Shown here: one piece after another, positions 1-64,000 of the stretch | Layout: the number at the start of each line of letters is the position of its first letter | Position numbering within the stretch: position 1 is the stretch's first letter | Source of the DNA: a virus | Lineage: Duplodnaviria; Heunggongvirae; Uroviricota; Caudoviricetes | Direction: 5' to 3' (one strand) | IMG/VR virus record: IMGVR_UViG_3300009008_000002 | DNA: 64,000 nucleotides | Position numbers and translations under genes: made by a program | The notes under the pieces: model-generated | Database searches by the model: none | What the model saw: only the letters and a program-made list of their open reading frames with translations | What the model was told of the DNA's origin: nothing

Positions 1-269
1 GCCGCCACGGTATTTAGGATCTCCCAAAAAGGCGCAGGCCCACAACCTCTTAAATATTTCACCCTTGCTAATCCATTTCCACTGCGCCTCTGACAATTCC
101 TCCATGACGCGAATGGTATCTTGTGGGTTGATTTCCACGAATGAAGGAACATCAACTTTAAGATTCTGCTGATGAACAATAACGCAAAAGCCACTGTCGG
201 CCATCTCTACTTCATGTTCCGACTTGGCGGGCTTCCCATCCAAAATGGCTGTAGCGGTAATTTGAACCA

Positions 270-485
270 TTAAATACTCCCCGCAGTGATTGTCAACTCA
301 AAACTACCATCGTCTTGGCGCTCAAGGAAATAGCGACTGCCCCAAACCTGTGAGAATACTTCCATACACATTCTCTCAAACAAACTTGGGTTCATGTCGA
401 TTGCCACACGGGCCTTCGTGAGAAGCAAGTCTTTTAATTCCTGCTCACTCAATGTGTGAATTTGGTGTGCCATCATCTTCCTCAA
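270..485 (-). CDS. hypothetical protein (71 aa)
   Basis: ORF only; same strand as neighbours; no recognisable motifs. Confidence 0.3.
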   Translation of the reverse strand: MRKMMAHQIHTLSEQELKDLLLTKARVAIDMNPSLFERMCMEVFSQVWGSRYFLERQDDGSFELTITAGSI

Positions 486-620
486 GCGAATGAATTATTT
501 TCTGTGTGCAATGCTCAGCCGTTTCCTGTGCCTCTTGCCAACTAACCTGGGCTTCACACTGAATCGCTTCAATGTATTGTCGTAGCGTATCCGTCAATGC
601 AGTTAAGCATTCCTCTCGAT

Positions 621-911
621 TCATCTTAGAACCCTCGGAACATCCTCATTGGCAACCGCAGCACGATATGCATTTTCAATGAATTTATAATCCTGCTGCG
701 TGATTGTGCCATCTTTGGAATACTTCTCAATGGTTTCCTTGATTTCCGGCTGCTCAAATCGCCAGACGTTAATTTGATCTGCTTGCTCTATCGTAATGGG
801 GCGCGTATCCTGATATACAAAATAGAACACAGCAATAAGGACCGCAATAATGACAGCAATCACGGCCAGCTTCCCCAAAGTATCAAGGATTTGCGTCCGA
901 CTCATACTCAT
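621..911 (-). CDS. small membrane-anchored protein, tandem paralog A
   Basis: N-terminal hydrophobic helix; C-terminal region (QINVWxFxQPE...PRVxR) clearly paralogous to adjacent ORF 908..1246. Confidence 0.45.
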   Translation of the reverse strand: MSMSRTQILDTLGKLAVIAVIIAVLIAVFYFVYQDTRPITIEQADQINVWRFEQPEIKETIEKYSKDGTITQQDYKFIENAYRAAVANEDVPRVLR

Positions 912-1246
912 CGTATCACCCTCGGAATCTTCTCGCCAGCGAGCAAGGCCCGATAAGCGTCTTCAAGCTGATTGTATTCTTCATTGGTGATTTTGCCGTC
1001 TTTGGAAGCCTCATCAATCCTGCCTGCAAGTTCCGGTTGGTCAAACAACCAAACATTAATTTGCTCAGCCTGTTCGGGACTGATGGACTCTTGAAGTTGC
1101 TCCAACGCTTTCTGCTCTTGCTCTTTTTTCTTATCGGATTGCATCGAGGAATACGTTGTAACTGCGATAAAAAGGATCGCAATTATCAACCAGATGTAAT
1201 CTTTTATGAAGTCTAGGATTGCTTTCATTTGATGACCCCTTGCCAC
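908..1246 (-). CDS. small membrane-anchored protein, tandem paralog B
   Basis: N-terminal TM helix; shares the QINVWLFDQPE...EKIPRVIR region with 621..911; 4-nt overlap with the downstream gene. Confidence 0.45.
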   Translation of the reverse strand: MARGHQMKAILDFIKDYIWLIIAILFIAVTTYSSMQSDKKKEQEQKALEQLQESISPEQAEQINVWLFDQPELAGRIDEASKDGKITNEEYNQLEDAYRALLAGEKIPRVIR

Positions 1247-1704
1247 GTATTAAAACTATCCTCGCCAGAAGCAGCCACCCCTTCCCTCTCTCGCAACTGT
1301 TTCAGGCAATTTACAACCGAATCAGCCAAATCGTCCCGGCCCAACGATTTCAGACATTTCAACACACGAGTAATCCGTGACCAGTTACGATTGGGTTGGC
1401 TCCAGACAGCAACACGACGACTCGAAAAAGTGGATGACTTGGCAACAATCCAATTGTTGCCGAATTGCACCAAAGAAAGACCTAGAAATTCGAGAAATTT
1501 ACGCAGAGAAGTTTCAAGTCGGTCCATCAGATCAACATCATCTTGGAATTCCGCAACTTCTTCGGCAGTCAAATCAGTTGGAAACAACCACTGGATGTAA
1601 TCTTCTGTGGACTCCAACTTGGCATCATCCCAATTGTAGATAATGTCTTCCCAGTCATAGGGTTTGCCAGAGTCTTGATAAAAGTCAATCAACTCACTTG
1701 CCAT
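1225..1704 (-). CDS. hypothetical protein; weak resemblance to OGFr-N-like conserved region (YIQWLFP motif)
   Basis: ORF; motif YIQWLFPTD resembles the conserved core of the OGFr N-terminal family. Similarity judged by eye only. Confidence 0.35.
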   Translation of the reverse strand: MASELIDFYQDSGKPYDWEDIIYNWDDAKLESTEDYIQWLFPTDLTAEEVAEFQDDVDLMDRLETSLRKFLEFLGLSLVQFGNNWIVAKSSTFSSRRVAVWSQPNRNWSRITRVLKCLKSLGRDDLADSVVNCLKQLREREGVAASGEDSFNTWQGVIK

Positions 1705-1717
1705 GTCACGCTTCTCC

Positions 1718-1954
1718 TCATAGCCAAGTTTCTATGATGTTGGGATCGTCATGCTCTTGACGAGCTAGGCAGCATAAACCCGCTGGTAATTGCTCTCTGA
1801 TTTCCTCTAACGAACTCCCAGTTGCCACTACCTCACAGGGAACTACATGGGGTTCAGGTTCACCATAAGATTCAAACCGCCTACACACGAAAACACCAGG
1901 AAAATCCTTAGTCTTATCGTTAAACACAGTCCAAACGGAAAGTGATTCAGACAT
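1718..1954 (-). CDS. hypothetical protein (78 aa)
   Basis: ORF only. Confidence 0.3.
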   Translation of the reverse strand: MSESLSVWTVFNDKTKDFPGVFVCRRFESYGEPEPHVVPCEVVATGSSLEEIREQLPAGLCCLARQEHDDPNIIETWL

Positions 1955-2081
1955 GATTCAGACTCCAATTTTTTGTCAAATCATCACGTTGGGCTTTGTG
2001 GCCAATATCCAGCAATCTCTCAAATCGTTATCCCCTAATTCGTGGGGTTTCTCTTGGTCGCTACACCAAAAAGGACGCATT

Positions 2082-2741
2082 TCAGTTTCCCCACACGTAA
2101 ATTACATTTTTTGTAGGATCGGCTGAGCGTGAAATCAACCACGGGAAATAAAATTTCTCATGTGGCAAAGACAATACCTTCTTTTGTGCGTGAGAACCAT
2201 CATTGCCAATGTGGATATACATTTCCACCTGTTCAATTATAGCGGACTCGTCAGCCCCATACACACTGCCTTGTGTTTCGGGCACGCATTCTTCGGGTGA
2301 CACAAATTGCGTCAACCAAGAGGCGATGGCAACCTTGGGTTGTAACCCCTCCACAGCTTCAAGAGCGTCATACTCATAAATATCATCTGGGGGAGTGGTG
2401 ATTGCTTGACCAAGCGCCTCGTAATATGCTCGACACTCTGGACGGTCTTGCATGAAGGAATCAGTTTGTATAATCCCTAAATTCCGTCCCAAGTCACCAC
2501 AACCAGCGCCCAACTCAATGGCAAATCGATCTCTGATTTTATCTTTAAGCCATTCAATCAACTCGACAGTTGGAATACCATATCGCGCACGGGTGCAAGC
2601 CCAGATACGCAGGTGAGTTTGGTCGAGATTAAGATATGTTGAAGCTGGTAGGAGTTTTAAATACTCACCCTCAAGCAAGACTTCATCCAGGTAGGCTACA
2701 TCGGCCTTTGGAAGAATTTGCATTGGGCTATTGGGAAACAT
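2082..2741 (-). CDS. putative class I SAM-dependent methyltransferase
   Basis: Motif-I-like AIELGAGCGDLG with downstream acidic residue; 219 aa. Confidence 0.4.
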   Translation of the reverse strand: MFPNSPMQILPKADVAYLDEVLLEGEYLKLLPASTYLNLDQTHLRIWACTRARYGIPTVELIEWLKDKIRDRFAIELGAGCGDLGRNLGIIQTDSFMQDRPECRAYYEALGQAITTPPDDIYEYDALEAVEGLQPKVAIASWLTQFVSPEECVPETQGSVYGADESAIIEQVEMYIHIGNDGSHAQKKVLSLPHEKFYFPWLISRSADPTKNVIYVWGN

Positions 2742-3263
2742 ACCAGCATTCCTATTAAAAGTAGGGGGTTGTTATCGTACAACCGCCCAGAAAAACGCCC
2801 CTTTTAACTTAAAAGGAAGAAACGTGTCCCTGTTGTAGCACAGGCTCAGAGTAAGCTGGTCATTTCGTTGACACACGAAATTCCGAAAAGAGCGGGGCAG
2901 TTGTCCACACAACTCCGAAGGGGGGCTTTTAACGGTCTTTCGACGGATGGTTAGTTCCCAACCAGCGGTTTTTACGAGAAACCTGCTAAAAACGACGCTT
3001 AAAAAGGCTCTTGTTCCTTTAAATGTTTCAGTGCTGTTTTTATTTTCTCAAAGACACTTGTTGCCAACCTCATGTCGCTCGGTAATTCAGAATTATGAAG
3101 CGTGACTTCAATGAATGCCTTTCTTTCCTGATAAGTTGTATTGTTCTCCCACATGAACATCACCACCTGCATTCGGGAGAATCAGATGGTAACGCCTTCC
3201 CGCTTGTATCTGCGAGCGCTGGTTTACAGCCAGGACAATCATCGCAGAATTCGTGGTCTTCCA

Positions 3264-3980
3264 TCATTCCGATTCTTCCTCCAATTTTTGCTCAACCACA
3301 GTCAGACCGGGAATCCCGGTTTCCTTTTTGAATGTGGCTCTAGCTTCGGTGGCTTGAGCAATAAATGTAGTTTTGTCCTTTTCGTCCAAACCCCTCAAAT
3401 TTGCCAAGGTGTGGGTGTGATCTGTCTCTTCGACTTCCCTTTTTCTCTTTGCATTAGCGACTGCATCTTCTCGTTCGCCTTCAAGGTCGCCCTTTTCCAT
3501 CTTTAAAATTGACAATCTTTGTTCGTGTTGAAGAATCTTTTTGTCTAAATCTTCAATTTCTTCCCTCAACTGAGGGATGAGGCGCTGTTTTTCCTCCAAA
3601 GATTGACTTGTTCGGGTGTAGTGATCCCAGCAATAATTAAATTCTTCGTCGTTTTCAATTTCGGCCAGTCTCGACTCTGCCTCTTCGTGAGTAATATCAC
3701 CCTTAGTCAGCAACTCCTCAATTTCCGCTTTCTTCCTGTTGACGATTTCCTGCGCCATCAGCTTCGCACCCTGAGAGTGCTTTTGTAAGTCAGCAATGGA
3801 GCTAGTAAGACGTTTTAATTCATCCCTTTTTGTTTCACTGCGTATGGTCTGATCTCTTATCATCTCCTCATAGGCCGTGATAGCTGCGCCCTTATCACCA
3901 ACAATTTCATCATAACCAGCACGCACAATGGTGGGATTTCCCAACAATCTCTGGCGAATATTTTCAAGCCATTGCAACAT
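3264..3980 (-). CDS. coiled-coil hypothetical protein
   Basis: Charged, heptad-rich 238 aa ORF; abuts ORF 3981..4682. Confidence 0.4.
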   Translation of the reverse strand: MLQWLENIRQRLLGNPTIVRAGYDEIVGDKGAAITAYEEMIRDQTIRSETKRDELKRLTSSIADLQKHSQGAKLMAQEIVNRKKAEIEELLTKGDITHEEAESRLAEIENDEEFNYCWDHYTRTSQSLEEKQRLIPQLREEIEDLDKKILQHEQRLSILKMEKGDLEGEREDAVANAKRKREVEETDHTHTLANLRGLDEKDKTTFIAQATEARATFKKETGIPGLTVVEQKLEEESE

Positions 3981-4682
3981 TTAACTTTCCCCGTAAGCTG
4001 AACGTGTTTTAGCGATTCTAGCCTCAACCCGTTGTGCCCTTTCAAGACTGCTCTCCATCTCTTCCCGAAGTTCTATCAGGTCATGTGCGTCATCGGCAGT
4101 CATTCGCTGGACTTGATGCACAGCCATCGTCAAGGTTTCCACACTATTTTCAACTTCGGTGATCAGTTTTTCTCGTTCATCCATGAACGGTTGTCTTTTA
4201 TCACCCGGCATGGTCATCGCTTGACGCCACACATCCATGCTCTCGTCCAATTTTTGAATGGATGTATGAAACAATTTCTCGGCGGTATTCAGAAAATTAT
4301 ATTCACGCACCCTGCCGTCTTGAACACATTCCACAAAGACTTTATAAATTGAGCGAAGTTTCCTTAACGCCACTTCGTCTCTGGTGTCCTCGTCTGCTTG
4401 TAGCGCCCTATCCAAATCATCGAGTCTTTTAGATTGTCGCCTCTGGGTGTCCCTTTGCCACTTCATAAATGTCTTGTGGGCAATACTGTTGAAACAAAGA
4501 CATACTCTGGCAAACAAAGAGAAAATAGCCACGCCTACAGCAAGAGCGGCTATGACCCTAAACTGACGAACGCCAGTAAGGGAGAGACACATTGTAAACG
4601 CACCAATCAAACCCGGAATGGCCACAATGGGATGTAGAAACAAAGTCATCAAAAATCTGCGTCTAAATTCTGAATCATTCAT
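3981..4682 (-). CDS. hypothetical coiled-coil protein with hydrophobic (2 predicted TM) tail
   Basis: ORF; hydrophobic segments in the last ~70 aa (per the listed ORF translation). Confidence 0.4.
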   Translation of the reverse strand: MNDSEFRRRFLMTLFLHPIVAIPGLIGAFTMCLSLTGVRQFRVIAALAVGVAIFSLFARVCLCFNSIAHKTFMKWQRDTQRRQSKRLDDLDRALQADEDTRDEVALRKLRSIYKVFVECVQDGRVREYNFLNTAEKLFHTSIQKLDESMDVWRQAMTMPGDKRQPFMDEREKLITEVENSVETLTMAVHQVQRMTADDAHDLIELREEMESSLERAQRVEARIAKTRSAYGES

Positions 4683-5193
4683 TTGCGATCTCTCGTTTGG
4701 CGTTTATTAAAGCACCCATCAAGAACCCAAGTTTCATCATTACCATTGTCTTGTGGTCTTGAGGGTTGAAAAGTGTTGATATAAAAGTTACCAGCACGGA
4801 CCTTGGCAAGAATTTTAATTCTTCACCAACTTGGTCATAAGGCTCCATGTTTCCAAAATCGCCTTCGTCCCAAATCTCACTTAGTTCTTCGATTTTTTCA
4901 GCGACTTCTTGTGGACTCCAGCCATTTTCAGCATCAACAAAGCAAGCTGCAAGCTGAGATAGCTTCTCATCCTTAGTCCCTTCCACTACTTTTGCAACCA
5001 CAAGGTCTACACAAAAGACCGAAGTGTATTCTGGTGGTTCCTCCATTAAATAAGCCACGACTTCACCAAACCGCCCCTCTTGCCACTTATCAACGAGTCC
5101 AGGGCAATATTGAGCATAACTTTCGTTGGCCCATTCATCAAACATTATACCACCTAGCTCCCTATAAAAATAGCCCGGTGCGGTTGCAACCAA
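4675..5193 (-). CDS. hypothetical protein (172 aa)
   Basis: ORF, operon-like packing. Confidence 0.4.
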   Translation of the reverse strand: MVATAPGYFYRELGGIMFDEWANESYAQYCPGLVDKWQEGRFGEVVAYLMEEPPEYTSVFCVDLVVAKVVEGTKDEKLSQLAACFVDAENGWSPQEVAEKIEELSEIWDEGDFGNMEPYDQVGEELKFLPRSVLVTFISTLFNPQDHKTMVMMKLGFLMGALINAKREIANE

Positions 5194-5253
5194 CCGACCG
5201 GGCTATTAGCCAGAACCAACCGTGGGCAAAATCCCAGTAACACACCCAACGGT

Positions 5254-5748
5254 TTACGTCAAAGTTTCATTTGCCAACTTATAAAGTCGTCTCGCATCCC
5301 TCTTTGTTACGCCTTGCTCTTCGGAAATCTGTTGAATCATTTCCCAGTATTCTGCTCTGCGGTCCCGGTCGGTGGTCGGCACTGCCAACAGCAAAGGTCG
5401 AATACTGCTCAAATCTTTAATTTCCGAATCATCATCTTCAATAAACCCTGCTTCCTCTAAGGCTTTTTGAAGTTGAACATGGCCGGGTTTACGATCCTTG
5501 TAAATCACACCCCAGTAAAAACAATGCGCGACTCCCTCTTTTGAACTTCTGCCGAATGCAACTTCAGGTAGAACTTTTAATTCCCCCGATAACCGTTGCA
5601 CCAAAGGACCATACGAACCGAAATCGTGATAATCCTCAACAGCAAAAGCCAACGGCAAATTCAATTGTAGCTCGGCCATAATCTCAAACACTGTGAAAAA
5701 ATGGGGAGTGAGGGGAGGCGGGAGAAGCGTGCAAGCCCGGTCTCCCAC
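5254..5748 (-). CDS. hypothetical protein (164 aa)
   Basis: ORF. Confidence 0.4.
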   Translation of the reverse strand: MGDRACTLLPPPLTPHFFTVFEIMAELQLNLPLAFAVEDYHDFGSYGPLVQRLSGELKVLPEVAFGRSSKEGVAHCFYWGVIYKDRKPGHVQLQKALEEAGFIEDDDSEIKDLSSIRPLLLAVPTTDRDRRAEYWEMIQQISEEQGVTKRDARRLYKLANETLT

Positions 5749-5766
5749 TCACACCCCCACTCTGAG

Positions 5767-7689
5767 TCATTCGCCACCCTTCGCTTCAGGGGCTTCCGTC
5801 GCTCCTGCGGGTGCCGCTTCTTTCTTTTTCGGCGTGACCCGAACCCTTGCGACCGTGCAACCCTCCAGGGAGAGATTGTGCGTATCCGCAAAGTCTTCAA
5901 GGTCGAACTTGTGGTTCAACGCCATGTGGCGATTGTAAACCGCTTCAATCGAAGCCTTAATGTCGGTCGGCAGCACACCAGTTTTGGTGTTATTTTCAAT
6001 ATCACGACGGAGCGCCAACGAAGTTGCTTCATCAATGATACCTTTGACCATACTGCCGGTCAGACAATCACCAAAGGTGAACCAGTGCTCTTCCTTGGAT
6101 GACTTGTCCGTGACCTGATAAATCTTACGACGCTTGTGGAAACAATCAGCCACAGCACGCTTGACCATCTGATCCATTTCCATATCCACAACGGGGATAC
6201 CTCGGAAATGAATATTAAAGATTTCGGTCGCGGCAACCATATTCGGTCGGGCGATTTTAATGTGCTTGTCAACACGACCCTCACGAACCACTGCCGGGTC
6301 CAACATTTTTGGACGGTTTGTAGCCAGCATCACAAGGATGTGGTTTTCAATCAGACCATCCATTTCCGACAGGAACATCGGAACGATGGTCTTGTCCACG
6401 TCGGAGCTACGGCTAGTGCCACGTTCGGACAGGATAGCTTCCGCTTCATCAATGAACAGGATGGCCGGGAAACCATGTCGCTCGTAATGCTTGCGACCAC
6501 GCATGAACAGGGCGCGAATATTCGCTTCGCTATTGCCCACATACATGTTCAGGATTTCAGGGCCTTTGCAGTAGATGAAGCCAGAAGCAATCGCCTCTTG
6601 ACCGTAAATCTGAGCAAGGCTGTAAGTGGTTGCCTTACCAACCAACGTTTTGCCACAGCCGGGAGGGCCATACAACAGCACGCCCTTCGGTGGTTGCTTG
6701 TTGTAGTGGGCAAAGGTTTCAGGGTGACGGAACGGCAATTCCACCGCCTCTTTAATTGCTTCCTTCGCCTCTTCCAGACCACCGATTTCGTTCCAGCTAA
6801 CTTGGCACTCTTGCTCCAAGCAGAAACGCTTATCTGCGGCCAAGTGACCGATAACGATCCGTTTGTGGTTATCCAAGATAACCCGGTCGCCTTCCGTCAC
6901 GGGGTTTTCGCCTTCCGGCTCGACGCCGTTATAAACCCGTTTCTTCTCGCCACCAACTTCAACCTCCATGACCGGCTCACCTTCCAGTGGGTCGGAAATC
7001 ATGCAGATCACGCCGTCTTCGGGAGTTTCGGATTTGTCGATAATTTGCTTGGACTGCAAATTAACTTTCACTTTGCTGCCGGGGCCGAGATCCATACCCG
7101 GAATGGCACCGACTTCATAGGGAGTCTCGCCAATCACCACCAAAGCGTAGATGCCGTCATCCTTGCCCAGCAATTTAACTTGGGCCGGATCTTTTTCGGG
7201 CAAACCAACCGCAAAGCAGTCCGGTGAACCGTCTTTAAAAACGACATTCACTTCGCCAGCATCACGGTCATAGGCAGTGATTTTCGCTACCTTCTCGTAG
7301 CGTGGGTGTTCCTGATCAGTCACCCAGCAAATATCCTCTACCTCGAACGCATCGGGGTTGACTTCGGTATTGCATTCGACAACGCGACCATAGACCTTGG
7401 GCGCAGCCAACACTTGTGCGAGTTGGGAGTCCAGAACAGCGATGGCACCTTGAGCCTCTTGCAAGGCTTCTACCAACTCCGCATATTCGTCAGCAGTCGG
7501 AACATGCCGTTGCCTCTCTTCACCTTCTTCCCCACCACGGGCAGGGACAGGTGGAGCCAGACCAGTGTGATGCTGCGGGGGCGCAGCAGTCTCGCCTTGC
7601 TCTTGCTCTTGCCTTTCAGCATTTTGTGCCCTCATTGCACTCAGAAAATCCGGGTGATCGGGCTGCACGCTTCTTTCGTCTTGACTCAT
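5767..7689 (-). CDS. AAA+ ATPase, proteasome-associated ATPase (ARC/Mpa/PAN)-like; N-terminal coiled coil and OB-like interdomain plus single AAA module
   Basis: Walker A GPPGCGKT, Walker B ILFIDEAEAI, second region of homology; the IGGLEEAKEAIKEAVELPFRHPE lead-in is typical of classical AAA proteins. The long N-terminal region resembles the ARC interdomain. Confidence 0.8.
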   Translation of the reverse strand: MSQDERSVQPDHPDFLSAMRAQNAERQEQEQGETAAPPQHHTGLAPPVPARGGEEGEERQRHVPTADEYAELVEALQEAQGAIAVLDSQLAQVLAAPKVYGRVVECNTEVNPDAFEVEDICWVTDQEHPRYEKVAKITAYDRDAGEVNVVFKDGSPDCFAVGLPEKDPAQVKLLGKDDGIYALVVIGETPYEVGAIPGMDLGPGSKVKVNLQSKQIIDKSETPEDGVICMISDPLEGEPVMEVEVGGEKKRVYNGVEPEGENPVTEGDRVILDNHKRIVIGHLAADKRFCLEQECQVSWNEIGGLEEAKEAIKEAVELPFRHPETFAHYNKQPPKGVLLYGPPGCGKTLVGKATTYSLAQIYGQEAIASGFIYCKGPEILNMYVGNSEANIRALFMRGRKHYERHGFPAILFIDEAEAILSERGTSRSSDVDKTIVPMFLSEMDGLIENHILVMLATNRPKMLDPAVVREGRVDKHIKIARPNMVAATEIFNIHFRGIPVVDMEMDQMVKRAVADCFHKRRKIYQVTDKSSKEEHWFTFGDCLTGSMVKGIIDEATSLALRRDIENNTKTGVLPTDIKASIEAVYNRHMALNHKFDLEDFADTHNLSLEGCTVARVRVTPKKKEAAPAGATEAPEAKGGE

Positions 7690-7776
7690 TTAGGAAACTC
7701 CCTTCAACACGATTGGAAATCATCAAGTACCGTCATTCTAACATGAATCTTGGCACTGTGAAGTAAACTACAATTT

Positions 7777-8151
7777 TTACTCGCTCTCGTCTTGACCCGT
7801 CGCATGTGCGAGTGATCGTAAAAGAAACTGAGCAACGGCGTCTCCACTACATGCCAAATGGATCAACATATCACGGATAACCTCTTTACAATCATCCGTT
7901 TTCATAGCCAATGCTTCCATTGGTCGCTGATCATTTGCCTTACGGTGTAAATTCTCCACCGTAAGGACAATCACGTTTTTTGTCCCATCAACTTTTTGTT
8001 CCTGAACCATTTCAGAAATGGCCTCAGTCTCAACCCGCGTCAGTGATTTATCATGTTCATCTGGACCTTGTAGGTGCCCAGATTCAAGACTGACGTATTT
8101 TACTGGCATTGCGCTATATGGCATTTGTTGTAACTCCCACCTGTGAAGCAA
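7777..8151 (-). CDS. hypothetical protein (124 aa)
   Basis: ORF. Confidence 0.35.
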   Translation of the reverse strand: MLHRWELQQMPYSAMPVKYVSLESGHLQGPDEHDKSLTRVETEAISEMVQEQKVDGTKNVIVLTVENLHRKANDQRPMEALAMKTDDCKEVIRDMLIHLACSGDAVAQFLLRSLAHATGQDESE

Positions 8152-8713
8152 TCTCTTCTGCTAACTGCGGAACAAAATCAAAACGACGTGGCTCACAATA
8201 CAATTTTTTGTTCGCCCGTATAAATTCAACCGCAGCTTCCGGCCCATTCGCCTCATATATGTTGCGAACTTCGTATTTGTATTTTCCAAAATTAAAGAGG
8301 CGACATTCTAATCGTATGTCGAGGGGTGTTACCCACCCCATCCAACTACCATCTGTATTCAAAAAGTGAATATCCTGAAATTGCTCCCAGGTTCGTTGTT
8401 CAACTTCGTATTCTTCCGGCAACAGGACTTCCCTGCCACCCAAAAGAATAGACGCCGCCCGGTGGTGGCCATTGCGAATATACCAGATTGGCTCACCGTT
8501 GGGACCACCAATCGCCGCAATGGCAATTAATTGAATATCTCTTGGAACAGGTCCAGGCCGCATTTCTGCAAAATCTCTGATCGCCTCAGCAGAAAAAACA
8601 CCCCCACCCTGCACAAATTCAATCATCTCTGGGATTTGGTTCAGATTCCGCAGTGATTGCTGCGTTATCTTCAACTTTGACATTGGAACCCTTACCATTG
8701 TTATCCCACTCAT
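8114..8713 (-). CDS. hypothetical protein with ParB/Srx-like motif (IRNGHHRAAS)
   Basis: DGxHR-type motif characteristic of ParB/sulfiredoxin-fold nucleases. The single motif is the only support. Confidence 0.35.
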   Translation of the reverse strand: MSGITMVRVPMSKLKITQQSLRNLNQIPEMIEFVQGGGVFSAEAIRDFAEMRPGPVPRDIQLIAIAAIGGPNGEPIWYIRNGHHRAASILLGGREVLLPEEYEVEQRTWEQFQDIHFLNTDGSWMGWVTPLDIRLECRLFNFGKYKYEVRNIYEANGPEAAVEFIRANKKLYCEPRRFDFVPQLAEEIASQVGVTTNAI

Positions 8714-8852
8714 GCGGCTGTTTGTTTATATCGTGATCAGGATGGTGTGGTGGCACTTCTGGGGGATACGGCGATGACTTCTCAAAAGGGTCACAAGGGT
8801 CGCATCCTACCAAAAAACCACACACTACCAAAATTGCCAAAAAACGTTTCAC
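8619..8852 (-). CDS. small putative lipoprotein
   Basis: N-terminal signal peptide with lipobox-like LVGC; His/Pro-rich mature part. Confidence 0.35.
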   Translation of the reverse strand: MKRFLAILVVCGFLVGCDPCDPFEKSSPYPPEVPPHHPDHDINKQPHEWDNNGKGSNVKVEDNAAITAESEPNPRDD

Positions 8853-8872
8853 GGTTCAAAACCTCCAATTTT

Positions 8873-9235
8873 TTACACCCCGTTTATGTAGTCAATGAGG
8901 TTGCGAAACGGTTCGGGCAAATCAAAAAATTGACCTCCAAAAACGTCTTTACAAATCAGATCAATTTCTGCACGGATGGACTCATGTTGCGAGCGATCCC
9001 CAAGTTGTTCTTTGAGCAATTCAAACCTATCAAGAAGACCTGGATAATCGTCCCACTTAGCATGGGTCCAAATTCTCTCTCGCTCTTCCAACTCTCGCTT
9101 CGCAGCAGCATGTGCCACTTCAAAAACCAATCGAATTCTATCCTGATCGAAACATGATGTTTCTAAATAATCAACCAACAACCTACAGTCTGTAGTAGCT
9201 ACATCCTCAAGTTGTTCAGTTGTGAAATCATTCAT
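8873..9235 (-). CDS. hypothetical protein (120 aa)
   Basis: ORF. Confidence 0.35.
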   Translation of the reverse strand: MNDFTTEQLEDVATTDCRLLVDYLETSCFDQDRIRLVFEVAHAAAKRELEERERIWTHAKWDDYPGLLDRFELLKEQLGDRSQHESIRAEIDLICKDVFGGQFFDLPEPFRNLIDYINGV

Positions 9236-9412
9236 AATGGTCAGCTATCATGTTGATGTAATCCGCCGCAACTCTTAAATGTTCCTTACAAAAACAATCA
9301 AAAGTTGGGCCTTCTGCCGTCATGATCCGGGTTGTTAAAACCGCAGGATTACTACAACCTTCCCTGCCACAATTTTGAAGTTTCGCCTGATCGCCGTCCA
9401 TTACCATTTGAA

Positions 9413-9961
9413 CTACTCTTCTGCGGCTACCGTCGCATTCGCTTCGTGAAGTGCCCGGTCCAAAGGAATTTCTAAGGCGCGTTTCAATGCACCATCATTG
9501 AGAACACGATTGATTGCCATTTTCAATTCGACTTCATTCCTGATCTTAAAAACCCTGCCAGAATAAACCATGTAGACAGGATAATTACTGCCACGATTGC
9601 CATTGTTCCAATTGCCCATGTCATACTCAAATCGAGCAATCCATAACTGCTTGCGGCTCAAGACTGTGACCTTATCCGTTTTGTTGTGCCACTTCTTCTC
9701 TGATTCCCCAATTTTCTTCTGGAAAACGATATAACAACCCATTCCAAATTCGGGATGAATACGAGTGGGCTTCGTTCCATTATTGTAGCCACTCAGATAT
9801 TCAACCTTTACCCTTCCACCATCGCCAAGGCGTCCACTGTCCAGGTCATGTTGGAGCATGTCATTAAAATGCCTCACCACTTCGCTCGGCATCATATCTT
9901 GATCTTCGTTCACTTGAAAAGGAACTTCTTGGCCATTTCTCCACACCATGTCAATCCTCAC
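9413..9961 (-). CDS. hypothetical protein (182 aa)
   Basis: ORF. Confidence 0.4.
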   Translation of the reverse strand: MRIDMVWRNGQEVPFQVNEDQDMMPSEVVRHFNDMLQHDLDSGRLGDGGRVKVEYLSGYNNGTKPTRIHPEFGMGCYIVFQKKIGESEKKWHNKTDKVTVLSRKQLWIARFEYDMGNWNNGNRGSNYPVYMVYSGRVFKIRNEVELKMAINRVLNDGALKRALEIPLDRALHEANATVAAEE

Positions 9962-10469
9962 TTTCTAATTTATGATCTTCCGATGGTAGTTCGTGATCAT
10001 GTCGAGGTTCATCTGCCTGTGGAAACTCCCGCCAGTCAGAACCATCTTGTAATGCAGTGGTATCCATTCCGACAATTGTGCCGCCACCCAAAATACTTTG
10101 TTTCAGGCCGGAAACCTCCATCATGGGCAACCAAACAAGATTTAAAAACTCCTGTTTAGTCATATGGTTGCTATTAAACAACCCCAATGCTCGTTCAATT
10201 GTATTGATTTGCATGGCGAGATTCATGGCACCATCGCCACGAACAAAATAACCCGGCCAATCATCGCCAAATTGAACAGCACCAGTCTCTATGCGCGGAG
10301 GTAAGTTCTCCCCCCGTGACATGCCGCCATTGTTAGGATAATCAATCTTCTGAATTGTCACGATCACCCTCCAATGCTGCAACGAACTGACGCTGAACTG
10401 GAAATATCGGAAAACGGGGCAACTCAAACACCTTCTCTTGCTCAACCAGATCAGCGCCAAAGAAGGCAT
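9951..10469 (-). CDS. hypothetical protein (172 aa)
   Basis: ORF. Confidence 0.4.
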   Translation of the reverse strand: MPSLALIWLSKRRCLSCPVFRYFQFSVSSLQHWRVIVTIQKIDYPNNGGMSRGENLPPRIETGAVQFGDDWPGYFVRGDGAMNLAMQINTIERALGLFNSNHMTKQEFLNLVWLPMMEVSGLKQSILGGGTIVGMDTTALQDGSDWREFPQADEPRHDHELPSEDHKLESED

Positions 10470-10713
10470 TTAAAAAGTCCGTAGCCACTTCGTCTGGTAT
10501 CTCTGTTTCTTTGTCTTCATGCGCCAGCGACAACTGCAAGCCTTGTATATCCTCATACAAATTGATAGTCAAGACACAGACGATTTTATATTCATCGCTG
10601 TATGCATACTCTCTCATGCAACCTGTATCAGCAATTTGCCCAGACTTCATGGGGTGTTGCCTCGCAAACACCTTCATCTCTTCCACAAGCTGTTCAATTG
10701 TGATCATGCACAT
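10342..10713 (-). CDS. hypothetical protein (123 aa)
   Basis: ORF immediately downstream of the TIR gene. Confidence 0.35.
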   Translation of the reverse strand: MCMITIEQLVEEMKVFARQHPMKSGQIADTGCMREYAYSDEYKIVCVLTINLYEDIQGLQLSLAHEDKETEIPDEVATDFLNAFFGADLVEQEKVFELPRFPIFPVQRQFVAALEGDRDNSED

Positions 10714-11759
10714 TTTAATTCTTCCCGTCTCAAGTCCCGAACCAATCGTTCAAACATCCAATTCTCTGGATAGGGTGAATCGAAATCATAAACGAAAGTC
10801 TCCAATAAATTATCCGGCACTTGATCAAGTGGCATCAAACGAATTGGAAAAAACTTTCGCTGATTTTCTCGTGCCCATTTAATTTCAGCTTTCACCCACT
10901 GGTTCTTCAAACTGAATTTAGACAAAATCACTATGAAATTATCATGCTCGGAAATGGCTTCTTCAATCTGTTCGTGCAGCTTGCTGCCGCCTCTTAAATT
11001 ATCATCAGCGAACCATACCCGAATCCCTCTTGCCTGCAAATCCAGATACACTTTGTCTGCAATAGCCTTATCTTCCCCCGCATAGCTAAGGAAACAGGAA
11101 ACATCGACTGACGGCTGTTGGTGTCCCCGTGGCGTTCTAATTTTCCCATGTCGGAGGGCATTATACTGCCCATCCGTCAAACAATGAAGATAGGTAAGTG
11201 AATCATTGCCGAAATTACCGAAACCCGGATGGCACTGACCTGATAAAATGGCTTGAAGTCCTGGCCCCAAACACCTACCGATCTCAGCTAAAAGGCGATT
11301 ATGGTCATGGAAATTAATGTCGTAATCCACAAGAGGCAAAACAAACACTGGGTCTACAACACTGGTTGCGTGTCTTAAAATTTCAATAGCTGGACGGATG
11401 TTTTGCTGCAATTCAAAATTCATCTGAGTAAGCTGCACACTTTGAGCAGCATAATCATCCAACGAATGTGCTGAGCGTGCAGGATCGTAACCTTGACACG
11501 CTGCATTTCGTTTTAAATTTTCAACAATCTCCCTTCCCTCATATTGATGCCAAGCACGCTCTCCCAAGGCAGCACGCTCCATCTGGCTAATTAAAAAAAG
11601 AAGACCGGCAGTGCTTGGAGGAACGTATGTAACTTCGTCCATCCAAATAGCACGACCTTCCAATTCGGAAGCAAGTCGCTCTAATTCGTGTTGTTTGAAT
11701 TCAAGCATCCTTCCGCCACCATCCATCTTCAGATTCGGAACGCTGTCGCTGGGCCACAT
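10704..11759 (-). CDS. TIR-domain protein (C-terminal TIR; ~230 aa N-terminal domain of unknown function)
   Basis: C-terminal VDVSCFLSYAGEDKAIADKVYLDLQARGIRVWFADDNLRGGSKLHEQIEEAISEHDNFIVILSKFSLKNQWVKAEIKWA matches the TIR boxes (FxSY, GEDxR, RGI..F.DD, I..AI..S...IVILS, W...E), including the conserved glutamate. Confidence 0.8.
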   Translation of the reverse strand: MWPSDSVPNLKMDGGGRMLEFKQHELERLASELEGRAIWMDEVTYVPPSTAGLLFLISQMERAALGERAWHQYEGREIVENLKRNAACQGYDPARSAHSLDDYAAQSVQLTQMNFELQQNIRPAIEILRHATSVVDPVFVLPLVDYDINFHDHNRLLAEIGRCLGPGLQAILSGQCHPGFGNFGNDSLTYLHCLTDGQYNALRHGKIRTPRGHQQPSVDVSCFLSYAGEDKAIADKVYLDLQARGIRVWFADDNLRGGSKLHEQIEEAISEHDNFIVILSKFSLKNQWVKAEIKWARENQRKFFPIRLMPLDQVPDNLLETFVYDFDSPYPENWMFERLVRDLRREELKCA

Positions 11760-12870
11760 AAGCTGTAGCAGACTGCCGTTGTCTCGCTTGTTCCTCTCTA
11801 ATTTCCTTAGAGAGTTGCATGTCCTGTTGCGTATAGATTTCTTGATCCATTACCCAGTGTGGAACTTTTGCACCACCCCTGAGAGTTCGAGCTTCAGAAC
11901 CATCCAAGTATCTCCCAAATGCGTAACTGCACTTGTTAAATACGCCGAGCAGATTGTCGAAATTCTTAACCTCGACCCTTGGGTTGATGAGCCACTTTGA
12001 CAACAAACGAGATTGATTTGCGGGATCAGGATGGGTGTCCTTATCGACGTGCGACCAAAATTCATAAGCCAATTCTGGTATATCTCGTTCAATAGCGAGC
12101 AAGTAACTCGCAAATACTGCTGACCAGATAGCGCCTCGATGAATGTGGAATTTCTTCTGCATATTCATATTCTTAAATTGCAGAAAGAAAGAGGGGTAGG
12201 TGAACATTAGTTCTTCTACCTGTTCCGCTTTCAATTTGGGCATGGTGTCATCACCATGAAGTCGTCTTATCTCGTAGTAGAATTTAATACCACGGGACAT
12301 TCTCGCAACACCTTCCATTGATCCCGTCAACAATTCTGACAGAGCTTCAGTAGCACCAGCATTGGCTGCTAGACATTCTTTGGTAGTTCTGGACGACCAC
12401 CGATTGTCAAATTGCTTAAACAACTGACCTTCGCCTGCTGAACTATAACATTCGTAGGTATCCAGATGAACTGCCTCTGGCGTGCGGCCATCACCGGGAT
12501 GAAACAGCCCTCTCTCAATTAAATAGAGGAAAAGCGCAATGCTGTGCTGACAGTTAATTTTACGCATACCAATTCGTTCACCATTCTCATCATCCCAAAG
12601 ACAGTCTGCAACCACCCACTCACAGGGATGAAATGCGCCTTCTCGCCATTTCTCAAGCAGCCTTTCAATTTGCTGCCTTCCTCTCCTGATAGTTATGTCG
12701 CGGTTGCCTTTGTAATTGGCCATTTCAGCAAGTGCCACAACTAAGTCAGTAGTCAGTGGAACAACACTGGGCGTGCGGATTTTAAACTCCATTTTAATTG
12801 GTTCATCGGGAGTAAAACCAACCATGCAAGGATCAAGAAAATCAAAATCACTCAATTCAGGTCTGGCCAT
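11701..12870 (-). CDS. hypothetical protein (389 aa), overlaps the TIR gene start by ~59 nt
   Basis: Long ORF with no recognisable motif; translationally coupled with the TIR gene. Confidence 0.45.
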   Translation of the reverse strand: MARPELSDFDFLDPCMVGFTPDEPIKMEFKIRTPSVVPLTTDLVVALAEMANYKGNRDITIRRGRQQIERLLEKWREGAFHPCEWVVADCLWDDENGERIGMRKINCQHSIALFLYLIERGLFHPGDGRTPEAVHLDTYECYSSAGEGQLFKQFDNRWSSRTTKECLAANAGATEALSELLTGSMEGVARMSRGIKFYYEIRRLHGDDTMPKLKAEQVEELMFTYPSFFLQFKNMNMQKKFHIHRGAIWSAVFASYLLAIERDIPELAYEFWSHVDKDTHPDPANQSRLLSKWLINPRVEVKNFDNLLGVFNKCSYAFGRYLDGSEARTLRGGAKVPHWVMDQEIYTQQDMQLSKEIREEQARQRQSATAYVAQRQRSESEDGWWRKDA

Positions 12871-13483
12871 TGTTCGTGCCTTTCTTTTTTCTACCTCGTT
12901 GCTTTTTTAAATCTCCGTTGTCGAGCAATTCTCGACAATATCCTTCCATTTTTTTCGCAATATGTTTCATCTGCGGAACTACAGAACCAGAAAATGGAGC
13001 ATCTGCCAAATCTCCAAGTTGTTGACACCATGCATACATTTTCAACACTCTGTCTTCGTTTAGCGCCTTTATTACGCTCACAGGGGGCTTTATATCTTCT
13101 GGTAGTATTTTTCCACCACTAACCAATTCCTTCTGTCGCGTCTTAAGATAGACACCAGAAATTCTAAAACCCCTTTGCATGTTGATTCTACCATCACGCA
13201 CCGCCGCCAAAACCTCTGGATCACCATCCCTGATAATTTTTAATGCATTGCACAATCTTTTCTTGGCTACATTGTGTTTGTCAGCAAATTCCTTTTGCCT
13301 TGCTTTTGTGCTTTCTCCTGTAGCCAACATATCCTCAACGGCTTCAATGGCTCGTTGATTGGTTTGGCGTTCCGCTTCAGAAGTTGTTTCGGTTGCAGAA
13401 GTTGTTTCGGTTGCATTAGACATAAATTGCGTTCTCCCATTGGCCCTTCTCTGGGTCATCGCTCCCAGGTTGTATTTCTTCAA
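12857..13483 (-). CDS. hypothetical protein with tandem ETTSATETTS duplication
   Basis: ORF; contains an 18-nt tandem direct repeat (agaagttgtttcggttgc x2, 13378..13415). Confidence 0.4.
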   Translation of the reverse strand: MKKYNLGAMTQRRANGRTQFMSNATETTSATETTSEAERQTNQRAIEAVEDMLATGESTKARQKEFADKHNVAKKRLCNALKIIRDGDPEVLAAVRDGRINMQRGFRISGVYLKTRQKELVSGGKILPEDIKPPVSVIKALNEDRVLKMYAWCQQLGDLADAPFSGSVVPQMKHIAKKMEGYCRELLDNGDLKKQRGRKKKGTNNGQT

Positions 13484-13496
13484 GGCATCCTAGTAG

Positions 13497-13571
13497 TAGG
13501 CCGGATAGGACTTGAACCTATGACCTAACGATTATGAGTCGTTTGCTCTAAACCAACTGAGCTACCGGCCC
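13497..13571 (-). tRNA. tRNA with CAU anticodon (elongator Met or Ile2-lysidine type); no encoded CCA
   Basis: Reverse complement folds by hand into a 75-nt cloverleaf: 7-bp acceptor stem (G1:U72 wobble), GCTC/GAGC D-stem, anticodon stem AACGA/TCGTT with loop CUCAUAA, 5-nt variable loop, T-arm ATAGG-TTCAAGT-CCTAT, discriminator A. Confidence 0.85.
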
Positions 13572-13608
13572 TCTATGACATTATATCATAGCCAGATGAA
13601 AGCGTTAG

Positions 13609-13803
13609 TTAGCCTTCTTCCAAAAGTTCCTTGATAGCCTGCAATTCCATTTCGGCCCGAAGTTCGGGAGAAACGATTTTCTCAAGACGGGTTTCCAGCG
13701 CCTCAAGTTGTCTCTTCTTTTTGTCGATTGAAACCTTGCCGATTCGGGTCTTCACGTCGGCAACGTTGATTTTGTCTGGAATAAAGAGTTGGGCTGTACT
13801 CAT
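13609..13803 (-). CDS. hypothetical protein (64 aa)
   Basis: ORF. Confidence 0.3.
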   Translation of the reverse strand: MSTAQLFIPDKINVADVKTRIGKVSIDKKKRQLEALETRLEKIVSPELRAEMELQAIKELLEEG

Positions 13804-14159
13804 TCTATTTTAGTCCCTTCTGGTCTATCAGGATTCTCTTCGATAGAGGGTTCATCCCCTATCCAAGTGGAATCCCCCGCAACAAATCGCAATAATGCAT
13901 CAACTCCAATTTTTTCTCCCTCATCCCAAGTTTCGTATTCCCGAAAACAATCATCACAAAGCAACAGCCATTCAGTCTCGGCTTGCGATCCATCAGGACG
14001 AGCAAATTTAATATTGCCCAAACGAAACCAGTGCCCATGCTCCGCTTCCGTAGCATGGGCACAATGTAGAATTACATCCCCGTCTTTAGGTTGTGACTCA
14101 GTGAACTTCTCCATCTGTATCCTCCCACGGATCAAATTCATCTTCAATTGGCACTTCAC
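13800..14159 (-). CDS. hypothetical protein (119 aa)
   Basis: ORF. Confidence 0.35.
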   Translation of the reverse strand: MKCQLKMNLIRGRIQMEKFTESQPKDGDVILHCAHATEAEHGHWFRLGNIKFARPDGSQAETEWLLLCDDCFREYETWDEGEKIGVDALLRFVAGDSTWIGDEPSIEENPDRPEGTKIE

Positions 14160-14799
14160 AAATCAAAGGTTCATCCAACTCTCTGTCGGTGATGCCTTTG
14201 GATTTCATATAATATCTGACCCGGCCTTTTTCCACCATTTCAGCATCTTTGCGACCTAGCGGACCATCGTAAACATCACTGTCTTTGGCATTTATTAAAT
14301 GCACAAGGCGATCAGTATCTTCAATCGGAAATCCCTTCCAACCTGCTTGCTCCAAAACATCCTCATCCTTAGTGCAAGCTAAAACTTTAGCTGGACCGCC
14401 AGCGACAAAAGGAAGCACCCCTTCCTCGAATCGCATATTGACCGCTTCTGCCGTGTCATACGCTGTTTGCTTCATTGATAGAGGAATTGTAACTAAATTC
14501 CACATCAACCCTTCCCACTTGATCACACGGAACTGCATTAAATCATTTAAAGCAGCATCATTTGGCGAAAAATATTCATGCTCCAAATGTGTTTGAAACT
14601 CTGACACACCCGGTCGTGTTCCCATCATCAAGATATTAAACTTCTCTTTATCATCCGTGAGTCTTTTGAGTGTGGAATCTCGCTCCTCAATCTGAATAGC
14701 AAGATGTTCTCCCTCTGCCGTCATGTGACACAACTTGTCATCCGGCATGGCTTGGATAACTTGGGCAACATCAACTTGCATGTTTTTTCCCCTTGTCAA
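14098..14799 (-). CDS. hypothetical protein (233 aa)
   Basis: ORF. Confidence 0.4.
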   Translation of the reverse strand: MTRGKNMQVDVAQVIQAMPDDKLCHMTAEGEHLAIQIEERDSTLKRLTDDKEKFNILMMGTRPGVSEFQTHLEHEYFSPNDAALNDLMQFRVIKWEGLMWNLVTIPLSMKQTAYDTAEAVNMRFEEGVLPFVAGGPAKVLACTKDEDVLEQAGWKGFPIEDTDRLVHLINAKDSDVYDGPLGRKDAEMVEKGRVRYYMKSKGITDRELDEPLICEVPIEDEFDPWEDTDGEVH

Positions 14800-15199
14800 G
14801 GTGCTTTGCGAAATTTCGTGGTAGCCCTCCGAAATCCTCTGTAGGATTCACAGGCACAAAACCCATATGAAGTAAAATGGGCATGAATTCCTCAACCAAT
14901 ACACTTTCGACAAAAATGGGACCATCCCACTCTTTTTCTAATTTATCAACTAACCTGCGAAATGCACCTCTTCCTTCATCTTCTGCCTGAATTGCCCCAA
15001 TATCAAACACGTTTGTAAAATATAACAACTTGCCTTCATGGCGTATCGCCCTCGGACCCTTACGAACGTAGAGCCTGTCCATTCCATCTTCCTCGACCCA
15101 GGAGCGGTCAAGTTTGCTTTCAAAGAATTCATCCAGCGTCATTTTTTGTATCCCACGGATCGTAATCCTTCTGCTGTTGAACCATTTCCGCCACGTCAT
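14771..15199 (-). CDS. hypothetical protein, possible GNAT-like fold
   Basis: Weak Q..G.G-like stretch (IQAEDEGRGAFRRLV); very tentative. Confidence 0.3.
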   Translation of the reverse strand: MTWRKWFNSRRITIRGIQKMTLDEFFESKLDRSWVEEDGMDRLYVRKGPRAIRHEGKLLYFTNVFDIGAIQAEDEGRGAFRRLVDKLEKEWDGPIFVESVLVEEFMPILLHMGFVPVNPTEDFGGLPRNFAKHLDKGKKHAS

Positions 15200-15491
15200 C
15201 CTCAGAGACGACGTAATATCGACCTTTCTTCCCCAAAACCTCTGCCGTGACAGCCTGTTTAAATTGACACATTAACTGACCATGTAGGAAGCATTCGTCC
15301 AAAGTCAACGCGCGTTCGCCAGCAATATCCATTAATCGCACATGCATTTCCATACACTCTTCGACAGTCATTTTGGGCAATGGCCGTGAATTAGGTCGGG
15401 CCATTTGTTGAACTTGATCCTTCAACCTCGGCAACAGTCGCCTTAAATCCTCAATTGTGTATGGGGTTAGCTTATCCATCCTCGTCATCAT
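15129..15491 (-). CDS. hypothetical protein (120 aa)
   Basis: ORF. Confidence 0.35.
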   Translation of the reverse strand: MMTRMDKLTPYTIEDLRRLLPRLKDQVQQMARPNSRPLPKMTVEECMEMHVRLMDIAGERALTLDECFLHGQLMCQFKQAVTAEVLGKKGRYYVVSEDDVAEMVQQQKDYDPWDTKNDAG

Positions 15492-15915
15492 CCTTCCAAG
15501 GGTCCATCGTATGAGTGATCTTGCCGCAACCCTCTTTCATCCTCTCCGCACTAGCCAGCAGTATGTCTACGGATGCTTCTACCGAAACATTGCAAGCATC
15601 CACACTGACAGCTTGTAGCTCAGCAGTCTTCAATACATCATCGAGTTTAAATTCAGGCACCATCAAAATAAATCTGAGTGGTCGCCTCTTTAATTCATCC
15701 ACCAATTGATCTTGTGTGGCAAGGCTTAACTCCAAATCCATTATCGTTTGCTGCTTCAACGCATTCGACCACCTAATTGCTTTTCTGGCTTGTGAACGGT
15801 AATAGAACATAAAGTAACCCAGGATCACAATGGTTATTGCGCCCAGAATTAAATATGGCCACATCCCATAACTCCCTTCTAGTTGTCGAACCAAAAAACG
15901 AGGCGAGGATCGCAA
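15472..15915 (-). CDS. hypothetical protein with N-terminal TM helix
   Basis: ORF; hydrophobic N-terminus. Confidence 0.35.
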   Translation of the reverse strand: MRSSPRFLVRQLEGSYGMWPYLILGAITIVILGYFMFYYRSQARKAIRWSNALKQQTIMDLELSLATQDQLVDELKRRPLRFILMVPEFKLDDVLKTAELQAVSVDACNVSVEASVDILLASAERMKEGCGKITHTMDPWKDDDEDG

Positions 15916-16625
15916 CCAGCCCGCAACAAACCTTCCATAGCTCCCACCAAAGCAGAAATACTACTGGGAACGACAAGGGGTTGAGGCTCTTCGCTTTCAA
16001 TCATCGTTCGGGTTGCATGAAGTCCATGCATTCCCTCACTTTCCTTCCACCCTTCTGGGATGGGGCCATCGGTTTCTGTATCGTGGAATTTAACTTGACG
16101 TTCTTTGTGATCTTCATAGGCTTTCACCACTTCTTTTATATCAAACAGTGAAAGCCACGAGTGGCTGTGCCAATCGGGGTGATAGACTGCTGCTTTGGTT
16201 TCGTCGCAATATCCGTAATAAAGACGATCTATGTCGGTCTGTGGTAAGTTTTTCTCCCTAGCGTTCTCTCGATACTTGACAGCCGTTGCCTCGTATTTAT
16301 CAGCGTCTTCTCGCCTGCAAAAACCTTCTGAGTTGTCAACCCAATCAATGTTATCCTCATTATCTTCTTTGGGATCAACAACTCTCAGAATTAAATCATA
16401 TAGACAATTCCACGAAAGTCTTTCAGGCAAGCCTCTAGGCAGAGAAACAGGTTCTACGGAATTATCACGAACACCTGCTAGGATGCCAAACAAGAAATAA
16501 TTACGATGGATAGAAACTCGACCGAAATGCTCTGCATATTGAAAAGGCGTGCCTTTGTGGGGCTGTTCACCCATCGTGCTATCAGGCTCATCGTATTCAA
16601 GATATGCATGAATATCGCAACCCAT
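15879..16625 (-). CDS. hypothetical protein (248 aa)
   Basis: ORF. Confidence 0.4.
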   Translation of the reverse strand: MGCDIHAYLEYDEPDSTMGEQPHKGTPFQYAEHFGRVSIHRNYFLFGILAGVRDNSVEPVSLPRGLPERLSWNCLYDLILRVVDPKEDNEDNIDWVDNSEGFCRREDADKYEATAVKYRENAREKNLPQTDIDRLYYGYCDETKAAVYHPDWHSHSWLSLFDIKEVVKAYEDHKERQVKFHDTETDGPIPEGWKESEGMHGLHATRTMIESEEPQPLVVPSSISALVGAMEGLLRAGCDPRLVFWFDN

Positions 16626-16684
16626 AAACCGACTCCCTAAGTGAAGCGGGGGCGCAGATGCGCCCCCGCAAACATAGTCACGAA

Positions 16685-17524
16685 CTACTCAGTCGCGGCG
16701 GGTTCTTCATCTTCGTTCTCAACTGTTTCCGGCAGTTGGAAGTCGGAATCGGTGTCGCCAAAGATGCGGTCGGAAATGCGATCCATCGCAGCGCCACACC
16801 ACTTTTGCAGCTTCATAAAGAACTTCTTCACGCCTTCTGCAAGGAAGGTCCAGAGCAGCGACCACGGCCAGTAGGCCATCCAAGTGGTGATCCGCAGCTT
16901 GTTTTTGTTTGCGCGGAGTTTGAGGGTAGGAATGATTCGCATTTCCCTCAGATTTTCGTCGTCATCTTGCCCGTGGCGGTTGTAGGGATCAGGATTACAG
17001 GTGATATAAATTTCACCCTCACGCTTGGTTACGCCATCCCAATCGTGGTCGAAGCGGGCGTAGTCGGTATGCTTGGCACAATGAACCATCCAGTCGGATT
17101 TCAGATCAGCCGTCAACTGGTGTTTATCGGCTGCATTGGCGGGTTCACCCAGCTTATCGTTCAACCATGCTTCCAAATCTTCCTGGTATTTCTCTTTTCG
17201 ATCCGAACAGAAAAGCGGCCATTTAATAAAGCCCCAGATGATCGAACCAGAAATATATATCCCGATTGCAATAAGCGGGTTCCAGCCAGTCGTGAGCCAA
17301 GTGATGAAGGTTTCCCCGCCACAGAAAATGCAGGCTGCAAGGGATGCAATGAAGACAATGGTAGAGCCAACGAAACTCTCCCTTTCCAAAGCCCAGATCA
17401 AGAGCATCGAGCCGATGGCGATCAATACCCACCACGCAAAACTGAATGCTACGAACCAAGAGGTCCATACCAAGGCGGTTGGGTCAAAAGTGGGCGCAGC
17501 TTGCGCAAGCAGTGTCAGATTCAT
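16685..17524 (-). CDS. integral membrane protein (several TM helices, Trp-rich)
   Basis: Multiple hydrophobic segments; same strand as neighbours. Preferred over the antisense 323-aa ORF. Confidence 0.5.
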   Translation of the reverse strand: MNLTLLAQAAPTFDPTALVWTSWFVAFSFAWWVLIAIGSMLLIWALERESFVGSTIVFIASLAACIFCGGETFITWLTTGWNPLIAIGIYISGSIIWGFIKWPLFCSDRKEKYQEDLEAWLNDKLGEPANAADKHQLTADLKSDWMVHCAKHTDYARFDHDWDGVTKREGEIYITCNPDPYNRHGQDDDENLREMRIIPTLKLRANKNKLRITTWMAYWPWSLLWTFLAEGVKKFFMKLQKWCGAAMDRISDRIFGDTDSDFQLPETVENEDEEPAATE

Positions 17525-17601
17525 GTTTCTTCTCCTTCATTCACTGAGACATTAACGGGTAACATATTTCGTAGGTCGGGGCACCAACCCCAATTTCAAC
17601 T

Positions 17602-17889
17602 TCAATCGTCTAATTGTTTTTTGAAATAGGTGTGCATTTCAATTAATTTTTGAACACGTTTATCAGCAGCTTCAAAACTTGTGTCTCTCGCCATTTCATC
17701 AAATTTCAGAATGTTCTCTGCTATGGATTTTCGTTCTTCTGGATCAACAACCCCGAAATCAGACAGGGTTCTATCCAATGCAGTCAGCTTCATCCGTGCC
17801 TTTATATCATCTCCTGCTTTATGTTGTAGCCTTTCGTACAGGACCATTAACGGTCTCCCAAACTGGTGGTGTCTTCCTGGGTGTAACAC
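17602..17889 (-). CDS. hypothetical protein (95 aa)
   Basis: ORF. Confidence 0.3.
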   Translation of the reverse strand: MLHPGRHHQFGRPLMVLYERLQHKAGDDIKARMKLTALDRTLSDFGVVDPEERKSIAENILKFDEMARDTSFEAADKRVQKLIEMHTYFKKQLDD

Positions 17890-17978
17890 TCATATTACTC
17901 CTCTACTACTACGACTACTACTACAAAACAGCCCGTGAAAGCATTGTAACATAGGAAACTGCATTGTGAAGCAAATAC

Positions 17979-18008
17979 GAAAAAAGCCCCCGATTCTCTC
18001 TGAGGGCT
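17979..18008 (-). terminator. rho-independent terminator (distal of two tandem hairpins downstream of clpX)
   Basis: Minus-strand hairpin AAGCCC-(14 nt)-GGGCTT followed by TTTTTT. Confidence 0.5.
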
Positions 18009-18077
18009 TAAAAAAATAGGGGCCACAGTTTGTCCTGCCATCTCTCTGGATGAATGGGATCAACCCTTGTGGCCCCT
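18009..18077 (-). terminator. long stem-loop plus T-run (proximal structure downstream of clpX)
   Basis: 8-10 bp arms GGGGCCAC.../...GTGGCCCC separated by ~37 nt, followed on the minus strand by TATTTTTTT. Confidence 0.35.
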
Positions 18078-18174
18078 TCTCTCACTGTGCGCTTTGGCAC
18101 AAGTCGAAAGTTCTTTAAGGTCGGGTATCTCGCACCCACCCGGCAATATGTATATATTGAAGCTGTCCTCTTTT

Positions 18175-19482
18175 TTAGGCCGCAACTTTATCAAAAAGTG
18201 AAGCCGTGCCTTGCACAACTTCCTTCGTAATAAGGTATTCTTGGCCACGAGGTTGTTCGGACAGATTGTATTTAATCTCCAACATGAACCCTTCGACTAC
18301 ACTTCGCAATCCTCTTGCACCAGTTCCTTTTTCCTTAGCCAATTTTGCGATTTCTTCAAGGGCATCCGGCGTGAATTCAAGTTTGGCCTTATCAAAATCG
18401 AAAAAGACTTGCTGTTGTCGAACAAGAGCATTTTTGGGTTCAGTTAAAATCCTGATAAGATCATCTACAGCCAACTCATTCAAACTGCAAATGACTGGCA
18501 GACGACCAACTAATTCAGGAATTAAACCATAACCGTGTAAATCATCAGGCGTGACGCATGAGAATAATTCATCCTTGTTTCTTTCAGCGTCAGTTACACC
18601 ATCCTGGCCAAAGCCCATCTTTCGCTTTCCAAGACGCCTTGAAACGATCTCGTCCAATCCAACGAATGTGCCACCGCATATAAAAAGGATATTACTGGTG
18701 TCAAGTTGGATGTATTGCTGTTCGGGATGCTTTCTTCCGCCTCCCGGTGGAACATTGGCAATCGTTCCTTCCAGCATTTTTAATAGAGACTGTTGCACGC
18801 CTTCGCCAGATACATCACGAGTGATCGAGACATTCTGCGACGTTTTTCCAATCTTGTCGATTTCGTCAATATATATGATGCCGGTTTCGGCTGTCGGAAC
18901 GTCAAAATCGGCTTCTCGCAAGAGCCGAAGCAACAGGTTTTCTACGTCTTCACCAACATAACCCGCTTCGGTAAGAGTAGTGGCGTCACCTATTGCGAAG
19001 GGAACATCCAACATTTCGGCCAAAGTTCTGGCTAGAAGCGTTTTTCCGCAACCAGTTGGCCCCAAGAGCATTACGTTGGATTTTTCTAACTCGACCTCAT
19101 CGAGGTTTTTTGAGCCTTGTGCGTGCATTAGCCGTTTGTAATGGTCAATGACTGCCACGGCTAACGTTTTCTTTGCTGCCCCTTGACCGATTATATACTG
19201 ATCAAGGTGTTCTACAACTTGTCTTGGCGACGGCAGGTGGTTGATTTCACTCACATTGATTTCTTCAACCTGATCTGTATTCCAACCCTCTTGTTCTCGC
19301 AGTGATACGCACTTATCTACACAGCTTGAACACGCAAAAACCTGTTCATCACCTTCTTTTATGACTCGATTTCTGGAACCTGGACCCCTGAATAGGGGGC
19401 CGGTATCGCTATTTGGACGGCCACAAAAGTCACAATAGCGACGTTTCGTACGTGGCGCGCCTCTTTTTTTCTGTTTAGCCAT
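18175..19482 (-). CDS. clpX: ATP-dependent Clp protease ATP-binding subunit ClpX
   Basis: N-terminal C4 zinc-binding domain (CDFCG...CSSCVDKC), Walker [24 protein letters not shown] Walker B, MGFG (IGF-loop-like) ClpP-docking tripeptide, sensor-2 region; overall ClpX architecture. Confidence 0.9.
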
Positions 19483-19558
19483 TCGCTACCTCTCTCTATT
19501 TCGGAATTTCGATACTTACCCAGTAACATTCTACCACAATTTCAAGAATTGTGAAGGA

Positions 19559-19981
19559 TCAACTGTCGTCAAATCCGCTACATCGGGGGAGTTTATAGAA
19601 AATTCGCTCTTTTCTATCTTTACAAGTTTGTTGGAGATCCAAGGCATCCTGCTTAGAGACGAGTTCCCATTCATTCCAGTAGCCATTCTCTGTATCCACA
19701 TATAGTGCGGCATACGCTTGAATAACACCATCTGGGGGTATCAGCCCTGTGTCTCCGAATGGTCGAACTTCTTTGATCACAACCTTTCTCAGACTGCAAT
19801 ATCGAAGCGCATCGGGTTTTGAGTATAGAATATCGCCAACTACAAAAACAGTGGGGCCATTGTCAATATGCTCAACAATTGCACAGCCCAACCCCATACC
19901 GCCGCCGAAGATTGGCCCGGCATTATCCGCTACGCCACCCACAGTGACGCCACCAGATCCTACTTCGGTATATTCTGCCAT
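19559..19981 (-). CDS. hypothetical protein (140 aa), Gly-rich N-terminus
   Basis: ORF; no ClpP-like motifs. Confidence 0.4.
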   Translation of the reverse strand: MAEYTEVGSGGVTVGGVADNAGPIFGGGMGLGCAIVEHIDNGPTVFVVGDILYSKPDALRYCSLRKVVIKEVRPFGDTGLIPPDGVIQAYAALYVDTENGYWNEWELVSKQDALDLQQTCKDRKERIFYKLPRCSGFDDS

Positions 19982-20388
19982 TATGTCTCAGAATTCAATG
20001 TAAATTTCGGTGTAATCTTAAAAACGTCATTTAAACTTAACGGTCTGGCTGTATCAAACTTCTCTGCCCACAAACAAACCGATCCGGCTGCATTTTCTAC
20101 AAAATAACCATAAATGGTATCACCTGTAGAACCGCATGTCCATGCAAGTTCCGAATTTGATGATTCGGCCTTATTGCTTGGATTAGTTGTTGCCGCAGAC
20201 CAGTTGCCAGCAGTCATTGTTTGAGAACTGTAACCAGTGAATGTAGTTTCTGTGAAATCAGCAAGAACACTGCTATTAGTTGGGGTGAGATTGTTTCTAT
20301 ACAGTTTTAAAACGTAATTTTCTCCCGCCCCAGACAGCATTTTGTCCAAAACTATTCTCTCGCCCAAATCAGGTGTAACTAAAGCCAT
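19981..20388 (-). CDS. hypothetical protein, tandem paralog 1 (KLYRNxLTP family)
   Basis: Clear paralogy to 20421..20837 (…KLYRNNLTP…DF.E..FTGYS…GSTG.T.YGY…WAEKF…KITP.F). Confidence 0.45.
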   Translation of the reverse strand: MALVTPDLGERIVLDKMLSGAGENYVLKLYRNNLTPTNSSVLADFTETTFTGYSSQTMTAGNWSAATTNPSNKAESSNSELAWTCGSTGDTIYGYFVENAAGSVCLWAEKFDTARPLSLNDVFKITPKFTLNSET

Positions 20389-20420
20389 TTTTTCCTCCTA
20401 AGTCCCATTCTATATATAAA

Positions 20421-20837
20421 TTATGAACAGGTTATTTGTGTTCTGAAATTAAATATGGGGGTAATCTTCAATTCATCACCCGGATCTAAAATACGGGCAC
20501 GAGCAAACTTTTCTGCCCATTGAAGTTTGCCAGTTACCTTACCTGTAACATAATATCCATAGACGGTATTGCCGGTAGAACCCACTGACCACGACTGCTC
20601 CTCTGAATAGGTTGCACGAGCTTCCCCATTTATCGTAACGGGAGTCTGCCACTTGGTTCGTTCTATCAATTGGGCTGAATAATTAGTAAAATTAGCCTCC
20701 TGAAAGTCACCAGAAACCGAAGCAGCTTGAGGGGTTAAATCATTCCTATACAGTTTTAAATTAAGATCCTCATCACTTTCTATGAGCATCTTCTCAAGCA
20801 GCGATATTTCGCCTACATTTGGTATATAAATTGGCAT
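20421..20837 (-). CDS. hypothetical protein, tandem paralog 2 (KLYRNxLTP family)
   Basis: Paralogous to 19981..20388. Confidence 0.45.
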   Translation of the reverse strand: MPIYIPNVGEISLLEKMLIESDEDLNLKLYRNDLTPQAASVSGDFQEANFTNYSAQLIERTKWQTPVTINGEARATYSEEQSWSVGSTGNTVYGYYVTGKVTGKLQWAEKFARARILDPGDELKITPIFNFRTQITCS

Positions 20838-20909
20838 AAAAAGTCACCTATTCTAAGAAACATGTTGCCTTACGACTTATTTATATAGATTAGGAGAGGT
20901 AGTAAATCT

Positions 20910-21365
20910 ATGACTAAGAAAATAAAGTTCTATTTGAAGAAAAACCAAATGCAACACTGGAAGAAACATATGAGTTTGTTTGCCAAAATGCCCCTGATAT
21001 TGGGGACCACTGCCCTACTTTGGCAAAATACGCTCGAAAATGCGACCATGTGACAGAAATGGGCACTCGATGGGGAGCATCCACAGTTGCTTTTTTGTAT
21101 GGTCAACCAAAAAGATTGATTTGCTATGATCACAAAAAGAAGGAACATCCAAGACCCAAGTAGCACATTTGTGGGCCTGAAGAAATTAACAAAAAGAGGC
21201 GCAAAAATGTTAATTTCGGTTCCATATAGAGATCACTATACACACCCCACCCATGTTCATTATTGGTATAGTGACAAAGAATTAAAAGACTACCTAAGCC
21301 AGTTTGTTGAAGTATTAGACGTAAAAGTAAGACGACCAGTATTGAGGGCTGTATGCAAACTATAA
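20910..21365 (+). pseudogene. frameshifted class I SAM-methyltransferase (Methyltransf_24/TylF-like) remnant
   Basis: Three consecutive frames carry MTase pieces: EETYEFVCQNAPDIGDHCPTLAKYARKCDHVTEMGTRWGASTVAFLYGQPKRLICYDH (motif I/post-I), then FVGLKKLTKRGAKMLISVPYRDH. Frame breaks sit at A-tracts (GAAGAAAAACC; CACAAAAAGAAGG). Confidence 0.5.
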
Positions 21366-21973
21366 AAATATTTGGACTCCCCCGGAGTTGCACGAATGTT
21401 ACAGAAGTTATTATAAAGCATAACTTCAAAGTTAGAATTTTAACTAATTATCCAGATTGGAAACACGGACCCAATACACACAAGGGTCGATCAGTCCATG
21501 ATGACCAAAGAAGCATTCATACAGACGACCTGAAATTCGTAATTTGCACCAAGAATCCATATCACTGGCTGTGGTCGCTCCATACTTTTGAAAACCAATC
21601 CAAGAGACAACACAAGACAGAAATCGAGTTTTTAAAAGGAACCGCATGGCATTACGAAAAAAACCCTATCACTATGCATAATGAATTAATCACCCATTGG
21701 CTCACAATGTATGATGATCCCTCAATATTACAACAAGCAAAACACGAAGACATCCTGAAGAATCAAAAAGCTCTACTTAAAAGATTAGAGAAAGCCTTCG
21801 GATTGGAGAGAAGACGCCACGAATTAGAACCAATTAAAAAACGAATCAACCCCGGTGCTAAAATCACCGATAGTCAATTCGACAAAAAACAAATGGGGTT
21901 TAATTCGCCATCTGTTAATTACATAAAACGAAACCTAGATAAAAAAGCACTGAAATTATCAGGATACCTATGA
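21353..21973 (+). CDS. sulfotransferase-like protein
   Basis: PAPS 5'-phosphosulfate-binding-like P-loop IFGLPRSCTN near the N-terminus. Confidence 0.55.
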   Translation: MQTIKIFGLPRSCTNVTEVIIKHNFKVRILTNYPDWKHGPNTHKGRSVHDDQRSIHTDDLKFVICTKNPYHWLWSLHTFENQSKRQHKTEIEFLKGTAWHYEKNPITMHNELITHWLTMYDDPSILQQAKHEDILKNQKALLKRLEKAFGLERRRHELEPIKKRINPGAKITDSQFDKKQMGFNSPSVNYIKRNLDKKALKLSGYL

Positions 21974-22581
21974 ATAAATTAAAACCCATTGCAGCTAGAA
22001 CAAAAGCTAGAAAATTAGATAATTACATTGATGAATATTGGCGACTTTTTGGTTCTATTCGACACGAAATTAAAAATGTATTAGAAATTGGTGTTGCACA
22101 AGGTTTTGCTCTCGCCATGTGGAAAGAATTTTTCCCTAATGCAATGTTTTATGGCTTGGACAAGAAGCCGCATCTCAAAGAAATGCATGAATGTGAACGT
22201 GTTGAAATGTTTACAGGAAGTCAAGGCGATCCAGCTATTTTAAATAAAATCAAAAAACTAGGCTGCATATTTGATATTATTTTTGATGATGGAAGCCACC
22301 AAGTAAAACACCAAATATTTACAGCAAATCAACTGTTTCCACTGGTTAAACCCGGTGGAGTCTATATTATTGAAGACCTCCACACCAGTTACATGCCTGG
22401 ATATGGTGGAAAAATGGGAACAACGACGTGTGTAGAATGGTTAAAGTCAATGCTCGATGAAGTCAACCACCAATGGCACATTCACGATCCTAATCGACCA
22501 CAAAAAAAAGAAAATCAATGGAATGAAAATTTGAGAGGAATGTATGTTTGTGATAGTTTAGTTTTTTTGTTTAAACAATAA
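21970..22581 (+). CDS. class I SAM-dependent methyltransferase (Methyltransf_24-like)
   Basis: Motif I VLEIGVAQGF, acidic post-I (GLD), IIFDDGSH, and the PGG motif region (VKPGGVYIIED); paralogous to 44704..45315. Confidence 0.65.
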   Translation: MNKLKPIAARTKARKLDNYIDEYWRLFGSIRHEIKNVLEIGVAQGFALAMWKEFFPNAMFYGLDKKPHLKEMHECERVEMFTGSQGDPAILNKIKKLGCIFDIIFDDGSHQVKHQIFTANQLFPLVKPGGVYIIEDLHTSYMPGYGGKMGTTTCVEWLKSMLDEVNHQWHIHDPNRPQKKENQWNENLRGMYVCDSLVFLFKQ

Positions 22582-22588
22582 ATAAAAT

Positions 22589-23215
22589 ATGCCACTTCTA
22601 CTCCCAAATAGTGCATTCATTCACGTTCCTAAAACAGGTGGAAACTTCTGTAGAACATGCATTAGAGAAATGGGGATTCCCCATCAAGAAACTGGTCCGA
22701 TGGCGAGACACCGGCATGGAGACGTGGAATACATCAAAATCAAGTGTTTTACTTTTGGCTTTGTAAGAGACCCATTAAGCTGGCTTCGCAGCAGATGGTC
22801 TTACGCTTGCAAAACAGGCGCACTTGATAGGTGGGTAGAACTACGAAAAGAAAACCCAAAAAAACACGGATTTTTAATTGATTGTTTTAGCCGTGATTGG
22901 GATTTCTATATTAATAAAGTTGCAGAAAAATACGCTGGAATGCCATCTAATGATATGCTAAGAAGATTGGGATATGATTATGATGGAAATTGGTTCCCAA
23001 AAATTCCCATAAATTTCATAGGTCGCACAGAATCTCTCCGAACCGACTTAATAAAAGCACTCAGTCTAGCGGGAGAGAAATTCGATAAGAAATTTATCTT
23101 GAACCGTCCCAAAAGAAACACAAGCGATCAATCTAAAGAAGGTAAATTCCCGCCCCAAATTAGAAATAAGATACTTGAGGCGAATAGCTTTTTGATGGAA
23201 GAATTCTACTCGTAG
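22589..23215 (+). CDS. sulfotransferase family protein
   Basis: FIHVPKTGGNF motif typical of the sulfotransferase-2-like PAPS binding loop. Confidence 0.55.
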   Translation: MPLLLPNSAFIHVPKTGGNFCRTCIREMGIPHQETGPMARHRHGDVEYIKIKCFTFGFVRDPLSWLRSRWSYACKTGALDRWVELRKENPKKHGFLIDCFSRDWDFYINKVAEKYAGMPSNDMLRRLGYDYDGNWFPKIPINFIGRTESLRTDLIKALSLAGEKFDKKFILNRPKRNTSDQSKEGKFPPQIRNKILEANSFLMEEFYS

Positions 23216-23451
23216 TCTTCATCCTGCACATCAAACGGTTCCAACTGAGCGTAGGGCACAGAATCTAAATCTGCACTAAAGCAAACTGGTTCCGGCAAGC
23301 CGTCATCGAACACGACATAGCCAACTGGACGTAAAGAATGGTCGGTGTAAAGCGATCTTTCCTCCCCATCCTTTGCAGCGTGAACACAACTTTCTGCCTC
23401 TGAAAAGAAATTGAATCGAGGCTGACCATCGAAAAGAACACGGACCAGCAT
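23206..23451 (-). CDS. hypothetical protein (81 aa)
   Basis: ORF. Confidence 0.25.
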   Translation of the reverse strand: MLVRVLFDGQPRFNFFSEAESCVHAAKDGEERSLYTDHSLRPVGYVVFDDGLPEPVCFSADLDSVPYAQLEPFDVQDEDYE

Positions 23452-23781
23452 CTATTTTCTCCTATATTCGGCTGGTATATCATCAATAGAATGGGGCATC
23501 GAATCTCTAAGCGTAAGGGCAATTGGGTCGCCCGCCGCTATAAGTGCCCCGATTAAATCGACCATCAACACCCTAGCTGACCCAATATTTAGGGCATGGT
23601 CGGTCATTGTTTGATTTGGGCCAGATTCCAGAGAAACAACTACGCTATTTACATCCCGGTCACAACCTTCCACCAAACTCAATGGCTCAGAATCCACCAT
23701 TACATTACCAGTGGGTAAAACGTTTTCGACCTTCCCTGGCTCTACACTAACCACCCGTGTAGTGATAGCCTTGTAACTCAT
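23452..23781 (-). CDS. hypothetical protein (109 aa)
   Basis: ORF. Confidence 0.35.
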   Translation of the reverse strand: MSYKAITTRVVSVEPGKVENVLPTGNVMVDSEPLSLVEGCDRDVNSVVVSLESGPNQTMTDHALNIGSARVLMVDLIGALIAAGDPIALTLRDSMPHSIDDIPAEYRRK

Positions 23782-23802
23782 TGTCTCTTCCTATTCCCTT
23801 TC

Positions 23803-24264
23803 CTATCTGTAAAAACGGCCCCTACGAGTTTGGTGAATGTGAACATGACCAGGACGGCCATAGCCATATCCCCATCCCCGTCTCATCCAGGCATTTGCGG
23901 ATTTTAGGACTTCCAATTCCTGTTTCTTAATATGCATAGTCATATCGAATTCACGCTTCAAGTGATCCCGATACGCCTGTGCCTTCATAAGATTCAACTT
24001 TGCCTGATTCATTACAGCCCCTTGCTGTATCTGAACCATGTTTGCCCGATATTGCTGTTCCTTCTCTTTCTTATCGAGAAACACCCGATAGATTATTCGC
24101 ACTTGACTGGGGGATTGACTCTTGAAATGTTCTTGAGCCTGTTGCATGGCTTGTGGGCCTGCTGCAACATAAATATGTGCCAACATTTCCTCAATCATTA
24201 CTTGATGATCAGGAACCGTTGTCGTTTGCCCCGGCAAGAGCATCATTAATACGAGTGCGTACAT
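23803..24264 (-). CDS. secreted hypothetical protein (signal peptide, GYGYGRPG C-terminus)
   Basis: N-terminal hydrophobic signal-like segment. Confidence 0.4.
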   Translation of the reverse strand: MYALVLMMLLPGQTTTVPDHQVMIEEMLAHIYVAAGPQAMQQAQEHFKSQSPSQVRIIYRVFLDKKEKEQQYRANMVQIQQGAVMNQAKLNLMKAQAYRDHLKREFDMTMHIKKQELEVLKSANAWMRRGWGYGYGRPGHVHIHQTRRGRFYR

Positions 24265-24598
24265 TTGAATCCTCTATTATTTCTCCGAACTTGTCGGCCA
24301 ATTCGTGATCGTGTTCAATGGCCCATTCGTATATACGTCCCAACGCATAATGCGTGTCGGTAATTATATACGTCTTGACAGAATTTCCCCAGAGTTTACA
24401 AAACTCATCCAAAATCTGCTTTAGGGACAACCCATGAACAAAGATCAACCTACGGAAAGCCGATGCCTTCTGTTGAATTGTCGTATCTGACCATTCAGAA
24501 CAAAAAGCATCGAACCACGTTCGCAAACTCATATCTCCACCAGCTAATGCCCCCAACATGGGGTCATCGTAAACAATCTGATGAAGTAAGTGTGCCAT
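24209..24598 (-). CDS. hypothetical protein (129 aa)
   Basis: ORF. Confidence 0.35.
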   Translation of the reverse strand: MAHLLHQIVYDDPMLGALAGGDMSLRTWFDAFCSEWSDTTIQQKASAFRRLIFVHGLSLKQILDEFCKLWGNSVKTYIITDTHYALGRIYEWAIEHDHELADKFGEIIEDSNVRTRINDALAGANDNGS

Positions 24599-24663
24599 GA
24601 CTCAAACACTCCAATTTTTACATAGAGAATACACTACCATCTTAACATAAACCAAGCCATTGT

Positions 24664-24704
24664 AAAGAAAAAGGCCCGCTATCCACCGGGATAGCGGGCC
24701 TTTT
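24664..24704 (-). terminator. rho-independent terminator (bidirectional-looking) downstream of 24727..25269
   Basis: Perfect 12-bp inverted repeat GGCCCGCTATCC-ACCG-GGATAGCGGGCC, flanked by A-run (T-run on minus strand) and TTTT. Confidence 0.75.
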
Positions 24705-24726
24705 GGCCACCCTGATCAGCCCATTG

Positions 24727-25269
24727 TTAGGCTGCGGCTACATGGTAACGCTTGTCGTCGTCCTTCGTCACCTTGCCATCGTTCATCAGGCTGTTGAGAT
24801 TCGTCCGAATGTTCTGGACAAAACCCTTACGATCCGAAGTCGAGCGATAGCCAGCTTCGTAGCACGCTTGAACGAGATCATCCAACTTGATTCCGTCGTT
24901 GTGCGTCCCAGCAATCGAGCAGATCAACTCTTTCAGGGAAACCCGATTGCGAAACCGCTTGCCCGATGCAGTCATTTCTTCCTGCGTCTGTTCGGGTGCG
25001 GGAGCTTGGGCTTCCGGCTGGGTTTCGGCTGCGGTCTCTTTGGGCTTGTTACGCGAACCCTTCGGACGACCGGGCTTTCGCTTCTTTCGGCGTTGGCCAT
25101 TGGTTTTCTGGGCAACAGTTGCCTTGGGCTTGGCAGGGGCAGGAGCGGGTGTCGTGCCCTTGGAACCTTGAGCGATCTGGTCGTCAACCGCATTTAATTG
25201 TTCGACCAACTCGGCTCGTTTTCCCCACAAACCCATCATCTCACGCGCTTGTTCTACAGCATTTCCCAT
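24727..25269 (-). CDS. lysine/proline-rich DNA-binding protein with AT-hook-like GRPKGS motif and C-terminal winged-helix-like (H1/Hc1-like) domain
   Basis: Basic low-complexity PAPAKPKA…RRKKRKPGRPKGSRNKPK followed by a ~70-aa globular domain. Confidence 0.5.
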   Translation of the reverse strand: MGNAVEQAREMMGLWGKRAELVEQLNAVDDQIAQGSKGTTPAPAPAKPKATVAQKTNGQRRKKRKPGRPKGSRNKPKETAAETQPEAQAPAPEQTQEEMTASGKRFRNRVSLKELICSIAGTHNDGIKLDDLVQACYEAGYRSTSDRKGFVQNIRTNLNSLMNDGKVTKDDDKRYHVAAA

Positions 25270-25493
25270 TACTCTTCTCCCTTGTCGGAGTCAACTAAAG
25301 CAAGTTTCAGCAGTTTGATTCTGCCGCCATTCAATTCTACTCAATTATACGGCGAAAGTCGTAATTGTATAGTCCCAAATTTGAAACAGAGCAGCAGAAT
25401 GCATTTTTTTTGAGATAGAAAGTTCCGAATAATCCCGAAAAAGGGCGCAAATTTACTTACTTAGGATAACCTAAGAACAGTAAAGGAATTGAA

Positions 25494-25685
25494 ATGTTAG
25501 TATTGTCAAGAAAGAAAGATGAAAGCATTCTATTGCAGATTGATGGACTTCCCGATATTAAAATCACAGTCGTTCGGGTAGACAACCTGAATAAAGTCCG
25601 GCTCGGAATCGAGGCTGAAAAAGAAGTAACGGTTCTCCGATCAGAACTGTTGGAAAAACAACCCCTTAAGGTCGCTGCACTCTGA
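25494..25685 (+). CDS. csrA: carbon storage regulator CsrA (RNA-binding translational regulator)
   Basis: MLVLSRKKDESILL…IKITVV…VRLGIEAEKEV.VLRSEL matches the CsrA/RsmA fold sequence nearly position by position; AAGGA RBS 8 nt upstream. Confidence 0.85.
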   Translation: MLVLSRKKDESILLQIDGLPDIKITVVRVDNLNKVRLGIEAEKEVTVLRSELLEKQPLKVAAL

Positions 25686-25757
25686 GGTTGTAAAGTTCCA
25701 AGTCCAATCTTATTGTAGCATATGCTACCATGCAGTCAAGTCTAGGTAAGGATTCGC

Positions 25758-26498
25758 CTAGCTAGGCGAATCCTCATTTAGATATTCCATGCGTTTGGTG
25801 TGTTCGTTGTAGGTCGCAATTAACTCGATTGATCTAATTGCACCAGCATCCCAAATGCATCCGGCTGCACAATCCCAGCCATAATACCACATTCCGCCAT
25901 TTAACCGCAGACTCCACAGGTAAGGGCTAATCTCAATCCCGCTCCAAATTTCCGATACATCGTGCCAATTAATGTAATTGGGCCGCATTTCACCGAATCC
26001 TTGGTCAAGAATTCCAAGTGATCTGGCCGCTTCGCTATCAGGAGCAACCCCCATTTTTTGGGCGTAATAATCTGCCGACTTCATGCCGAATTCATCCGAA
26101 AATTCAACAAATTCAGCATCATTCGTTATTTTACACACCTTTCCGTTGTAGAGTTGGACTTCATGGATTAAATGCGGACACCCGAAATCTTCGGACACAC
26201 ACCAATCAATCCACGATCCGCCGCACGAATACCACAACCCCAAAGGTTTTCCACAACCATCATGGGTCCAATCTTGTTCCCTGTCTGTAGGAACAATTAT
26301 GGTTTCCACGCTGGTAATTATTTTCCTATCTTCGCTCAAACCTTCCGAAAAATCACTGAGCGAAGCCTTGTAAGTGTCATCCCAAATAGGCGCACGTTCC
26401 TTGCGGTTCGCCTCAAATTTTTTCTCCCAGCGCTCTGCAAGTTCTTGTGGATTACACATTCCCGCTAACGCTTCTTCGTGGATTGCCTGATCGTCCAT
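25758..26498 (-). CDS. hypothetical protein (246 aa), Trp/Cys-rich
   Basis: ORF. Confidence 0.4.
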   Translation of the reverse strand: MDDQAIHEEALAGMCNPQELAERWEKKFEANRKERAPIWDDTYKASLSDFSEGLSEDRKIITSVETIIVPTDREQDWTHDGCGKPLGLWYSCGGSWIDWCVSEDFGCPHLIHEVQLYNGKVCKITNDAEFVEFSDEFGMKSADYYAQKMGVAPDSEAARSLGILDQGFGEMRPNYINWHDVSEIWSGIEISPYLWSLRLNGGMWYYGWDCAAGCIWDAGAIRSIELIATYNEHTKRMEYLNEDSPS

Positions 26499-26661
26499 TT
26501 TATTTAACCCGAAAAAGTTGGCTATCCCATCTGACTTCGCCCAAACCCCGATAACTCGTCAGCCATCTTCAAAGGGGGGCCGTTCTACCAGATTGCACAG
26601 GTAAGTTTATTCACAAAGGATCTGTGGAAGATACACCGCTCTATAGCACGATGCTTGCCAA

Positions 26662-28104
26662 CTAATCTTCACTTCTTGACCCATCACCGCACATTCGCAC
26701 GATTTTAGGATCGAATTGCGCCACGATTTCCACAAGGTCAGCCTGTTCCATCATAACATTGTGGATATTTTTATAAACCCCCGGCACTTCGTCTGCGCCA
26801 GCAGAAAGCACCCTAACCCCTTTACGGGCAAGGTCTTCTCGCACTGCCTTCCAATTGTATTTATCTTTCGCTTTTTTTCGGGACATAACCCGACCTGCGC
26901 CATGTGACGCAGAATACAGACTATCGGGATTACCCATACCACGAACGATAAACGCTGGCGTAGCCATAGAACCTGGGATTACACCCAACACACCTGGGCC
27001 AGCAGGAGTAGCACCTTTTCGGTGGACAATTACCTCTCCAACATCCAGAGAGTGCATTTCTTTCCACGCAAAGTTATGGTGATTCTCCACGTCCCAGAGG
27101 ACTTCGGCACCAGTTAATTTCGCAAGCTGCTTATGGATCACGTCATGGTTCGCAGCCGCAAATCTACCCATCAACTCCATCGCCAGCCAGTATTCCTGGC
27201 CTTCCTCAGAATCTAAGGACAACCAAGCCAGACGCCCCAAATCTTCTTTATATCGAGGGTCCAACTTCATTTGCGCAATGGCGCTGTATTGCTGGCAGAC
27301 AGTGCTTCCTGGCCCTCTTGAGCCAGAATGCGACATAACCGCTACATACTGCCCGGCAGGTAAAGTGAGGCTCTTTGGCACATGCGGATCACTAGCGGCA
27401 TGTGAATGATCATCAGGAATAGTAACAAGTCCAAATTCCACAAAATGATTCCCACTACCACTTGTCCCAAGCTGGAGGACCGCTTTATCTTTTTGGTCTT
27501 TCGTGACGCTGGTGACAGACCAATCATCATCAAGAACAGGATGATTTCGAGGCTGATCATATACAGCGCTACCTTTATTACCGATTCCAAAGCGAGTTCC
27601 TTTCTCCAAGGCTTCCTTGAACAAATTAAACTTGGAGTCCAGGTGGGTCACTGGCAAATCCAAGACCGACAATTTCATTCGACAGGCAATGTCAACACCT
27701 ACCGCGTAAGGACACACGGCATTTTTAAGAGCCAACACCCCGCCAATTGGCAGTCCGTAACCCAAGTGCGCATCCGGCATTAGCGCAGCACCAACCGCAT
27801 CTGGCAGACTACATGCCTGCTTCATTTGACCGTGGCAAGACTCTTCAATTTGGTCGCCTCCCCACGTTTTATAATCAATCGGCTCTGGGCGCACGAAATC
27901 ATTGTTCTCGATCACTGCCTTAGCGAAATCGCCCCAGTGTTCATGGTCAGCGTATTCACCCGGAAGTGCCAAAACGTTTTTTATCGTATTTTTCAGAACA
28001 TTGGTGCGCACATGTCCTTTGATACATGCAGACTGAATGCCCTGGATGCACGCTTTCAAGCAAATTTCCGGCACGCCTAGTTTTCGTAAAGCCTTGTTAT
28101 TCAC
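26662..28104 (-). CDS. rtcB: RNA-splicing ligase RtcB (3'-phosphate/5'-hydroxyl RNA ligase)
   Basis: MPDAHLGYGLPIGGV, GSGNHFVEF, HSGSRG, HNFA motifs of the RtcB family; 480 aa. Confidence 0.9.
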   Translation of the reverse strand: MNNKALRKLGVPEICLKACIQGIQSACIKGHVRTNVLKNTIKNVLALPGEYADHEHWGDFAKAVIENNDFVRPEPIDYKTWGGDQIEESCHGQMKQACSLPDAVGAALMPDAHLGYGLPIGGVLALKNAVCPYAVGVDIACRMKLSVLDLPVTHLDSKFNLFKEALEKGTRFGIGNKGSAVYDQPRNHPVLDDDWSVTSVTKDQKDKAVLQLGTSGSGNHFVEFGLVTIPDDHSHAASDPHVPKSLTLPAGQYVAVMSHSGSRGPGSTVCQQYSAIAQMKLDPRYKEDLGRLAWLSLDSEEGQEYWLAMELMGRFAAANHDVIHKQLAKLTGAEVLWDVENHHNFAWKEMHSLDVGEVIVHRKGATPAGPGVLGVIPGSMATPAFIVRGMGNPDSLYSASHGAGRVMSRKKAKDKYNWKAVREDLARKGVRVLSAGADEVPGVYKNIHNVMMEQADLVEIVAQFDPKIVRMCGDGSRSED

Positions 28105-28108
28105 GATC

Positions 28109-28624
28109 TTACCTTTGAATTAAACTGGATGGTTTCGTTTTCACTTTCTCAACGAAACTCTCCAATTTTTGTCGGTCATACTCCAAAGCATCTACTGCTT
28201 GTTGAGGGGTCATAGCCTTCCAAGCTCGGTAGCTGCCATAATTGGTTTTGAGAGAGGAGTTACACTCCATCCAACCACTATCTGTAAACTGGGTCTGCCA
28301 AAACCGGGCAATAAGAGTATCCATATCCGTTGCAGCCCGCTTATAGTGGCCTCCACTATACCCCAAACAGACTGCTGCGTATCGACCAATGACATTGGGA
28401 ACGGATGGCCAGTAGACAAACTCATCGTCTTCTTTAGCAAAGGCTAAGAAGAGATAAGAGTGTTTCTGGTATTTCCTATGGCCAAAGACCAAATATGGAA
28501 AAGGCAAAAAATAAATATTGCTATGGTGCGAAATACACCTCTTCTGAGGGGGATATTTCCTTACCTCATACCCTCTCCCCTTCGCCAACACTTTGTACTG
28601 GGTCGCCATACCCGAAATCCTCAA
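28109..28624 (-). CDS. hypothetical protein (171 aa) sandwiched between rtcB and the kinase-SLOG gene
   Basis: ORF; operon position only. Confidence 0.4.
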   Translation of the reverse strand: MRISGMATQYKVLAKGRGYEVRKYPPQKRCISHHSNIYFLPFPYLVFGHRKYQKHSYLFLAFAKEDDEFVYWPSVPNVIGRYAAVCLGYSGGHYKRAATDMDTLIARFWQTQFTDSGWMECNSSLKTNYGSYRAWKAMTPQQAVDALEYDRQKLESFVEKVKTKPSSLIQR

Positions 28625-29576
28625 ACACTTTTAATAAAAATTTGACAGTGAATTCCTGAATTCCCGGTGATTTACTCTCTCTGTTGCCCGCAATATTGAC
28701 GATTCGTATATCGTTTTCCTGAAACCAAGCCTTTACAGTTTCAACTTGTTCAGAGAAATCGTTTTTCGGATCAACGTCAACATAGGGCTTGTTGTAATCT
28801 CGAATTCCCTTCAGAGTGCATTTCTCGCCCACAGAACCCCAATTTGAGGCAATTCTGATTGTGCCATCAGAATCCTTGGCATTCAACCGAGTTCTAGGGA
28901 CGTAACTATCTGTCTCCGTTTCAGTTAGGCCAAGCACCTTCAACTCAGGACTCGCCCCTTTTTCTGTTCTAAAGCCTTTGGGAATCCACCCGCCAGTGGG
29001 TATTTTCAGCATATATGCGGCTTGCAATCCGCCCTGATCAGCACCAGTTTGGCCACCAGAAATTACCCTTTCGACATTATAACTGGTTTTCCCCAACTGT
29101 GAACTTACAATTTCACTAAACCCTTCTTCAGCCTGAACTTCCTGATAAACAGACAAGTGGTGGCGGGCATTCACCAACCAACGCTCATACGAAGTGCCCC
29201 TAGAATCGTGTTCCGTTCGTCTCTTAGCATGAACCTCTGGGGATTCTATGGGAAACAGTATGGCGATTGGTTCCGCTTCAAGGCTCTTGGCAAGAGCAAT
29301 CCAACGGACACGACTTTGACGAGCAAGGTTCAATCCCCTATCAATTATTACATCTTTGCCCATAGCAATGGCAATATGTAAAATATGATCTTCGATAGAC
29401 TTGTAAAGGGGCTTTAATTCTTTGGAATAAAGAGTGTAGACGCCACCATGAACAGCAGTCACGATGGAATCGTCATTTATGACGATAGCACCTTCTTGTG
29501 CTCTTTTTGCTGAGTAGGTTGACTTGCCAGAGGCAATCATGCCTACCAGAACTTCAATTCTAGGTTTGCTTTTCAT
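28566..29576 (-). CDS. P-loop polynucleotide-kinase-like domain fused to C-terminal SLOG (MoCo-carrier/YpsA-like) domain
   Basis: N-terminal Walker A VGMIASGKST, then IVINDDS and DRGLNL…R (PNK/zeta-like kinase layout). C-terminal ISGGQTGADQGGLQAA…GGWIPKG…DSDGTIRI matches the SLOG/MoCo-carrier-like signature. Confidence 0.7.
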   Translation of the reverse strand: MKSKPRIEVLVGMIASGKSTYSAKRAQEGAIVINDDSIVTAVHGGVYTLYSKELKPLYKSIEDHILHIAIAMGKDVIIDRGLNLARQSRVRWIALAKSLEAEPIAILFPIESPEVHAKRRTEHDSRGTSYERWLVNARHHLSVYQEVQAEEGFSEIVSSQLGKTSYNVERVISGGQTGADQGGLQAAYMLKIPTGGWIPKGFRTEKGASPELKVLGLTETETDSYVPRTRLNAKDSDGTIRIASNWGSVGEKCTLKGIRDYNKPYVDVDPKNDFSEQVETVKAWFQENDIRIVNIAGNRESKSPGIQEFTVKFLLKVFEDFGYGDPVQSVGEGERV

Positions 29577-29603
29577 GCAAACATTATATTTATTTGGTCT
29601 ACT

Positions 29604-29879
29604 TTATGCAACCTTATTATTGATAAATCTAATCAATTCATCATGCGTATAACCTGCCTCAATCACGTAATCCTCGATAAACTCAATCTGATCTTGAGTA
29701 AGAAAATCGAAATGTTGGAGTTCATCAAGAGTGACGTTTCTACGTCGGACGTGCCATGCGGCAGATAGAAGTCGGTTGTTTATTGAGCTATCAAACAACC
29801 GATTGCAATTTGAACAGCTAGAGATCCCGTTAGCTAAGGGAGCATCTAGTATGTGACCACAAAATGGGCAATATAACAT
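29604..29879 (-). CDS. small zinc-ribbon protein
   Basis: CPFCGH…CSNC four-Cys ribbon at the N-terminus. Confidence 0.4.
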   Translation of the reverse strand: MLYCPFCGHILDAPLANGISSCSNCNRLFDSSINNRLLSAAWHVRRRNVTLDELQHFDFLTQDQIEFIEDYVIEAGYTHDELIRFINNKVA

Positions 29880-29893
29880 ACTACCCTATTTAT

Positions 29894-30229
29894 TCATTTC
29901 GTGGAAATATTAAAACCCAATGCTGTTGCTATTTCATTTAAATAAAACTGCTTGCCTTCTGGTGTGGGATCAAGACTACCATTTTTCAATAATGCCTCTA
30001 CGTCACCTAAGCCATTCTTAAACGCAGTAACGGCTCCGTCTACCATTTCCTGCAATGCTTCTAATTGCTGGGACCGTTGTAGAAATATTTCTAGCCGGGG
30101 TCCAGTCTCAAATAGACTTTCTAATTCCAGACCTTCATCCAACTCTTGCTCTGTGATCTGCCCAATTCCTGCTTTGAACCACAACTCATTCAAGCGAGCT
30201 ACTTTTTCAAGACGTTCTTCATCCATCAT
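29894..30229 (-). CDS. hypothetical protein (111 aa)
   Basis: ORF followed by an A/T-rich hairpin region. Confidence 0.35.
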   Translation of the reverse strand: MMDEERLEKVARLNELWFKAGIGQITEQELDEGLELESLFETGPRLEIFLQRSQQLEALQEMVDGAVTAFKNGLGDVEALLKNGSLDPTPEGKQFYLNEIATALGFNISTK

Positions 30230-30286
30230 AATAAAAAAACCTCGTTACCCTAATAGAGCAACGAGGTTTTTATTTTGAACGGACTT

Positions 30287-31573
30287 CTACACGAAATCAG
30301 ATTCCTCATCATCGTCATCGTAGTCCGCATCGTCGTCGTCATAATCTTCGTCTTCAGCGACGACACTTTCGACTTCATCCTCTTCCTGATAGTCAGCTAT
30401 GACTTCTTCGGCTGAGGCAGCTTCATCATCATCGACTTCCTGCTCGGCGGTTTCTTCTGTGTCAGCATCATCCTCTACATAATAATCGGAGAACACCGAT
30501 TTAATGAGGGCGATTGGCTCTTGGTTTCCGCCTGTGAGAATCGAATCTACGATAGCACGGGCCAGATTCAGATGATCCACTTCACCAATGAATTCATCGT
30601 CTTCGTCGTGACCATCATTCCCTAACCACTTATCAAGCGATTTTAGAATCTTCTTGATTTTGGCTTTGCTGAGGGAAGATGATACGTGTGTGGCACCGAC
30701 AACAGTAGAAGCAGTGTTGAGGTTTTTATTTCGAGCCTGCGGAGTAGTGTCTTCCGCCTCTTCAAGTGCCGCTTGGGCAGTGTTGAGGTTTTCGTGCGCT
30801 TGTTCCGCTTCCTCTGAAGCCTGCTCTTTGTCGTCGTCGTCACCCATGACGTTAGCAGCAGCCACATTGGCGTCTGCCGTTTCGACTTTATCCTCGGCCT
30901 TTGTCACGGCTTTCTCTCGCTTTCCTATTTCGGCCTGCCAATCTTTGGCAAGGTCGTCAAGGGTTGCTTTGAGCAAAGCGTGACGCAATTCAACTTCCTC
31001 GATAGCGGCCAATTTTAAAGCCACCCGCAGACTGAGACGACCATTCTGGTATTCCTCGAACGTGGTAAGATCGAGATTGCCAAGAATGTCCATCTGGCGA
31101 AGCCAAGGTTTGGTCCGACCAGTGATTTCTAAAATCTTCTCGTCAGAAAAACCGATTTTTCGCCAATGACGAACACATGCCGCCGTGGCATTGTCGCCAA
31201 TCGGCTTGCCCGTATCATTATCGCGCCACGCGATGATCCAGGCTTCATCGTCGGTAATACCTTCGTAGATACGAACGGGCACCGACTCTTTTTCCAACTT
31301 CATGGCACAGCGAAGTCTTCGTTCACCGGCCAAGAGTATTAAATCACCATTATCCAGCTTCCTGAGAAGAAGTGGGTTGGTGATACCGCGAGTGTCAATA
31401 TCCTCACAAAGCTGTTCCATTGACTGGTTTTCAAAGCCTTGTGCAGACAACTCGCCTTCGCCGCCCTGGTGGAAATGGCGGGGATTGCAGAAGCCGTCAT
31501 CCGTCAACGAATCTGCAAAAATGATTTCCCCAGGAGAAATTTGTTGAACTTCCGGCATTGTGGCGGTAGTCAT
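30287..31573 (-). CDS. ParB N-terminal-domain (ParB/Srx nuclease-like) protein with extremely acidic C-terminal tail
   Basis: LLAGERRLRCAMKL (GERRxRA ParB box II); C-terminal ~60 aa almost entirely D/E (DEDYDDDDADYDDDDEESDFV). Confidence 0.65.
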   Translation of the reverse strand: MTTATMPEVQQISPGEIIFADSLTDDGFCNPRHFHQGGEGELSAQGFENQSMEQLCEDIDTRGITNPLLLRKLDNGDLILLAGERRLRCAMKLEKESVPVRIYEGITDDEAWIIAWRDNDTGKPIGDNATAACVRHWRKIGFSDEKILEITGRTKPWLRQMDILGNLDLTTFEEYQNGRLSLRVALKLAAIEEVELRHALLKATLDDLAKDWQAEIGKREKAVTKAEDKVETADANVAAANVMGDDDDKEQASEEAEQAHENLNTAQAALEEAEDTTPQARNKNLNTASTVVGATHVSSSLSKAKIKKILKSLDKWLGNDGHDEDDEFIGEVDHLNLARAIVDSILTGGNQEPIALIKSVFSDYYVEDDADTEETAEQEVDDDEAASAEEVIADYQEEDEVESVVAEDEDYDDDDADYDDDDEESDFV

Positions 31574-31603
31574 GCTCTAGAACCTCCAATCCTGTTTGTT
31601 GAG

Positions 31604-32236
31604 TTAGAAAGCATAATTCTTATTTTCTTTACGACAACGAAGTTGCCAAGAGACTTCATACTCCTTTCTCCCAAAATTATCAAGCGAAGAATTCTTCTTT
31701 TTTAGGACTAAACCTTCGATTTCGTCCAATTCGATGAAATCTTGAAATCGGGGAACAAAATCTCGATCAAAAGTTTCAGCCAACCACACGTTCTCTGAAA
31801 CTACTAAAGCGATTCCGTTCGCTGATTCCCTTTCTTCAGGACTTCGACATATACTTTGAAGCAACTCATATCGCTTCAAGAGGTTAGGGCTACCGAATAA
31901 ATACCTACCAGCCTGCAACACGTCGAACAAAACCACACGATTTTTGTATTGTGGATCACTTGTTTTTCTATGCAAAAGTTCAGCGTCAAACCAGTATTCC
32001 TTACCCGGTTCAATTGCCAAATCAAGGATTTGTTGAGCTACCTGATCTGACAAACTCCACTGCTTATGGGGGGAATTGTGTCTTGTCCACGCCGCAACTT
32101 GGCCATTGGCGCTAACATTCAGGACAGTCCTAGTCCCATTGAACTTTCTCTGGGCTACCCATATTCCCTGTCTTTCGTATTTGGGTAGCTCTACGGGACG
32201 AATTCTATGCTTGGGGCGGGGCGGGTAAATGGCCAA
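31604..32236 (-). CDS. minimal ATP-dependent polynucleotide ligase/capping-enzyme-superfamily nucleotidyltransferase domain (no OB domain)
   Basis: Motif I AQRKFNGTR (KxNGxR), motif III FDAELL, motif IV VLFDVL, motif V EGLVLKKKNS in correct order and spacing. Confidence 0.55.
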   Translation of the reverse strand: MAIYPPRPKHRIRPVELPKYERQGIWVAQRKFNGTRTVLNVSANGQVAAWTRHNSPHKQWSLSDQVAQQILDLAIEPGKEYWFDAELLHRKTSDPQYKNRVVLFDVLQAGRYLFGSPNLLKRYELLQSICRSPEERESANGIALVVSENVWLAETFDRDFVPRFQDFIELDEIEGLVLKKKNSSLDNFGRKEYEVSWQLRCRKENKNYAF

Positions 32237-32361
32237 GGTAATGTCCTTTCAACAGTAAGTTTAAGTGATTCTGACTGTCTCTAGGAACTACAATTTTTTC
32301 CATACCAACCACCTTACCCACGATTATAGCATAGAATTTGGAGAAGTGAAGCTGGATATGC

Positions 32362-32679
32362 CTATCCGACTTTCAATTCATTCCGCACCGTCAAAGCAAG
32401 ATACGGAATGGACGACCCATTGATCGCACGTCGCACCGCCTCTTGGGCCATTTGCTTCTGATAATACGTGCCCACATCACCTTGGATAATCAAATCCCCA
32501 TCGTCATACGAAACAATTATTTTACAGCATTCTACCCCGGCACGAACGTGTGGCTCACTTAACAGTTCGTCCTGCACCGCCTCCATGACTTTCCGCATGT
32601 CCATTCTCTCCATTTGTATATCCCGGTTCCACACATCTAAAAAGCTGTCCACAATCTTCACACCGCACTCGTAGCGCAT
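32362..32679 (-). CDS. hypothetical protein (105 aa)
   Basis: ORF. Confidence 0.3.
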   Translation of the reverse strand: MRYECGVKIVDSFLDVWNRDIQMERMDMRKVMEAVQDELLSEPHVRAGVECCKIIVSYDDGDLIIQGDVGTYYQKQMAQEAVRRAINGSSIPYLALTVRNELKVG

Positions 32680-33313
32680 GAGATTTATCTGGACGGCGAC
32701 CCGACCTTACGCTGTTGTATGGCGGATCACAACCACATTCATATTTCAGAAAATAATTTTTAGGAGATTTTGCTCTAAACTTAACATGTTTAAATACTTC
32801 AAAATCCACTTCCTGCATCATTCTTTCATACCAATCCTCTCTCAGATCCATAATCTGTTCATCAGGGAAAACTACGCAACCATTTTTACACGGACAATCC
32901 AAACCTCCAAAATCATCACACTGCGAGTGATCAGAAAAATCGCCTACATCACTACTGGAAAGGTAGCCAAACTTATCGTCGCGGGCCACGTAAAGACCAC
33001 ACAATAGAGCCTGTTTGGCATAGTTTTTGTTGTGATATTGATAGTTCGATGAATCTTTTATCGAGTGTATATGGTTGTTGATGTGACAGGCTTGGTGAAT
33101 GACCTCATCTAAAATTATTCGAGGCGGCACATGAGGCATTAAAGTCCCCAACACCAACTCAAAAGGACCGGAAAAAAATCGCATAGCAAAACGATTTCTC
33201 CCCTTGACCTTTATCGCTGGGACCGGCAAGGTATCCTCAAAAAATGTCTTTGAACAATCTTTAAGTATCCTTAAAATCTCTCTCTTCGCTAGTCGATTCG
33301 GCATAAGTCTCAC
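32555..33313 (-). CDS. hypothetical Cys-rich protein with C-terminal zinc ribbon (SprT-like?)
   Basis: C-terminal CGC…CEDCG ribbon; HQACH is not a canonical HExxH, so the protease assignment is weak. Confidence 0.3.
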   Translation of the reverse strand: MRLMPNRLAKREILRILKDCSKTFFEDTLPVPAIKVKGRNRFAMRFFSGPFELVLGTLMPHVPPRIILDEVIHQACHINNHIHSIKDSSNYQYHNKNYAKQALLCGLYVARDDKFGYLSSSDVGDFSDHSQCDDFGGLDCPCKNGCVVFPDEQIMDLREDWYERMMQEVDFEVFKHVKFRAKSPKNYFLKYECGCDPPYNSVRSGRRPDKSHALRVRCEDCGQLFRCVEPGYTNGENGHAESHGGGAGRTVK

Positions 33314-33947
33314 CTTCTTCTTCTAAGCGAACTTCTCGAAATAACTCGCCAATTCCTTCTGCATCCCCCAAATCGACAAATCTAGTTGCCGCCTCTTTTA
33401 ATTTGTAGGAACACTTTTGATCGAAGAAAGCGACCTCAACCGCCAAACCTTTTTCATCTTGTAAACGGGTAACTAAGCGGGCATATTCTTCGTCGCCCGC
33501 CACCAAAACCAAAGTATCAAATGCGGCGTCACGACTTAACGCACACATATCGTAAACAATCTCCAAATTAATATTAGCGGAAAAACCCTGGTGCTGGGGC
33601 AATCTTACCGTGGTGTAGCCAGCACGCTCCAGCACATAATAAAATGAGCGGCGCTTTTTGGCCGCTCTGAGCAACGCTGGATCTGCGTCATCCCTTACCA
33701 CAGGCTCCGAGTAATAAAATTTGGCAGCAGCCATCGTCCTGTTGTCTGCAAGGTATTCCTTCAATTTAATATAGTCGATCCGGCGACTACTCAGAACTTC
33801 CTGCATTTCCTGCACAGCGCCAAACAAGCTGCTGTTGTCCACAAATAACGCTACTTTCTCTTTCTGCCTTATTTCCTCCTGTAAATCATCTAACCTCTCG
33901 ACTAAAAATTGGAGACCACCATCTTCAGGCCATAAATTGGAATCCAT
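33261..33947 (-). CDS. NYN-domain (LabA-like, PIN-fold) ribonuclease; start trimmed to internal Met
   Basis: VALFVDNSSL…, DYIKL…, LVLVAGDEEYARLV…GLAVEV pattern of NYN domains. The listed N-terminal 43 aa look like antisense read-through. Confidence 0.6.
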   Translation of the reverse strand: MDSNLWPEDGGLQFLVERLDDLQEEIRQKEKVALFVDNSSLFGAVQEMQEVLSSRRIDYIKLKEYLADNRTMAAAKFYYSEPVVRDDADPALLRAAKKRRSFYYVLERAGYTTVRLPQHQGFSANINLEIVYDMCALSRDAAFDTLVLVAGDEEYARLVTRLQDEKGLAVEVAFFDQKCSYKLKEAATRFVDLGDAEGIGELFREVRLEEEGETYAESTSEERDFKDT

Positions 33948-34045
33948 TTCGGTTCCCCAAAGTGAAGTGAAAAAGAGACATTTCTTCGCATACTGAGGCA
34001 TGATCGTTGAAAGTATGCACCAAAACCAAACTGGAGTCAAGAGCA

Positions 34046-34732
34046 ATGTCTGGAAAAAAAGAACACGTAGAAACAAAAGTATTCCAGCACGGGAAAAAGA
34101 TTCTCCTGAATATCCACCACGCCGATGACAAAATGCGCGGACATCGAGTTTCCGTCTACATAGCCCGTGATCAGAATGAATTGTTTGGTGATTGGTTGTG
34201 CGACGTTCAGACCTACGATGCCGAAGCCGACGATGGAGAATGGTTCCTCACGTTCCGGGGTAGTAGAGAACTTCCCGAAGAGATCAAATACAAGCGATGG
34301 CCCAGCTACAGAGCTGCCATAGACTTCTACCTACCCTTCAGTATAGCCGTTCGCAACGAAACCGAACGACACCCTCTCCCTGAAGATGTTACCCAAATTC
34401 TGGAAAGTTGGTCAAGATCGCTGTCTGACGAACGGAAAGAACTGGATAGTCGGTATCATGCCCTGATGCGCCGACGATGGGAATTAAAACACCTAGCTGA
34501 CAAATACAATTTGACCAGCCTTGGGTATCAGAATGAAGACACTGACAAGGCTCAAGCACTTCGTCGTCTGCTAGATTTTGAACACTGGATGGAGAAAGAA
34601 GAAAAGACTATTCCGTTCTTTTCTGAAGCTGTTCTCTACGAATTGGTGGGCAAGGAAGACGCCCGCACCATTCTAGCTCTATTGAGGGGTGTAGCAGAAC
34701 ACATTGATCCAGAAATCGCTAAGGAGATTTAA
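34046..34732 (+). CDS. hypothetical protein (~228 aa), divergent from the NYN gene
   Basis: Plus-strand ORF not contradicted by minus-strand genes; start set at the second Met. Confidence 0.4.
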   Translation: MSGKKEHVETKVFQHGKKILLNIHHADDKMRGHRVSVYIARDQNELFGDWLCDVQTYDAEADDGEWFLTFRGSRELPEEIKYKRWPSYRAAIDFYLPFSIAVRNETERHPLPEDVTQILESWSRSLSDERKELDSRYHALMRRRWELKHLADKYNLTSLGYQNEDTDKAQALRRLLDFEHWMEKEEKTIPFFSEAVLYELVGKEDARTILALLRGVAEHIDPEIAKEI

Positions 34733-34782
34733 TTAATGTTCCAAGCGGCAAAATTGACCAAACTCTCAGTCTGTCATTGTTT

Positions 34783-35061
34783 TTAGTCTTGTTGAGGGAC
34801 AATAGTGGTTTTCATGCGTTCACGCCTCTGTTGTCTCTGATCCTTCCACCTATAAACCGCATCCAGTCGTTCTAACTGCTTATGAACCTTTTCCATTGCA
34901 AACTCAATATCACCGAAAATCATGTAGTGCAAGGAATTAGGACGACGAAGAACATTCTCTAGCGCCTCTGCCGCTCGGACAAAATCGGTCCACGCCTTCT
35001 TATCTTGGGGGTCTACCCCCTCAGCGATCATGTCTTCTTTGTATTCATCGTAAGATTTCAT
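34783..35061 (-). CDS. hypothetical protein (92 aa)
   Basis: ORF. Confidence 0.35.
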   Translation of the reverse strand: MKSYDEYKEDMIAEGVDPQDKKAWTDFVRAAEALENVLRRPNSLHYMIFGDIEFAMEKVHKQLERLDAVYRWKDQRQQRRERMKTTIVPQQD

Positions 35062-35134
35062 GTTTTTCGTTTTCTCCTATCTGTGAATTTATTTATGCCT
35101 TGACACTATTATAATTGTAATCTATAATTTTCAT

Positions 35135-35446
35135 ATGCATATTAAAACCCTCACAGATATAATCGATCTTTGCCTCGAAGAAGTCATGCTCGTAGGAAAT
35201 TTCTCGTTCATGGCAGTAAACGGAGGCGTGATGGTCTGCTATAGCTGTCCTGTGGATAACGCAAGCAGACTGGAAATCCAAGCACTATTAAAAGATGAAG
35301 GTGAATTCTCCAACGGAGAAGTGGAAGTTTGGGCTTGTGAAGCCAATGGCATTCAAACCTACTCCAAAGTAGACATCATCGAATTAATCGACGTGCTTCA
35401 AAAGAAAAAAGACATATTAATACAAAAACCCGCCCCAAGTAATTGA
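35135..35446 (+). CDS. hypothetical protein (103 aa)
   Basis: ORF. Confidence 0.3.
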   Translation: MHIKTLTDIIDLCLEEVMLVGNFSFMAVNGGVMVCYSCPVDNASRLEIQALLKDEGEFSNGEVEVWACEANGIQTYSKVDIIELIDVLQKKKDILIQKPAPSN

Positions 35447-35702
35447 GACGGGCTTTGTCTGTACCTTTGTCACCCGGATGATACATGTATTCTATGTATT
35501 TTTATGTCCACAACGCTTGACGGCAAACAGTTACAGCGGCAACATAAGCGCCACTTGTTGCGCTACAAAGCAAATTGAGCTTTGGGCACCTTACATAAAA
35601 GTATTGCCATGTAGTGTTGGTATACACACCGTTTGACTTCCTACAATTATAAGCTGGCATAAAAAATCCCTCCTTAAAAAGGCTCATGCTAATCTCTTAT
35701 AT

Positions 35703-36530
35703 TTAGGTAGGTTGGGCGTATTTTTGAATATCTTTTAGGTAGAGAATTTTATTTCCCTTCGTTATCTGCTCTGTAGTGTCTGGCCTCTTCCGGCGCATAT
35801 ACTTCATAGTGCAATCACCTTCGTGATATATAAAGCTCTTTACAGAGATGGCTTGACTGAATCCGTAAGCTCGCATTCGCTTGGCAAATTCCGCATTTTC
35901 GTAACCAGCAAAGGGATAATGCTTTATGTGTCCTATCCTATTAAATAACTCACGATGACACATTGCACAATACAAAGGTAAATACTCATCCTCTTCATCA
36001 AGGACAATATCCGCAAAATCTGTTTCTTCATCTGGAATCAGGGATGCAGAAGACTTCATCTTAAAATTATCAACTGTAGGGTTATTAGTCAAAGGTGCTA
36101 CCATCTTAATGCCTTGATCCTTCAGTTTCATCATAGATTGACCCAAATTAAGGAGCCAGCGAGGCTCTTTAATCAGACAATCTGAGTGCATTATCACCAC
36201 CCATTTGAAAATCGGCTGATTCTTACGCCTCACCTTATCTAGCGCCTCAATTCCCTTCTGAATACACGCTCCAAAACCAATTTGCTCATCATTTCTGACC
36301 TCTAGCAAATTCGGTATTTGCCCAAAACCGTATTGAATGAAATCCTGATTAGGTGAAGCATCATCAACCAAACAAATTCTAAAATGAGGCGTCATGGTGT
36401 GATGAATTAAACTTGTTACTAACGATGCTACCTTTTCATATTGACCATAAAAAGGAATGACCACATCCACATATTGATCTGAAAAAAGAGGGTGATCATC
36501 TACAAAATTAAAAACTTTCGATTTTCCCAT
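35703..36530 (-). CDS. family-2-like glycosyltransferase
   Basis: VVIPFYGQYEKV…ICLVDDASPN (GT-A fold DxD region). Confidence 0.5.
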   Translation of the reverse strand: MGKSKVFNFVDDHPLFSDQYVDVVIPFYGQYEKVASLVTSLIHHTMTPHFRICLVDDASPNQDFIQYGFGQIPNLLEVRNDEQIGFGACIQKGIEALDKVRRKNQPIFKWVVIMHSDCLIKEPRWLLNLGQSMMKLKDQGIKMVAPLTNNPTVDNFKMKSSASLIPDEETDFADIVLDEEDEYLPLYCAMCHRELFNRIGHIKHYPFAGYENAEFAKRMRAYGFSQAISVKSFIYHEGDCTMKYMRRKRPDTTEQITKGNKILYLKDIQKYAQPT

Positions 36531-37046
36531 TTAAATACCTAAAATTAAATCAGAGGGTGAATCACAATGATATACTGTAGCCTGTTCAGCAAAAGTTGCC
36601 ATAGTGTCATAAGCATCTCCAATGCCATAAAACACGAATTTAGTAGGAACATCTAATCTCTCCTTGAATCTCATGCCCTTCACAACGCCATATTTATTGT
36701 CGGACTCGTACCTATCCGTCACTACCATGATTACCCTGTCATAATCATACGAATCTTCTCCAGCCAAAACAAAGTAAGTTTGCTTAATAGCCTGCCCCAA
36801 GTGAAACTCTGAGAACTTTAACCGCATCATTTGTGCGATAGTTTGGCTTTTGTATCGAGGAACATCTAATTCGTCTTCCCGAAAAACATACACCCTGTCA
36901 TCATGGTGAAGACCCGCTATAAAATGAGAAAACTTTGTTTTGAGTTCATTTAAAAAAGGCGGTCTATTTATATCAAAAATCACACCTATTAAGCTATTTT
37001 GCATTTTTTCTCCTGTGTTTCTGGTGATTGTAAATCTTGCACACAT
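36531..37046 (-). CDS. hypothetical protein (171 aa)
   Basis: ORF; 5' end overlapped by the homing endonuclease gene. Confidence 0.35.
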   Translation of the reverse strand: MCARFTITRNTGEKMQNSLIGVIFDINRPPFLNELKTKFSHFIAGLHHDDRVYVFREDELDVPRYKSQTIAQMMRLKFSEFHLGQAIKQTYFVLAGEDSYDYDRVIMVVTDRYESDNKYGVVKGMRFKERLDVPTKFVFYGIGDAYDTMATFAEQATVYHCDSPSDLILGI

Positions 37047-37950
37047 ACTGAAAAGATGTCCCTAACTCAATTGCTATTTCTTTATAGGTCCAACCTTTTT
37101 CTCTTAAATCAAAAACACTATTAAGTTTCTCTTGGCTGAATTGCCTTGCAAAAGCAGATTTAGAAATATCAATTTTGTAATCCATACACTCACACGGTAT
37201 TTTTTGATCTCTAATTAAATCCATAAAATCAAAGTATGATTTGGCAGGAACATTAATCTCAACTTTATCTTTTTTAACCAACCTTAGTTTCGTTTTAATC
37301 CCCACACCCAATTCTATTAAATCTACAAGTCTTTCACACTCCTCATCAGAAAAACCATCAGTAGAGAAAAATGCTTGCCTGTGCGGGCTAAAATTCCTAC
37401 CATCATCAAAAAACCACACAGCAAGTACAAAGGGAGTAATGTTTAACTTAGAAGGCAAACACTTAACCCTTCTGCCACCTTTCAAAATGTAATCACCATC
37501 ATTGTTTCGTAAATACCACTCTTTTTCCATTTCATAAAAAACAGAATGATAAAGCGTATAGCATTGCCACGACTCTTTCCTTTGTCCTATTTTACCATTA
37601 GGAAAAACAACCTCAGTTGGTGGTCTTGGAATTAATTTGCGAGAAAATGGCTTCAATAAATCATTTTTCCAACTCAAATAATCCTTTTGCACAACCGAAT
37701 GCCATTCTGCAAAATTTGATTTTACTTTTCTTGGTTTAGACAAACTGCCATCGCCCAAAAGCGATCCAATTAAAAGGTTATGCTGCTTTTGAGTAAACAC
37801 ATTTGGAAGATCCACCCTGCGTTTAAAAAGCCCATGCCGTTTTGCAATGCGGTCAACAGTAGACCTTGAAACACCAAAATAATCAGCCGTTTCATTGTTT
37901 GTGTGTTCAAGCCAAATATTTTTAAATTCTTCAACATCAACATCTATCAT
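36994..37950 (-). CDS. LAGLIDADG homing endonuclease (two-motif, single-chain) with flanking HTH-like segments
   Basis: LLIGSLLGDGSL and VLAVWFFDDGR LAGLIDADG motifs ~100 aa apart; free-standing (not obviously intronic/inteinic). Confidence 0.8.
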   Translation of the reverse strand: MIDVDVEEFKNIWLEHTNNETADYFGVSRSTVDRIAKRHGLFKRRVDLPNVFTQKQHNLLIGSLLGDGSLSKPRKVKSNFAEWHSVVQKDYLSWKNDLLKPFSRKLIPRPPTEVVFPNGKIGQRKESWQCYTLYHSVFYEMEKEWYLRNNDGDYILKGGRRVKCLPSKLNITPFVLAVWFFDDGRNFSPHRQAFFSTDGFSDEECERLVDLIELGVGIKTKLRLVKKDKVEINVPAKSYFDFMDLIRDQKIPCECMDYKIDISKSAFARQFSQEKLNSVFDLREKGWTYKEIAIELGTSFQYVCKIYNHQKHRRKNAK

Positions 37951-38744
37951 AGCGAACTTCCTCTTAGTTTTCTATGATATATACGAATAGGATTTAAAAA
38001 ATCTTTAATCGGGTGTAAAATACTTGCTTTTTTGTAATTTACATCTATATCAGGTCTAAATCTTATTGGAAACTGTTCGTGATAGCCGTGCCACTTCTGA
38101 TCCGCTTCTGTAAACTTAGCAAGCTCATTAACAACGCCGCCGTAATGAGCCGCTAAAGTGGGAAACAGGTGCTCACCGAAATCGTAACCACCCTGCTCTT
38201 CGTAGCCAGGGAAAAACCCCTTTGAAAAATCGTTAGTATAAAAAAGGAACTTATCAAAGAAATCAATCTCAAATAATTTCTTGACAAAATCTCGATGATG
38301 GAACACACAAGCACCAAGTAGATAGTGACTAAATAAAAAATTCGTCTCGAATATACTTTCCAACAATGGGAACTGTATATTCCCAGTTCTGTAGTCATTC
38401 CCCAAACACCATATCTTTTCCTTTTCTGCTGCTTGTAAATATGGCCCAAATCCTGACGATGCTACCAAGCAATCGTATTCCATATAACAATACCAATCAG
38501 CATCAGGGAATATGGTCCCAGCGTGTTTTAAAGCTAGAACAATGTTTCTATATGGGGCACGGTTGCAAGCATGATATAGCCCCTCTAGCTTATGAACTGG
38601 CAATTTCACCTTTTCTAGTTTATGCCAACCGGCACCATCACAAATAACCAACACATCATGGGTCATCCACCGTCTTATGGATTCTAATGTATCGAAGACA
38701 ATTGGCGAGTCATCATGCACATTTAAAATGGCTGCTATTTTCAT
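37947..38744 (-). CDS. hypothetical protein (265 aa), possibly glycosyltransferase-like
   Basis: ORF in glycan island. Confidence 0.35.
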   Translation of the reverse strand: MKIAAILNVHDDSPIVFDTLESIRRWMTHDVLVICDGAGWHKLEKVKLPVHKLEGLYHACNRAPYRNIVLALKHAGTIFPDADWYCYMEYDCLVASSGFGPYLQAAEKEKIWCLGNDYRTGNIQFPLLESIFETNFLFSHYLLGACVFHHRDFVKKLFEIDFFDKFLFYTNDFSKGFFPGYEEQGGYDFGEHLFPTLAAHYGGVVNELAKFTEADQKWHGYHEQFPIRFRPDIDVNYKKASILHPIKDFLNPIRIYHRKLRGSSL

Positions 38745-38807
38745 ACAAAAAAAATTCCTGCTAACTAACTTATTTTAAGTGAGTAACAATATTCAGGAGT
38801 CGAATAA

Positions 38808-39722
38808 ATGAATCCAGAAGAAAAAACAAAGTTGAAAGAATTGTATAGGGTGTTAGTTGATGAAAACGACCCCCAAAAGCTACCCTATCTGCATGTATTG
38901 GGCGACCTTGTAGGTCAGAACACTGATTTCATTGCACTGAAAAGCCTGTTAGCAGGCGATAACTGGCCGCGAGCGGTTGATCCCAACTTGATTTGCGACC
39001 AAGAATCAGAAACAGATAAAATTAGTCGTGCAGAAGGTATTTTAGAACTATTAGTCGAGAAAGACTTAAAAGACAAGAAATTTCTCGATTTCGGATGTGG
39101 GGAAGGTCATGTGCCATATAAGTCACTGGTGCAAGAGCCTACTGTCACGGTTGGTTACGATATTAAAACCAACGACCATTGGACTGAGTTCGGGAGCAAT
39201 GAAAAACTTGTATTCACCGACAAATTAGAAGAAGCAAAAGAACACGCTCCTTATGACGTGATTCTTGTATACGACGTTATCGATCACGTCACAGCAGAGG
39301 AAAGCGTTGCCATTTTAAAACAAGTCCATGAATTGCTTGATGAAAACGGCACGGTTTATTTAAGAGCACACCCCTTCTGCTCACGACACGCCACACACTT
39401 ATATCACAACATCAACAAATCGTTTATCCATTTGGTGTTTTCCGCAGATGAATTGCAACAATTGGGATATGAAGCCCCACCGAATGCTAAAGTTGTTTAT
39501 CCAATCACTCAATACGGCCAGATGTTTGAGCAAGCTGGCTTTACAGTAAGCCACCACAACATTTTAAGAGAGAAGGTCGAACCCTTCTTTTTGAAGAACC
39601 CAGTTGTAAAAGAAAGGGTTAGATTGAATTACGCAAACAGCCCTGATAAACACATTAAAAAAGGTGGTTTCCCTGAATTCCAACTTGAACAACAATTCAT
39701 TGATTATGTCCTAAAGAGATAA
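38808..39722 (+). CDS. class I SAM-dependent methyltransferase
   Basis: KFLDFGCGEGH motif I, VILVYDVIDHV (post-II), NGTVYL motif III. Confidence 0.6.
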   Translation: MNPEEKTKLKELYRVLVDENDPQKLPYLHVLGDLVGQNTDFIALKSLLAGDNWPRAVDPNLICDQESETDKISRAEGILELLVEKDLKDKKFLDFGCGEGHVPYKSLVQEPTVTVGYDIKTNDHWTEFGSNEKLVFTDKLEEAKEHAPYDVILVYDVIDHVTAEESVAILKQVHELLDENGTVYLRAHPFCSRHATHLYHNINKSFIHLVFSADELQQLGYEAPPNAKVVYPITQYGQMFEQAGFTVSHHNILREKVEPFFLKNPVVKERVRLNYANSPDKHIKKGGFPEFQLEQQFIDYVLKR

Positions 39723-39723
39723 T

Positions 39724-40785
39724 ATGTCAAAATCAACAATATACGATCTCCAGATCGTGATGCCAGTAACCTTTGAGGGCAAATATGGTCAAAGGTTGCT
39801 GGATTTTAAAAAGACCGGACTCCTGAATATTAAGGATAAGAAAGTGCTGGTTACTCTGCTCATTGGGCCAGAACGCGCTCCATTTTGGAAAGGCGACTGG
39901 CCCGATGGAGTAGATGTTGAAGCCATTGAGAGTCCACACAAGCAGGAAACCCCAAAAACTTATAGCTATTTCGGCACACTCAAAGCTGAAGATATAAGAG
40001 CAAGATGGATAGCCAAAATTGATGATGACACAATTAATGATGTGTCAAATTGGGTTGATAAACTAGATGAAGAATATGATCATACTAGAGAATATTATAT
40101 CGTCACTGAATTCAGACCAGAACAACATGCCCACGAAGACAACATCTTAAGAGAAATGGGATTTAATCGTTGGTTTACAACCAAGAAATGCGTCATCTGG
40201 CATGAATTAGAAGGATGCGTGGTATCTGAAGCGGCTCTTAGCAGAATAGTAAGCAATGAAACTGCGACCAAATTCATGCAAAAAAGAGCAACCATTCCAG
40301 AGGGCTACAATGACTATGCTCTAGCGTGCGCTGCTCGCATATGTAAGATTTACCCCAGCGATGCATATTTTATGTCAAAACTTCCACAGATTGGGGATCT
40401 CATGTTGTTCGGTGGACACCTTTGCCATATACATGAAATCTCACATGATAGAAACTTCCACTGCTTTGATTTAATACAAAGAATGATGAATGAAGATATA
40501 GGCAGTGAAACAGACATCCATAATGAGGTTGTAGGAAAAGAGTTTGTGTACACAAATGGACATGCGATGCTAATTGTTAAATTAGAACCAAATGGTGTAA
40601 TAAGCGGCCAACGTTCAGATGCTAGAATTTGGCATGTCAAACCAAACGGCTTTTTGGAATTTCTGAGAAGTGATGGCTCGCTGGTTGAAGTGTTTGATAA
40701 TTATGAAAACACAAATTTTATGGAAGGGTATCACGACAAAAACTCACGCCTACCAGGAAAACCTCAACTCAGAAAACTAGCATGA
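39724..40785 (+). CDS. hypothetical protein (353 aa)
   Basis: ORF directly coupled to the upstream MTase. Confidence 0.4.
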   Translation: MSKSTIYDLQIVMPVTFEGKYGQRLLDFKKTGLLNIKDKKVLVTLLIGPERAPFWKGDWPDGVDVEAIESPHKQETPKTYSYFGTLKAEDIRARWIAKIDDDTINDVSNWVDKLDEEYDHTREYYIVTEFRPEQHAHEDNILREMGFNRWFTTKKCVIWHELEGCVVSEAALSRIVSNETATKFMQKRATIPEGYNDYALACAARICKIYPSDAYFMSKLPQIGDLMLFGGHLCHIHEISHDRNFHCFDLIQRMMNEDIGSETDIHNEVVGKEFVYTNGHAMLIVKLEPNGVISGQRSDARIWHVKPNGFLEFLRSDGSLVEVFDNYENTNFMEGYHDKNSRLPGKPQLRKLA

Positions 40786-40801
40786 TTTTATTATATACAG
40801 T

Positions 40802-41464
40802 ATGAAACTGGTTGCATTCTATAATAAATCATATGAGCCATTAAAAAAACGATTTCTCAAGTCCCTCCTTGATGACTTTGAGCTAGATATAGATTTCATT
40901 CCAATAAAAGCAAACGAAAACACGCCAGGAGGAGGTCGTTCAATATGGAAAGCCAGAACAAAATGGACAGCAGACAAAATCCAAAAATACAAAAATGAAA
41001 TAGTATTATTCTGTGATTTGGATATTCAATTTTTCCAGCCAATCAAAGACAATATCCTAGCCTTATTGAATGACAATGATATACTATTTCAAAGAGCCAA
41101 ACCCAATAGAAAACCAATTAATATTGGAGTTATGGTAGTCAAATGCAACAAAAAAACTGAAACTTTGTGGAGGTTAGCGAGCAATATTTCACACTATTAT
41201 AAAATTCAAGACGAAGATATAATAAACACCCTATTAAGCTCTCAAGTAACCAATCCACTTCAAATAAAATATGATTTCCTACCATTAACCTATGCTATCA
41301 CTAATTACATAAATAATTCTACTATTGTTGACTTGATGTTACACCATGAAACATCTACTAGATTTATAGAAAGCAAACTAGAAGTTATGTCCAAAATAAA
41401 AAAAAGATGGGAGAAGGGAATGAGAGAAAAGGAGAGGAAAGTCTCCCGACCGTGCTATTTATAA
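40802..41464 (+). CDS. hypothetical protein, possible nucleotide-sugar transferase-like
   Basis: ORF; FCDLDIQFF resembles GT-A DxD context (weak). Confidence 0.35.
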   Translation: MKLVAFYNKSYEPLKKRFLKSLLDDFELDIDFIPIKANENTPGGGRSIWKARTKWTADKIQKYKNEIVLFCDLDIQFFQPIKDNILALLNDNDILFQRAKPNRKPINIGVMVVKCNKKTETLWRLASNISHYYKIQDEDIINTLLSSQVTNPLQIKYDFLPLTYAITNYINNSTIVDLMLHHETSTRFIESKLEVMSKIKKRWEKGMREKERKVSRPCYL

Positions 41465-42255
41465 ACATTAGCATTTGATACACGATGCACTTTTGGGCGA
41501 GCACTCTTTGGGTTTTCATGTGTAGAATAATCAGAATAATCGAAATCCCCTAAATAATCTGCCTCAATATTGAAATATTCTAAAAAAACCAATTGATTAG
41601 TTATAATTGCTTCCAGATCAAAAGATGAACCCACTCTGCCACTTTGCTTGCTAATCCTCTCATCGTGACAATGGTGCTTATAATATTGAGGACAACAGCC
41701 TATCATCGTAGCTTTTTGAATACCACAAAACCACATAAAATGAATCAATGTAGTAATGCTGCCTGTATGTGCAAAAAGTGATTTTTGCTTGATGATTTCA
41801 TTTTTATCTAAACACCAATTTGGAAACTTTTTTATATCCATAGATTTATTTTTGTACCAATCATCTGGAGTAGAACCAAAAGTGGGAACATAATATAATC
41901 GTTTGACTTCTGGTTTTATGTCTTTTATGGATTTTAACCAAACTGTTTCTGACCATGCTCTCTCAAAATCTAAAAATTTATCAGGATTTCTAAAATAAAC
42001 AAGTGGACAAAGATACAAGGATTTAGAAACTAAACCACAAGCTGGATAGGGAGGGTGATGGGTTACAAGAAAGGATTCATTAACATATTTCTCAAATCTT
42101 ACTGCATCATTTACTAAAAATACAGGACAAGAAAAATCGGATAAATCCCTATAATCAAAAAGTGTAGGGCCAGATGCTACAACTACTGCATTTTTTCCTT
42201 TGAAACAGTCTTTATACTGACTCAACACAGCTACATTAGAGTAATGTTGCAACAT
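41455..42255 (-). CDS. hypothetical protein (266 aa)
   Basis: ORF. Confidence 0.35.
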   Translation of the reverse strand: MLQHYSNVAVLSQYKDCFKGKNAVVVASGPTLFDYRDLSDFSCPVFLVNDAVRFEKYVNESFLVTHHPPYPACGLVSKSLYLCPLVYFRNPDKFLDFERAWSETVWLKSIKDIKPEVKRLYYVPTFGSTPDDWYKNKSMDIKKFPNWCLDKNEIIKQKSLFAHTGSITTLIHFMWFCGIQKATMIGCCPQYYKHHCHDERISKQSGRVGSSFDLEAIITNQLVFLEYFNIEADYLGDFDYSDYSTHENPKSARPKVHRVSNANVYK

Positions 42256-42949
42256 ACCCGTATCTCTTCCGCAAGGCCAGAAACTTCTCTTTCACCTCAC
42301 CATCGGGAATTTCATCTACAGTGAAGTCTTTTTCCCTCTTGCGCATAGTGTTTGTCTTTTTATTGCGAAATGTTATGTCCTGTTTTGGAATATCCAAGAA
42401 TTCAAAAAAGTCATCTTTAAATTCGTCTTCTACCCGCTTGAAATAATAAGGACGATCCTTACAAGCGTCTTCTATTTTTGTATTCCAAATAGTCCAAAAA
42501 CAACAGGCCCTTTCAATAGGGTTTTCATACATGTTTAATTCTGGAACTTGTGCCCACATCCACTCTTCCCACTTTCCATCCTTGTTGAACTTGTTATCTT
42601 CCAATAACTGAAAATAATGCAGGTCTTTCACAAAAGAACTTACGACAGACAACGGCTCCCGCACTACATGGATAACTGGGATACTTTCAATGATTTCATG
42701 CCTCAAATATGGAACCGCCATATAACTGGAATCTGCCACTATGTTTTCTAATTCCAACCACCCTTGGTTATCAGCCACCTTGCTTATCGTAAGGTCTACA
42801 AAACCGTAAGCCCTACCAATGACTTCTTTCTCTTTGTCTTGATTGAAGACGCTTTCGTGACCACATTGAATGCCTAAACTCGTTAAAATACGAGCCATAT
42901 AAACAGTGCCACTTCTGCCAGTTCCAGTTACAATAAATTTGAGTCGCAT
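42236..42949 (-). CDS. sulfotransferase-like P-loop protein
   Basis: N-terminal FIVTGTGRSGTVYM PAPS-binding-like loop; paralog of 44066..44695. Confidence 0.5.
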   Translation of the reverse strand: MRLKFIVTGTGRSGTVYMARILTSLGIQCGHESVFNQDKEKEVIGRAYGFVDLTISKVADNQGWLELENIVADSSYMAVPYLRHEIIESIPVIHVVREPLSVVSSFVKDLHYFQLLEDNKFNKDGKWEEWMWAQVPELNMYENPIERACCFWTIWNTKIEDACKDRPYYFKRVEDEFKDDFFEFLDIPKQDITFRNKKTNTMRKREKDFTVDEIPDGEVKEKFLALRKRYGYVATLL

Positions 42950-42962
42950 ACTTTATTAAAGT

Positions 42963-44069
42963 ATGTTCAAGAAAAAATATGATGTGTTAGTTTGTGGTGC
43001 AGGTCTGTATGGCAGCACTTTCGCTAGAACGGCAGCAGAAGCAGGGCAGAAGGTTCTATTAGTTGAGAAGAACCCATATGTATCAGGGCACACCTTCACA
43101 AAAACAATCGAAGGAATTCCTGTGCATGTCTACGGCCCCCACTACTTTCACACTAATAGTAAAAAAATATGGGACTGGGTGACTCAATTTGGCGAATTCA
43201 ACACATATCAAGCCAAAGTAAAAGCCATGCACCAGGGAAACATCTACTCGCTCCCATTTAATATGATGACTTTTTATCAGATGTGGGGATGTGTGACGCC
43301 AGGGGAAGCAAGACAAAAAATCAAAGAGCAACAAGTTAAAATAGAATCACCCCGAACCCTTGAAGAATTTGCCTTATCTGAAATTGGCAGAGACCTTTAT
43401 AATGTTTTTGTATATGGTTATTCTAAAAAACAATGGGGCAGAGAGCCTAAGAACTTGCCCGCCTCAATAATTAGAAGAATACCTGTCAGATACACATATA
43501 ACGACAACTACCATAGAGCGCGACATGCGGGCGTCCCAATAAGGGGCTACACACATTTAGTAGAAAACATCATAGATCACCCCAACATAGAGCTTCAATT
43601 AAACACCGACTTCTTCGATGTCCCCAAATGGCAACGACTTGCAAAGAAACTGGTCTATTCTGGTCCTGTTGATCAATTGTTTGATTATCAATATGGGAAA
43701 TTAGAATACCGAAGTTTAGAATTTAAGCACGTTGTAGCAGACAGCGAAGATTTTCAAGGCGCAGGCCAAGTGAACTACACCGAAGATGGTGTCCCATATA
43801 CGAGAATATCAGAACACAAACACTTCTATCCTGAAGCTAAATTTGAAAAATCCGTCATCAGTTTTGAATATCCCAAAATATGGGAAGAAGGCATGGAAAG
43901 GTTCTACCCTGTTCCTATCGCAAAAAACCTTGAAACTTGCTATAAATATTCCAAATTAGTAGCTAATGAAAATGATTTAATTGTTGGAGGTCGATTGGGA
44001 ACCTACAAATATCTTGACATGGATATGGTAATAGGCATGGCACTTAAAGATGCCTCTCAAGACAAATGA
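42963..44069 (+). CDS. glf: UDP-galactopyranose mutase
   Basis: N-terminal FAD motif YDVLVCGAGLYGSTFA…GQKVLLVEKNPYVSGHTFT and C-terminal GRLGTYKYLDMDMVIGMAL are diagnostic of Glf. Confidence 0.85.
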   Translation: MFKKKYDVLVCGAGLYGSTFARTAAEAGQKVLLVEKNPYVSGHTFTKTIEGIPVHVYGPHYFHTNSKKIWDWVTQFGEFNTYQAKVKAMHQGNIYSLPFNMMTFYQMWGCVTPGEARQKIKEQQVKIESPRTLEEFALSEIGRDLYNVFVYGYSKKQWGREPKNLPASIIRRIPVRYTYNDNYHRARHAGVPIRGYTHLVENIIDHPNIELQLNTDFFDVPKWQRLAKKLVYSGPVDQLFDYQYGKLEYRSLEFKHVVADSEDFQGAGQVNYTEDGVPYTRISEHKHFYPEAKFEKSVISFEYPKIWEEGMERFYPVPIAKNLETCYKYSKLVANENDLIVGGRLGTYKYLDMDMVIGMALKDASQDK

Positions 44070-44695
44070 AAAGCCATGTGATAATATCAGGCACAGGACG
44101 GACTGGGACTTCTTTTTTGGTAAACCTTCTAACAAGATTAGGGTTAGACACAGGTTTTAATAATGTAAACGGATACCACATAAATTGTAGAGCAGGATTT
44201 GAAAAAGAATTCAAAGAAAAGAATCTCCCCTATATTATAAAAAACCCATATTTCTGCGATTATGCAGAAGACATAATCAGAGATAAATCAATGATTATAG
44301 ATCATGTCTACATCCCCATGAGAGACATAGATGCAGCAGTGGCTAGTAGACAATTTGTAGTAGATAGCTCACAAGATACTCATGGGCATCTCCCGCCCTC
44401 AAAAATACCGGGCGGTTTGTGGGGAACGGATAAAAAAAATGAACAGAAAAACATTCTACTCAACCATTTTTACAAACTACTCTTAGCACTATCGAAAGAA
44501 TCAATACCTGTTACAATCCTAAATTACCCAAAATTGGTGAAAGATGTTAAATATCTCTACAGCAAACTGCAATTTCTAGTGAAAGAGATTGAATATCGAA
44601 AATTTAAAACGGTATTTGAAGAAACCGTAAACCCAAACTGGGTACATTCTTTCAATGAAAAAGATGTCTGTTCTTCCACAAAAATTTATCTTTAA
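44066..44695 (+). CDS. sulfotransferase-like P-loop protein
   Basis: VIISGTGRTGTSFLVNLL N-terminal loop; paralog of 42236..42949. Confidence 0.5.
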   Translation: MKSHVIISGTGRTGTSFLVNLLTRLGLDTGFNNVNGYHINCRAGFEKEFKEKNLPYIIKNPYFCDYAEDIIRDKSMIIDHVYIPMRDIDAAVASRQFVVDSSQDTHGHLPPSKIPGGLWGTDKKNEQKNILLNHFYKLLLALSKESIPVTILNYPKLVKDVKYLYSKLQFLVKEIEYRKFKTVFEETVNPNWVHSFNEKDVCSSTKIYL

Positions 44696-44703
44696 TCCGA
44701 GAG

Positions 44704-45315
44704 ATGCCAATGTTAATTCCAAATAGAGATAAGGTGGGCATCTTAAACAAGTTAATATCCAAATTTAACTACACCAACTACTTAGAAATAGGCATCGATC
44801 AAGCACAATGTATAAGCAACATCACAGCTTCCAAAAAGACAGGCGTTGATCCTTCTCCTGATGTTTTAAAGATGAAACTCAAAAACACCGAATTCATCTG
44901 CGTAACTTCGGATTGTTTTTTCAGTCTCTATCAAGATAAATACGATTTGATTTTTATAGATGGATGCCACTATTACCAACAAGTCTATAGAGATATTGTT
45001 AATTCCATCAATCAACTAAATGCAAATGGCACTATTGTTGTCCACGATTGCAACCCCAAAACAGAGATGGCACAACGAGTTCCTAGACAAAGCAGATATT
45101 GGTCTGGTGATGTGTGGAAAGCAATCGTCAGATTAAGACAAGAACTGACTGATTATGAAATCTTCGTAATAGATGTTGATTGTGGAATAGGCATAATAAG
45201 ACAAGGCAAAAATGAACCATTAATTTTAACGAAACCCATTAATGACTTAACATGGATTGACCTCCATCAGAATAGAACATCCTACTTAAACATCAAACCA
45301 ATTACAGAACTGTAG
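44704..45315 (+). CDS. class I SAM-dependent methyltransferase (Methyltransf_24-like)
   Basis: LIFIDGCHYYQQVYRD and NGTIVVHDC resemble 21970..22581 (IIFDDGSHQVKHQ / PGGVYIIEDL). Confidence 0.5.
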   Translation: MPMLIPNRDKVGILNKLISKFNYTNYLEIGIDQAQCISNITASKKTGVDPSPDVLKMKLKNTEFICVTSDCFFSLYQDKYDLIFIDGCHYYQQVYRDIVNSINQLNANGTIVVHDCNPKTEMAQRVPRQSRYWSGDVWKAIVRLRQELTDYEIFVIDVDCGIGIIRQGKNEPLILTKPINDLTWIDLHQNRTSYLNIKPITEL

Positions 45316-45322
45316 GGGGGAA

Positions 45323-46072
45323 ATGAATAAATTATTAGTAGCATCAGTATATTGCGATTACAGTCACAATGAAGTGTGGAGTCAATTGCAAAAAAAGTTC
45401 CTAACTGAAACAACAGAAGTGGGATATGACTACGCTGTGTACTTAAATAGAGCAAATTCTGCTTTCTTCAAAAAAGACATCATAATAGGCTCCACAAAAA
45501 AAAGAAACAAACGAAGCATCTCACACGATCATGCATCAGGATTAAAACACATACTAGAATATTTTAAAAACTCCCATTACGATTATTGTCTCATTCTTGA
45601 TAGTGATTGTTTTCCTTTTGCCCCCAATTGGTTCTCTAGCATTATAAAAAAAATGGGAGAGTTTGATTTAGCAGCTATGTTAAGACTTGAAGACCTGAGT
45701 GTATACCCACATCCTGCTGCTATGTTCTTTAACCGAAACGCTCTCAATTTTATCTCATTTGAACCATCATTAGTAATGAATTTCTTGAATATTGATTGGC
45801 TAGATGTGGGTGGCCTAATTCCATTAAACAAAACATATCCTTTAATAAGAACTAACAAATACAACCCTCATCCCGTTTTTGCTGGAATCTACGCTGATAC
45901 CTTCTATCATCACGGTTGTGGTTCAAGAAAACCGCACTTTAAATCCCAAGAACACTATGAATACACTAATGAAGACAATGAGAGATTGGAAAGAATAATT
46001 TTCCAATCTCTAATGAGAAATCCCGAAAAATTCATCAAGAGACTAATGAGCAGCAACATCGTTTATATGTAA
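45323..46072 (+). CDS. hypothetical protein (249 aa)
   Basis: ORF. Confidence 0.4.
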   Translation: MNKLLVASVYCDYSHNEVWSQLQKKFLTETTEVGYDYAVYLNRANSAFFKKDIIIGSTKKRNKRSISHDHASGLKHILEYFKNSHYDYCLILDSDCFPFAPNWFSSIIKKMGEFDLAAMLRLEDLSVYPHPAAMFFNRNALNFISFEPSLVMNFLNIDWLDVGGLIPLNKTYPLIRTNKYNPHPVFAGIYADTFYHHGCGSRKPHFKSQEHYEYTNEDNERLERIIFQSLMRNPEKFIKRLMSSNIVYM

Positions 46073-46702
46073 AGCCATCAAATAATCTTCTTGATAATCT
46101 ATGTCTATTGATTCCGGCCATTTTATCTCAAAAAAAATAGGATTGTTGCCATAATAATAGTGGTTTTTAATCATATTCTCTCTAGGTTGAATGAATATAC
46201 CACCATCTTGTTCAAAAATCGGTTCCAACTCAGAGGCAACAGTGTGATTTATCAAAGGTTTGAAATTAAGAGGCTCTTGTCGATACCAAAAATGCCCATG
46301 AACCACTCTGACAGAGAAGAGTGAATCATATTCAGGCGAACTTGCCAACAAATCTATAGCACGATCATAAGTTGAACTTTTGATTAAAGGATTGGTACAA
46401 TGTGCCCATATTATTAAATCAGTTTCAACTGATTCCACTAAATTAGCAATCATTTTGTTTGCAAGTGTATCAGCACGACAATACTTTGCTGGTATTTCTA
46501 AAACCTCTGCTCCAGCAGACTGTGACAACGATAATATTTCATCTGAATCCGATCCAACTACGATTCTATCTATGTTTTTGCAACAACTCAAACATGCTAT
46601 CTTGTGTTCTATCAAAGAACCAGAATCACCAAAAGGCAAGAAGTTCTTATTTTTTAAACGAACACTGTTTTTTTTAGATGGAATAATTGCAGTTCTTTCC
46701 AT
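46043..46702 (-). CDS. acylneuraminate (nonulosonic acid) cytidylyltransferase, NeuA/CMP-sugar synthetase-like
   Basis: AIIPSKKNSVRLKNKNF N-terminal signature of CMP-NeuAc/CMP-Kdo synthetases. Start trimmed to MERTAIIP; its ATG abuts the stop of the upstream synthase gene. Confidence 0.65.
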   Translation of the reverse strand: MERTAIIPSKKNSVRLKNKNFLPFGDSGSLIEHKIACLSCCKNIDRIVVGSDSDEILSLSQSAGAEVLEIPAKYCRADTLANKMIANLVESVETDLIIWAHCTNPLIKSSTYDRAIDLLASSPEYDSLFSVRVVHGHFWYRQEPLNFKPLINHTVASELEPIFEQDGGIFIQPRENMIKNHYYYGNNPIFFEIKWPESIDIDYQEDYLMALHINDVAAH

Positions 46703-46703
46703 T

Positions 46704-47549
46704 TTACTTACCATAAATTCGATGTAAAAGAAATTTTTCCTCCTTTGTATCCATCCCAAATTTAGCATCAAAAGCACAAGAAGGTAAATTTGGCGTTGGA
46801 TTATCAATTTTAATGAGTTTAAATTCCTCCGGCTCAAGACTGCACGATATGTGATGGGCGTAAGAACTCCTGCTGATACAAAAATGTCGCTCAACAAAAT
46901 CTGCTCCCATATTTATTGCTCCATAGGTTCCATTTAATCCACATTCATGCCCCGAATAACCTATTTTAATTCGTTTACTGCCGAAATATTTCTTCAACAC
47001 CCTAATGTTACCCAATCGCAGTTCTTCGTCAGGACAAGGATAAATAGCTACACAGTGATTTATAATGATTTTATTTTGTTGGGCAAACAAATCAAGCACA
47101 TTTTCAATATGCGATAAATCCAAACCAGCCAAAGAAACTACCAGAGTTTTTTCTTTCGGAATCAGCGATTTCACAGCACTCAAAAATTGAGCATTACTTG
47201 CATTAATAGATGAAATCTTATACATTGGCAAGTCAAAATCTAACATAAATTCAAAAGATGCAATATCCTGTGCTGTTACAAACCATTTAGCGCCAAGCTC
47301 TTGACACCTTTGATCAAATTGCAAAAATTCATCTTTGCTAAACTCAAACATACTTCTGTATTCTCTGTATGTCTTGCCATATGGGCTTTTATATGCAGAA
47401 TTTAACTCCTCATTGCTGTAAAAACCTTCAATGTCTTTCTTTTGTAATTTAATGTAATCCGCACCAGATGACACTGCTGCTTCCAACATCCTTAATGATA
47501 ACTTAAAATTACCCAAATGATTGGTTGTAAATTCCGCTACTGTTTTCAT
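46704..47549 (-). CDS. N-acetylneuraminate (nonulosonic acid) synthase NeuB-like
   Basis: NHLGNFKLSLRMLEAAVSSGADYIKLQ, KISS, HCVAIYPCP, IGYSGHE are conserved NeuB/PseI/LegI family motifs. Confidence 0.8.
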   Translation of the reverse strand: MKTVAEFTTNHLGNFKLSLRMLEAAVSSGADYIKLQKKDIEGFYSNEELNSAYKSPYGKTYREYRSMFEFSKDEFLQFDQRCQELGAKWFVTAQDIASFEFMLDFDLPMYKISSINASNAQFLSAVKSLIPKEKTLVVSLAGLDLSHIENVLDLFAQQNKIIINHCVAIYPCPDEELRLGNIRVLKKYFGSKRIKIGYSGHECGLNGTYGAINMGADFVERHFCISRSSYAHHISCSLEPEEFKLIKIDNPTPNLPSCAFDAKFGMDTKEEKFLLHRIYGK

Positions 47550-47609
47550 TTTAAATCTCTCAACAGACAGACCACCCCTACTATATAAAATACTAGGAAA
47601 ATCAAGAAA

Positions 47610-48464
47610 ATGATCAAAAATTACCTATTTAACACACATCCCACCATCATCCATAGCCCAGGCAATAATGGTTTTTTCAAGGATATTGTGCTAGAATTTC
47701 GCAACACTCGACAAAGAAACAAAAAAACCCCCGTTGAGGACTGTGAAGTTTTCACTTGGAACAATAGAGGTCGTCCAGGCGTATTGGAAAAAAGTTTAGA
47801 AAAACTAGGGTGCCCATATACTGTAATGGGAGGGAAAATAGCAAAATCACTGTGGAAAAATATATTCAAAGTCTATCTTACTGTCCGATTCTTAAAAACC
47901 GTCAAAACAAAGTATGTAATGGGAATAGATTCATTTGATGCTATCTTCACGAAACACCCCAACCATGCACTTGAGTTGTTTAAAGAATTCAAAAAACCAC
48001 TGATATTCAACGCAACAACAGCGCCTAACCTCACCATAACTAAACAAATGAGAGATTGGGAAAAGACACTATACCCCAATCAATTAAATGGATTTCTTAA
48101 TGCGGGAGCTTGGATTGCAGAAACACAATACGCCAGAGAGTTTTTTCAAAAAGTCTTAGAAAAAAGTCGCCACAGAAAAAAAACCATCAACAAACACGCA
48201 AAAAAAGGCACGCTCATACAGCCACCTAACCGACACCCTAACTTTTTGAAGAACCCACTTTTAAAAAATAGATACATACAATTCCTGAGCCAAAGCGAAC
48301 AGTTAATTGTTAAGTGGGTTTTTAAAGAAACATATCCAACAGTAAACATAGACACCAAACAAAAAATAATGGCCTGTCTAAATATGCCTGAATATTACCC
48401 AGTAAAACTGCGGCAAGATTTTGGACTTAAAATATTAAAACAAAACAAGATTCGCTTTTTTTAG
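47610..48464 (+). CDS. hypothetical protein (284 aa)
   Basis: ORF. Confidence 0.4.
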   Translation: MIKNYLFNTHPTIIHSPGNNGFFKDIVLEFRNTRQRNKKTPVEDCEVFTWNNRGRPGVLEKSLEKLGCPYTVMGGKIAKSLWKNIFKVYLTVRFLKTVKTKYVMGIDSFDAIFTKHPNHALELFKEFKKPLIFNATTAPNLTITKQMRDWEKTLYPNQLNGFLNAGAWIAETQYAREFFQKVLEKSRHRKKTINKHAKKGTLIQPPNRHPNFLKNPLLKNRYIQFLSQSEQLIVKWVFKETYPTVNIDTKQKIMACLNMPEYYPVKLRQDFGLKILKQNKIRFF

Positions 48465-49621
48465 AGATAAAGTTTATTCCGCTTGCACACAATGATAACA
48501 TTCCTTCTATTGCAAAAATATCCAGGTATATATTGCATGTCTTTAACATCAATTAAGGAACAAATTTCATCAATTCCCATAGCAACATGAGGAAAATCCT
48601 TTTTGTCTAATGAATCTTTATTGTGTTCCATAACAAGCAGATGATCGCAACACTTGCGAGCCTTTTTATAAACAGCCTGAAAATATTCTACCGGCACTCT
48701 GTTGCCTAATAAAATATGCAATGATAAACACTTAAATGTCTTGCGCGATTTTAAGAAGTCACGGTAGTATATGCCTTCATACGACTTGAATGGCCCGCGA
48801 GATTGTCTTTTACAAGCCCATCTTGAAGAATGATGTATTTCAGCAACCTCGTCTCCAGCAAGTTGATGCAATGCATTTGTCGCATATTTATGAGGGCTAC
48901 CGTCTTTTGCTTTATTGTCAGGAGTGCTTTCCCAAATACACCAATTAGTTCGTTTTTGTATTGGTTTTGATTTGAAGTTTCCTCTAATATTTGAGATCCA
49001 CACTACAACCATACTATTTTTAAATTCTCTACTTGAACAAAAACTGCCTATATCGTCACAAACATATGTGATCCTATCCTGCATTTTATCAAGATTCGAG
49101 CGTAGATTCTCTTGTGATCTAAGGAATCCATAATCATAACCAGCCCATACTTTGGTTCTCGTTTTATTTTGATTTGGCAATATATCTAACTCAAGATCGC
49201 TGTGGAAAATAGGAGGGGGTGGTGTCCATAATGTTCCATCAGAATGTTTCTTAATTTCGATTCCCAACTTACACCCTTCAATGTTGCAATCATCCCATAC
49301 GTTCTCTTCTAAAAGCAAATCATTATCTTCGTGAAAACGTTTTGCAAACTTAAACCCTGTCATATCTTCGATGATTTTAAGACGATCATTTGGGTTATCA
49401 ACAATTGCTTTTAGGGTGCGTTTATGATGCTCTAATTGAGCTTCGGACACATCAACAAAATACATATGTTTTATTTTATCTGGACTTATATCATCTAATA
49501 AATATGACAACATATGAAACGATGCATGATTGCCAACAGCTATTACCACAACCGAGCTATCTTTTGATATTGATGGAATTTCAGGGCAGAACGCACACCA
49601 ATCATTAGAAAAGACATACAT
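48461..49621 (-). CDS. hypothetical protein (386 aa)
   Basis: ORF. Confidence 0.4.
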   Translation of the reverse strand: MYVFSNDWCAFCPEIPSISKDSSVVVIAVGNHASFHMLSYLLDDISPDKIKHMYFVDVSEAQLEHHKRTLKAIVDNPNDRLKIIEDMTGFKFAKRFHEDNDLLLEENVWDDCNIEGCKLGIEIKKHSDGTLWTPPPPIFHSDLELDILPNQNKTRTKVWAGYDYGFLRSQENLRSNLDKMQDRITYVCDDIGSFCSSREFKNSMVVVWISNIRGNFKSKPIQKRTNWCIWESTPDNKAKDGSPHKYATNALHQLAGDEVAEIHHSSRWACKRQSRGPFKSYEGIYYRDFLKSRKTFKCLSLHILLGNRVPVEYFQAVYKKARKCCDHLLVMEHNKDSLDKKDFPHVAMGIDEICSLIDVKDMQYIPGYFCNRRNVIIVCKRNKLYL

Positions 49622-49747
49622 ACCAAACTCGCTTAAAGATAAAGTTTTTCTGACTCATTAGGGACAAACAAGAAATGGTCCCTTCTCCCTAAAGGATATA
49701 CACTCGACACCCTCCTTCCACCAGCATTAATTATGTAGTCTCAACCA

Positions 49748-50545
49748 TCAGTAAATCTTCCTCTTTTTCTCTATAGCCTTTTTCCATGAAGGTGACACCA
49801 CTTGTTTAGTTACAACATCTCTAGGATACTTAAAATACCCACAATACATACAGCATTTTGCAAGCCTATCTCTTGCTTCATTATCTGTCGCATCCAATAA
49901 CTGCTTAAGTGTAGTCACGCCCGTCTTAAGATCAAATACCCTATCCACATGATAAGACACTTCACATGAATAATACAAACCATCAGCACCTAATGCGCAC
50001 CCTCCGCATTTGGTTACTCGTGAACAAAGTTGTCGAAACACTTTTTTATCAATATCTTTATATTCTGGCGTGTCAATTGGAGACACATTGAAACTTTCAA
50101 ATATGTTCCAAATTTTATTTGGGATAGAATTTTGATTTTGTAATTTCAACCATTTAGGCAATCCCTTTGTAAATTCTGAATTGGTTCCATTAGTTAGCAG
50201 TTTAAATTGACAAACTGGTATTCTTAAGCCCGACTTTTTAATAGATGATCTATTAAAAAGTCTATATTTATCCAACAAAAAAACAATCTCTTTGAATTGA
50301 GGGTGTAGTGTAGGTTCTCCCCCTGTTAATTTGATTGTATCCCAACAACATTTGAGTGATATTGCATCTTCAATAAATTTCTCAACATGCTTGAGGCTTA
50401 TGTGGGTAAAATCAGGAGCTATTCCGACACATGCCTGACAATTAGGACATCTAAGATTACACATATTTGTCACATTTATTTCAAATATATGTCTGTTAAT
50501 GTGCCAAACCACATTGGTTTTATATTCTTCGTTTCCATGAAACAT
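49748..50545 (-). CDS. radical SAM enzyme
   Basis: CNLRCPNC (CxxxCxxC) cluster near the N-terminus plus GGEP-like TGGEPTL. Confidence 0.6.
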   Translation of the reverse strand: MFHGNEEYKTNVVWHINRHIFEINVTNMCNLRCPNCQACVGIAPDFTHISLKHVEKFIEDAISLKCCWDTIKLTGGEPTLHPQFKEIVFLLDKYRLFNRSSIKKSGLRIPVCQFKLLTNGTNSEFTKGLPKWLKLQNQNSIPNKIWNIFESFNVSPIDTPEYKDIDKKVFRQLCSRVTKCGGCALGADGLYYSCEVSYHVDRVFDLKTGVTTLKQLLDATDNEARDRLAKCCMYCGYFKYPRDVVTKQVVSPSWKKAIEKKRKIY

Positions 50546-51249
50546 TACATAATCCTTTCCTTTTTGCTAAAATTCGTCAATTTAGTGGACTTTTGTTTAA
50601 AGTGAGTGTTAGCAGCACATCTGCCGCACGCACCCAGAGGATCATTCATCAATCGCTCTTTGATTTCCAACAAACCATCGACATAATTCAAAGTCAATTC
50701 ATTGCTCAATGAATATGGGCAATCTAAATATAAAGACAACCCGTGAGCACAACAATAAATCCTTCTGTTGTAATACCACCACTTGTCATATTCACAAACA
50801 GCCGGGGTGGTCCCTTGTATCGGAGATTCGGGGATTGGATAAAACTTTTCTCTAGGCACAATCCTCACCTTATCTCCGAACTGTTGCTTCAGTTGTTTAA
50901 CTTCCTTTGAATTGGCTCGATATGCAGAAATTCTAATTTCGTTAAAACAATCTGCCACTTCATTATTCAAAGCATCTATATTCAGTGCATTGGTAAACAT
51001 CAACATTCCACAACATGTGTCTGATTCCCTTAATAATTTAACCCCTTCTTGTAAATTAGACCACAGCAAAGGCTCGCCACCACTTATCGTATACTTAAAT
51101 TTATAGCCAGATTTATGTGTTATTTCAATAAACTCCTCTAGATCAGGAATGGATATTTCATAATCACAACTTTCCATAAGTGGTCGCATAATGCAATTAG
51201 CACAATGTAGGTTGCACTTTGAAGTGCTAAACAACGAGAGTTCTTTCAT
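50545..51249 (-). CDS. radical SAM enzyme
   Basis: CNLHCANC (CxxxCxxC) and ISGGEPLL glycine-rich SAM motif. Confidence 0.6.
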   Translation of the reverse strand: MKELSLFSTSKCNLHCANCIMRPLMESCDYEISIPDLEEFIEITHKSGYKFKYTISGGEPLLWSNLQEGVKLLRESDTCCGMLMFTNALNIDALNNEVADCFNEIRISAYRANSKEVKQLKQQFGDKVRIVPREKFYPIPESPIQGTTPAVCEYDKWWYYNRRIYCCAHGLSLYLDCPYSLSNELTLNYVDGLLEIKERLMNDPLGACGRCAANTHFKQKSTKLTNFSKKERIM

Positions 51250-52073
51250 TTAAAAACCTTTACACGATCTGTAATTTCGTATGGGGGAAATAAATCCTTA
51301 TCACATCTGCCAATGACACCTTCATTTATCATACTGTGCTTCCTTGTTTTGTAAATCTCCGACTTATACCCTATGTGTTGACACACGCCTCGCTTCAACA
51401 CACCAACTGCCACGTTCGCCTTCCGACAATTATCAACCCAAAAATCATCCATATCTCTAGTTTGAACGATGTTGTTTTCAAAAAGAACAGGCTTCTTTTC
51501 ACACAACATTTTGCTAATCATCAACAATACGCCGCCAACATTCCCTTGAGCAATTTCATCCATATGGGTATTTACTCCCCGAAATTTCACCCTTCCAAAA
51601 AAATGCCGGAATCCTGATATAATGCCAAACTCACCATCCTGACTCGCTTGACACATCTTGTGATACCACCCATCTTTAAAAACAGCATCATCTTGCACCT
51701 TTATTACATGAGAACATGAACATTCTAAAAAAGCCAACCTGACCACATCCGTAAAATGCTTAACCCCCTTGATAGTTTTGTGGATCACCACATTAGCCTT
51801 GCCACTAATTCCCTTGACAGATTTGTAATTTGGCAACACACCCATCTGCTTCACCCAAACTTGAGAAACAGGAAAGGTCCAGTCATCTATTTCAATCTCA
51901 TTAGATGTAGTTAAATATTCCACCATCTTAGCGTTCTGTGTGCCATCATTGCTAATGTAAACTGGCACGCTAGATGGAACCGTTGCGCTTAGGCTTTTCA
52001 TAGTAATATCCAAAAGCCTAATCCTATCCTTACAAGTCACAACTATAGGAATTATTGGATGATGACGTATCAA
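51246..52073 (-). CDS. putative GT-A-fold glycosyltransferase
   Basis: PIVVTCKDR…YISNDGT resembles GT2 N-terminal region (weak). Confidence 0.4.
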   Translation of the reverse strand: MIRHHPIIPIVVTCKDRIRLLDITMKSLSATVPSSVPVYISNDGTQNAKMVEYLTTSNEIEIDDWTFPVSQVWVKQMGVLPNYKSVKGISGKANVVIHKTIKGVKHFTDVVRLAFLECSCSHVIKVQDDAVFKDGWYHKMCQASQDGEFGIISGFRHFFGRVKFRGVNTHMDEIAQGNVGGVLLMISKMLCEKKPVLFENNIVQTRDMDDFWVDNCRKANVAVGVLKRGVCQHIGYKSEIYKTRKHSMINEGVIGRCDKDLFPPYEITDRVKVFK

Positions 52074-52687
52074 GAAACAACCTCGCTTATAAAAAGAAAC
52101 TTACTTTTTCTAGGGAAGGCACTCATTGCTGCCTCAAAAATATCCGGCAACCCATCCTTGTTTTTCTGCTCTTGTACATGACTGTGAAATGTATGAAATT
52201 CAGAATTTTCATACCAAACTGATCTCATTTTCTCTTGTCCCAAATTAAAATGGTAAATCCTATCAGCATTCACATCATAATAACCCTTCATGGCTGAAAT
52301 CAGAAACCCTTTCTTATTCAAAACATTTGCGGTTATTTGATCCATCATCCACCACGGGGACTTGAATCCGCGATAAAAATACCGCTCATAAGGAAATTCA
52401 ACTTCCGTCTTATTAAACCATTCTTTTCTGTCTCTATGATTGCTGCCATGATAGTGCATTTCTATCCAGTCATATTTTTCCTGAATCATGGCAAGCCACT
52501 GCTCGCTACACCGAAGCGGAATAGTAAACATGGTTATCTTTAAATGAGGGTAGTGATCTTTGAGATAGAACAACTTGTTCCACAACTGAGGATTCATAAT
52601 ATCCTCACAGAAATCATCAAGATCAAATACAACTGGTTTACTAGAAAAAAGCATAAATATATATATGAAAATCATATGGGCAATCAC
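52070..52687 (-). CDS. hypothetical protein (205 aa)
   Basis: ORF. Confidence 0.35.
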   Translation of the reverse strand: MIAHMIFIYIFMLFSSKPVVFDLDDFCEDIMNPQLWNKLFYLKDHYPHLKITMFTIPLRCSEQWLAMIQEKYDWIEMHYHGSNHRDRKEWFNKTEVEFPYERYFYRGFKSPWWMMDQITANVLNKKGFLISAMKGYYDVNADRIYHFNLGQEKMRSVWYENSEFHTFHSHVQEQKNKDGLPDIFEAAMSAFPRKSKFLFISEVVS

Positions 52688-53459
52688 AACCTACAATCGC
52701 CTCAAATATTTAAAACAATGCATAGAATCCTGGGAAAGAACACATAACCCAAAACACCAATGGACACTCATAGCTTGTGACGATGGCTCAAATGATGGGA
52801 CTAAAAAATATCTAAAATCACATGGATTCAAAATATTTAAGCACAACCGGCGAGGGGTTCACCATCAAACAAACACAATTATAAAACACTGCTCTAAAAT
52901 AGACTTTGACATAACCTTCAAGACAGATGACGACATAACATTTAAACAGAAAACATGGGACGATAGGTATATTGAAGCCATTACAGAGACCGGATGTGAT
53001 CATCTGAATTTCCACGATTTAAAATGGAAACGAAAGAAACACAAACGAGCTACAATAAGTCACCCATCTGCGTTGATAGAAAACAAAGCGGTGAATAGTG
53101 ACACACAAGGAGCTTGTTGGACATTCACACCCCAAGTTATTGAAAAAGTAGGGTATTTTGATTTGCAAAAATTTGGGGCGTGTGGATTCGGGCATCGTGA
53201 CTACACATTTAGATGCTGTAGGGCCGGTTTTAATGTGTTGGATTCCATATATGACATCAAAGACAGCAATAAATATCTGGGATTAATCAAAAAGGATTAC
53301 CAATCGGCATCTGAGGATTATTTTAAAATATGGAATGAGAATTTCAAAACATGGAATATACGCGAAAAAAAAGCATTACTTCGCACTAATAGAGTGTATG
53401 TTCCATACAACACAATTCATTACAATATTCTAGGACAGCCATTATACAGACTTTTCTGA
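52665..53459 (+). CDS. family 2 glycosyltransferase
   Basis: IIWAITTYNR…LIACDDGSNDGT (canonical GT2 DDGSxDGT). Confidence 0.6.
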   Translation: MKIIWAITTYNRLKYLKQCIESWERTHNPKHQWTLIACDDGSNDGTKKYLKSHGFKIFKHNRRGVHHQTNTIIKHCSKIDFDITFKTDDDITFKQKTWDDRYIEAITETGCDHLNFHDLKWKRKKHKRATISHPSALIENKAVNSDTQGACWTFTPQVIEKVGYFDLQKFGACGFGHRDYTFRCCRAGFNVLDSIYDIKDSNKYLGLIKKDYQSASEDYFKIWNENFKTWNIREKKALLRTNRVYVPYNTIHYNILGQPLYRLF

Positions 53460-53936
53460 AGCCTTATCCTTATCAGATACAACAATAGGATCAACAGGCC
53501 ACTCAATACCGAAACTGGTATAGTGGTAATTTTTATCTTGCCCTGGCTTCCAAATATCCCCTTGTAGATACAACAAAATGGTATCATCAACATTAGAATA
53601 AAACCCATGCGCACAATTTGATGGTATGAAAAGATGCTCTGCCTCTTCACCTGATAACCATGTGCCAAACCATTGTTTGTAAGTTTTAGAATCTTCTCTT
53701 AAGTCCACGACCACATCATAAAGACGACCCTTCAAACACTGAACAAATTTAGAATAAGGCGAACAATGCAATCCCCTAATAACCCCTTTTCCAGAAACCG
53801 AATAACTGGTTTGTTTAAAATCACAATGATAATCACCATCTTGTATGTAAATGGTCTGGAAATAACCTCTATCGTCCGCAAATCTATTCCCAGAAAATAA
53901 AAAACAACCCTCAAATAATGTCTTCTTAAGTTCCAT
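53442..53936 (-). CDS. dTDP-4-dehydrorhamnose 3,5-epimerase (RmlC)-like cupin sugar epimerase; start trimmed to MELKK
   Basis: FADDRGYF…GVIRGLH…KFVQCLKGRLYDVVVDLR…IPSNCAHGF matches RmlC family conserved blocks. Confidence 0.7.
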   Translation of the reverse strand: MELKKTLFEGCFLFSGNRFADDRGYFQTIYIQDGDYHCDFKQTSYSVSGKGVIRGLHCSPYSKFVQCLKGRLYDVVVDLREDSKTYKQWFGTWLSGEEAEHLFIPSNCAHGFYSNVDDTILLYLQGDIWKPGQDKNYHYTSFGIEWPVDPIVVSDKDKASEKSV

Positions 53937-53970
53937 TCTTTCTCTCCTTTCCAACACTATATAAAATACT

Positions 53971-54162
53971 ATGGAAAAAATCAAGACGTTCAAAGAATGG
54001 CTAGAACTAAAAGAGGGCCTGTGGTTAAATGATAGCAATTCCGAACCTAATGGCACGGCTGTCAATGATGACAGAAAAAGCGGCTGGATGAAAGCCAAAG
54101 CTGGAGGAGGTATGGCGGCGGCTGGAGGATTCGGAAACATGGCTCTTGGAGGTCGTAGGTGA
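53971..54162 (+). CDS. hypothetical Gly-rich small protein
   Basis: ORF; GTGA overlap with the next ORF. Confidence 0.3.
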   Translation: MEKIKTFKEWLELKEGLWLNDSNSEPNGTAVNDDRKSGWMKAKAGGGMAAAGGFGNMALGGRR

Positions 54163-54722
54163 ACTTCAAACTCTGGTTAGAAAGCCAATATAAATTCAAT
54201 ATGAAACGCCTCCCGCTAATCCTACAAGGATTAGCGGCTGAAGCCGTCAAAGCAGGCTCGTTTACTGAATTTAAAAAGGATTTCACGCTTCAAATCAAGC
54301 ATGGCCTCTACTGGCACTGGACCGATGATATTTATTTTAAAATTGATTCTGAGCGGGGTCCAAGGGATATGTCCAGTTTGGCAGCAGGTGGAATGGATGA
54401 GGGGAAATTGATGATTACCTCAGACATTGATGCCTGGGCAAATTACGGCACTAGACCGTATGCTGCACTGATTGATATGACAGAAGTTCCCAGAAATGGC
54501 TATCGACAAGTCAATCGAGGATTTGGGAATGAATTTTTTGTAAGCGATCCTAGTAAAGCCAAAGTCCTTGAAGTTTTACCACGAAAACAAGCCTTTGCAA
54601 AAGACCGGCAACAACGCTCGCTTCTATCAAAAGCCATCAACAGCAATGAAGATTTAGAAGCATTTTATGACGCTGTTAATGGGTTTCACCAAGAGAGACA
54701 ATTAGACAGCCCTCTTAATTAA
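54159..54722 (+). CDS. hypothetical protein (187 aa)
   Basis: ORF (GTG start). Confidence 0.4.
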   Translation: MNFKLWLESQYKFNMKRLPLILQGLAAEAVKAGSFTEFKKDFTLQIKHGLYWHWTDDIYFKIDSERGPRDMSSLAAGGMDEGKLMITSDIDAWANYGTRPYAALIDMTEVPRNGYRQVNRGFGNEFFVSDPSKAKVLEVLPRKQAFAKDRQQRSLLSKAINSNEDLEAFYDAVNGFHQERQLDSPLN

Positions 54723-57418
54723 TCATCTTCCGAATCATCAATCTTAATGTATTCATCTTTGGCTCGTGTGTCTCTCACATAACCAATGCGTCTTTCGGTT
54801 AGATGATCCGCCTCTAATTTGGTTCTGGGGTGTGGATATAAACTAGGAGTAATCTCAATCAATCGCTCAAACTCCAGACCTTTTGATTTGTGTGCAGTAG
54901 TCAAAATCACTGGGTTTTCTTCTTCCATTTTCTTCTTATGTGCCCGCTCTTGTGCTGGACTCATATCCTCAGGAACGCCACCCAATCTACGATATAACCA
55001 ATTCTTAAATTCCTTGACTGTTATTTCCACTCTACTGGCGTATGTCTGGTCTCCATCCTCGCCCTTCTTCTCATCCATTAGAACTTCTGCGGAGGCTACT
55101 AGGGCTTTCTGTGCCTCTAGTAAATCTTTGAGTTGACCTTGTTTACGAACCTTTCCGCCCCAATCTTCCTTTTTAGCTTCACAGAAGTCATTTAATTCAT
55201 CTAAGAAGTCTTCTATGTCGCTATCATCATCAACTCTCTTGTAACCACCCCATGCTATGACCCTATTAATAGTGGCCAACACATCCCTGGCTAAGTCTTT
55301 GCCATAAATCACAAATGGAATCTTGTGTTTCAGCAATTCCATTGCTGCCTTGGCCAACGGTTCATTGGTCCTAGCAATAATGGCAGTTTCTTTCTTCATC
55401 TCGCCCATGACTCGCATTTCGGTCCCTAGACGATCCATTACGTCATCATATTTAAACTCACTATCAGAAATGTAGGCGGGATCATCTGGGTCATCTGCCA
55501 CTCCCGCTTGTAAATTACTTACCACACCTTGTCGATTGGAATAATCTATGATACCGGGTTTTGAACGGAAGTTTCTAGTAAGGGTTTGTTCAGCAGCACC
55601 AGGGGTAGCAGATGCGCTCGTCAACATAGTGGTAATATCTCTGAAAGAATTATCATCTGCGCCTCTAAACCTATACATGCCTTGATTGGGGTCGCCAACA
55701 GCAACTATTCTCGCTCCAGCTTCTACCAATTTTTGCAGCAGAACTTTTTGTGCAATATTAAAGTCTTGGACTTCATCTACAAGCACGAATCTGTATTTTT
55801 GTGGCTTAGTCCAATCTAATTCAGCAGCGTGTCTAGCAGCATACCAAAGATCGTCATCAAAATCCCTCAGTCCCTTCAAGTTATGCTCAACAGGCGTATG
55901 TCTACCCTGTGCATCCGTTATTCTTCTCCACTCTTTCCTACCGCCACCAACATCTTGCTCTTCATGGGTCTGCATCCACTTTTGATCAATACCATGAGGC
56001 TTAGACACTTTCAGAACCCACGCAGCCGCTTTTATCATTCTCGGCAAAAACGCTCCAGTTTCGCAATCACGAAGAAAATCATCTACCCCCATAGCATGGG
56101 AAATTTCTTCATTTTTAAAATCAGCTTTAGGATCTTCTTCTAACTGCTCTTTTACCCTCTCCAGTTCCCAATTAATATCATAATTTGGTTCATCTAATTC
56201 CCCAAGCAACTCTGCAATGTCTTTTTCAGGATTATCAGGATCTAAATTGTAAGCCTTCGCCAAACCAATGATTTTCTCAACTTCCCTATTAAACTCTCTC
56301 CAAATTTTCTTCATGTAAGATTTGGTGTATTTGCCGCATCGAGGGGAATCAAAATGCACAACATTCACACTTTCCAACATGTTTTTATATTGTCCACCGT
56401 CTAAAATCTCTGCTGCTTTAGTGCCTTTCTCTGAATACTTGGCAAACCTTTGCGTCGAGGGAACAGGCCCCTCATTCTCCCCAGTTGAACGATTCTTTTT
56501 GCCATTAGCATCTAAAACTTCACCAGCATAACTGTGAGTAGTGTATACATCTACCCATTTGGGGAAAGACTTCTTCGCTTGCTTCCTGTTTTCCCTACCA
56601 AATACTAAATACAACCACTCATTTTTGCCTCTGGCTTTCTTGCCGAATTTCTCAGCAAGATATTTTAACATAAATGTCTTGCCCGTTCCTGCTAATGCGT
56701 TAATAACCAAATGATCAACTGAGTCGTTGGTGGCAATGTCTCCAAATCTGGCTTCAATAGCCCTCTGCTCGTCCGTTAGTTCCTCTTTTTTATCTTTTTG
56801 CGTCCAAGTAGCCTTAGCTAAATCACTAGCTTTGGCACCTTTGACCATTTTCCCATTCTCTTCCACCCTTTGAAATCTACCTGCTAATTCAGCTTGGGGC
56901 ATGTGAGCATTAAACCACTGCAACTTGCCCTTCCAAATGGTAGCGTATGCCCAAGTGCCATCCCCATTATTTTTAAGAGCTACGTGTTGACCCTGCCTGA
57001 TTTTATGATCAACACCCGTGTGATCGGGGAGAACTTCATCTTGTTTGGCAGTAGCCAAAAACCACGGCTTAACCTGTGCTTGTTGGCCTCTGGAAGAATG
57101 GGAGCCTCTTTGTGTTCGTTGCGTCTGTGCTTGCTGTGTCTGTGCGGCTGTCTGCCCCTGTCTGCTAATTGGACTATCAGGAACCTCTAAAGCAGAAATA
57201 GTCTCAGAACCACCAGGGCCTTTCCTCCAATAAATCCACTCTTTATCGCCAAAAGTGGACTGCATGTAGCGATAACCTTGGCCCACTAAGGTTTGGTGCG
57301 TAGCACCAGGAGGCGCTGGAATCTTTGCCATTTCAAACAACGCCTTCTCTTGAAGGTTAAACCAATCTTTAAAATCAACGTCTGCTTGGTATGGTGGTAG
57401 AAATTCTATGTCAAACAC
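54719..57418 (-). CDS. UvrD/PcrA/Rep-like superfamily 1 DNA helicase with long N-terminal extension
   Basis: Motif I INALAGTGKTF, motif II LVDEVQDFN, motif III GDPNQ, motif IV TRNFRSKP, motif VI TTAHKSKGLEFERLI. Confidence 0.8.
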   Translation of the reverse strand: MFDIEFLPPYQADVDFKDWFNLQEKALFEMAKIPAPPGATHQTLVGQGYRYMQSTFGDKEWIYWRKGPGGSETISALEVPDSPISRQGQTAAQTQQAQTQRTQRGSHSSRGQQAQVKPWFLATAKQDEVLPDHTGVDHKIRQGQHVALKNNGDGTWAYATIWKGKLQWFNAHMPQAELAGRFQRVEENGKMVKGAKASDLAKATWTQKDKKEELTDEQRAIEARFGDIATNDSVDHLVINALAGTGKTFMLKYLAEKFGKKARGKNEWLYLVFGRENRKQAKKSFPKWVDVYTTHSYAGEVLDANGKKNRSTGENEGPVPSTQRFAKYSEKGTKAAEILDGGQYKNMLESVNVVHFDSPRCGKYTKSYMKKIWREFNREVEKIIGLAKAYNLDPDNPEKDIAELLGELDEPNYDINWELERVKEQLEEDPKADFKNEEISHAMGVDDFLRDCETGAFLPRMIKAAAWVLKVSKPHGIDQKWMQTHEEQDVGGGRKEWRRITDAQGRHTPVEHNLKGLRDFDDDLWYAARHAAELDWTKPQKYRFVLVDEVQDFNIAQKVLLQKLVEAGARIVAVGDPNQGMYRFRGADDNSFRDITTMLTSASATPGAAEQTLTRNFRSKPGIIDYSNRQGVVSNLQAGVADDPDDPAYISDSEFKYDDVMDRLGTEMRVMGEMKKETAIIARTNEPLAKAAMELLKHKIPFVIYGKDLARDVLATINRVIAWGGYKRVDDDSDIEDFLDELNDFCEAKKEDWGGKVRKQGQLKDLLEAQKALVASAEVLMDEKKGEDGDQTYASRVEITVKEFKNWLYRRLGGVPEDMSPAQERAHKKKMEEENPVILTTAHKSKGLEFERLIEITPSLYPHPRTKLEADHLTERRIGYVRDTRAKDEYIKIDDSEDD

Positions 57419-57479
57419 TATTAACCCGTCCCATCTTTCCCCAATTTTGGTACACTTTATTTATCTAGTGTGTGCCAAT

Positions 57480-57514
57480 AAAAAAAGCCCCCGGCAAATT
57501 TCTCTGCCGAGGGC
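57480..57514 (-). terminator. rho-independent terminator downstream of 57536..59281
   Basis: Hairpin GCCC-C-CGGCA/TGCCG-A-GGGC with 8-nt loop, followed on the minus strand by TTTTTTT. Confidence 0.65.
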
Positions 57515-57535
57515 TTCCGGTGCCGCCAAAGCGTG

Positions 57536-59281
57536 TTACTTAGTAACCGAAACTGGCTGTGCAACAGGAGCCGGTTTCGGAGTCGGAGTCGGTTTCTTCG
57601 GAGCTACGGCCTTTGGAGCCGCACGAACGGGAATCGTGGGTGTTGCGCTTTTCAGATCCGTCCAGAGGGTTCCTTCGCCAGCGTAGAGCAATTGAAGGTC
57701 AATATCCTCTGGCAACCCTTCAGCGAACTGCCATTTCGTATACGCCGTGCTGTCACCAAACGCCTGAACAGCGAGACGGAATTTATCAGCCTGTGCTTCT
57801 GCTTGCACTTTTTCAGCAGTAGCCTCAGCTTCACCAAGGGTTCGGGTGATTTCCGCCTGAATTTCGGCAACCTGCTTTTGAATAGCGGCTACCTGCTTGT
57901 CCGTTTCGGCGTCAATTTCCTTACCTTGCTTCTCACCTTCTCGCTTTTTCTCTGCAACCAATTTCTTGGTATCTTCGGTGACTTTATCCGATTCCAGCTT
58001 CACCTGTTGCTCAGCTTCCCGAAGGTTAGCTTCGATCTTGGCGGTGTCACCTTCAACTTTTCTGGTGAGTTTTAATTCCTCGGCAACATAGCCCTTTTGA
58101 ATAGGCTCACGAATGTCCTTCGGAATATAAATGTGCCTCACCAGGGCGTAGAGAAGCGTCAGATTTTTACCAGGAACCTCAATCTCTTCGCTGATTTCCT
58201 TGATAGTTCCATCTTCCTGCTTCTTCTTCAACACTTTCGTCATCGAACCACCTTCAAGCACCAGCTTGAATTCTTTGGTGGTCTGCTCTTGGAAAGCCGT
58301 TCGTGTGATGCCTTCCAATAGTTCCGTCGCCTCTAATTTAGAACCATTGTTACGGCTGATCGACTCACTTTGCGGGATGATAACCTTATCTCGCACGGCA
58401 TCCACATTACCGAACGTCCGCACTACATCTGGGGCTTGGTCTGGCATGACGCCCCAAATACTTGTGAAGTCCATCACGATTTTACGACCATCATCAGACG
58501 GGAAGTTAATACCAGTCCCAGGAACCGGCTGTGCCTCTCCACTTTCATCCTTCACGATCTTGCCGTTCTCGTCGTGAACAACGTCTGCGATGATACTGGT
58601 TTCCGTATAACCGATTTCGACAACATCAACCTGTGCTTCTCTCGGATTGATTGGATACAGACCCGGAGGCAACACGTCGTCGTGGGTGCCAGCAGCGATG
58701 CTAGACGCTTTATCAGCCGTCAAATAAGTCACAACACCAACATAACCAGCAGGGATTTTGACCCACCCGGAATGTTTAATTTGCGTTGCGCCTTCTCGAC
58801 CAACCGAATCTTGCTGCTCTTGGATGATTTTAAACTCGTAGGCGTAGGGATGGGCACGATAGCGGCCTGGACCGAAGCATTTTCGGAGAATACCCTTGTG
58901 CTGCGCTGTGTCCAAATCACCATCGACCAAGAATTCACCCTTGGGCAACTCATTTCCCAACTTGCTGGTGCAAATACCAACATTGCCCGGCTCAATCACC
59001 ACATCTGGAACGATGTTGCGCTCGTAGTAAATCGGGTTATAAAAGTGGCGACCGGGACCACGCAAATCCCGAAGAACACCAACTTCACCCTCTTCCGCAA
59101 AGTGACCGGCTTTGGCATATTTCAAGCCAACCCGGAAGATCAGTGGCCCTTTCCATCGTAGCTGCAAGCTAGACCCTTCAGGGACATAGACTCGGCAGAT
59201 TCCCCATTGAAAGGCTTCGTAGGCAAGGAAGCACAGGAACAGAGCAGCAACGGCACCAACACCAATTCTCAAGTTTCTCAT
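57536..59281 (-). CDS. SPFH/band-7 (flotillin/prohibitin-like) domain protein with long coiled-coil and Pro/Ala-rich tail
   Basis: N-terminal TM, SPFH-like core, then charged coiled coil (…AEIQAEITRTLGEAEATAEKVQAEAQADKFRL…) typical of flotillin-like proteins. Confidence 0.6.
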   Translation of the reverse strand: MRNLRIGVGAVAALFLCFLAYEAFQWGICRVYVPEGSSLQLRWKGPLIFRVGLKYAKAGHFAEEGEVGVLRDLRGPGRHFYNPIYYERNIVPDVVIEPGNVGICTSKLGNELPKGEFLVDGDLDTAQHKGILRKCFGPGRYRAHPYAYEFKIIQEQQDSVGREGATQIKHSGWVKIPAGYVGVVTYLTADKASSIAAGTHDDVLPPGLYPINPREAQVDVVEIGYTETSIIADVVHDENGKIVKDESGEAQPVPGTGINFPSDDGRKIVMDFTSIWGVMPDQAPDVVRTFGNVDAVRDKVIIPQSESISRNNGSKLEATELLEGITRTAFQEQTTKEFKLVLEGGSMTKVLKKKQEDGTIKEISEEIEVPGKNLTLLYALVRHIYIPKDIREPIQKGYVAEELKLTRKVEGDTAKIEANLREAEQQVKLESDKVTEDTKKLVAEKKREGEKQGKEIDAETDKQVAAIQKQVAEIQAEITRTLGEAEATAEKVQAEAQADKFRLAVQAFGDSTAYTKWQFAEGLPEDIDLQLLYAGEGTLWTDLKSATPTIPVRAAPKAVAPKKPTPTPKPAPVAQPVSVTK

Positions 59282-59316
59282 TTATGAATCTCCTATTCGG
59301 ACGGTTCGGTTTCTAG

Positions 59317-60966
59317 TTAGTTGGCGGGTTTCTCAGCAGGAACAGGCTTAGGAGCGGGCTTCTTTTCAGGAGCCTTCTCGACGGGCTTAGTCGTCGTCGT
59401 GCCATCCTCTTTGACTTCCGCAACGGCAGGGGGCTTGTAACCCTCAGTCTGCTCTGAGAATTCCTTGAAAACAGCAACCACCGGGCTATCAGCCGTATTT
59501 ACCATCATCTTCTGGTAGGCGGGAGCCATCTTCTTAAGGAACGTCCAGCGAGCAAACTCGTCACCGTTTCCACCAAAGGCATCAACGGAATTCTTCCAGC
59601 CAGCAGCTTCGGCTTCGTTGTTAAAACCGATAACATCAGCAGCCGCTTGTCCCTTGGCGATTGTTGCAGAAGCCTTGTCTTTCGCTGCTTCTAGCTCCAA
59701 CTTGGCGACTTCAAGTTCCTGATTGGCTTGAAGTAGTGCCAATTCCTGATTTTTATTCGCCTCGGTAACAATTACGACCACTTCTTGCTCTGCCTCAACC
59801 AACTCTTGCTTTTGCAGCACCATAGCCTTCTCGATGGCCAGGGTTTTCTCAGAGTCTTGCTGGTCAATTTCTTTCACATACTGAGCGGCTTCCTGAACAG
59901 CAAGTTGCCGATCTCGAATAGGCTCAGCAATTTTTTCGGGCGGATTGATTTTCGTAATCAACGCCTGAATGATTTCGATACCTTGTTTGGCACACGTCGC
60001 CTGTAGGTCTCTCTGGAATTCATTCTGGAAAGCAACACGGGTTTCACCGCTAATAAATTCCCGGCCAGAGTGGCTAGAACCTTCAAGTCGAACGAAACTA
60101 CGTGCGTTCGGCAAGATAATCTTTGAAATAATCTCTTCGTCAATCGCATCGCCGTTATCGGTATCGTTGTAGATAACGTAAACCTCGGACGCTTTTTCAG
60201 GCATCACGCGAAATTCGATGATACCCTGCAAACTAACCCAGAAACCGTCGATAGTCGGAAATCCCAACTCTTCCTCGCCTAGCTGAGCGAGATTAAACCT
60301 CTGAGAACGGCAGTCAACAAGGTTGATGTTGGTCACAAAGGGATTGACGTAGTAAGTGCTGGGTGCAAGCGTAGGATTTTGAACGCCTCGCTTTTTATCT
60401 TCCACCAACAGAACATTGGTGTCATCGGGAAGCGGCGCGGATAGCTCGGTGACGATACCTTTAAAACCGGCTGGAATCGTGATCGGGTCGTATAGCAAGA
60501 TATGCTCGGCGTAGCTGTCGCCATCTTCTCTCGGTGGAGCGCCTTCCAACTTAGCATTGATGGCATAACGACCAGGACGAAGCACTTCGGGCACGATACC
60601 TTTCTGGTTTTCCTCCCAAGCAATCAAGTCTCTGGGAGGCAAATCATCACCATACAGCCTCACCCGAACACCCAACTTGCCTTCAGGAATCTCAATCTGC
60701 GGAACTACAGTCCAGTCCCAAGAGTAGGGATTGTAGAAATAACGGCCTTCCGCAAGCACCTTCTTTTGCACCCCCTTGTAACTTTCGTCAGGTGCAATTT
60801 CTGCATCCGTGGGCATGTCATTCCCAGTCTTCTTGATCATAATCACCATCTGCTTTGTCGGGCATTCAATCCGACATTGCGTGTAGACGAAAAACGGTGT
60901 CACAATCAACAAAATAAGGGCCACACACCCCCCAACCAACCATTTCAGTCCTGCATCAGATCCCAT
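59317..60966 (-). CDS. SPFH/band-7 flotillin-like protein (paralog of upstream gene)
   Basis: N-terminal TM; EA-rich coiled coil …QELALLQANQELEVAKLELEAAKDKASATIAKGQAAAD… as in FloA/YqiK-type flotillins. Confidence 0.65.
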   Translation of the reverse strand: MGSDAGLKWLVGGCVALILLIVTPFFVYTQCRIECPTKQMVIMIKKTGNDMPTDAEIAPDESYKGVQKKVLAEGRYFYNPYSWDWTVVPQIEIPEGKLGVRVRLYGDDLPPRDLIAWEENQKGIVPEVLRPGRYAINAKLEGAPPREDGDSYAEHILLYDPITIPAGFKGIVTELSAPLPDDTNVLLVEDKKRGVQNPTLAPSTYYVNPFVTNINLVDCRSQRFNLAQLGEEELGFPTIDGFWVSLQGIIEFRVMPEKASEVYVIYNDTDNGDAIDEEIISKIILPNARSFVRLEGSSHSGREFISGETRVAFQNEFQRDLQATCAKQGIEIIQALITKINPPEKIAEPIRDRQLAVQEAAQYVKEIDQQDSEKTLAIEKAMVLQKQELVEAEQEVVVIVTEANKNQELALLQANQELEVAKLELEAAKDKASATIAKGQAAADVIGFNNEAEAAGWKNSVDAFGGNGDEFARWTFLKKMAPAYQKMMVNTADSPVVAVFKEFSEQTEGYKPPAVAEVKEDGTTTTKPVEKAPEKKPAPKPVPAEKPAN

Positions 60967-61055
60967 GCGAGTTCTCCTTGTTTCGAGTTTGGGACGACGG
61001 TTTGGAAATTTTCGACTTCACCAACATTTTACCACAAAAACGGCAATTGTGAAGC

Positions 61056-61895
61056 TCAAATAGAAAATGTGACAAGTTCCGGCAACATGACGACTGAGAG
61101 TTTACCACCTAACCCAGCCCCCGTATCTACCATGATCCTACCATGTCTAGGGTTGTTCACGGATTTCACAACCAGAACATCAGGCACATTCAAGTGACCT
61201 GAAACTACAATTTTGGGATAATTGACGACTCGATAAGGAATATTAAATGAATGAAGCCAAGGATTTCTGTATATATTGTCACGATTTCTGAGAACTTTAA
61301 GCTGATCAGGAATCGTGGGCCAATTTTGCAAACCATTCTCTTTAGGCATACCAATACACTGCTGCGGTTCATGGTTGCTAGGCCAAACAGTCTGATCAGG
61401 AACCAATCCCGAATGCACAAAAATATAATCAGGATGCTCGACACACCACGGCATCATATTGATGAACTTTTTGTGATGAAACGGCACCCGGTTCATTAAA
61501 GAAAACCAATCCATGTGATTGCATCCGTAGGACGAAAAAGTGTATCTGGAATACTTGTGCGTGGCCCAAGTGTCTCTTACCCTAGCCTTACGCCCCAAAT
61601 AATCAATGGCACCTATGGCCACACCAAAACCTAAATCGTGATTTCCCAAACACGCAGTACACTTGTGCTTCTCAGTCAACTCGATAACGGTTTCAATCGT
61701 CTCTTTTTGCTTCCTGCCATAATGATCAACAATGTCGCCCAAAAAAACAATCCACCTATCTTCGGTTAGATAGCCTTCTTTCTTTATCTTATTTAAAAGA
61801 TAATCAAGACGATCCTTCTCGCCATGAACATCTCCAAAAACAGCTACCGGGCCGTAAATCCTTTGAGGTAGGGTGTTGTTAAAGTGGTGGATCAT
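61056..61895 (-). CDS. calcineurin-like metallophosphoesterase, lambda-phosphatase/PPP-family-like
   Basis: GDVHG, GDIVDHYG, GNHD motifs in canonical order. Confidence 0.75.
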   Translation of the reverse strand: MIHHFNNTLPQRIYGPVAVFGDVHGEKDRLDYLLNKIKKEGYLTEDRWIVFLGDIVDHYGRKQKETIETVIELTEKHKCTACLGNHDLGFGVAIGAIDYLGRKARVRDTWATHKYSRYTFSSYGCNHMDWFSLMNRVPFHHKKFINMMPWCVEHPDYIFVHSGLVPDQTVWPSNHEPQQCIGMPKENGLQNWPTIPDQLKVLRNRDNIYRNPWLHSFNIPYRVVNYPKIVVSGHLNVPDVLVVKSVNNPRHGRIMVDTGAGLGGKLSVVMLPELVTFSI

Positions 61896-61962
61896 ATCAG
61901 TATAAATGAGAACATAAATGTTTTTTTTAAGTTATTTTGGTGTTGACTCCGATACATAAAAT

Positions 61963-62616
61963 ATGAAGAAAAAATGTTCAAAATGCCAGGAAAACAAAGA
62001 CTCGGAAGCCTTCACAAAAAGATCATCATCCAAAGATGGATTACACCCGTGGTGTAGAAGTTGTGTCCAAGATTACAATAAAAACCATCACAAGAGAAAC
62101 AAAAAATCTGCTAATGTAAGAAATAAAAAATGGCGAGAAAACAATGTAGAATACAACAAAGAAAGAAATAGAAAATGGATGGTAGAAAATGCAGAATACC
62201 GTCAAGAGTATAAAAAACGGCACAGAAAAGAAAATAGAGAAAAAATAAATTCATACAAAAGACAAAGAAGACTAGAGTTGTCCCAAGACCCACTATTCCG
62301 ACTTGAGACCAACCTTAGAAAAAGACTTTATAGAGCTATTAAAAAAATAGAGGGAAACGCTCTTGAAAACAAAAGCATCTCCCTCGAAAGCAGCAATTTA
62401 CTTGGTTGTTCTATTCAGGATTTACAAAAACACCTTGAAAAGCAATTCACCAAAGAAATGAGTTGGAACAATTATGGACAATGGCACGTAGACCATATTC
62501 GTCCAGTTTCCAGTTTTGATCTAACTGACAAATCTCAAGTTCAAGAATGTTTTCATTATGCAAATTTACAACCTTTATGGGCCAAAGATAACTACAAGAA
62601 GGGTTCATCATATTAA
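61963..62616 (+). CDS. HNH endonuclease with N-terminal Cys4 zinc finger and basic repeat region
   Basis: C-terminal GQWHVDHIRPVS…NLQPLWAKDN (HNH: H-N-H with DH and N..N). N-terminal CSKC…CRSC. Repeated NKKWRENNVEYNKERNRKW-like basic units. Confidence 0.75.
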   Translation: MKKKCSKCQENKDSEAFTKRSSSKDGLHPWCRSCVQDYNKNHHKRNKKSANVRNKKWRENNVEYNKERNRKWMVENAEYRQEYKKRHRKENREKINSYKRQRRLELSQDPLFRLETNLRKRLYRAIKKIEGNALENKSISLESSNLLGCSIQDLQKHLEKQFTKEMSWNNYGQWHVDHIRPVSSFDLTDKSQVQECFHYANLQPLWAKDNYKKGSSY

Positions 62617-63377
62617 TAAGCCCAACTTGCCTTTCTCAATCACATCCCTTACCTTCGTAGTTTTCTTGCCTGTGCGGTGATCTACCGCTCGACTCTGGAT
62701 GTAATTGTAAGTGCGAATCTTGTCTGAACCGCTACCATCACCTATTTGCTCTTTACGACGCCGATCATAATCCTTCTGATCTTGTTTCGATTTCATTTTT
62801 GAAACCTTTACAGAAAGAATACGATGCGCCTCACGTCGGTTTTGGTGTTGATTGCGACCATCAATCACAACTTGCATGTTGGTTGGTCGATGAATCATCC
62901 TCACACAAGATTCTGTACGATTGCGATGTTGTCCTCCAGGCCCTTGACCTACTGCTGTTTTAACTTCTAATTCGCTTTCTGGCAATAATTTAACCTCACG
63001 CTTTGAAGGCATAGGCAAAACTGCCACCATAACAAAAGAAGTCTGGCGGCGTCCTTTACTCTCCGTAGGTGGGACTCGCTGAATGCAATGCACACCAGCC
63101 TCTTGGCTAAACAGAGTCGCAGCTTTTTGACCAGAAATGCGGGATGTTACTTCACCCTTGACTGAATCAAGGATTTCAACTTTTAGGCCATTAGATTTGG
63201 CAAACTTAACATAAGCTGCAAAAAGATCATGGACGAATAATTTAGAATCTTCGCCCCCTTTGCCAGCATGGACCTCTAGGATGATCTCATTAGACTGGCT
63301 AAAGACACCCCCATCCCTTCAACGTGTTCTGTGTGTTTTGCGCATTGTTAAAGATACCTCCGATTTCTTTTACCCAT
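62608..63377 (-). CDS. class I peptide chain release factor homolog (RF1-like PxT/GGQ) lacking domain 1; frame assembled via two putative +1 frameshifts (at 63351..63348 and 63302..63299)
   Basis: Contiguous frame 63301..62608 encodes LEVHAGKGGEDSKLF…IQRVPPTESKGRRQTS…GQGPGGQHRN…DKIRTYNY…DHRTGK (RF domains 2-4). No in-frame start codon exists upstream of domain 2 in that frame. An upstream SD+ATG mini-ORF (63377) and two CUU-stop-C shift sites connect the frames. Confidence 0.55.
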
Positions 63378-63570
63378 TTTCTTGTCCTCCATATTGATAA
63401 AGTAATTCTTCGACGGTAATGGGTTTACCGTCTCGGTCAAACACTAAAACATTGTCTGGTTGTCTAGTATCTATCGCCACACTCAGTCTTTTGCACCTGT
63501 TGTTGCGCAGCCAACTCCAATCTTCGTCACGGAGTTTGATCAGATACTCAATCAGGCTATCAACGTCCAT
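63370..63570 (-). CDS. hypothetical protein (66 aa)
   Basis: ORF; 3' end overlaps the SD/mini-ORF of the RF gene. Confidence 0.3.
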   Translation of the reverse strand: MDVDSLIEYLIKLRDEDWSWLRNNRCKRLSVAIDTRQPDNVLVFDRDGKPITVEELLYQYGGQENG

Positions 63571-63594
63571 TGTGGCATTCTACCACAAATTGGC

Positions 63595-63981
63595 TCATTG
63601 TGAAGCCTCTGGCGGCATATCTGGCGGTAATTCCTGTGGCAAAGTCTCTCGTTGCGGCTTAGCTGGGGGCTGAACCCCAATTTTAGGAAGCACGGTGAAA
63701 ATCACAACAGACCGTTTCGAGTGTGGATTATTAAAATGAAGCGGTGACGGTTCCCACTGGAAGAACCACGAATTTCGCTCATAATTATCACGAGGAATGT
63801 AAACTTCGTAGCCTGCTGGGCCTTTTTTACACCACATCACTCGATATTCGTCATCTCCCACGGGCGTCTCTATTCTACGAGAAACATCTAGCCACAGTTT
63901 TCTATCCAAATCAACGCTGAGGGCTGTTTTAGCAATCCAACAACCTTCGCCTTCTCTCAAATCCACGATCCTTTTTGGCAT
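63595..63981 (-). CDS. hypothetical protein (128 aa)
   Basis: ORF. Confidence 0.35.
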   Translation of the reverse strand: MPKRIVDLREGEGCWIAKTALSVDLDRKLWLDVSRRIETPVGDDEYRVMWCKKGPAGYEVYIPRDNYERNSWFFQWEPSPLHFNNPHSKRSVVIFTVLPKIGVQPPAKPQRETLPQELPPDMPPEASQ

Positions 63982-64000
63982 AAATCGAGCTTCCCCAGCT

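Follow-up and report, generated by a model that had tools for sequence, protein, structure and literature searches.

The window, by which we mean the whole 64-kb stretch of DNA analysed in this work, encodes on its minus strand an OGFr_N-domain protein identified with Pfam (1225-1704), an AAA+ ATPase of 640 aa (5767-7689), a TIR-domain protein (10704-11759), a ClpX-like unfoldase (18175-19482), an NYN-domain ribonuclease (33261-34076), a UvrD-type helicase (54719-57418), a pair of SPFH/Band-7 membrane-scaffold paralogues (57536-60966, with members at 57536-59281 and 59317-60966) and a calcineurin-like, lambda-type metallophosphatase (61056-61895). The same strand carries an RNA-repair-type cluster (26662-29576), formed by an RtcB ligase (26662-28104), a Prok-E2_D protein and a P-loop kinase (AAA_33) fused to a cpYpsA SLOG domain (28566-29576), and a ParB-like protein with an adjoining ATP-dependent-ligase-like protein (30287-32236), the latter also matching four other records of uncultured phages (634-735 kb). 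On the plus strand we located a CsrA-like RNA-binding regulator (25494-25685) and a free-standing endonuclease of the HNH/endonuclease VII type (61963-62616; phrog_1035, 1.7e-19), which converges on the 3' end of a release factor (RF) gene. Two tandem paralogues lie at 621-911 and 908-1246. A lone tRNA with anticodon CAT (13496-13571, minus strand; 72 bits against Rfam) is not of the initiator type and could be a tRNA for Met or Ile2. A tRNA-Trp called by ARAGORN at 34346-34435 was discarded as a false positive, since it lies within a plus-strand ORF and Rfam, searched up to an E value of 0.5, did not match it. The preliminary description had listed the isolated tRNA, CsrA, the phosphatase, the TIR protein, the RNA-repair enzymes, several tandem paralog pairs and an orphan ClpX, and all of these were confirmed; for ClpX, no ClpP family was found in annotations or scans of 107 kb.

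These 107 kb are the contiguous sequence formed by the window and its two readable flanks of 4.9 and 38.4 kb, and independently assembled contigs from several metagenomes show 100% identity to the window. A contig of 193,439 bp is listed in the protein index. In a greedy ORF set of the window, coding sequence amounts to 46.5 kb on the minus strand versus 12.6 kb on the plus strand, a bias with which the gene calls on the identical public contigs concur. Genes are tightly packed, with gaps of 20 nt or less in 39 of 66 same-strand neighbour pairs and overlaps of 4 nt in seven of these pairs and of 1 nt in three. When 70 window ORFs were scanned with Pfam, 43 (61%) had no family above the curated cut-off, so that the strand bias, the packing and the abundance of motif-less ORFs noted earlier all stand. 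An SD-like motif was observed 5' of 47% of the starts, against a background of 11%, and all three stop codons serve as stops. PHROG families were matched throughout the window and the flanks, and the flanks carry further ORFans together with auxiliary genes typical of large phages, including a GluRS fragment just outside the window, PurA, NAMPT, NUDIX, CoaB/CoaC-like, sigma-factor-like and clamp-loader-like genes, an M23 peptidase and DnaJ.

Between 35703 and 54140 lies a glycan and sugar-nucleotide island with a GC content of 35-40%, compared with about 45% elsewhere. It encodes two GT2 proteins, a Fringe-like protein, Nucleotid_trans, UDP-galactopyranose mutase, NeuB, a cytidylyltransferase and an RmlC-like epimerase, along with methyltransferases, two radical-SAM genes (49748-51249), whose paralogy is backed by Pfam only, and a LAGLIDADG_2 homing endonuclease (36994-37950; E 1.2e-20). 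No flippase, polymerase or ABC exporter family was matched in the Pfam scan of this region, in line with the earlier remark that the glycan enzymes come without export machinery; the LAGLIDADG_2 protein and the HNH/endonuclease VII protein likewise account for the two homing endonucleases reported there.

The preliminary description had stated that no structural genes are recognisable, and this was nearly right: the search for capsid, portal and terminase genes that it proposed for the surrounding sequence found none in the reachable 107 kb. The exception is a tandem pair of minus-strand paralogues of 135 and 138 aa (19981-20388 and 20421-20837; 41% identity to each other), which match phrog_240, annotated as "head protein", with an E value of 1.6e-6. 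Their AF2 model (pLDDT 95) has a fold resembling phage neck and tail-collar fibre proteins, and Foldseek matched it to the Bas63 connector, the Sf14 neck and the tail fibre of phage 7-7-1, as well as to minor tail and tail-collar proteins of Caudovirales. We regard the pair as the sole virion-type candidates in the window.

The unexpected part of the window is the RF gene, whose reading frames extend over 62608-63377 on the minus strand and whose conceptual product of 255 aa lacks domain 1. The body is RF1-like, with PxT and GGQ motifs; NCBIfam gave 220 bits for RF1 versus 158 bits for RF2, covering profile positions 103-332 only, and phrog_19918 was matched at positions 175-339 of 355. An element-encoded release factor, as claimed previously, is therefore present, but the plain ORF (62608-63093) covers just the C-terminal two thirds of it; the start of the gene lies at 63377, with some 75 conserved RF codons ahead of the first canonical start. 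The gene sequence is identical across five assemblies. A leader ORF in frame A (63348-63377), ATG GGT AAA AGA AAT CGG AGG TAT CTT TAA (MGKRNRRYL and stop), overlaps the preceding gene's stop codon, is itself preceded by GGAGGA with a 7-nt spacer, and terminates exactly at CTT TAA C. This end forms the first frameshift site (63347-63361, minus strand), GGAGG TAT CTT TAA C, with an SD-like element, a 3-nt spacer, the slippery CTT_T, a stop and C. A spacer frame of 16 codons then terminates at CTT TAG C, from where the +1 frame is the RF body; at this second site (63298-63312, minus strand), GGGGG TGT CTT TAG C, the +1 continuation SQSNEIILEVHAGKGGEDSKLF... is the start of RF domain 2. From this arrangement we infer that the gene is readable only via two consecutive programmed +1 frameshifts in the style of prfB, which have not been described previously for an RF1-type factor.

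The same design recurs in LR756511.1, an uncultured phage genome of 595,163 bp, and in eight distinct IMG/VR phage contigs. The body-proximal site, in the position of the second site, is kept in 10 distinct phage genomes, 46-52 nt before the codons of GGEDSKLF (37 nt in the L046 variant), and both sites occur in three of the 10; besides the window, an upstream site of this kind is present in LR756511.1 and in L040/L041. Gene callers, in turn, give only an ORF of 161 or 140 aa, and this short ORF by itself retains the PxT and GGQ motifs, as would be expected if the interrupted gene were a pseudogene, or encoded a 161-aa GGQ-domain protein from the internal GTG at 63093 with no frameshifting. 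We consider this unlikely, since in all relatives the approximately 75 codons 5' of the GTG specify conserved RF domain-2 sequence, every stop falls within the heptamer (C/G)TT-T-stop-(C/A) and in the required frame, and the short leader with its SD and ATG ends exactly at the heptamer in 10 distinct genomes despite their divergence to 43-59% identity. By chance, given a motif frequency of 1.8e-4 per base, only about 0.004 sites in the correct frame would be expected per 60-nt region.

If the gene is expressed by frameshifting, RF synthesis would need a +1 slip of the ribosome at each of two consecutive CUU-stop-C sites, by the bacterial prfB mechanism, and RF output would thus be linked to the inefficiency of stop-codon reading in the infected cell. 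TGA is a stop that an RF1-type factor should not recognise; since it is the body-proximal stop in five of the 10 distinct genomes, simple autoregulation by the phage RF, judging from these sites, cannot be the whole story. Bacterial prfB (RF2) resembles the phage gene in its short leader ORF of about 10-27 codons, its SD-like element 3 nt before CTT, the slippery CTT_T, the in-frame stop followed by C and the +1 continuation, and the first site of the window has the TAT spacer of E. coli. It differs in that the phage protein is RF1-like (PxT; higher scores with prfA models) and lacks domain 1, in that three phage genomes have two tandem sites, and in that several phage relatives have no SD-like element. 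The stop also varies among TAG, TAA and TGA at the phage sites, whereas bacterial prfB has TGA there in 98.6% of cases and TAG in none (PMC12421855). A survey of 12,753 bacterial genomes found no prfA frameshift and no TAG in the prfB motif.

The truncated RF family is represented by 125 loci in IMG/VR versus one in GTDB. Most of the IMG/VR loci retrieved (70 of 80) start directly at domain 2 (MKRVIEIRAAEGGEDSKLF...). These domain-1-less factors, almost exclusively viral, share the truncated RF1-like body (36-40% identity), GGEDSKLF and GGQ with the RF of the window, and differ from it in having neither leader nor frameshift site. An in-frame TGA at a conserved Trp codon in 68 of the 80 loci suggests that they probably come from phages reading TGA as Trp, whereas the window keeps all three stops.

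The relationship with LR756511.1 extends well beyond the RF. Twelve genes, ORFans included, are perfectly collinear and co-oriented with it (Spearman -1.0) over a block of about 55 kb, and the anchors include window genes between about 1.2 and 39.7 kb. The OGFr_N, ClpX (54% identity), CsrA (75% identity), kinase/SLOG, ParB and ligase-like genes, the last two adjacent there too, occur in the same order and relative orientation; the sigma-factor-like and clamp-loader-like genes, ORFans and two genes at the edge of the glycan island (37947-38744 and 38808-39722, the only syntenic ones within it) are also collinear. Both sequences have a similar strand bias and the same doubly frameshifted, domain-1-less RF. 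LR756511.1 has no counterpart of the rest of the 18-kb low-GC island, TIR, RtcB, the SPFH pair and most ORFans; its GC content is 42% versus about 45% for the window sequence, and the stop of its second frameshift site is TGA instead of TAG. Homologues were found in it for 22 of 148 ORFs (about 15%). LR756511.1 itself encodes a major head protein (phrog_138, 5e-81) of the Gp23 type carrying PF07068, a portal (1e-72), a large terminase (1e-41), and baseplate and tail proteins; these virion genes lie at 500-582 kb, with the structural genes about 300 kb away from the shared block.

The window phage is a distant relative of this 595-kb phage, with shared genes at 25-75% amino-acid identity, and this collinearity lends support to the jumbo-phage-like reading offered in the preliminary description. 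Very probably, the window belongs to the non-structural part of the genome of a very large, uncultured tailed phage that infects a bacterium and makes its RF via two +1 frameshifts. Its capsid, portal and terminase genes would be expected elsewhere in the genome. The Shine-Dalgarno motifs, the 1- and 4-nt overlaps and the bacterial-type factors point to a bacterium as the host. Set against the phage reading are the failure of the 107 kb to tie the window physically to a capsid, portal or terminase gene and the small share of ORFs (about 15%) in common with the closest verified phage.

The missing virion hallmarks would also suit a genomic island or degraded prophage in a bacterial chromosome, as would the lone tRNA beside a long run of accessory genes, which is typical of islands too. 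Furthermore, when IMG/VR was probed with two ORFan proteins the window's contig was not retrieved, from which it was concluded that the contig had not been called viral by the IMG/VR pipeline. We nevertheless judge this origin highly improbable. Core chromosomal synteny in the flanks, which had been named as the sign pointing away from a virus, is absent: neither flank has a core gene, and no ribosomal-protein or housekeeping operon was found in annotations or scans of the 107 kb. The genome that shares the 55-kb collinear block is that of a free phage equipped with its own capsid, portal and terminase, the conserved ORFan (37947-38744) had no relative in a GTDB scan of one genome per species (185,579 species), and 61% of the ORFs lack a Pfam family.

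The ParB-like gene could instead be a partition protein of a megaplasmid or another non-viral giant extrachromosomal element, and weak ParB matches do occur on cyanobacterial and other plasmids. However, when 11 window ORFs were compared with 72,556 plasmids, the weak matches to the ParB N-terminal domain were the only ones, leaving the "mobile accessory genome" of the preliminary description unsupported. None of the scans gave a relaxase, T4SS or Rep family, the ParB gene and its ligase-like neighbour are themselves in synteny with phage LR756511.1, and the pair at 19981-20837 has a neck/tail-fibre-like fold; a plasmid therefore deserves barely any credence. A giant virus of eukaryotes (NCLDV), suggested by eukaryote-flavoured Pfam domains (OGFr_N, Fringe-like, PLOD-like glycosyltransferase, Nucleotid_trans) and its own glycosylation gene set, is practically negligible in view of the SD-like motifs and the overlaps typical of translational coupling, the bacterial-type ClpX, CsrA, RF1-like factor and sigma-factor-like genes, the prfB-type frameshift with a stimulating SD-like element, and the synteny with a T4-type phage (Gp23 MCP, baseplate wedge).

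As part of a large tailed phage, the window belongs to an already known kind, the huge phages (>200 kb), which similarly have many translation genes (tRNAs, aaRS, release factors), host-augmenting metabolism and mostly genes of unknown function (Al-Shayeb et al., 2020, PMC7162821). Its genes would serve the host takeover and maintenance functions used by such phages, with sets for translation (tRNA, RF and the GluRS fragment), protein handling (ClpX, AAA+ ATPase and the DnaJ of the flank), RNA repair and turnover (RtcB, kinase/SLOG protein, NYN and CsrA) and DNA handling (ParB, UvrD and ligase-like protein). The low-GC cassette of sugar-nucleotide and glycosyltransferase genes was probably acquired horizontally, and the two endonucleases are probably selfish.

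The window is very probably part of a phage genome, and its earlier reading as jumbo-phage-like is supported by a collinearity of twelve genes with a phage that has verified virion genes. This closest verified relative, the 595-kb genome of an uncultured phage (LR756511.1), was found by tblastn, first with ClpX and then with a concatenation of eleven ORFs, and the whole record was compared with all ORFs. Homologs were obtained for 22 of the 148 ORFs of the extended sequence, with amino acid identities of 25-75%. Twelve anchors, which include ORFans besides widespread enzymes, are perfectly collinear (Spearman -1.0) and share one relative orientation; they span 29-86 kb in the extended sequence, which corresponds to 205 down to 151 kb in LR756511.1. 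The record is unannotated; a PHROG scan of a cluster of large minus-strand ORFs at 500-582 kb identified virion genes (E 1e-31 to 5e-81), namely those of the major head protein (5e-81), the portal (1e-72), the large terminase (1e-41), and baseplate wedge and tail proteins. The capsid protein (523509-524981, minus strand; 23509-24981 in L025, a piece of the same record) carries the Gp23 Pfam domain, and a regex search of LR756511.1 for a T4-type terminase Walker A motif gave no match. The family of this major capsid protein is very abundant and conserved, with more than 7,800 homologs at E<=1e-30 on contigs of up to 673 kb, the best 120 being all at least 78% identical; with a family of this size and conservation, no capsid gene could be tied to the samples of the window. 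One of these homologs is deposited in a 'Candidatus Thorarchaeota' MAG, where it is presumably mis-binned. Megablast of positions 1-50000 of the window against 50,697 phage records returned only a 60-nt tRNA match, and scans of IMG/VR with two ORFan proteins and of JGI metagenomes returned no match.

Capsid, portal and terminase genes, which the preliminary description had proposed to seek in the remaining contig, were looked for in 107 kb by Pfam annotations and PHROGs, and none of these families was found. In LR756511.1 the virion genes are about 300 kb away from the shared block, so their lack in 107 kb is to be expected and does not constitute counter-evidence. The statement that no structural genes are recognizable holds for hallmark genes and has to be qualified for the pair at 19981-20837, which matches phrog_240 'head protein' with an E value of 1.6e-6. 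The predicted fold of this pair (pLDDT 95) matches chains of phage connector, neck and tail-fiber proteins (TM 0.54-0.68) and also resembles predicted minor-tail and tail-collar proteins of Caudovirales, while the protein at 19981-20388 gave nothing significant in phmmer against PDB sequences or in tblastn against phages. The profile match and the modeled fold are suggestive of virion genes within the window; the two genes are not hallmark genes. On the right flank (L010), a 190-aa protein at 3343-3915 (phrog_8123, 1.6e-21) looks by eye like this pair.

As look-ups of exact proteins showed, contigs from independent assemblies of several samples match the window at 100% identity, among them scaffold_384 of ENA ERZ23498639 (105,618 bp), Ga0105000_1001413 of JGI 3300007511 (52,974 bp) and scaffold_3089 of ERZ23498660 (39,663 bp); the Logan assemblies of SRR8062320 and SRR8062321 contain the identical sequence. 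Contig walking extended the window by 4.9 kb to the right and, via scaffold_384 and Ga0105000_1004658, by 38.4 kb to the left, resulting in a continuous sequence of 107,343 bp in which no ends were reached, and a 193,439-bp contig with four of the flank proteins is listed in the protein index. Ribosomal-protein, rRNA and other housekeeping operons, whose presence would have spoken for a core chromosome, are absent from both flanks. The right flank ends in a glutamyl-tRNA-synthetase-like fragment cut by the contig end (L010:3-617; phrog_35649, 7e-32). The left flank (L034 and L037, 9-38 kb beyond window position 1) consists of ORFans and auxiliary genes of the kind usual in very large phages: CoaB-like (DFP) and CoaC-like (Flavoprotein) proteins, an M23 peptidase, a clamp-loader-like AAA+ protein 46% identical to that of LR756511.1, sigma-factor-like and RNA-polymerase alpha-CTD-like proteins, a radical-SAM gene, NUDIX, adenylosuccinate synthetase (PurA), DnaJ and nicotinamide phosphoribosyltransferase (NAMPT). 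At about 60940-60975, scaffold_384 ends (near 60940) and scaffold_81064 starts (60974), both inside the SPFH gene 59317-60966, and this break, shared by assemblies of more than one sample, suggests strain variation or a repeat.

The observations on layout and gene content made in the preliminary description were confirmed. The greedy set comprises 89 ORFs, whose coding sequence amounts to 46.5 kb on the minus and 12.6 kb on the plus strand. Genes are tightly packed, neighbors overlapping by 1 or 4 nt in ten cases, and the tandem paralog pairs described earlier are real; GC skew is negative along the whole window. Pfam scans of 70 ORFs recovered the named genes, i.e., those of an OGFr_N protein, an AAA+ ATPase, TIR, ClpX, RtcB, a Prok-E2_D protein, an AAA_33 plus cpYpsA protein, ParB, NYN, a LAGLIDADG endonuclease, many sugar-nucleotide and glycosyltransferase enzymes, two radical-SAM proteins, UvrD, two SPFH proteins, a metallophosphatase and an RF-1 domain, and PHROGs added the HNH endonuclease and CsrA. 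No match at the Pfam cut-off was found for 43 of the 70 (61%), in line with the claimed abundance of motif-less ORFs. Of 87 genes, 41 (47%, versus a background of 11%) have an SD-like motif at -16 to -5, so that SD-led, translationally coupled genes are present, as in a virus or element of a bacterial host. As to a plasmid or conjugative element, no Pfam or PHROG match to replication, relaxase or T4SS families was obtained in the scans of the window and its flanks, and a search of 72,556 plasmids with eleven ORFs of the window gave only weak matches, confined to the ParB N-terminal domain. In addition, the conserved ORFan 37947-38744 has no relative among one genome each of 185,579 GTDB species. 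A eukaryotic giant virus is argued against by the SD usage, the coupled genes, the bacterial-type factors and the synteny with a T4-type phage. Taken as part of a phage genome, the window probably comes from a huge phage that is new and divergent, a fairly ordinary finding as stated; it would add another divergent lineage to this group and illustrates how small a share of such a genome is assignable, 61% of the ORFs having no Pfam family.

The part of the window worth following is a release factor gene that appears to be frameshifted twice (62608-63377, minus strand; conceptual product of 255 aa). The plain ORF 62608-63093 matches only positions 175-339 of a phage release factor profile of 355 positions, and about 75 further in-frame codons upstream of 63093 encode conserved domain-2 sequence (NEIILEVHAGKGGEDSKLF...); this stretch contains no ATG, GTG or TTG and is preceded by an in-frame stop. 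In the first frame, GGAGGA and a 7-nt spacer precede an ATG at 63377, which opens a 9-codon leader ending in CGG AGG TAT CTT TAA C. A +1 shift at this first site (63361-63347, minus strand; GGAGG TAT CTT TAA C) would lead into a second frame of 16 codons ending in TGG GGG TGT CTT TAG C, and another +1 shift at the second site (63312-63298, minus strand; GGGGG TGT CTT TAG C) would enter the release factor body in the third frame. At both sites a slippery CTT_T is followed by an in-frame stop and C, the conserved protein resumes in the +1 frame, and an SD-like element stands 3 nt before the slippery codon (GGAGG-TAT-CTT and GGGGG-TGT-CTT). The sequence of the gene is the same in five assemblies and is therefore no assembly error. 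The product carries the PxT decoding motif (QRVPPTES) and the catalytic GGQ motif (GPGGQH). It scores 220 bits on the RF1 equivalog model, below the cut-off of 400, matching positions 103-332 of 347; of the full four-domain architecture, domain 1 is absent, and the protein has to be described as RF1-like, not as a prfA equivalog.

The same design recurs in relatives. A scan of IMG/VR with the release factor body alone gave 125 relatives, of which 80 were kept, and only one locus was found in GTDB, so that the truncated family is essentially viral. The ten closest IMG/VR loci, which reduce to eight distinct sequences, lie on viral contigs of 50-340 kb, and all have a short leader with SD and ATG that ends at (C/G)TT-T-stop, 37-52 nt before the GGEDSKLF codons; the leader itself is variable among relatives. 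Together with the window and LR756511.1 they make up ten distinct genomes, three of which have two sites in tandem: the window, LR756511.1, whose gene follows the same two-site design, and L040/L041. The site next to the body reads CTT-T-stop-C in nine of the ten; over all ten, its stop is TGA in six (five with CTT, plus the variant L046), TAG in three and TAA in one. In L046 (2940-3010) the leader MKNTVLV* ends in GTT TGA A, a possible variant slippery site, from which the +1 frame still enters the body. The SD-like element of the frameshift site is clear in L045 and at site 1 of LR756511.1, and weak or absent in L039, L044 and L048. The RF1-type PPT motif and GGQ are present in every member, RF1 models beat the RF2 model by 60-80 bits in five of five members tested, and members match the profile only from about position 100 on, i.e., they have no domain 1. 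The other 70 of the 80 loci begin directly at domain 2. In 68 of the 80 (L051-L118) there is an in-frame TGA at a conserved RF1 Trp codon, 24 codons after GGEDSKLF, and these are probably truncated RF1 genes of phages reading TGA as Trp; L049 and L050 have an in-frame TAG six codons beyond that position.

Frameshifting in prfB is the textbook case of autoregulatory recoding, and the Escherichia coli site reads AGGGGG TAT CTT TGA C. Its anatomy, an SD-like element, a 3-nt spacer, CTT_T, a stop and C, is complete at each site of the window, from which we infer that the phage sites act mechanistically like prfB, although by membership they are not prfB: what the phage gene encodes is a truncated, RF1-like viral protein, more than one stop codon is used, and some genomes have the device in two copies. 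The phage gene would thus be a previously unknown form of this recoding device. Among 12,753 bacterial genomes surveyed, 64% had the prfB motif, with TGA as the premature stop in 98.6%, TAA in 1.4% and TAG never, and prfA showed no credible programmed frameshift, the frameshift being restricted to RF2 (Prince et al., 2025; PMC12421855). The phage family would break both rules of this survey, RF2 only and never TAG, and duplicate the device. No description of frameshifting in phage release factors was found in the full-text literature, the coverage of which was incomplete. We lean, if only by a little, toward the hypothesis that this huge-phage lineage expresses a domain-1-less RF1-type factor only via prfB-like +1 frameshifting, with tandem sites in three genomes including the window (CUU-UAA-C then CUU-UAG-C), which would be the first case in an RF1-type gene and the first use of UAG, a stop specific to RF1, in the motif.

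As to its role, TAA and TAG of the window both suit an RF1-type factor, and five relatives with TGA as the stop next to the body keep the PPT motif; simple self-regulation would thus fit the window, but not the TGA-bearing relatives. Two sites with different stops could form a steep two-input sensor of termination in the infected cell, such that the phage factor would be switched on only on failure or shutdown of host termination. A sensor of overall termination capacity, its response multiplied by the two sites, is the reading that we prefer, unproven as it is. The family offers a natural way to find out whether the motif responds to the cognate factor or to general termination capacity, and may help to explain why phages with the standard code carry their own truncated release factor.

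For the window itself, alternative genetic codes were rejected, since all three stops are in use (55 TAA, 46 TGA and 24 TAG) and the ORF set under table 11 covers about 92% of the sequence. The isolated tRNA reported earlier is real: one well-supported tRNA is present, with anticodon CAT (13496-13571, minus strand). Its 1:72 is paired, it is without the three G:C pairs of initiator anticodon stems, and it has C4:G69 and C5:G68, which serve tRNA-Ile2 (lysidine) as identity elements; the codon that it reads may be AUA, not AUG. A 90-nt 'tRNA-Trp' called by ARAGORN at 34346-34435 was discarded, as Rfam returned nothing for it up to E 0.5 and its position falls within a plus-strand ORF, on the opposite strand. 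An apparent 700-nt gap in the minus-strand genes is filled by a plus-strand ORF of up to 241 aa (34007-34732), left out of the greedy set for its 70-nt overlap with the NYN gene at the longest start.

GC content is about 45% in the window and falls to 35-40% between about 36 and 54 kb, where an 18-kb block (35703-54140) holds the genes of sugar-nucleotide synthesis (UDP-galactopyranose mutase, NeuB, a cytidylyltransferase and an RmlC-like epimerase), at least five glycosyltransferase-like genes, methyltransferases, the two radical-SAM genes and the LAGLIDADG endonuclease. Except for two genes at 37947-39722, this island is absent from LR756511.1, and it therefore looks horizontally acquired. 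Elsewhere, a 640-aa AAA+ ATPase (5767-7689), whose N-terminal half has no Pfam match, recalls proteasomal ATPases by eye, and about 20 kb from its gene a Prok-E2_D (ubiquitin-conjugating-like) protein (28109-28624) is encoded beside RtcB; together with ClpX, a protein-tagging or unfolding theme is possible. Finally, the ORFan 25758-26498 is about 32% identical to hypothetical proteins of many Microbacterium, Gordonia and Mycobacterium phages, with E values down to 4e-15, and also matches phrog_8582.

Follow-up and report, generated by a model that had tools for sequence, protein, structure and literature searches.

A TIR domain fused to a phage-specific N-terminal domain in a large phage-like genome, probably a stand-alone effector beside an unrelated gene pair

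The window (the whole 64,000-nucleotide stretch of viral DNA that was analysed) carries a gene for a TIR-domain protein whose start is overlapped by the end of a 389-aa gene. Do the two genes encode the sensor and the effector of one system, as the original prediction suggested, or does the TIR protein act by itself? We favor the second reading with a probability of about 0.6: a stand-alone, single-polypeptide effector, encoded by a domain-swapped member of a huge-phage family and lying beside an unrelated module. What is shown directly is to which domains and families the following features of the locus belong, and how often particular genes adjoin them.

10704..11708, minus strand: gene for the fusion of an N-terminal domain (N-domain) and a TIR domain (N-TIR), 334 aa from the homologue-conserved start
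11130..11708, minus strand: N-domain, residues 1–193, a rare unannotated family
10779..11099, minus strand: TIR domain, residues about 204–310 of the 334-aa protein, with Pfam, PADLOC and PDB matches
10884..10886, minus strand: GAA codon of Glu275 (E292 in the 351-aa numbering), the catalytic-Glu position by alignment to RUN1/PdTIR
11701..12870, minus strand: 389-aa gene of an unannotated family, the N-terminal domain of its product being tentatively ParB/Srx-like and the C-terminal one helical
12857..13483, minus strand: 208-aa HTH-like ORF (called by JGI with 188 aa), its stop overlapping the start of the 389-aa gene

The longest form of the TIR gene is the minus-strand ORF 10704..11759, and the length of 351 aa given earlier holds for this form. 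The start, however, is likely to be the ATG at 11708 (MLEFKQ...), the first residue shared by all homologues, which shortens the protein to 334 aa; the JGI gene call starts at 11726 and gives 340 aa. With the start at 11708, the overlap with the upstream 389-aa gene that had been described measures 8 nt and takes in the stop of that gene (ATGCTTGA); at its other end the TIR gene shares an ATGA with the downstream ORF 10342..10707. The identical N-TIR protein is present on three contigs, two of which, Ga0105013_1007304 (19.9 kb) and Ga0105000_1001413 (53.0 kb), were read; they come from two JGI samples (3300007510 and 3300007511). Both ORFs are real and more than chance reading frames: the TIR gene because its N-domain has a dN/dS of 0.09 against an 82%-identical relative, and the 389-aa gene because 91 homologues of it were found and its AF2 model reaches a pLDDT of 88.6.

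The TIR gene is one of a long series of closely spaced genes that all run in the same direction. The genome that contains it appears to be large and phage-like, of at least 193 kb, and the mobile-element setting assumed earlier agrees with its gene content (tRNAs, RtcB, kinase-SLOG, ParB-like and UvrD proteins, PHROG matches). Structural genes were not seen in the window, and blastn of the region against phages matched a tRNA-Met only. RtcB and a kinase-cpYpsA SLOG protein (28566..29576, 17 kb from the TIR gene and the sole SLOG protein) are further putative counter-defence genes.

The presence of a well-preserved TIR domain at the C-terminus was confirmed by profile searches. Pfam TIR_2 (PF13676) matched residues 223–327 of the 351-aa ORF with an E-value of 2.7e-22 and 80 bits against a cut-off of 28, TIR (PF01582) scored 26.9 bits against a cut-off of 21.3, and ThsB_TIR (PF08937) was barely above its cut-off (21.6 vs. 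21.2 bits); TIR-containing PADLOC models also matched. The best solved-structure matches, found with phmmer against the PDB, were PdTIR (3h16), AbTir and the plant proteins RPV1/RUN1 (entries 3h16, 5ku7, 6o0w, and 7uwg). These proteins share with ours the betaA motif 'FLSYxGED', the BB-loop 'DDxLRxG', and the WxxxE catalytic motif; they differ in that identity is low, the match covers the TIR domain alone, and what precedes this domain is unrelated. The WxxxE motif is intact (W271...E275 in the 334-aa numbering), with 'NQWVKAEI' aligned to 'SRWCLDEL' of RUN1 and 'KEWPQKEL' of PdTIR. The Glu at the catalytic position, which the original prediction regarded as retained, is thus E275; that the Glu of this motif is catalytic is established for TIR NADases. 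An AF2 model of the protein had a pLDDT of 54 overall and 30–45 over the TIR region, the four-sequence alignment behind it having no TIR coverage. The TIR part of the fusion is known from a single sequence, and the sole close relative is a fragment ending before the TIR. By its motifs and matches, the domain appears to be a genuine TIR of the NAD-cleaving type, and the protein is probably a regulated NAD+-cleaving enzyme.

An improbable alternative is that the TIR domain serves as a non-enzymatic decoy or adaptor, capping or entering host TIR assemblies (Thoeris ThsB, TIR-SAVED, TIR-STING, etc.) and thereby blocking immune signalling. It would resemble the bacterial and viral TIR-like proteins that interfere with Toll-like receptor (TLR) signalling. 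The phage-like genome with its long co-directional array, the additional putative counter-defence genes, and the rarity of TIR domains in viruses, where they are considered 'enigmatic' (PMC9503650), fit such a role, but a pure decoy would need neither the catalytic Glu nor the WxxxE motif, both of which are kept, and the literature searches brought up no precedent.

The N-terminal part, described earlier as unrecognisable, indeed had no match in Pfam, PADLOC or PHROG when the profile check was run. It belongs to a family of nine protein clusters (the window's own and eight others) on huge-phage-like contigs, with profile E-values from 1e-39 to 1e-97. The family is marked by the motifs LPLVDYxINFHD and (C/Y)(L/M)TDGQY(N/S)xxRxx(K/R)(I/V)R, and many of its invariant positions are polar (E10, E25, D84, D128, N132, D135, T178, D179, Q181, Y182, R186, and R191). 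Neither the N-domain nor the TIR part had a relative in scans of IMG/VR, and tblastn with the TIR protein had no match in 50,697 GenBank phage records or in PLSDB plasmids. One short locus was seen in a GTDB genome scan.

The seven full-length relatives have a short non-TIR C-terminus of ~50 aa with a 'KIxYxDPxTGFxGE' module, and the N-TIR architecture was found in this sequence alone within the N-domain family. At all seven loci of these relatives, a gene of ~330–340 aa overlaps the start of the N-domain gene; at the six loci for which DNA was available (all but P0011), the overlapping gene (~335 aa) was confirmed as a member of one family, here called U. Neither tblastn nor hmmsearch --max detected a U homologue in the window; here the U gene is absent and the usual C-terminal module is replaced by TIR. 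In the syntenic relative L006, which shares an AAA protein (57% identical) and others with the window genome, the U-N module is at a different position; therefore, the N-TIR gene has relocated. The closest N-domain relative, L059 (82% aa and 79% nt identity), loses homology with the window at the start of the N-domain gene, and its upstream ORF is a third gene that matches neither U nor the 389-aa family. Between these two sequences the dN/dS value, calculated for the N-domain only, was the 0.09 given above, a sign of strong purifying selection on this domain.

The U family is unrelated to the 389-aa protein: the two were compared by BLASTP and HMMs, with no similarity. The C-terminal peptides of the two genes look alike (ESEDGWW against DESAGRW). 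It was therefore considered whether the 3' end of a U gene had given rise to the final ~40 nt of the 389-aa gene; the idea was dropped, as 315 of 2000 shuffles gave a local alignment that was as good.

The 389-aa protein had been described as an ORF of unknown function. It has no match in Pfam, PADLOC, PHROG or NCBIfam, nor by sequence in the PDB, and in that respect the description stands; it is not an orphan, however, since it belongs to a family with 91 representative matches, whose N-terminal domain (about residues 29–153) has a tentative ParB/Srx-like fold. The tentative likeness is to the ParB/Srx superfamily (ParB, KorB, PadC, sulfiredoxin, and DUF262/DndB). The domain carries the motif RKINCQHS, for which the family consensus is YRVNGQHSS, and an alternative start of the gene, M27 at 12792, is where the homologues begin. 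No member of the family reached a curated cut-off in Pfam (best E-values of 0.003 and 0.006, from a single member each), NCBIfam gave zero matches for 50 members, and neither GenBank phages nor PLSDB plasmids contained a tblastn match to the protein or to two family members. When the family profile was compared by hhalign with the ParB_N protein encoded in the window itself, the result was not significant.

The neighbours of this family point away from the TIR gene. At 36 of 49 loci, an adjacent gene of one of three families lies upstream on the same strand, and the 208-aa ORF of the window matches such neighbours at L010 (E=7e-8), L016 (2e-4), and L025 (6e-3) in phmmer searches; another of these neighbours, at L017, has near-threshold ParB_N and HTH matches. 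The 389-aa gene and the HTH-like ORF thus appear, from these neighbourhoods, to be a separate conserved pair unrelated to the TIR gene. Downstream of the family lie phage genes for replication, recombination and packaging, and the genes beside the pair in relatives include ERF, SSB, PDDEXK-like DUF3799, HNH, terminase and integrase; because relatives' pairs adjoin such phage-type genes, the pair probably serves in DNA binding or regulation.

The proposal that the 389-aa protein is the functional partner of the TIR protein would make the former, possibly with the HTH-like ORF, the sensor of a defence or counter-defence operon: a ParB/Srx-like protein binding DNA or NTP would detect foreign DNA and activate the TIR NADase. 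The overlap of the two genes was the feature behind it. Overlaps of 1–26 nt occur in 16 of 35 adjacent same-strand pairs of the 21-kb locus, however, and the overlap is not a specific signal of partnership, because about half of the adjacent gene pairs here overlap. None of the 49 loci encoding the 389-aa family has a TIR-like or N-domain-like ORF, and TIR is absent among the Pfam families listed (25 of 32) for 68 downstream neighbours. Further points against the proposal are that the conserved companion of the 389-aa family lies on the opposite side, that relatives of the N-domain gene are preceded by U or the third gene, and that the 389-aa protein has no PADLOC match. A promoter and terminator scan at the locus gave matches at chance level. 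We found no evidence in these comparisons for a two-gene sensor/effector system, and the 389-aa gene does not appear to be the partner of the TIR gene; we consider the operon still less probable than the decoy. Computation leaves room for a newly evolved association of the two genes in this one genome.

Least probable of all is that the fusion arose recently by recombination and has no function, being carried along in an accessory region that is shuffled fast. Its unique architecture and the patchwork surroundings, with flanks differing between close relatives, could suggest this. Against it, the reading frame is intact, all TIR motifs are kept, three contigs carry the protein (two of them read, from two samples), and the N-domain is strongly conserved by selection.

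We therefore return to the single-polypeptide effector. The ~190-aa N-domain would have been kept, and the ~50-aa C-terminal module, whose usual U gene is absent, would have been swapped for TIR. TIR NADases need head-to-tail assemblies. The N-domain may be a regulatory or clustering module which binds a trigger or self-associates and so would bring the TIR domains into such assemblies; Glu275 would then cleave NAD+, the product being ADP-ribose, a cyclic ADPR isomer, or both. The enzymatic activity, the part of the N-domain and the biological role are what we infer. With regard to the role, one tentative candidate, short of an even chance, is that NAD+ depletion keeps out competing phages or mobile elements; equally plausible is that the protein helps to take over the host or interferes with its TIR/NAD+ immunity; some other role is a possibility to which we give a little less weight. 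A broader proposal, unlikely in our judgement, is that the N-domain family forms a new huge-phage conflict module with a swappable output: usually this would act via the short C-terminal module and U, and here the replacement of both by TIR would give a weapon that cleaves NAD+ once triggered, or an enzyme that jams signals, directed against rival phages or host TIR/SLOG immunity. In that reading, the kinase-cpYpsA SLOG protein of the phage itself might work jointly with the N-TIR protein.

Among known systems, SpbK of the Bacillus subtilis element ICEBs1 provides the working model. It is an element-encoded, single-protein TIR NADase activated by clustering, and its activity needs head-to-tail TIR assemblies triggered by the binding of a multimeric phage protein (PMC12847820, PMC11984713). 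N-TIR is likewise one polypeptide with a TIR domain encoded by a mobile-element gene, and clustering as in SpbK may apply to it; SpbK, however, protects the host against phage, whereas the N-TIR gene sits in a phage-like genome. SpbK was absent among the PDB matches at E<=0.01, provided that its structure was in the copy searched.

Thoeris consists of a ThsB TIR and a ThsA effector, the latter with a SIR2, Macro or TM domain plus SLOG. The likeness lies in a TIR that could make cyclic ADPR-type signals, the matches to the ThsB models being weak (PF08937, 21.6 bits; PADLOC ThsB, E=4e-6). The architecture with a 190-aa N-domain is unlike ThsB, and no SIR2, Macro or SLOG match was found in the neighbours of the TIR gene on both sides, nor was a ThsA-like gene adjacent. 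Phage-encoded TIR domains have been described in TIR-SLATT neighbourhoods of small Firmicute phages by Iyer et al. (2022), who noted that TIR is rare in viruses and suggested that it limits superinfection (PMC9503650). The N-TIR gene differs in that it has no SLATT or other membrane partner beside it, its genome is large and jumbo-like, and its N-terminal domain is also different. A phage-encoded TIR of the N-TIR type was not described in the literature searched.

Setting aside the unsupported two-gene claim, the value of the locus lies in a single unusual TIR fusion. Three families with no annotated match or known function were found in the course of the analysis. N-domain and U genes make up one conserved pair; the gene of the ParB/Srx-like family has an HTH/ParB-like gene upstream as its companion. 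Bacteria, plants, and animals all use TIR domains as a central part of their immunity. In viruses these domains are rare and unexplained (PMC9503650). A TIR grafted on a phage-specific N-domain in a jumbo-type genome would lend itself well to the question of what use an NAD+-cleaving domain is to a phage, whether in competition between phages, host takeover, or counter-defence.

Both ORFs of the original prediction were found, with exactly the coordinates and sizes claimed (351 and 389 aa). The features of the locus are as follows.

10704..11759, minus strand: TIR ORF, 351 aa as the longest ORF
10884..10886, minus strand: codon of the WxxxE glutamate of the TIR domain, E292 of the 351-aa ORF and E275 of the 334-aa protein
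11701..12870, minus strand: 389-aa ORF, overlapping the start of the TIR ORF
11701..13483, minus strand: HTH-like 208-aa ORF (12857..13483) plus 389-aa gene; relatives at loci L008-L056
13496..13571, minus strand: tRNA-Met (CAT), directly upstream of the HTH-like ORF

The sequence shows the C-terminal third of the 351-aa ORF to be a genuine TIR domain, as had been predicted. Pfam TIR_2 matched residues 223-327 with 80 bits against a cut-off of 28 (E=2.7e-22), PF01582 TIR was the second Pfam match, and ThsB_TIR was barely above its own cut-off; the same stretch was also matched by TIR-containing PADLOC models and five PHROG families. A phmmer search of PDB sequences aligned the domain with PdTIR (3h16), RPV1/RUN1, and AbTir. 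Because the segment ...SKFSLKNQWVKAEI aligned to ...ENYARSRWCLDEL of RUN1 and ...KKEWPQKEL of PdTIR, the WxxxE glutamate is retained; according to the literature, it is the catalytic residue of TIR NADases. The predicted overlap of the TIR start by the 389-aa ORF was also confirmed; the protein itself is probably shorter than 351 aa, the true start being most likely ATG 11708 (MLEFKQ...), giving 334 aa. All homologues begin at the matching position, and from this start the gene shares a classic 8-nt overlap, ATGCTTGA, with the upstream stop. The JGI gene call is 340 aa, from ATG at 11726.

In none of the comparative tests run did the proposed two-gene sensor/effector pair hold up. Overlap is not a specific sign of coupling here: of the 35 same-strand neighboring pairs in the 21-kb locus, 16 share 1-26 nt, the TIR gene stop overlaps the start of the next gene downstream (ATGA), and the 389-aa gene begins before the 208-aa ORF has ended. 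A word-indexed protein search with the 389-aa protein returned nothing beyond itself, and exhaustive phmmer against 1.84 billion cluster representatives found 91 related proteins at E<=1e-3; at E<=1e-10 there were six, the window's own protein among them. Typical family members are 280-330 aa long, with alignments spanning residues ~30-330; R57, H109, R161, F271, and W272 are invariant, and the consensus YRVNGQHSS reads RKINCQHS in the window. Searches of Pfam, NCBIfam, and PDB sequences gave no match for the family; one member matches PHROG 5931, a family of unknown function. The N-terminal ~125 residues are tentatively ParB/Srx-like, an assignment we slightly favor; no assignment was obtained for the helical C-domain.

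Among 1,327 ORFs in 49 loci of this family (45 from the metagenome scan and four from other look-ups), none resembled the window TIR domain or the N-domain profile (residues 1-193 of the TIR protein), also with every HMMER filter disabled. Among 68 downstream neighbors, a Pfam scan gave DUF3799/PDDEXK, ERF, SSB, HNH, terminase large subunit, integrase, resolvase, helicases, and HTH; TIR was absent from the 25 families listed out of 32. The conserved neighbor was instead the adjacent same-strand upstream gene, which came from one of three families in 36 of the 49 loci; in most of the remaining 13, the contig was too short to show it. Some upstream neighbors carry, by eye, a ParB-like LDGHNR motif and an HTH; one had near-threshold Pfam ParB_N plus HTH matches, the others no Pfam match. 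Since the 208-aa ORF resembles the upstream neighbors in L010 (E=7e-8; this locus encodes the protein closest to the 389-aa one), L016, and L025, the conserved unit is the HTH-like ORF with the 389-aa protein, the TIR gene being, by these comparisons, merely the next gene downstream. L008 and L009 also have an integrase gene, a few kb upstream of the family gene. The locus is best read as two mutually unrelated modules lying side by side by chance. The sensor/effector idea had made the finding attractive; what remains, as far as the sequences tell, is a single-gene N-domain–TIR fusion.

The N-domain proved as unrecognizable as predicted: residues 1-200 of the TIR protein matched no Pfam, PADLOC, or PHROG model. 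Among 5.8 billion proteins, the TIR protein retrieved an identical protein and one 82%-identical fragment (P0002); a profile search added seven clusters (P0003, P0005, P0008-P0012). These share a ~190-aa N-domain with many invariant polar residues and the motifs LPLVDYxINFHD and TDGQY(N/S)xxRxx(K/R)(I/V)R, and end, without a TIR, in a ~50-aa module (KIxYxDPxTGFxGE...). In every readable locus of the relatives (L003, L005, L006, L007, L057, L058, and the contig of P0011), a gene of ~330-340 aa overlaps the N-gene start by 8-13 nt. In the six L loci, for which DNA sequence was available, the upstream proteins belong to a single family, U: the first four are 34-66% identical to one another, and L057 and L058 matched with HMM E-values down to 1e-180. 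The U-N modules are as follows.

L003: 2127-3862
L005: 114-1855
L006: 6992-8900
L007: 6994-8792
L057: 1991-3759
L058: 1994-3747

Neither U (~335 aa) nor the N-domain protein with its short module (~250-300 aa) had a Pfam or PHROG match. The two-gene module is conserved in huge-phage-like contigs up to 603 kb. No U homologue was found in the 64-kb window; the 389-aa protein showed no similarity to U.

Over window 2085..8151, gene order is shared with the 13-kb contig L006 (AAA protein 57% identical, five further ORFs matching, 216/219-aa proteins 54% identical), which by this synteny is a relative of the window genome. Its U-N pair lies at the opposite end of the shared block, where the window carries other genes; therefore, the N-domain gene occupies different positions in related genomes. 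In L059, the closest N-domain relative (79% nucleotide, 82% amino acid identity over the N-domain), nucleotide similarity starts 18 nt inside the N-domain gene, and the upstream ORF has no match in U, in the 389-aa family, or anywhere in the window. The dN/dS between the window and L059, covering the N-domain only as L059 ends before the TIR region, was ~0.09, so the gene is functional.

The window sequence is found identically in JGI metagenome contigs, of which the longest on record has 193 kb. Genes near the TIR locus are nearly all small, co-directional, and without annotation; the sole DNA match of the 10-14 kb region in GenBank phages was the tRNA-Met (CAT), and a promoter and terminator consensus scan gave matches at no more than chance level. 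The window encodes two tRNAs, an AAA protein, a ParB_N protein, several PHROG-only families, and the following.

18175..19482, minus strand: ClpX-like AAA+ protein
26662..28104, minus strand: RtcB RNA ligase (E=4.5e-85), adjoining the next gene
28566..29576, minus strand: fusion of AAA_33-type kinase and circularly permuted YpsA SLOG, 336 aa (PF12694, E=4e-38)
34346..34435, minus strand: tRNA-Trp (CCA), 90 nt, unusually long
39724..40785: Fringe-like glycosyltransferase
42963..44069: UDP-galactopyranose mutase (E=3.8e-73)
54719..57418, minus strand: UvrD-like helicase, 899 aa, downstream of the next two
57536..59281 and 59317..60966, minus strand: tandem SPFH/Band-7 proteins
61056..61895: NinI-like phosphatase, beyond the SPFH/Band-7 genes

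No structural genes were seen in the 64-kb window; from gene content, we infer that the genome is that of a jumbo or huge phage, probably lytic. Such an origin fits the matches of the ClpX-like protein: the top one among GenBank phage records was the 595-kb uncultured phage LR756511.1 (54% identity), and Bacillus phage G gp258 is 49% identical. A low-GC island at ~35000..54000 (GC 0.32-0.41 against ~0.45 elsewhere; genes on both strands), holding the mutase and the glycosyltransferase, could represent a cassette for surface-glycan modification or a block acquired horizontally. The kinase-SLOG fusion and RtcB look like an RNA-repair or counter-defense pair. TIR and SLOG are encoded 17 kb apart; viral YpsA-like SLOGs are predicted to bind or degrade cADPR-type signals (PMC9503650).

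All seven full-length relatives combine the short C-terminal module with the U gene, and the window lacks both, which suggests that the module could be the link to U; in the window lineage, TIR would have taken over as output in place of both. TIR NADases are active only when their TIR domains are clustered into head-to-tail assemblies. SpbK, an element-encoded single protein, is clustered through its binding of a multimeric phage protein (PMC12847820), and the window protein may, by analogy, follow the same logic: the N-domain would provide trigger binding or self-association, and Glu275 of the clustered TIR domains is predicted to cleave NAD+. A non-catalytic decoy is possible, but it leaves the retained catalytic motif unexplained. 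Viral TIR domains have been found rare and called enigmatic, with limitation of superinfection suggested (Iyer et al., PMC9503650); the gene position in the long co-directional array would fit host takeover or counter-defense just as well.

Prokaryotic conflict systems often contain TIR domains joined to N-terminal domains of unknown function, and a few TIRs from phages are already known. We give a rough probability of 0.2 to a reading in which the N/U family represents a novel conflict module of huge phages whose outputs can be swapped, the window protein being its TIR-armed version. Both the architecture of the N-domain–TIR fusion and its setting are new.

Follow-up and report, generated by a model that had tools for sequence, protein, structure and literature searches.

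Genes for the RNA ligase RtcB, for a polynucleotide kinase (PNK)-clade P-loop kinase fused to a circularly permuted YpsA (cpYpsA) SLOG domain, and for an E2/UBC-fold protein (designated E2L) form one tightly packed same-strand unit between two hairpins in a 64,000-nucleotide stretch of Caudoviricetes DNA, hereafter the window. The locus brings phage RNA repair together with NAD+/ADP-ribose signal handling, both active topics in the study of host-virus conflict, in one polypeptide (the PNK-type kinase with SLOG) and in one operon-like unit with RtcB. The component parts were already known; the kinase::SLOG fusion and its E2-like partner are new. The explanation that we favor, to which we give an even chance of being right, is that the unit represents a mosaic island for counter-defence, specific to its lineage, in a huge-phage-like genome, and that it mends nucleic-acid ends and handles ADP-ribose-type nucleotides, the functional links being drawn from gene neighbourhood. 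The source genome is probably very large and viral, and its DNA-level similarity to GenBank phages amounts to a single spurious match of 96 bp.

Gene order and transcription unit

The three ORFs are found where the sequence-only reading had placed them, all on the minus strand: the gene for RtcB at 26662..28104 (480 aa, GTG start), the middle ORF at 28109..28624 (171 aa when read from a TTG) and the kinase::SLOG gene at 28566..29576 (336 aa). That reading had called the kinase::SLOG gene downstream, but on the minus strand the order is reversed, and transcription therefore runs from kinase::SLOG through the middle ORF to RtcB, the last of the trio. These are not chance ORFs, because they include Pfam matches to RtcB, AAA_33 and cpYpsA and because identical products have been called as genes on three metagenome assemblies. 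For the middle gene the most likely start is ATG 28609 (28109..28609, 166 aa), since GAGGA lies upstream of this codon, homologues begin there and gene callers choose it. With this start it shares 44 nt with the kinase::SLOG gene, and a gap of 4 nt separates its stop codon from the RtcB start.

A hairpin with a T run resembling an intrinsic terminator (30235..30271, minus strand; 17-pair stem, also detected as an inverted repeat) directly follows the stop codon of a ParB_N-domain protein gene and probably bounds the transcription unit on its upstream side. The first gene after it encodes a helical protein of 111 aa with no family match (29894..30229, minus strand), a variable position that is taken by a YbaB-like gene in the related contig L022. 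Next comes a 91-aa protein with an N-terminal CxxC...CxxC zinc-ribbon-like motif (29604..29879, minus strand), directly upstream of the slot that holds the kinase and SLOG genes. No further hairpin occurs until the end of the gene for an uncharacterised 246-aa protein (25758..26498, minus strand; phrog_8582, 3e-14), which has one at its 3′ end (25741..25782) and is probably the last gene of the unit. Judged from the gene overlap and the flanking hairpins, co-transcription of the trio is plausible.

Beyond the upstream hairpin lie the genes for the ParB_N-domain protein (30287..31573, minus strand; 428 aa, Pfam ParB_N 4.5e-9) and for a ligase-like nucleotidyltransferase without an OB domain (31604..32236, minus strand; 210 aa). 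Other conflict genes in the window encode TIR, NYN, a Pnkp/ApaH-like metallophosphoesterase and CsrA; the Pfam scan covered about 55 of its ORFs.

Protein families encoded by the unit

RtcB joins a 3′-phosphate or 2′,3′-cyclic phosphate to a 5′-OH in a GTP/Mn-dependent reaction. The earlier assignment of the last gene of the trio to this family is borne out by a full-length match to Pfam PF01139 (4.5e-85, 286.9 bits; aa 93-469 on profile positions 1-423 of 426) and by phrog_1075 (3.4e-92). The translation contains the motifs VDIAC, GSGNHF, HSGSRG, NHHNF and SHGAGR, which we take to carry the Cys and His residues that bind metal and the His that accepts GMP (HGAGR) in P. horikoshii and E. coli RtcB, and as far as this complete active-site motif set indicates, the enzyme is intact. 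It is 62-66% identical to RtcBs of Planctomycetota, with which (cellular RtcBs) it shares an N-terminal extension, and 70% identical to the phage RtcB of L022, as against at most 36% for other phage RtcBs. RtcB thus looks host-derived, from a probably planctomycete lineage, and a separate capture is suggested because it is closer to the Planctomycetota RtcBs, including their N-terminal extension, than to other phage RtcBs. Its GC content of 0.489 is inside the range of the neighbour genes, so that composition is uninformative on transfer.

Three possible links of RtcB were considered and set aside. As the sequence-only reading had noted, no archease is recognisable: none is matched by Pfam among the neighbouring genes of the cluster or the ORFs scanned elsewhere in the window, and none is in the gene list of L001. 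Membership in the RtcB2-PrfH system is contradicted by a score of 124.6 bits against release_rtcB (TIGR03073; cut-off 271.8), and the sole release-factor-like gene detected in the window is RF1-like and 35 kb away (prfH model 59 bits, cut-off 167). For a link to tRNA splicing, the 90-nt "tRNA-Trp" called by ARAGORN at 34346..34435 was unconfirmed by Rfam and is taken as a false positive.

The kinase domain occupies about aa 1-160 of the fusion (29097..29576, minus strand) and matches AAA_33 (1.5e-12 over aa 9-120) and phrog_505 polynucleotide kinase (1.1e-8). The proposal that it is PNK-like holds up in a search with a profile of 22 subfamily members, in which mammalian PNKP (8e-11), C. thermocellum Pnkp (CthPnkp; 8e-8), Pnkp1 (2e-5) and T4 Pnk (1.5e-4) rank above dephospho-CoA kinase, PSTK and every small-molecule kinase. 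Conserved across the 22 homologues are the P-loop GxxxSGKST, D36, R119 (invariant), R120 and R126 (at least 90% each), R119 and R120 being the lid arginines. The general-base Asp after the P-loop is present: D37 aligns with D38 of CthPnkp, and every subfamily member has the Asp of the NDD motif (listed as D36). The polynucleotide-contacting Arg three residues past the catalytic Asp (R38 in T4, R41 in CthPnkp) is missing, its place being taken by V40 here, and the column is not Arg in the subfamily. No 3′-phosphatase (HAD or metallophosphoesterase) is fused to the kinase, the C-terminal half being cpYpsA by Pfam, and the bacterial Pnkp model gives 22.7 bits, far under its cut-off of 750.

The cpYpsA SLOG domain spans aa 171-317 of the fusion (28626..29066, minus strand). 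The earlier SLOG assignment is upheld by a match to PF12694 (4.1e-38, 130.8 bits) that covers profile positions 1-144 of 145 and by one to PDB 3imk (7.1e-23), with which it has the ISGGQTGAD and NIAG motifs in common. The fusion was rightly called unusual: among the best 120 of 382 matches in 5.8 billion protein clusters, both domains occur together only in an identical protein, and no full-length match is found in GenBank phages. To judge from these searches, the PNK-clade kinase::cpYpsA architecture is seen only in this lineage and is a new fusion of known parts.

Viral SLOG domains of the YpsA clade have been predicted to be sensors or processors of ADP-ribose (ADPr) derivatives, and their fusion partners are Macro and NADAR and, sporadically, P-loop (guanylate) kinases (PMC9503650). 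Is the kinase::SLOG protein then not a polynucleotide kinase but an enzyme of small molecules, which neutralises host immune nucleotides, SLOG capturing an ADPr-derived or cyclic-nucleotide signal that the kinase phosphorylates or otherwise inactivates, with RtcB as an unrelated neighbour? Viral SLOG domains have been proposed to bind or degrade cADPR-type signals (PMC9503650), a TIR-domain protein is also encoded in the window, one stand-alone kinase homologue adjoins nucleotide-metabolism genes and the substrate-contacting Arg of CthPnkp is not conserved. However, polynucleotide kinases outscore dephospho-CoA and shikimate kinases by several orders of magnitude in the profile comparison, the kinase matches both phrog_505 and the bacterial Pnkp model, and in the phage LR756511 the kinase gene, there without a SLOG partner, is in synteny with the ligase-like gene. 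We regard this role as quite unlikely.

The middle ORF, which the sequence-only reading had left as an unknown protein and a possible cofactor of RtcB, is recognisable as E2/UBC-like. E2L matches Prok-E2_D (PF14460) with 32.4 bits, above the Pfam gathering cut-off of 25, over profile positions 22-169 of 171; its UBC fold is supported by a fold search, and a sequence search of PDB gave no match. Its motif VPN72-x8-C81-L may correspond to HPN77-x7-C85-L of UbcH5, and the Cys is kept in about 70 of the 71 family members. The family is very divergent, the Pfam model being reached at E ≤0.01 by only 7 of 27 members, and is so far restricted to metagenomic huge-phage-like contigs. A word-index protein search with the middle ORF returned only itself, and a full HMMER scan was needed to find relatives; a scan of genome contigs and a further scan gave no relative, and single-protein scans of IMG/VR gave almost nothing. 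A role as a general RtcB cofactor does not fit these data, since E2L has no detectable homologue in 50,697 GenBank phage records, though 522 of them encode RtcB.

The neighbourhoods of E2L genes are heterogeneous. In L028 and L029 the gene stands between a Macro gene (PDB 5e3b, 5.7e-67) immediately upstream and an HD_4 gene downstream; in L027 two tandem copies lie two genes downstream of a PF09414 RNA ligase gene, with a third copy about 3 kb upstream; and at several loci only AAA+ ATPases or uncharacterised genes adjoin. The family thus recurs beside genes of ADP-ribose modules (SLOG or Macro) or RNA ligases, and it is the main lead of the locus.

An E2 fold raises the question of ubiquitin-like conjugation, in which E2L, in a PRTRC-like system with the nearby ParB or with a host E1, would tag host or phage proteins, RtcB being a target or a bystander. 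Membership in Prok-E2_D, a weak PRTRC_B match, the ParB_N protein encoded three genes upstream and the near-invariant Cys in an E2-like PN...C context all point this way. On the other side, Pfam finds no E1/ThiF, JAB or ubiquitin-like (Ubl) protein among the approximately 55 scanned ORFs of the window or in the lists of five loci (L001, L015, L016, L022 and L025). PRTRC membership itself, considered for the pair of Prok-E2_D and ParB, was rejected: PRTRC_B gives 15.4 bits against 131, ThiF is absent from the same scans, and the NCBIfam matches of ParB are generic rather than PRTRC-specific (PRTRC_parB 31.3 bits against 278.6), and ParB matches PRTRC_parB no better than generic ParB. Conjugation of this type is highly improbable.

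A variable slot in related huge phages

Four related huge-phage contigs have in common a block consisting of the ligase-like, ParB and zinc-ribbon genes, a slot, and the genes for CsrA and ClpX. The ligase-like gene is syntenic in L022, L025 and L031, and homologues of the 91-aa zinc-ribbon protein (30-49% identity) occupy the same position in all three. The slot contents vary. In L031 (LR756511) the ligase-like, ParB and zinc-ribbon genes are followed by the kinase alone, with no SLOG partner; in L025 they are followed by cpYpsA, E2L and, directly after the latter, a homologue of the 246-aa protein (198 aa, 37% identical), without RtcB and kinase; in L022 the slot holds cpYpsA, a GIY-YIG homing-endonuclease insert, two E2L genes and RtcB; and the fusion with E2L and RtcB is found in the source locus only. 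The three-gene arrangement, whose co-occurrence elsewhere had been proposed as a check, is therefore not conserved, since the relatives lack RtcB, the kinase or both. The stand-alone cpYpsA orthologues in the slots of L025 and L022 are 52-54% identical to the SLOG domain, and the overlap between the cpYpsA and E2L genes is retained in relatives with only 35-52% identity. The kinase::SLOG fusion probably arose at this site by the joining of two genes, which in related phages either alternate or occur together in the slot.

RtcB is missing from two of the four syntenic contigs and L022 carries a homing-endonuclease insert, and adjacency may for these reasons reflect an insertion hot spot. Taken further, the site after the zinc-ribbon gene would be a hot spot for accessory genes, holding independent counter-defence genes that each act alone, and the fusion would be a neutral accident of stop-codon loss. 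Slot content differs in every relative, with other inserts besides the GIY-YIG homing endonuclease in L022; each half of the fusion has as its nearest homologues stand-alone genes whose surroundings are unrelated (for example ribonucleotide reductase with dCMP deaminase, or sugar-modification genes) and include no RNA ligase; and RtcB functions without these partners in hundreds of phages. Nevertheless, the fusion protein is identical in three assemblies and is therefore maintained, the cpYpsA-E2L overlap persists at the low identity given above, and E2L is paired with another ADPr module (Macro) in unrelated megaphage loci and adjoins two unrelated classes of RNA ligase. We hold independent accumulation to be somewhat unlikely.

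Under the favored explanation, a mosaic counter-defence island, the parts could cooperate as follows. Metal-independent host RNases would leave 2′,3′-cyclic-phosphate and 5′-OH ends, the substrates of RtcB, and RtcB, captured from a probably planctomycete host lineage, would directly reseal the tRNA or rRNA so cut. The kinase and RtcB cannot share one linear pathway, because a 5′-kinase yields ends that are unusable by RtcB. Phosphorylation of 5′-OH ends by the kinase would instead lead to a second, RtcB-independent sealing by the conserved ATP-dependent ligase-like enzyme encoded three genes upstream, while a calcineurin-type phosphoesterase encoded elsewhere in the window could heal 3′ ends. 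The sequence-only reading had suggested that the kinase could prepare ends for an ATP-dependent ligase; this ligase-like gene, conserved and syntenic with the kinase gene in LR756511, strengthens that idea, and its product is a candidate partner of the kinase. The family matches of the ligase-like protein are weak (DNA_ligase_A_M, 23.7 bits; NHEJ ligase domain, 3.7e-7; phrog_114) and it has no match in PDB; four phage homologues (43-67% identity) show no variation in motifs I (K31-F-N-G), III, IIIa, IV and V. The SLOG domain may bind or hydrolyse an ADP-ribose-derived nucleotide, either a repair by-product or a host immune signal, and thereby gate or complement the kinase. E2L, the conserved partner of the SLOG gene here and of a Macro gene in other phages, is in this explanation not an RtcB cofactor and would most likely serve that same ADP-ribose-linked step as an enzyme or adaptor dependent on its Cys.

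Several observations count against the island explanation: the strong terminator-like hairpin lies between the ligase-like gene and the kinase gene, R41 of CthPnkp is replaced by V40, a fused 3′-phosphatase is lacking, and the kinase and cpYpsA homologues, like E2L, occur in unrelated or heterogeneous contexts.

A more ambitious proposal is that the E2L proteins are Cys-dependent enzymes of huge phages that act with SLOG or Macro and with no E1 or ubiquitin, and that kinase::SLOG, E2L and RtcB form one working pathway. We think this very unlikely. One possibility under such an E1-free reading is that a covalent ADP-ribose-linked intermediate is formed or resolved, its carrier being either a damaged RNA end or a defence protein of the host; if true, this would mean a new UBC-fold chemistry and would add a step to RNA repair or anti-defence. 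If the link of E2L to its neighbours is functional, the locus would offer a testable handle on viral SLOG function and on a non-ubiquitin role of the E2 fold in prokaryotic viruses. The synteny series of four phages also shows the ways in which such an island is put together: capture of host genes, swapping of slot contents and fusion in place.

Comparison with known systems

RtcB has been described in jumbo phages (PMC7824862). Like the phage RtcBs of tRNA repair against host anticodon nucleases, the present protein is a member of the RtcB family whose active-site motifs are intact; unlike them, it is closer to Planctomycetota, and its gene follows one for an E2-like protein that is missing from other RtcB phages. 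The archease-RtcB and RtcB2-PrfH operons likewise have a small accessory gene adjoining RtcB, but here the accessory protein has an E2 fold and there is no archease.

With the T4 Pnkp-Rnl1 and bacterial Pnkp-Hen1 systems the locus shares a PNK-clade 5′-kinase, a ligase-type nucleotidyltransferase in a conserved block and a Pnkp/ApaH-like metallophosphoesterase in the window. However, the three activities are here on separate and partly distant genes, SLOG replaces the phosphatase on the kinase, and no Hen1 is seen.

E2L resembles Prok-E2_D and PRTRC protein B of bacterial mobile elements in its above-threshold Pfam match, its UBC fold and its conserved Cys. It differs in being divergent, encoded by huge phages, often as tandem paralogues, and located near SLOG, Macro, RNA-ligase or AAA+ genes, with no E1, Ubl or JAB found.

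The closest precedent for the fusion is the set of viral YpsA-clade SLOG fusions (Iyer, Burroughs, Anantharaman, Aravind 2022, PMC9503650), in which cpYpsA likewise occurs in large phages and SLOG is fused to an effector. In contrast to the "SLOG sensor-activated" fusions described there, the partner here is a PNK-clade domain, and the conserved E2-like partner encoded downstream is absent from that work.

Gene order, synteny and genomic setting

All genes of the region lie on the minus strand. In transcription order, the ligase-like gene (32236..31604) comes first, followed by a ParB_N gene (31573..30287) and a strong terminator-like hairpin (30271..30235, minus strand), and then by the genes for a 111-aa protein (30229..29894), a 91-aa protein whose N-terminus resembles a zinc ribbon (29879..29604) and the 336-aa kinase::SLOG fusion (29576..28566). 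Next come the middle ORF (28609..28109 when read from the likeliest ATG, encoding 166 aa, hereafter E2L), the RtcB gene with a GTG start (28104..26662) and a 246-aa gene (26498..25758). The last of these has a hairpin at its end (25741..25782) and faces a convergent CsrA gene. The sequence-only reading had assembled an RNA repair operon from RtcB, an unknown protein and a kinase::SLOG fusion. The three ORFs are real and lie where it placed them, as their order, the 44-nt overlap of the E2L gene with the kinase::SLOG gene, the start of RtcB 4 nt past the E2L stop codon and the lack of any terminator-like element found between them indicate; the fusion, described there as the downstream gene, is actually the upstream one. 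They are probably the centre of a six-gene transcription unit, the co-transcription of which we infer from the sequence. The best sigma-70-like match of the region (11 of 12 positions; 29076..29103, minus strand) lies inside the fusion gene at the kinase/SLOG junction and may be a relic of a former cpYpsA promoter.

Identical copies of the three proteins are encoded on three metagenomic contigs, of 9.5, 53 and 105 kb, the longest on record being 193 kb. The best GenBank match of the ClpX-like gene, the kinase and the syntenic block is the 595-kb "uncultured phage" LR756511.1, and further relatives are IMG/VR viral contigs, one of them of 527 kb. Because no virion gene was recognised within the window, the label "huge phage" is drawn from these relatives.

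The three-gene arrangement itself is not conserved: relatives differ at the slot after the Zn-ribbon gene, and the pieces belong to a conserved block. The 82-kb contig L025 keeps the gene order of the window for more than 20 kb, running from an NYN gene through further genes to BON-like, ligase-like (67% identity), ParB, Zn-ribbon and stand-alone cpYpsA (52%) genes, then a DUF2934::E2L gene (35%) overlapping cpYpsA by 20 nt, a homologue of the 246-aa gene (37%), CsrA and, after others, ClpX-like; it has neither kinase nor RtcB. The 239-kb contig L022 has ligase-like (66%), ParB, YbaB-like, Zn-ribbon and stand-alone cpYpsA (54%) genes, then four inserted genes, one of which encodes a GIY-YIG homing endonuclease, and after these a tandem pair of E2L genes and RtcB (70%). 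LR756511 has ligase-like (43%), ParB, Zn-ribbon and stand-alone kinase (51%) genes, and cpYpsA, E2L and RtcB are all missing from its slot. Thus the slot holds the kinase, cpYpsA or both fused, and RtcB is present in two of these four genomes, the window included. An NYN-domain RNase (33261..34076; 2.7e-18) and a CsrA homologue (25494..25685) flank the block; both are kept in L025, which has two CsrA genes.

Several other features of the window were recorded. An RF1-like gene without domain 1 (62608..63345, minus strand) matches prfA at positions 185-339 of 361 (2e-44) with PPT and GGQ motifs present, and conservation of its frame reaches about 95 codons further 5' than the first canonical start. 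At 63345 there is an ATG preceded by GGAGG; eight codons later the frame meets a TGA (63321), and then conserved RF1 sequence follows. The gene may be a pseudogene, may use a non-canonical start or may be expressed by readthrough or recoding. A neighbouring pair of large SPFH/Band_7 proteins (57536..59281, 8.9e-15; 59317..60966, 1.5e-28; both minus strand) adjoins a UvrD-type helicase (54719..57418), and a 159-aa protein (1225..1704, minus strand) has an OGFr_N domain (3.2e-13), unusual in a phage-like genome. GC content is 0.35-0.40 in 36000..54000 and 0.43-0.50 elsewhere; the products looked up there are of glycosyltransferase, methyltransferase and LAGLIDADG types. A tRNA-Trp called by ARAGORN (34346..34435, 90 nt) is probably false, Rfam seeing only a tRNA-Met (13497..13571).

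The kinase::SLOG fusion and RtcB

In the fusion, an AAA_33 P-loop kinase domain (aa 9-120; 1.5e-12) precedes a cpYpsA SLOG domain (aa 171-317; 4.1e-38), and a ten-residue linker joins a complete kinase to a complete cpYpsA, each of the stand-alone type. The SLOG half matches PDB 3imk, a "putative molybdenum carrier protein" (7e-23), with ISGGQTGAD and NIAG motifs common to both. The kinase half alone matches the kinase domain of Clostridium thermocellum Pnkp (CthPnkp) weakly (0.009), and a profile of its 22-member subfamily matches mammalian PNKP (8e-11), CthPnkp (8e-8), Pnkp1 (2e-5) and T4 Pnk (1.5e-4), with dephospho-CoA kinase and PSTK ranking behind the polynucleotide kinases. Further matches of the kinase half are to phrog_505, "polynucleotide kinase", and, with a score far below the cut-off, to the model of bacterial Pnkp. 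The profile searches thus bear out a PNK-like kinase fused to SLOG, of which the polynucleotide substrate is putative. The subfamily keeps the P-loop and the Asp aligned with the CthPnkp general base; among the lid arginines of the 22 sequences, R119 is invariant and R120 and R126 are kept in at least 90%, and Val stands where CthPnkp has R41. This Val and the SLOG partner could be accommodated by a small-molecule kinase directed against signalling, and the profile ranking places the protein nearer to the polynucleotide kinases; we regard the small-molecule reading as improbable.

Among the best 120 of 382 matches in a search of 5.8 billion clusters, only the identical protein has both domains, and no full-length match to the fusion was found in GenBank phages. 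Each half has its closest homologues in stand-alone genes that lie in unrelated contexts with no RNA ligase. The PNK-clade::cpYpsA architecture is apparently new and limited to a single lineage; fusions of SLOG to effector domains, a P-loop guanylate kinase among them, are already on record (PMC9503650). Elsewhere in the window, a 351-aa protein (10704..11759, minus strand) has a C-terminal TIR domain (TIR_2, 2.7e-22); its presence on the phage side, together with SLOG in one genome, fits an NAD+/ADPr theme.

RtcB matches the Pfam RtcB profile across its whole length (4.5e-85) and phrog_1075 (3.4e-92), and what we take, from the general RtcB literature, to be the metal-site motifs and HGAGR are legible in its translation. 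It shares 62-66% full-length identity with RtcBs of Planctomycetota genomes and MAGs and at most 36% with those of 522 GenBank phage records. One cellular copy (locus L023) is surrounded by ordinary chromosomal genes. RtcB was presumably captured from a planctomycete-like host lineage, GC content adding no signal for the transfer.

An E2-fold family and its neighbours

The middle ORF, an unknown protein in the sequence-only reading, belongs to a recognisable family: E2L passes the Pfam gathering score of Prok-E2_D (32.4 bits against 25) over nearly its full length, and it faintly matches PRTRC protein B. A word-index search matched E2L to itself only; when 1.84 billion representatives were scanned exhaustively with HMMER, 73 relatives emerged, 20 of them below 1e-10. 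Cys81, R24, P38 and W130 are invariant in an alignment of 27 relatives, and among the 73 the Cys is kept in about 70 of the 71 sequences covering the site. The AlphaFold model built from the 27-sequence alignment is confident (pLDDT 90.4, pTM 0.88) and has an E2 fold. The canonical E2 active-site stretch is HPN-x7-C-L, and E2L has VPN72-x8-C81-L, a likeness at the sequence level.

The family is so far confined to metagenomic contigs resembling large phages, with no detectable homologue in 50,697 GenBank phage records and only three structural matches in BFVD, all uncharacterised. It is often multiplied: there are three tandem copies in loci L011/L012, two each in L013, L030 and L022, three copies in L027, a second paralogue in the 82-kb contig, a further E2L domain in L025, and E2L genes at no fewer than three separate places in the 527-kb megaphage. 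In L015-L018, on related contigs, a second paralogue downstream of a 610-aa AAA ATPase is placed between the homologues of two genes, 3981..4682 and 3264..3980, which in the window abut with no E2L between.

A cpYpsA SLOG gene lies directly upstream of E2L in the window and L025 and in the same block in L022, and RtcB lies directly downstream in the window and L022. In two IMG/VR contigs (L029, 7492..9264; L028, 7405..9174), a trio is kept in which a Macro-domain gene (SCO6735-like; PDB 5e3b, 5.7e-67) is directly upstream of and overlaps E2L, with HD_4 downstream, the two E2Ls sharing only 48% identity. A PF09414 ATP-dependent RNA ligase is two genes upstream in L027, AAA+ ATPases are near E2L in L011 and L013, and uncharacterised genes in L026 and L030. 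E2L recurs behind SLOG or Macro genes and next to two unrelated classes of ligase, a suggestive pattern tallied over about eight independent contexts. The varying contents of the slot and the genes inserted in L022 could also come from a mere insertion hot spot; set beside this recurrence, we hold that explanation to be rather unlikely. A genuine Ubl-conjugation system would suit the fold and the conserved Cys, and the scanned ORFs and precomputed Pfam lists contained no E1/ThiF, JAB or ubiquitin-like protein; such a system is highly improbable.

Proposed mechanism and comparison with known systems

From the domain identities, packing, synteny series and E2 fold, we propose a composite mechanism to which, taken as a whole, we give an even chance. 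RtcB would reseal RNAs whose 2',3'-cyclic-phosphate and 5'-OH ends come from cleavage by host metal-independent RNases, the standard role of phage RtcB (PMC7824862). The kinase domain would serve the ligase-like nucleotidyltransferase of the same block, in which motifs I (K-F/Y-N-G), III, IIIa, IV and V are invariant and the gene of which stays next to the kinase in LR756511; this pairing is the better one because a 5'-kinase makes ends unusable by RtcB. A calcineurin-type metallophosphoesterase (61056..61895, minus strand) finds its best NCBIfam matches in ApaH and in the phosphatase portion of bacterial Pnkp (6e-9), and homologues are carried by the 527-kb megaphage; it is a possible 3'-end healing enzyme. 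The SLOG domain may act on an ADPr-type nucleotide, by binding or cleavage, and couple this to the kinase, and E2L may join the SLOG (or Macro) protein in a Cys-dependent or adaptor step. SLOG and Macro are ADP-ribose-handling modules that co-occur in phages and are tied to RNA repair by-products and host NAD-derived signals (PMC9503650).

None of the papers searched describes a pairing of E2-like proteins of phages with SLOG, Macro or RNA-ligase genes; an earlier mention is possible, above all in the review by Burroughs and Aravind (2016). What deserves follow-up is the E2L family, the "RNA repair operon" cluster as such less so. Phages were already known to carry RtcB and PNK, and large phages YpsA-clade SLOG domains. 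The locus differs from PRTRC, archease-RtcB, RtcB2-PrfH and bacterial Pnkp-Hen1 systems, failing the membership tests of each.
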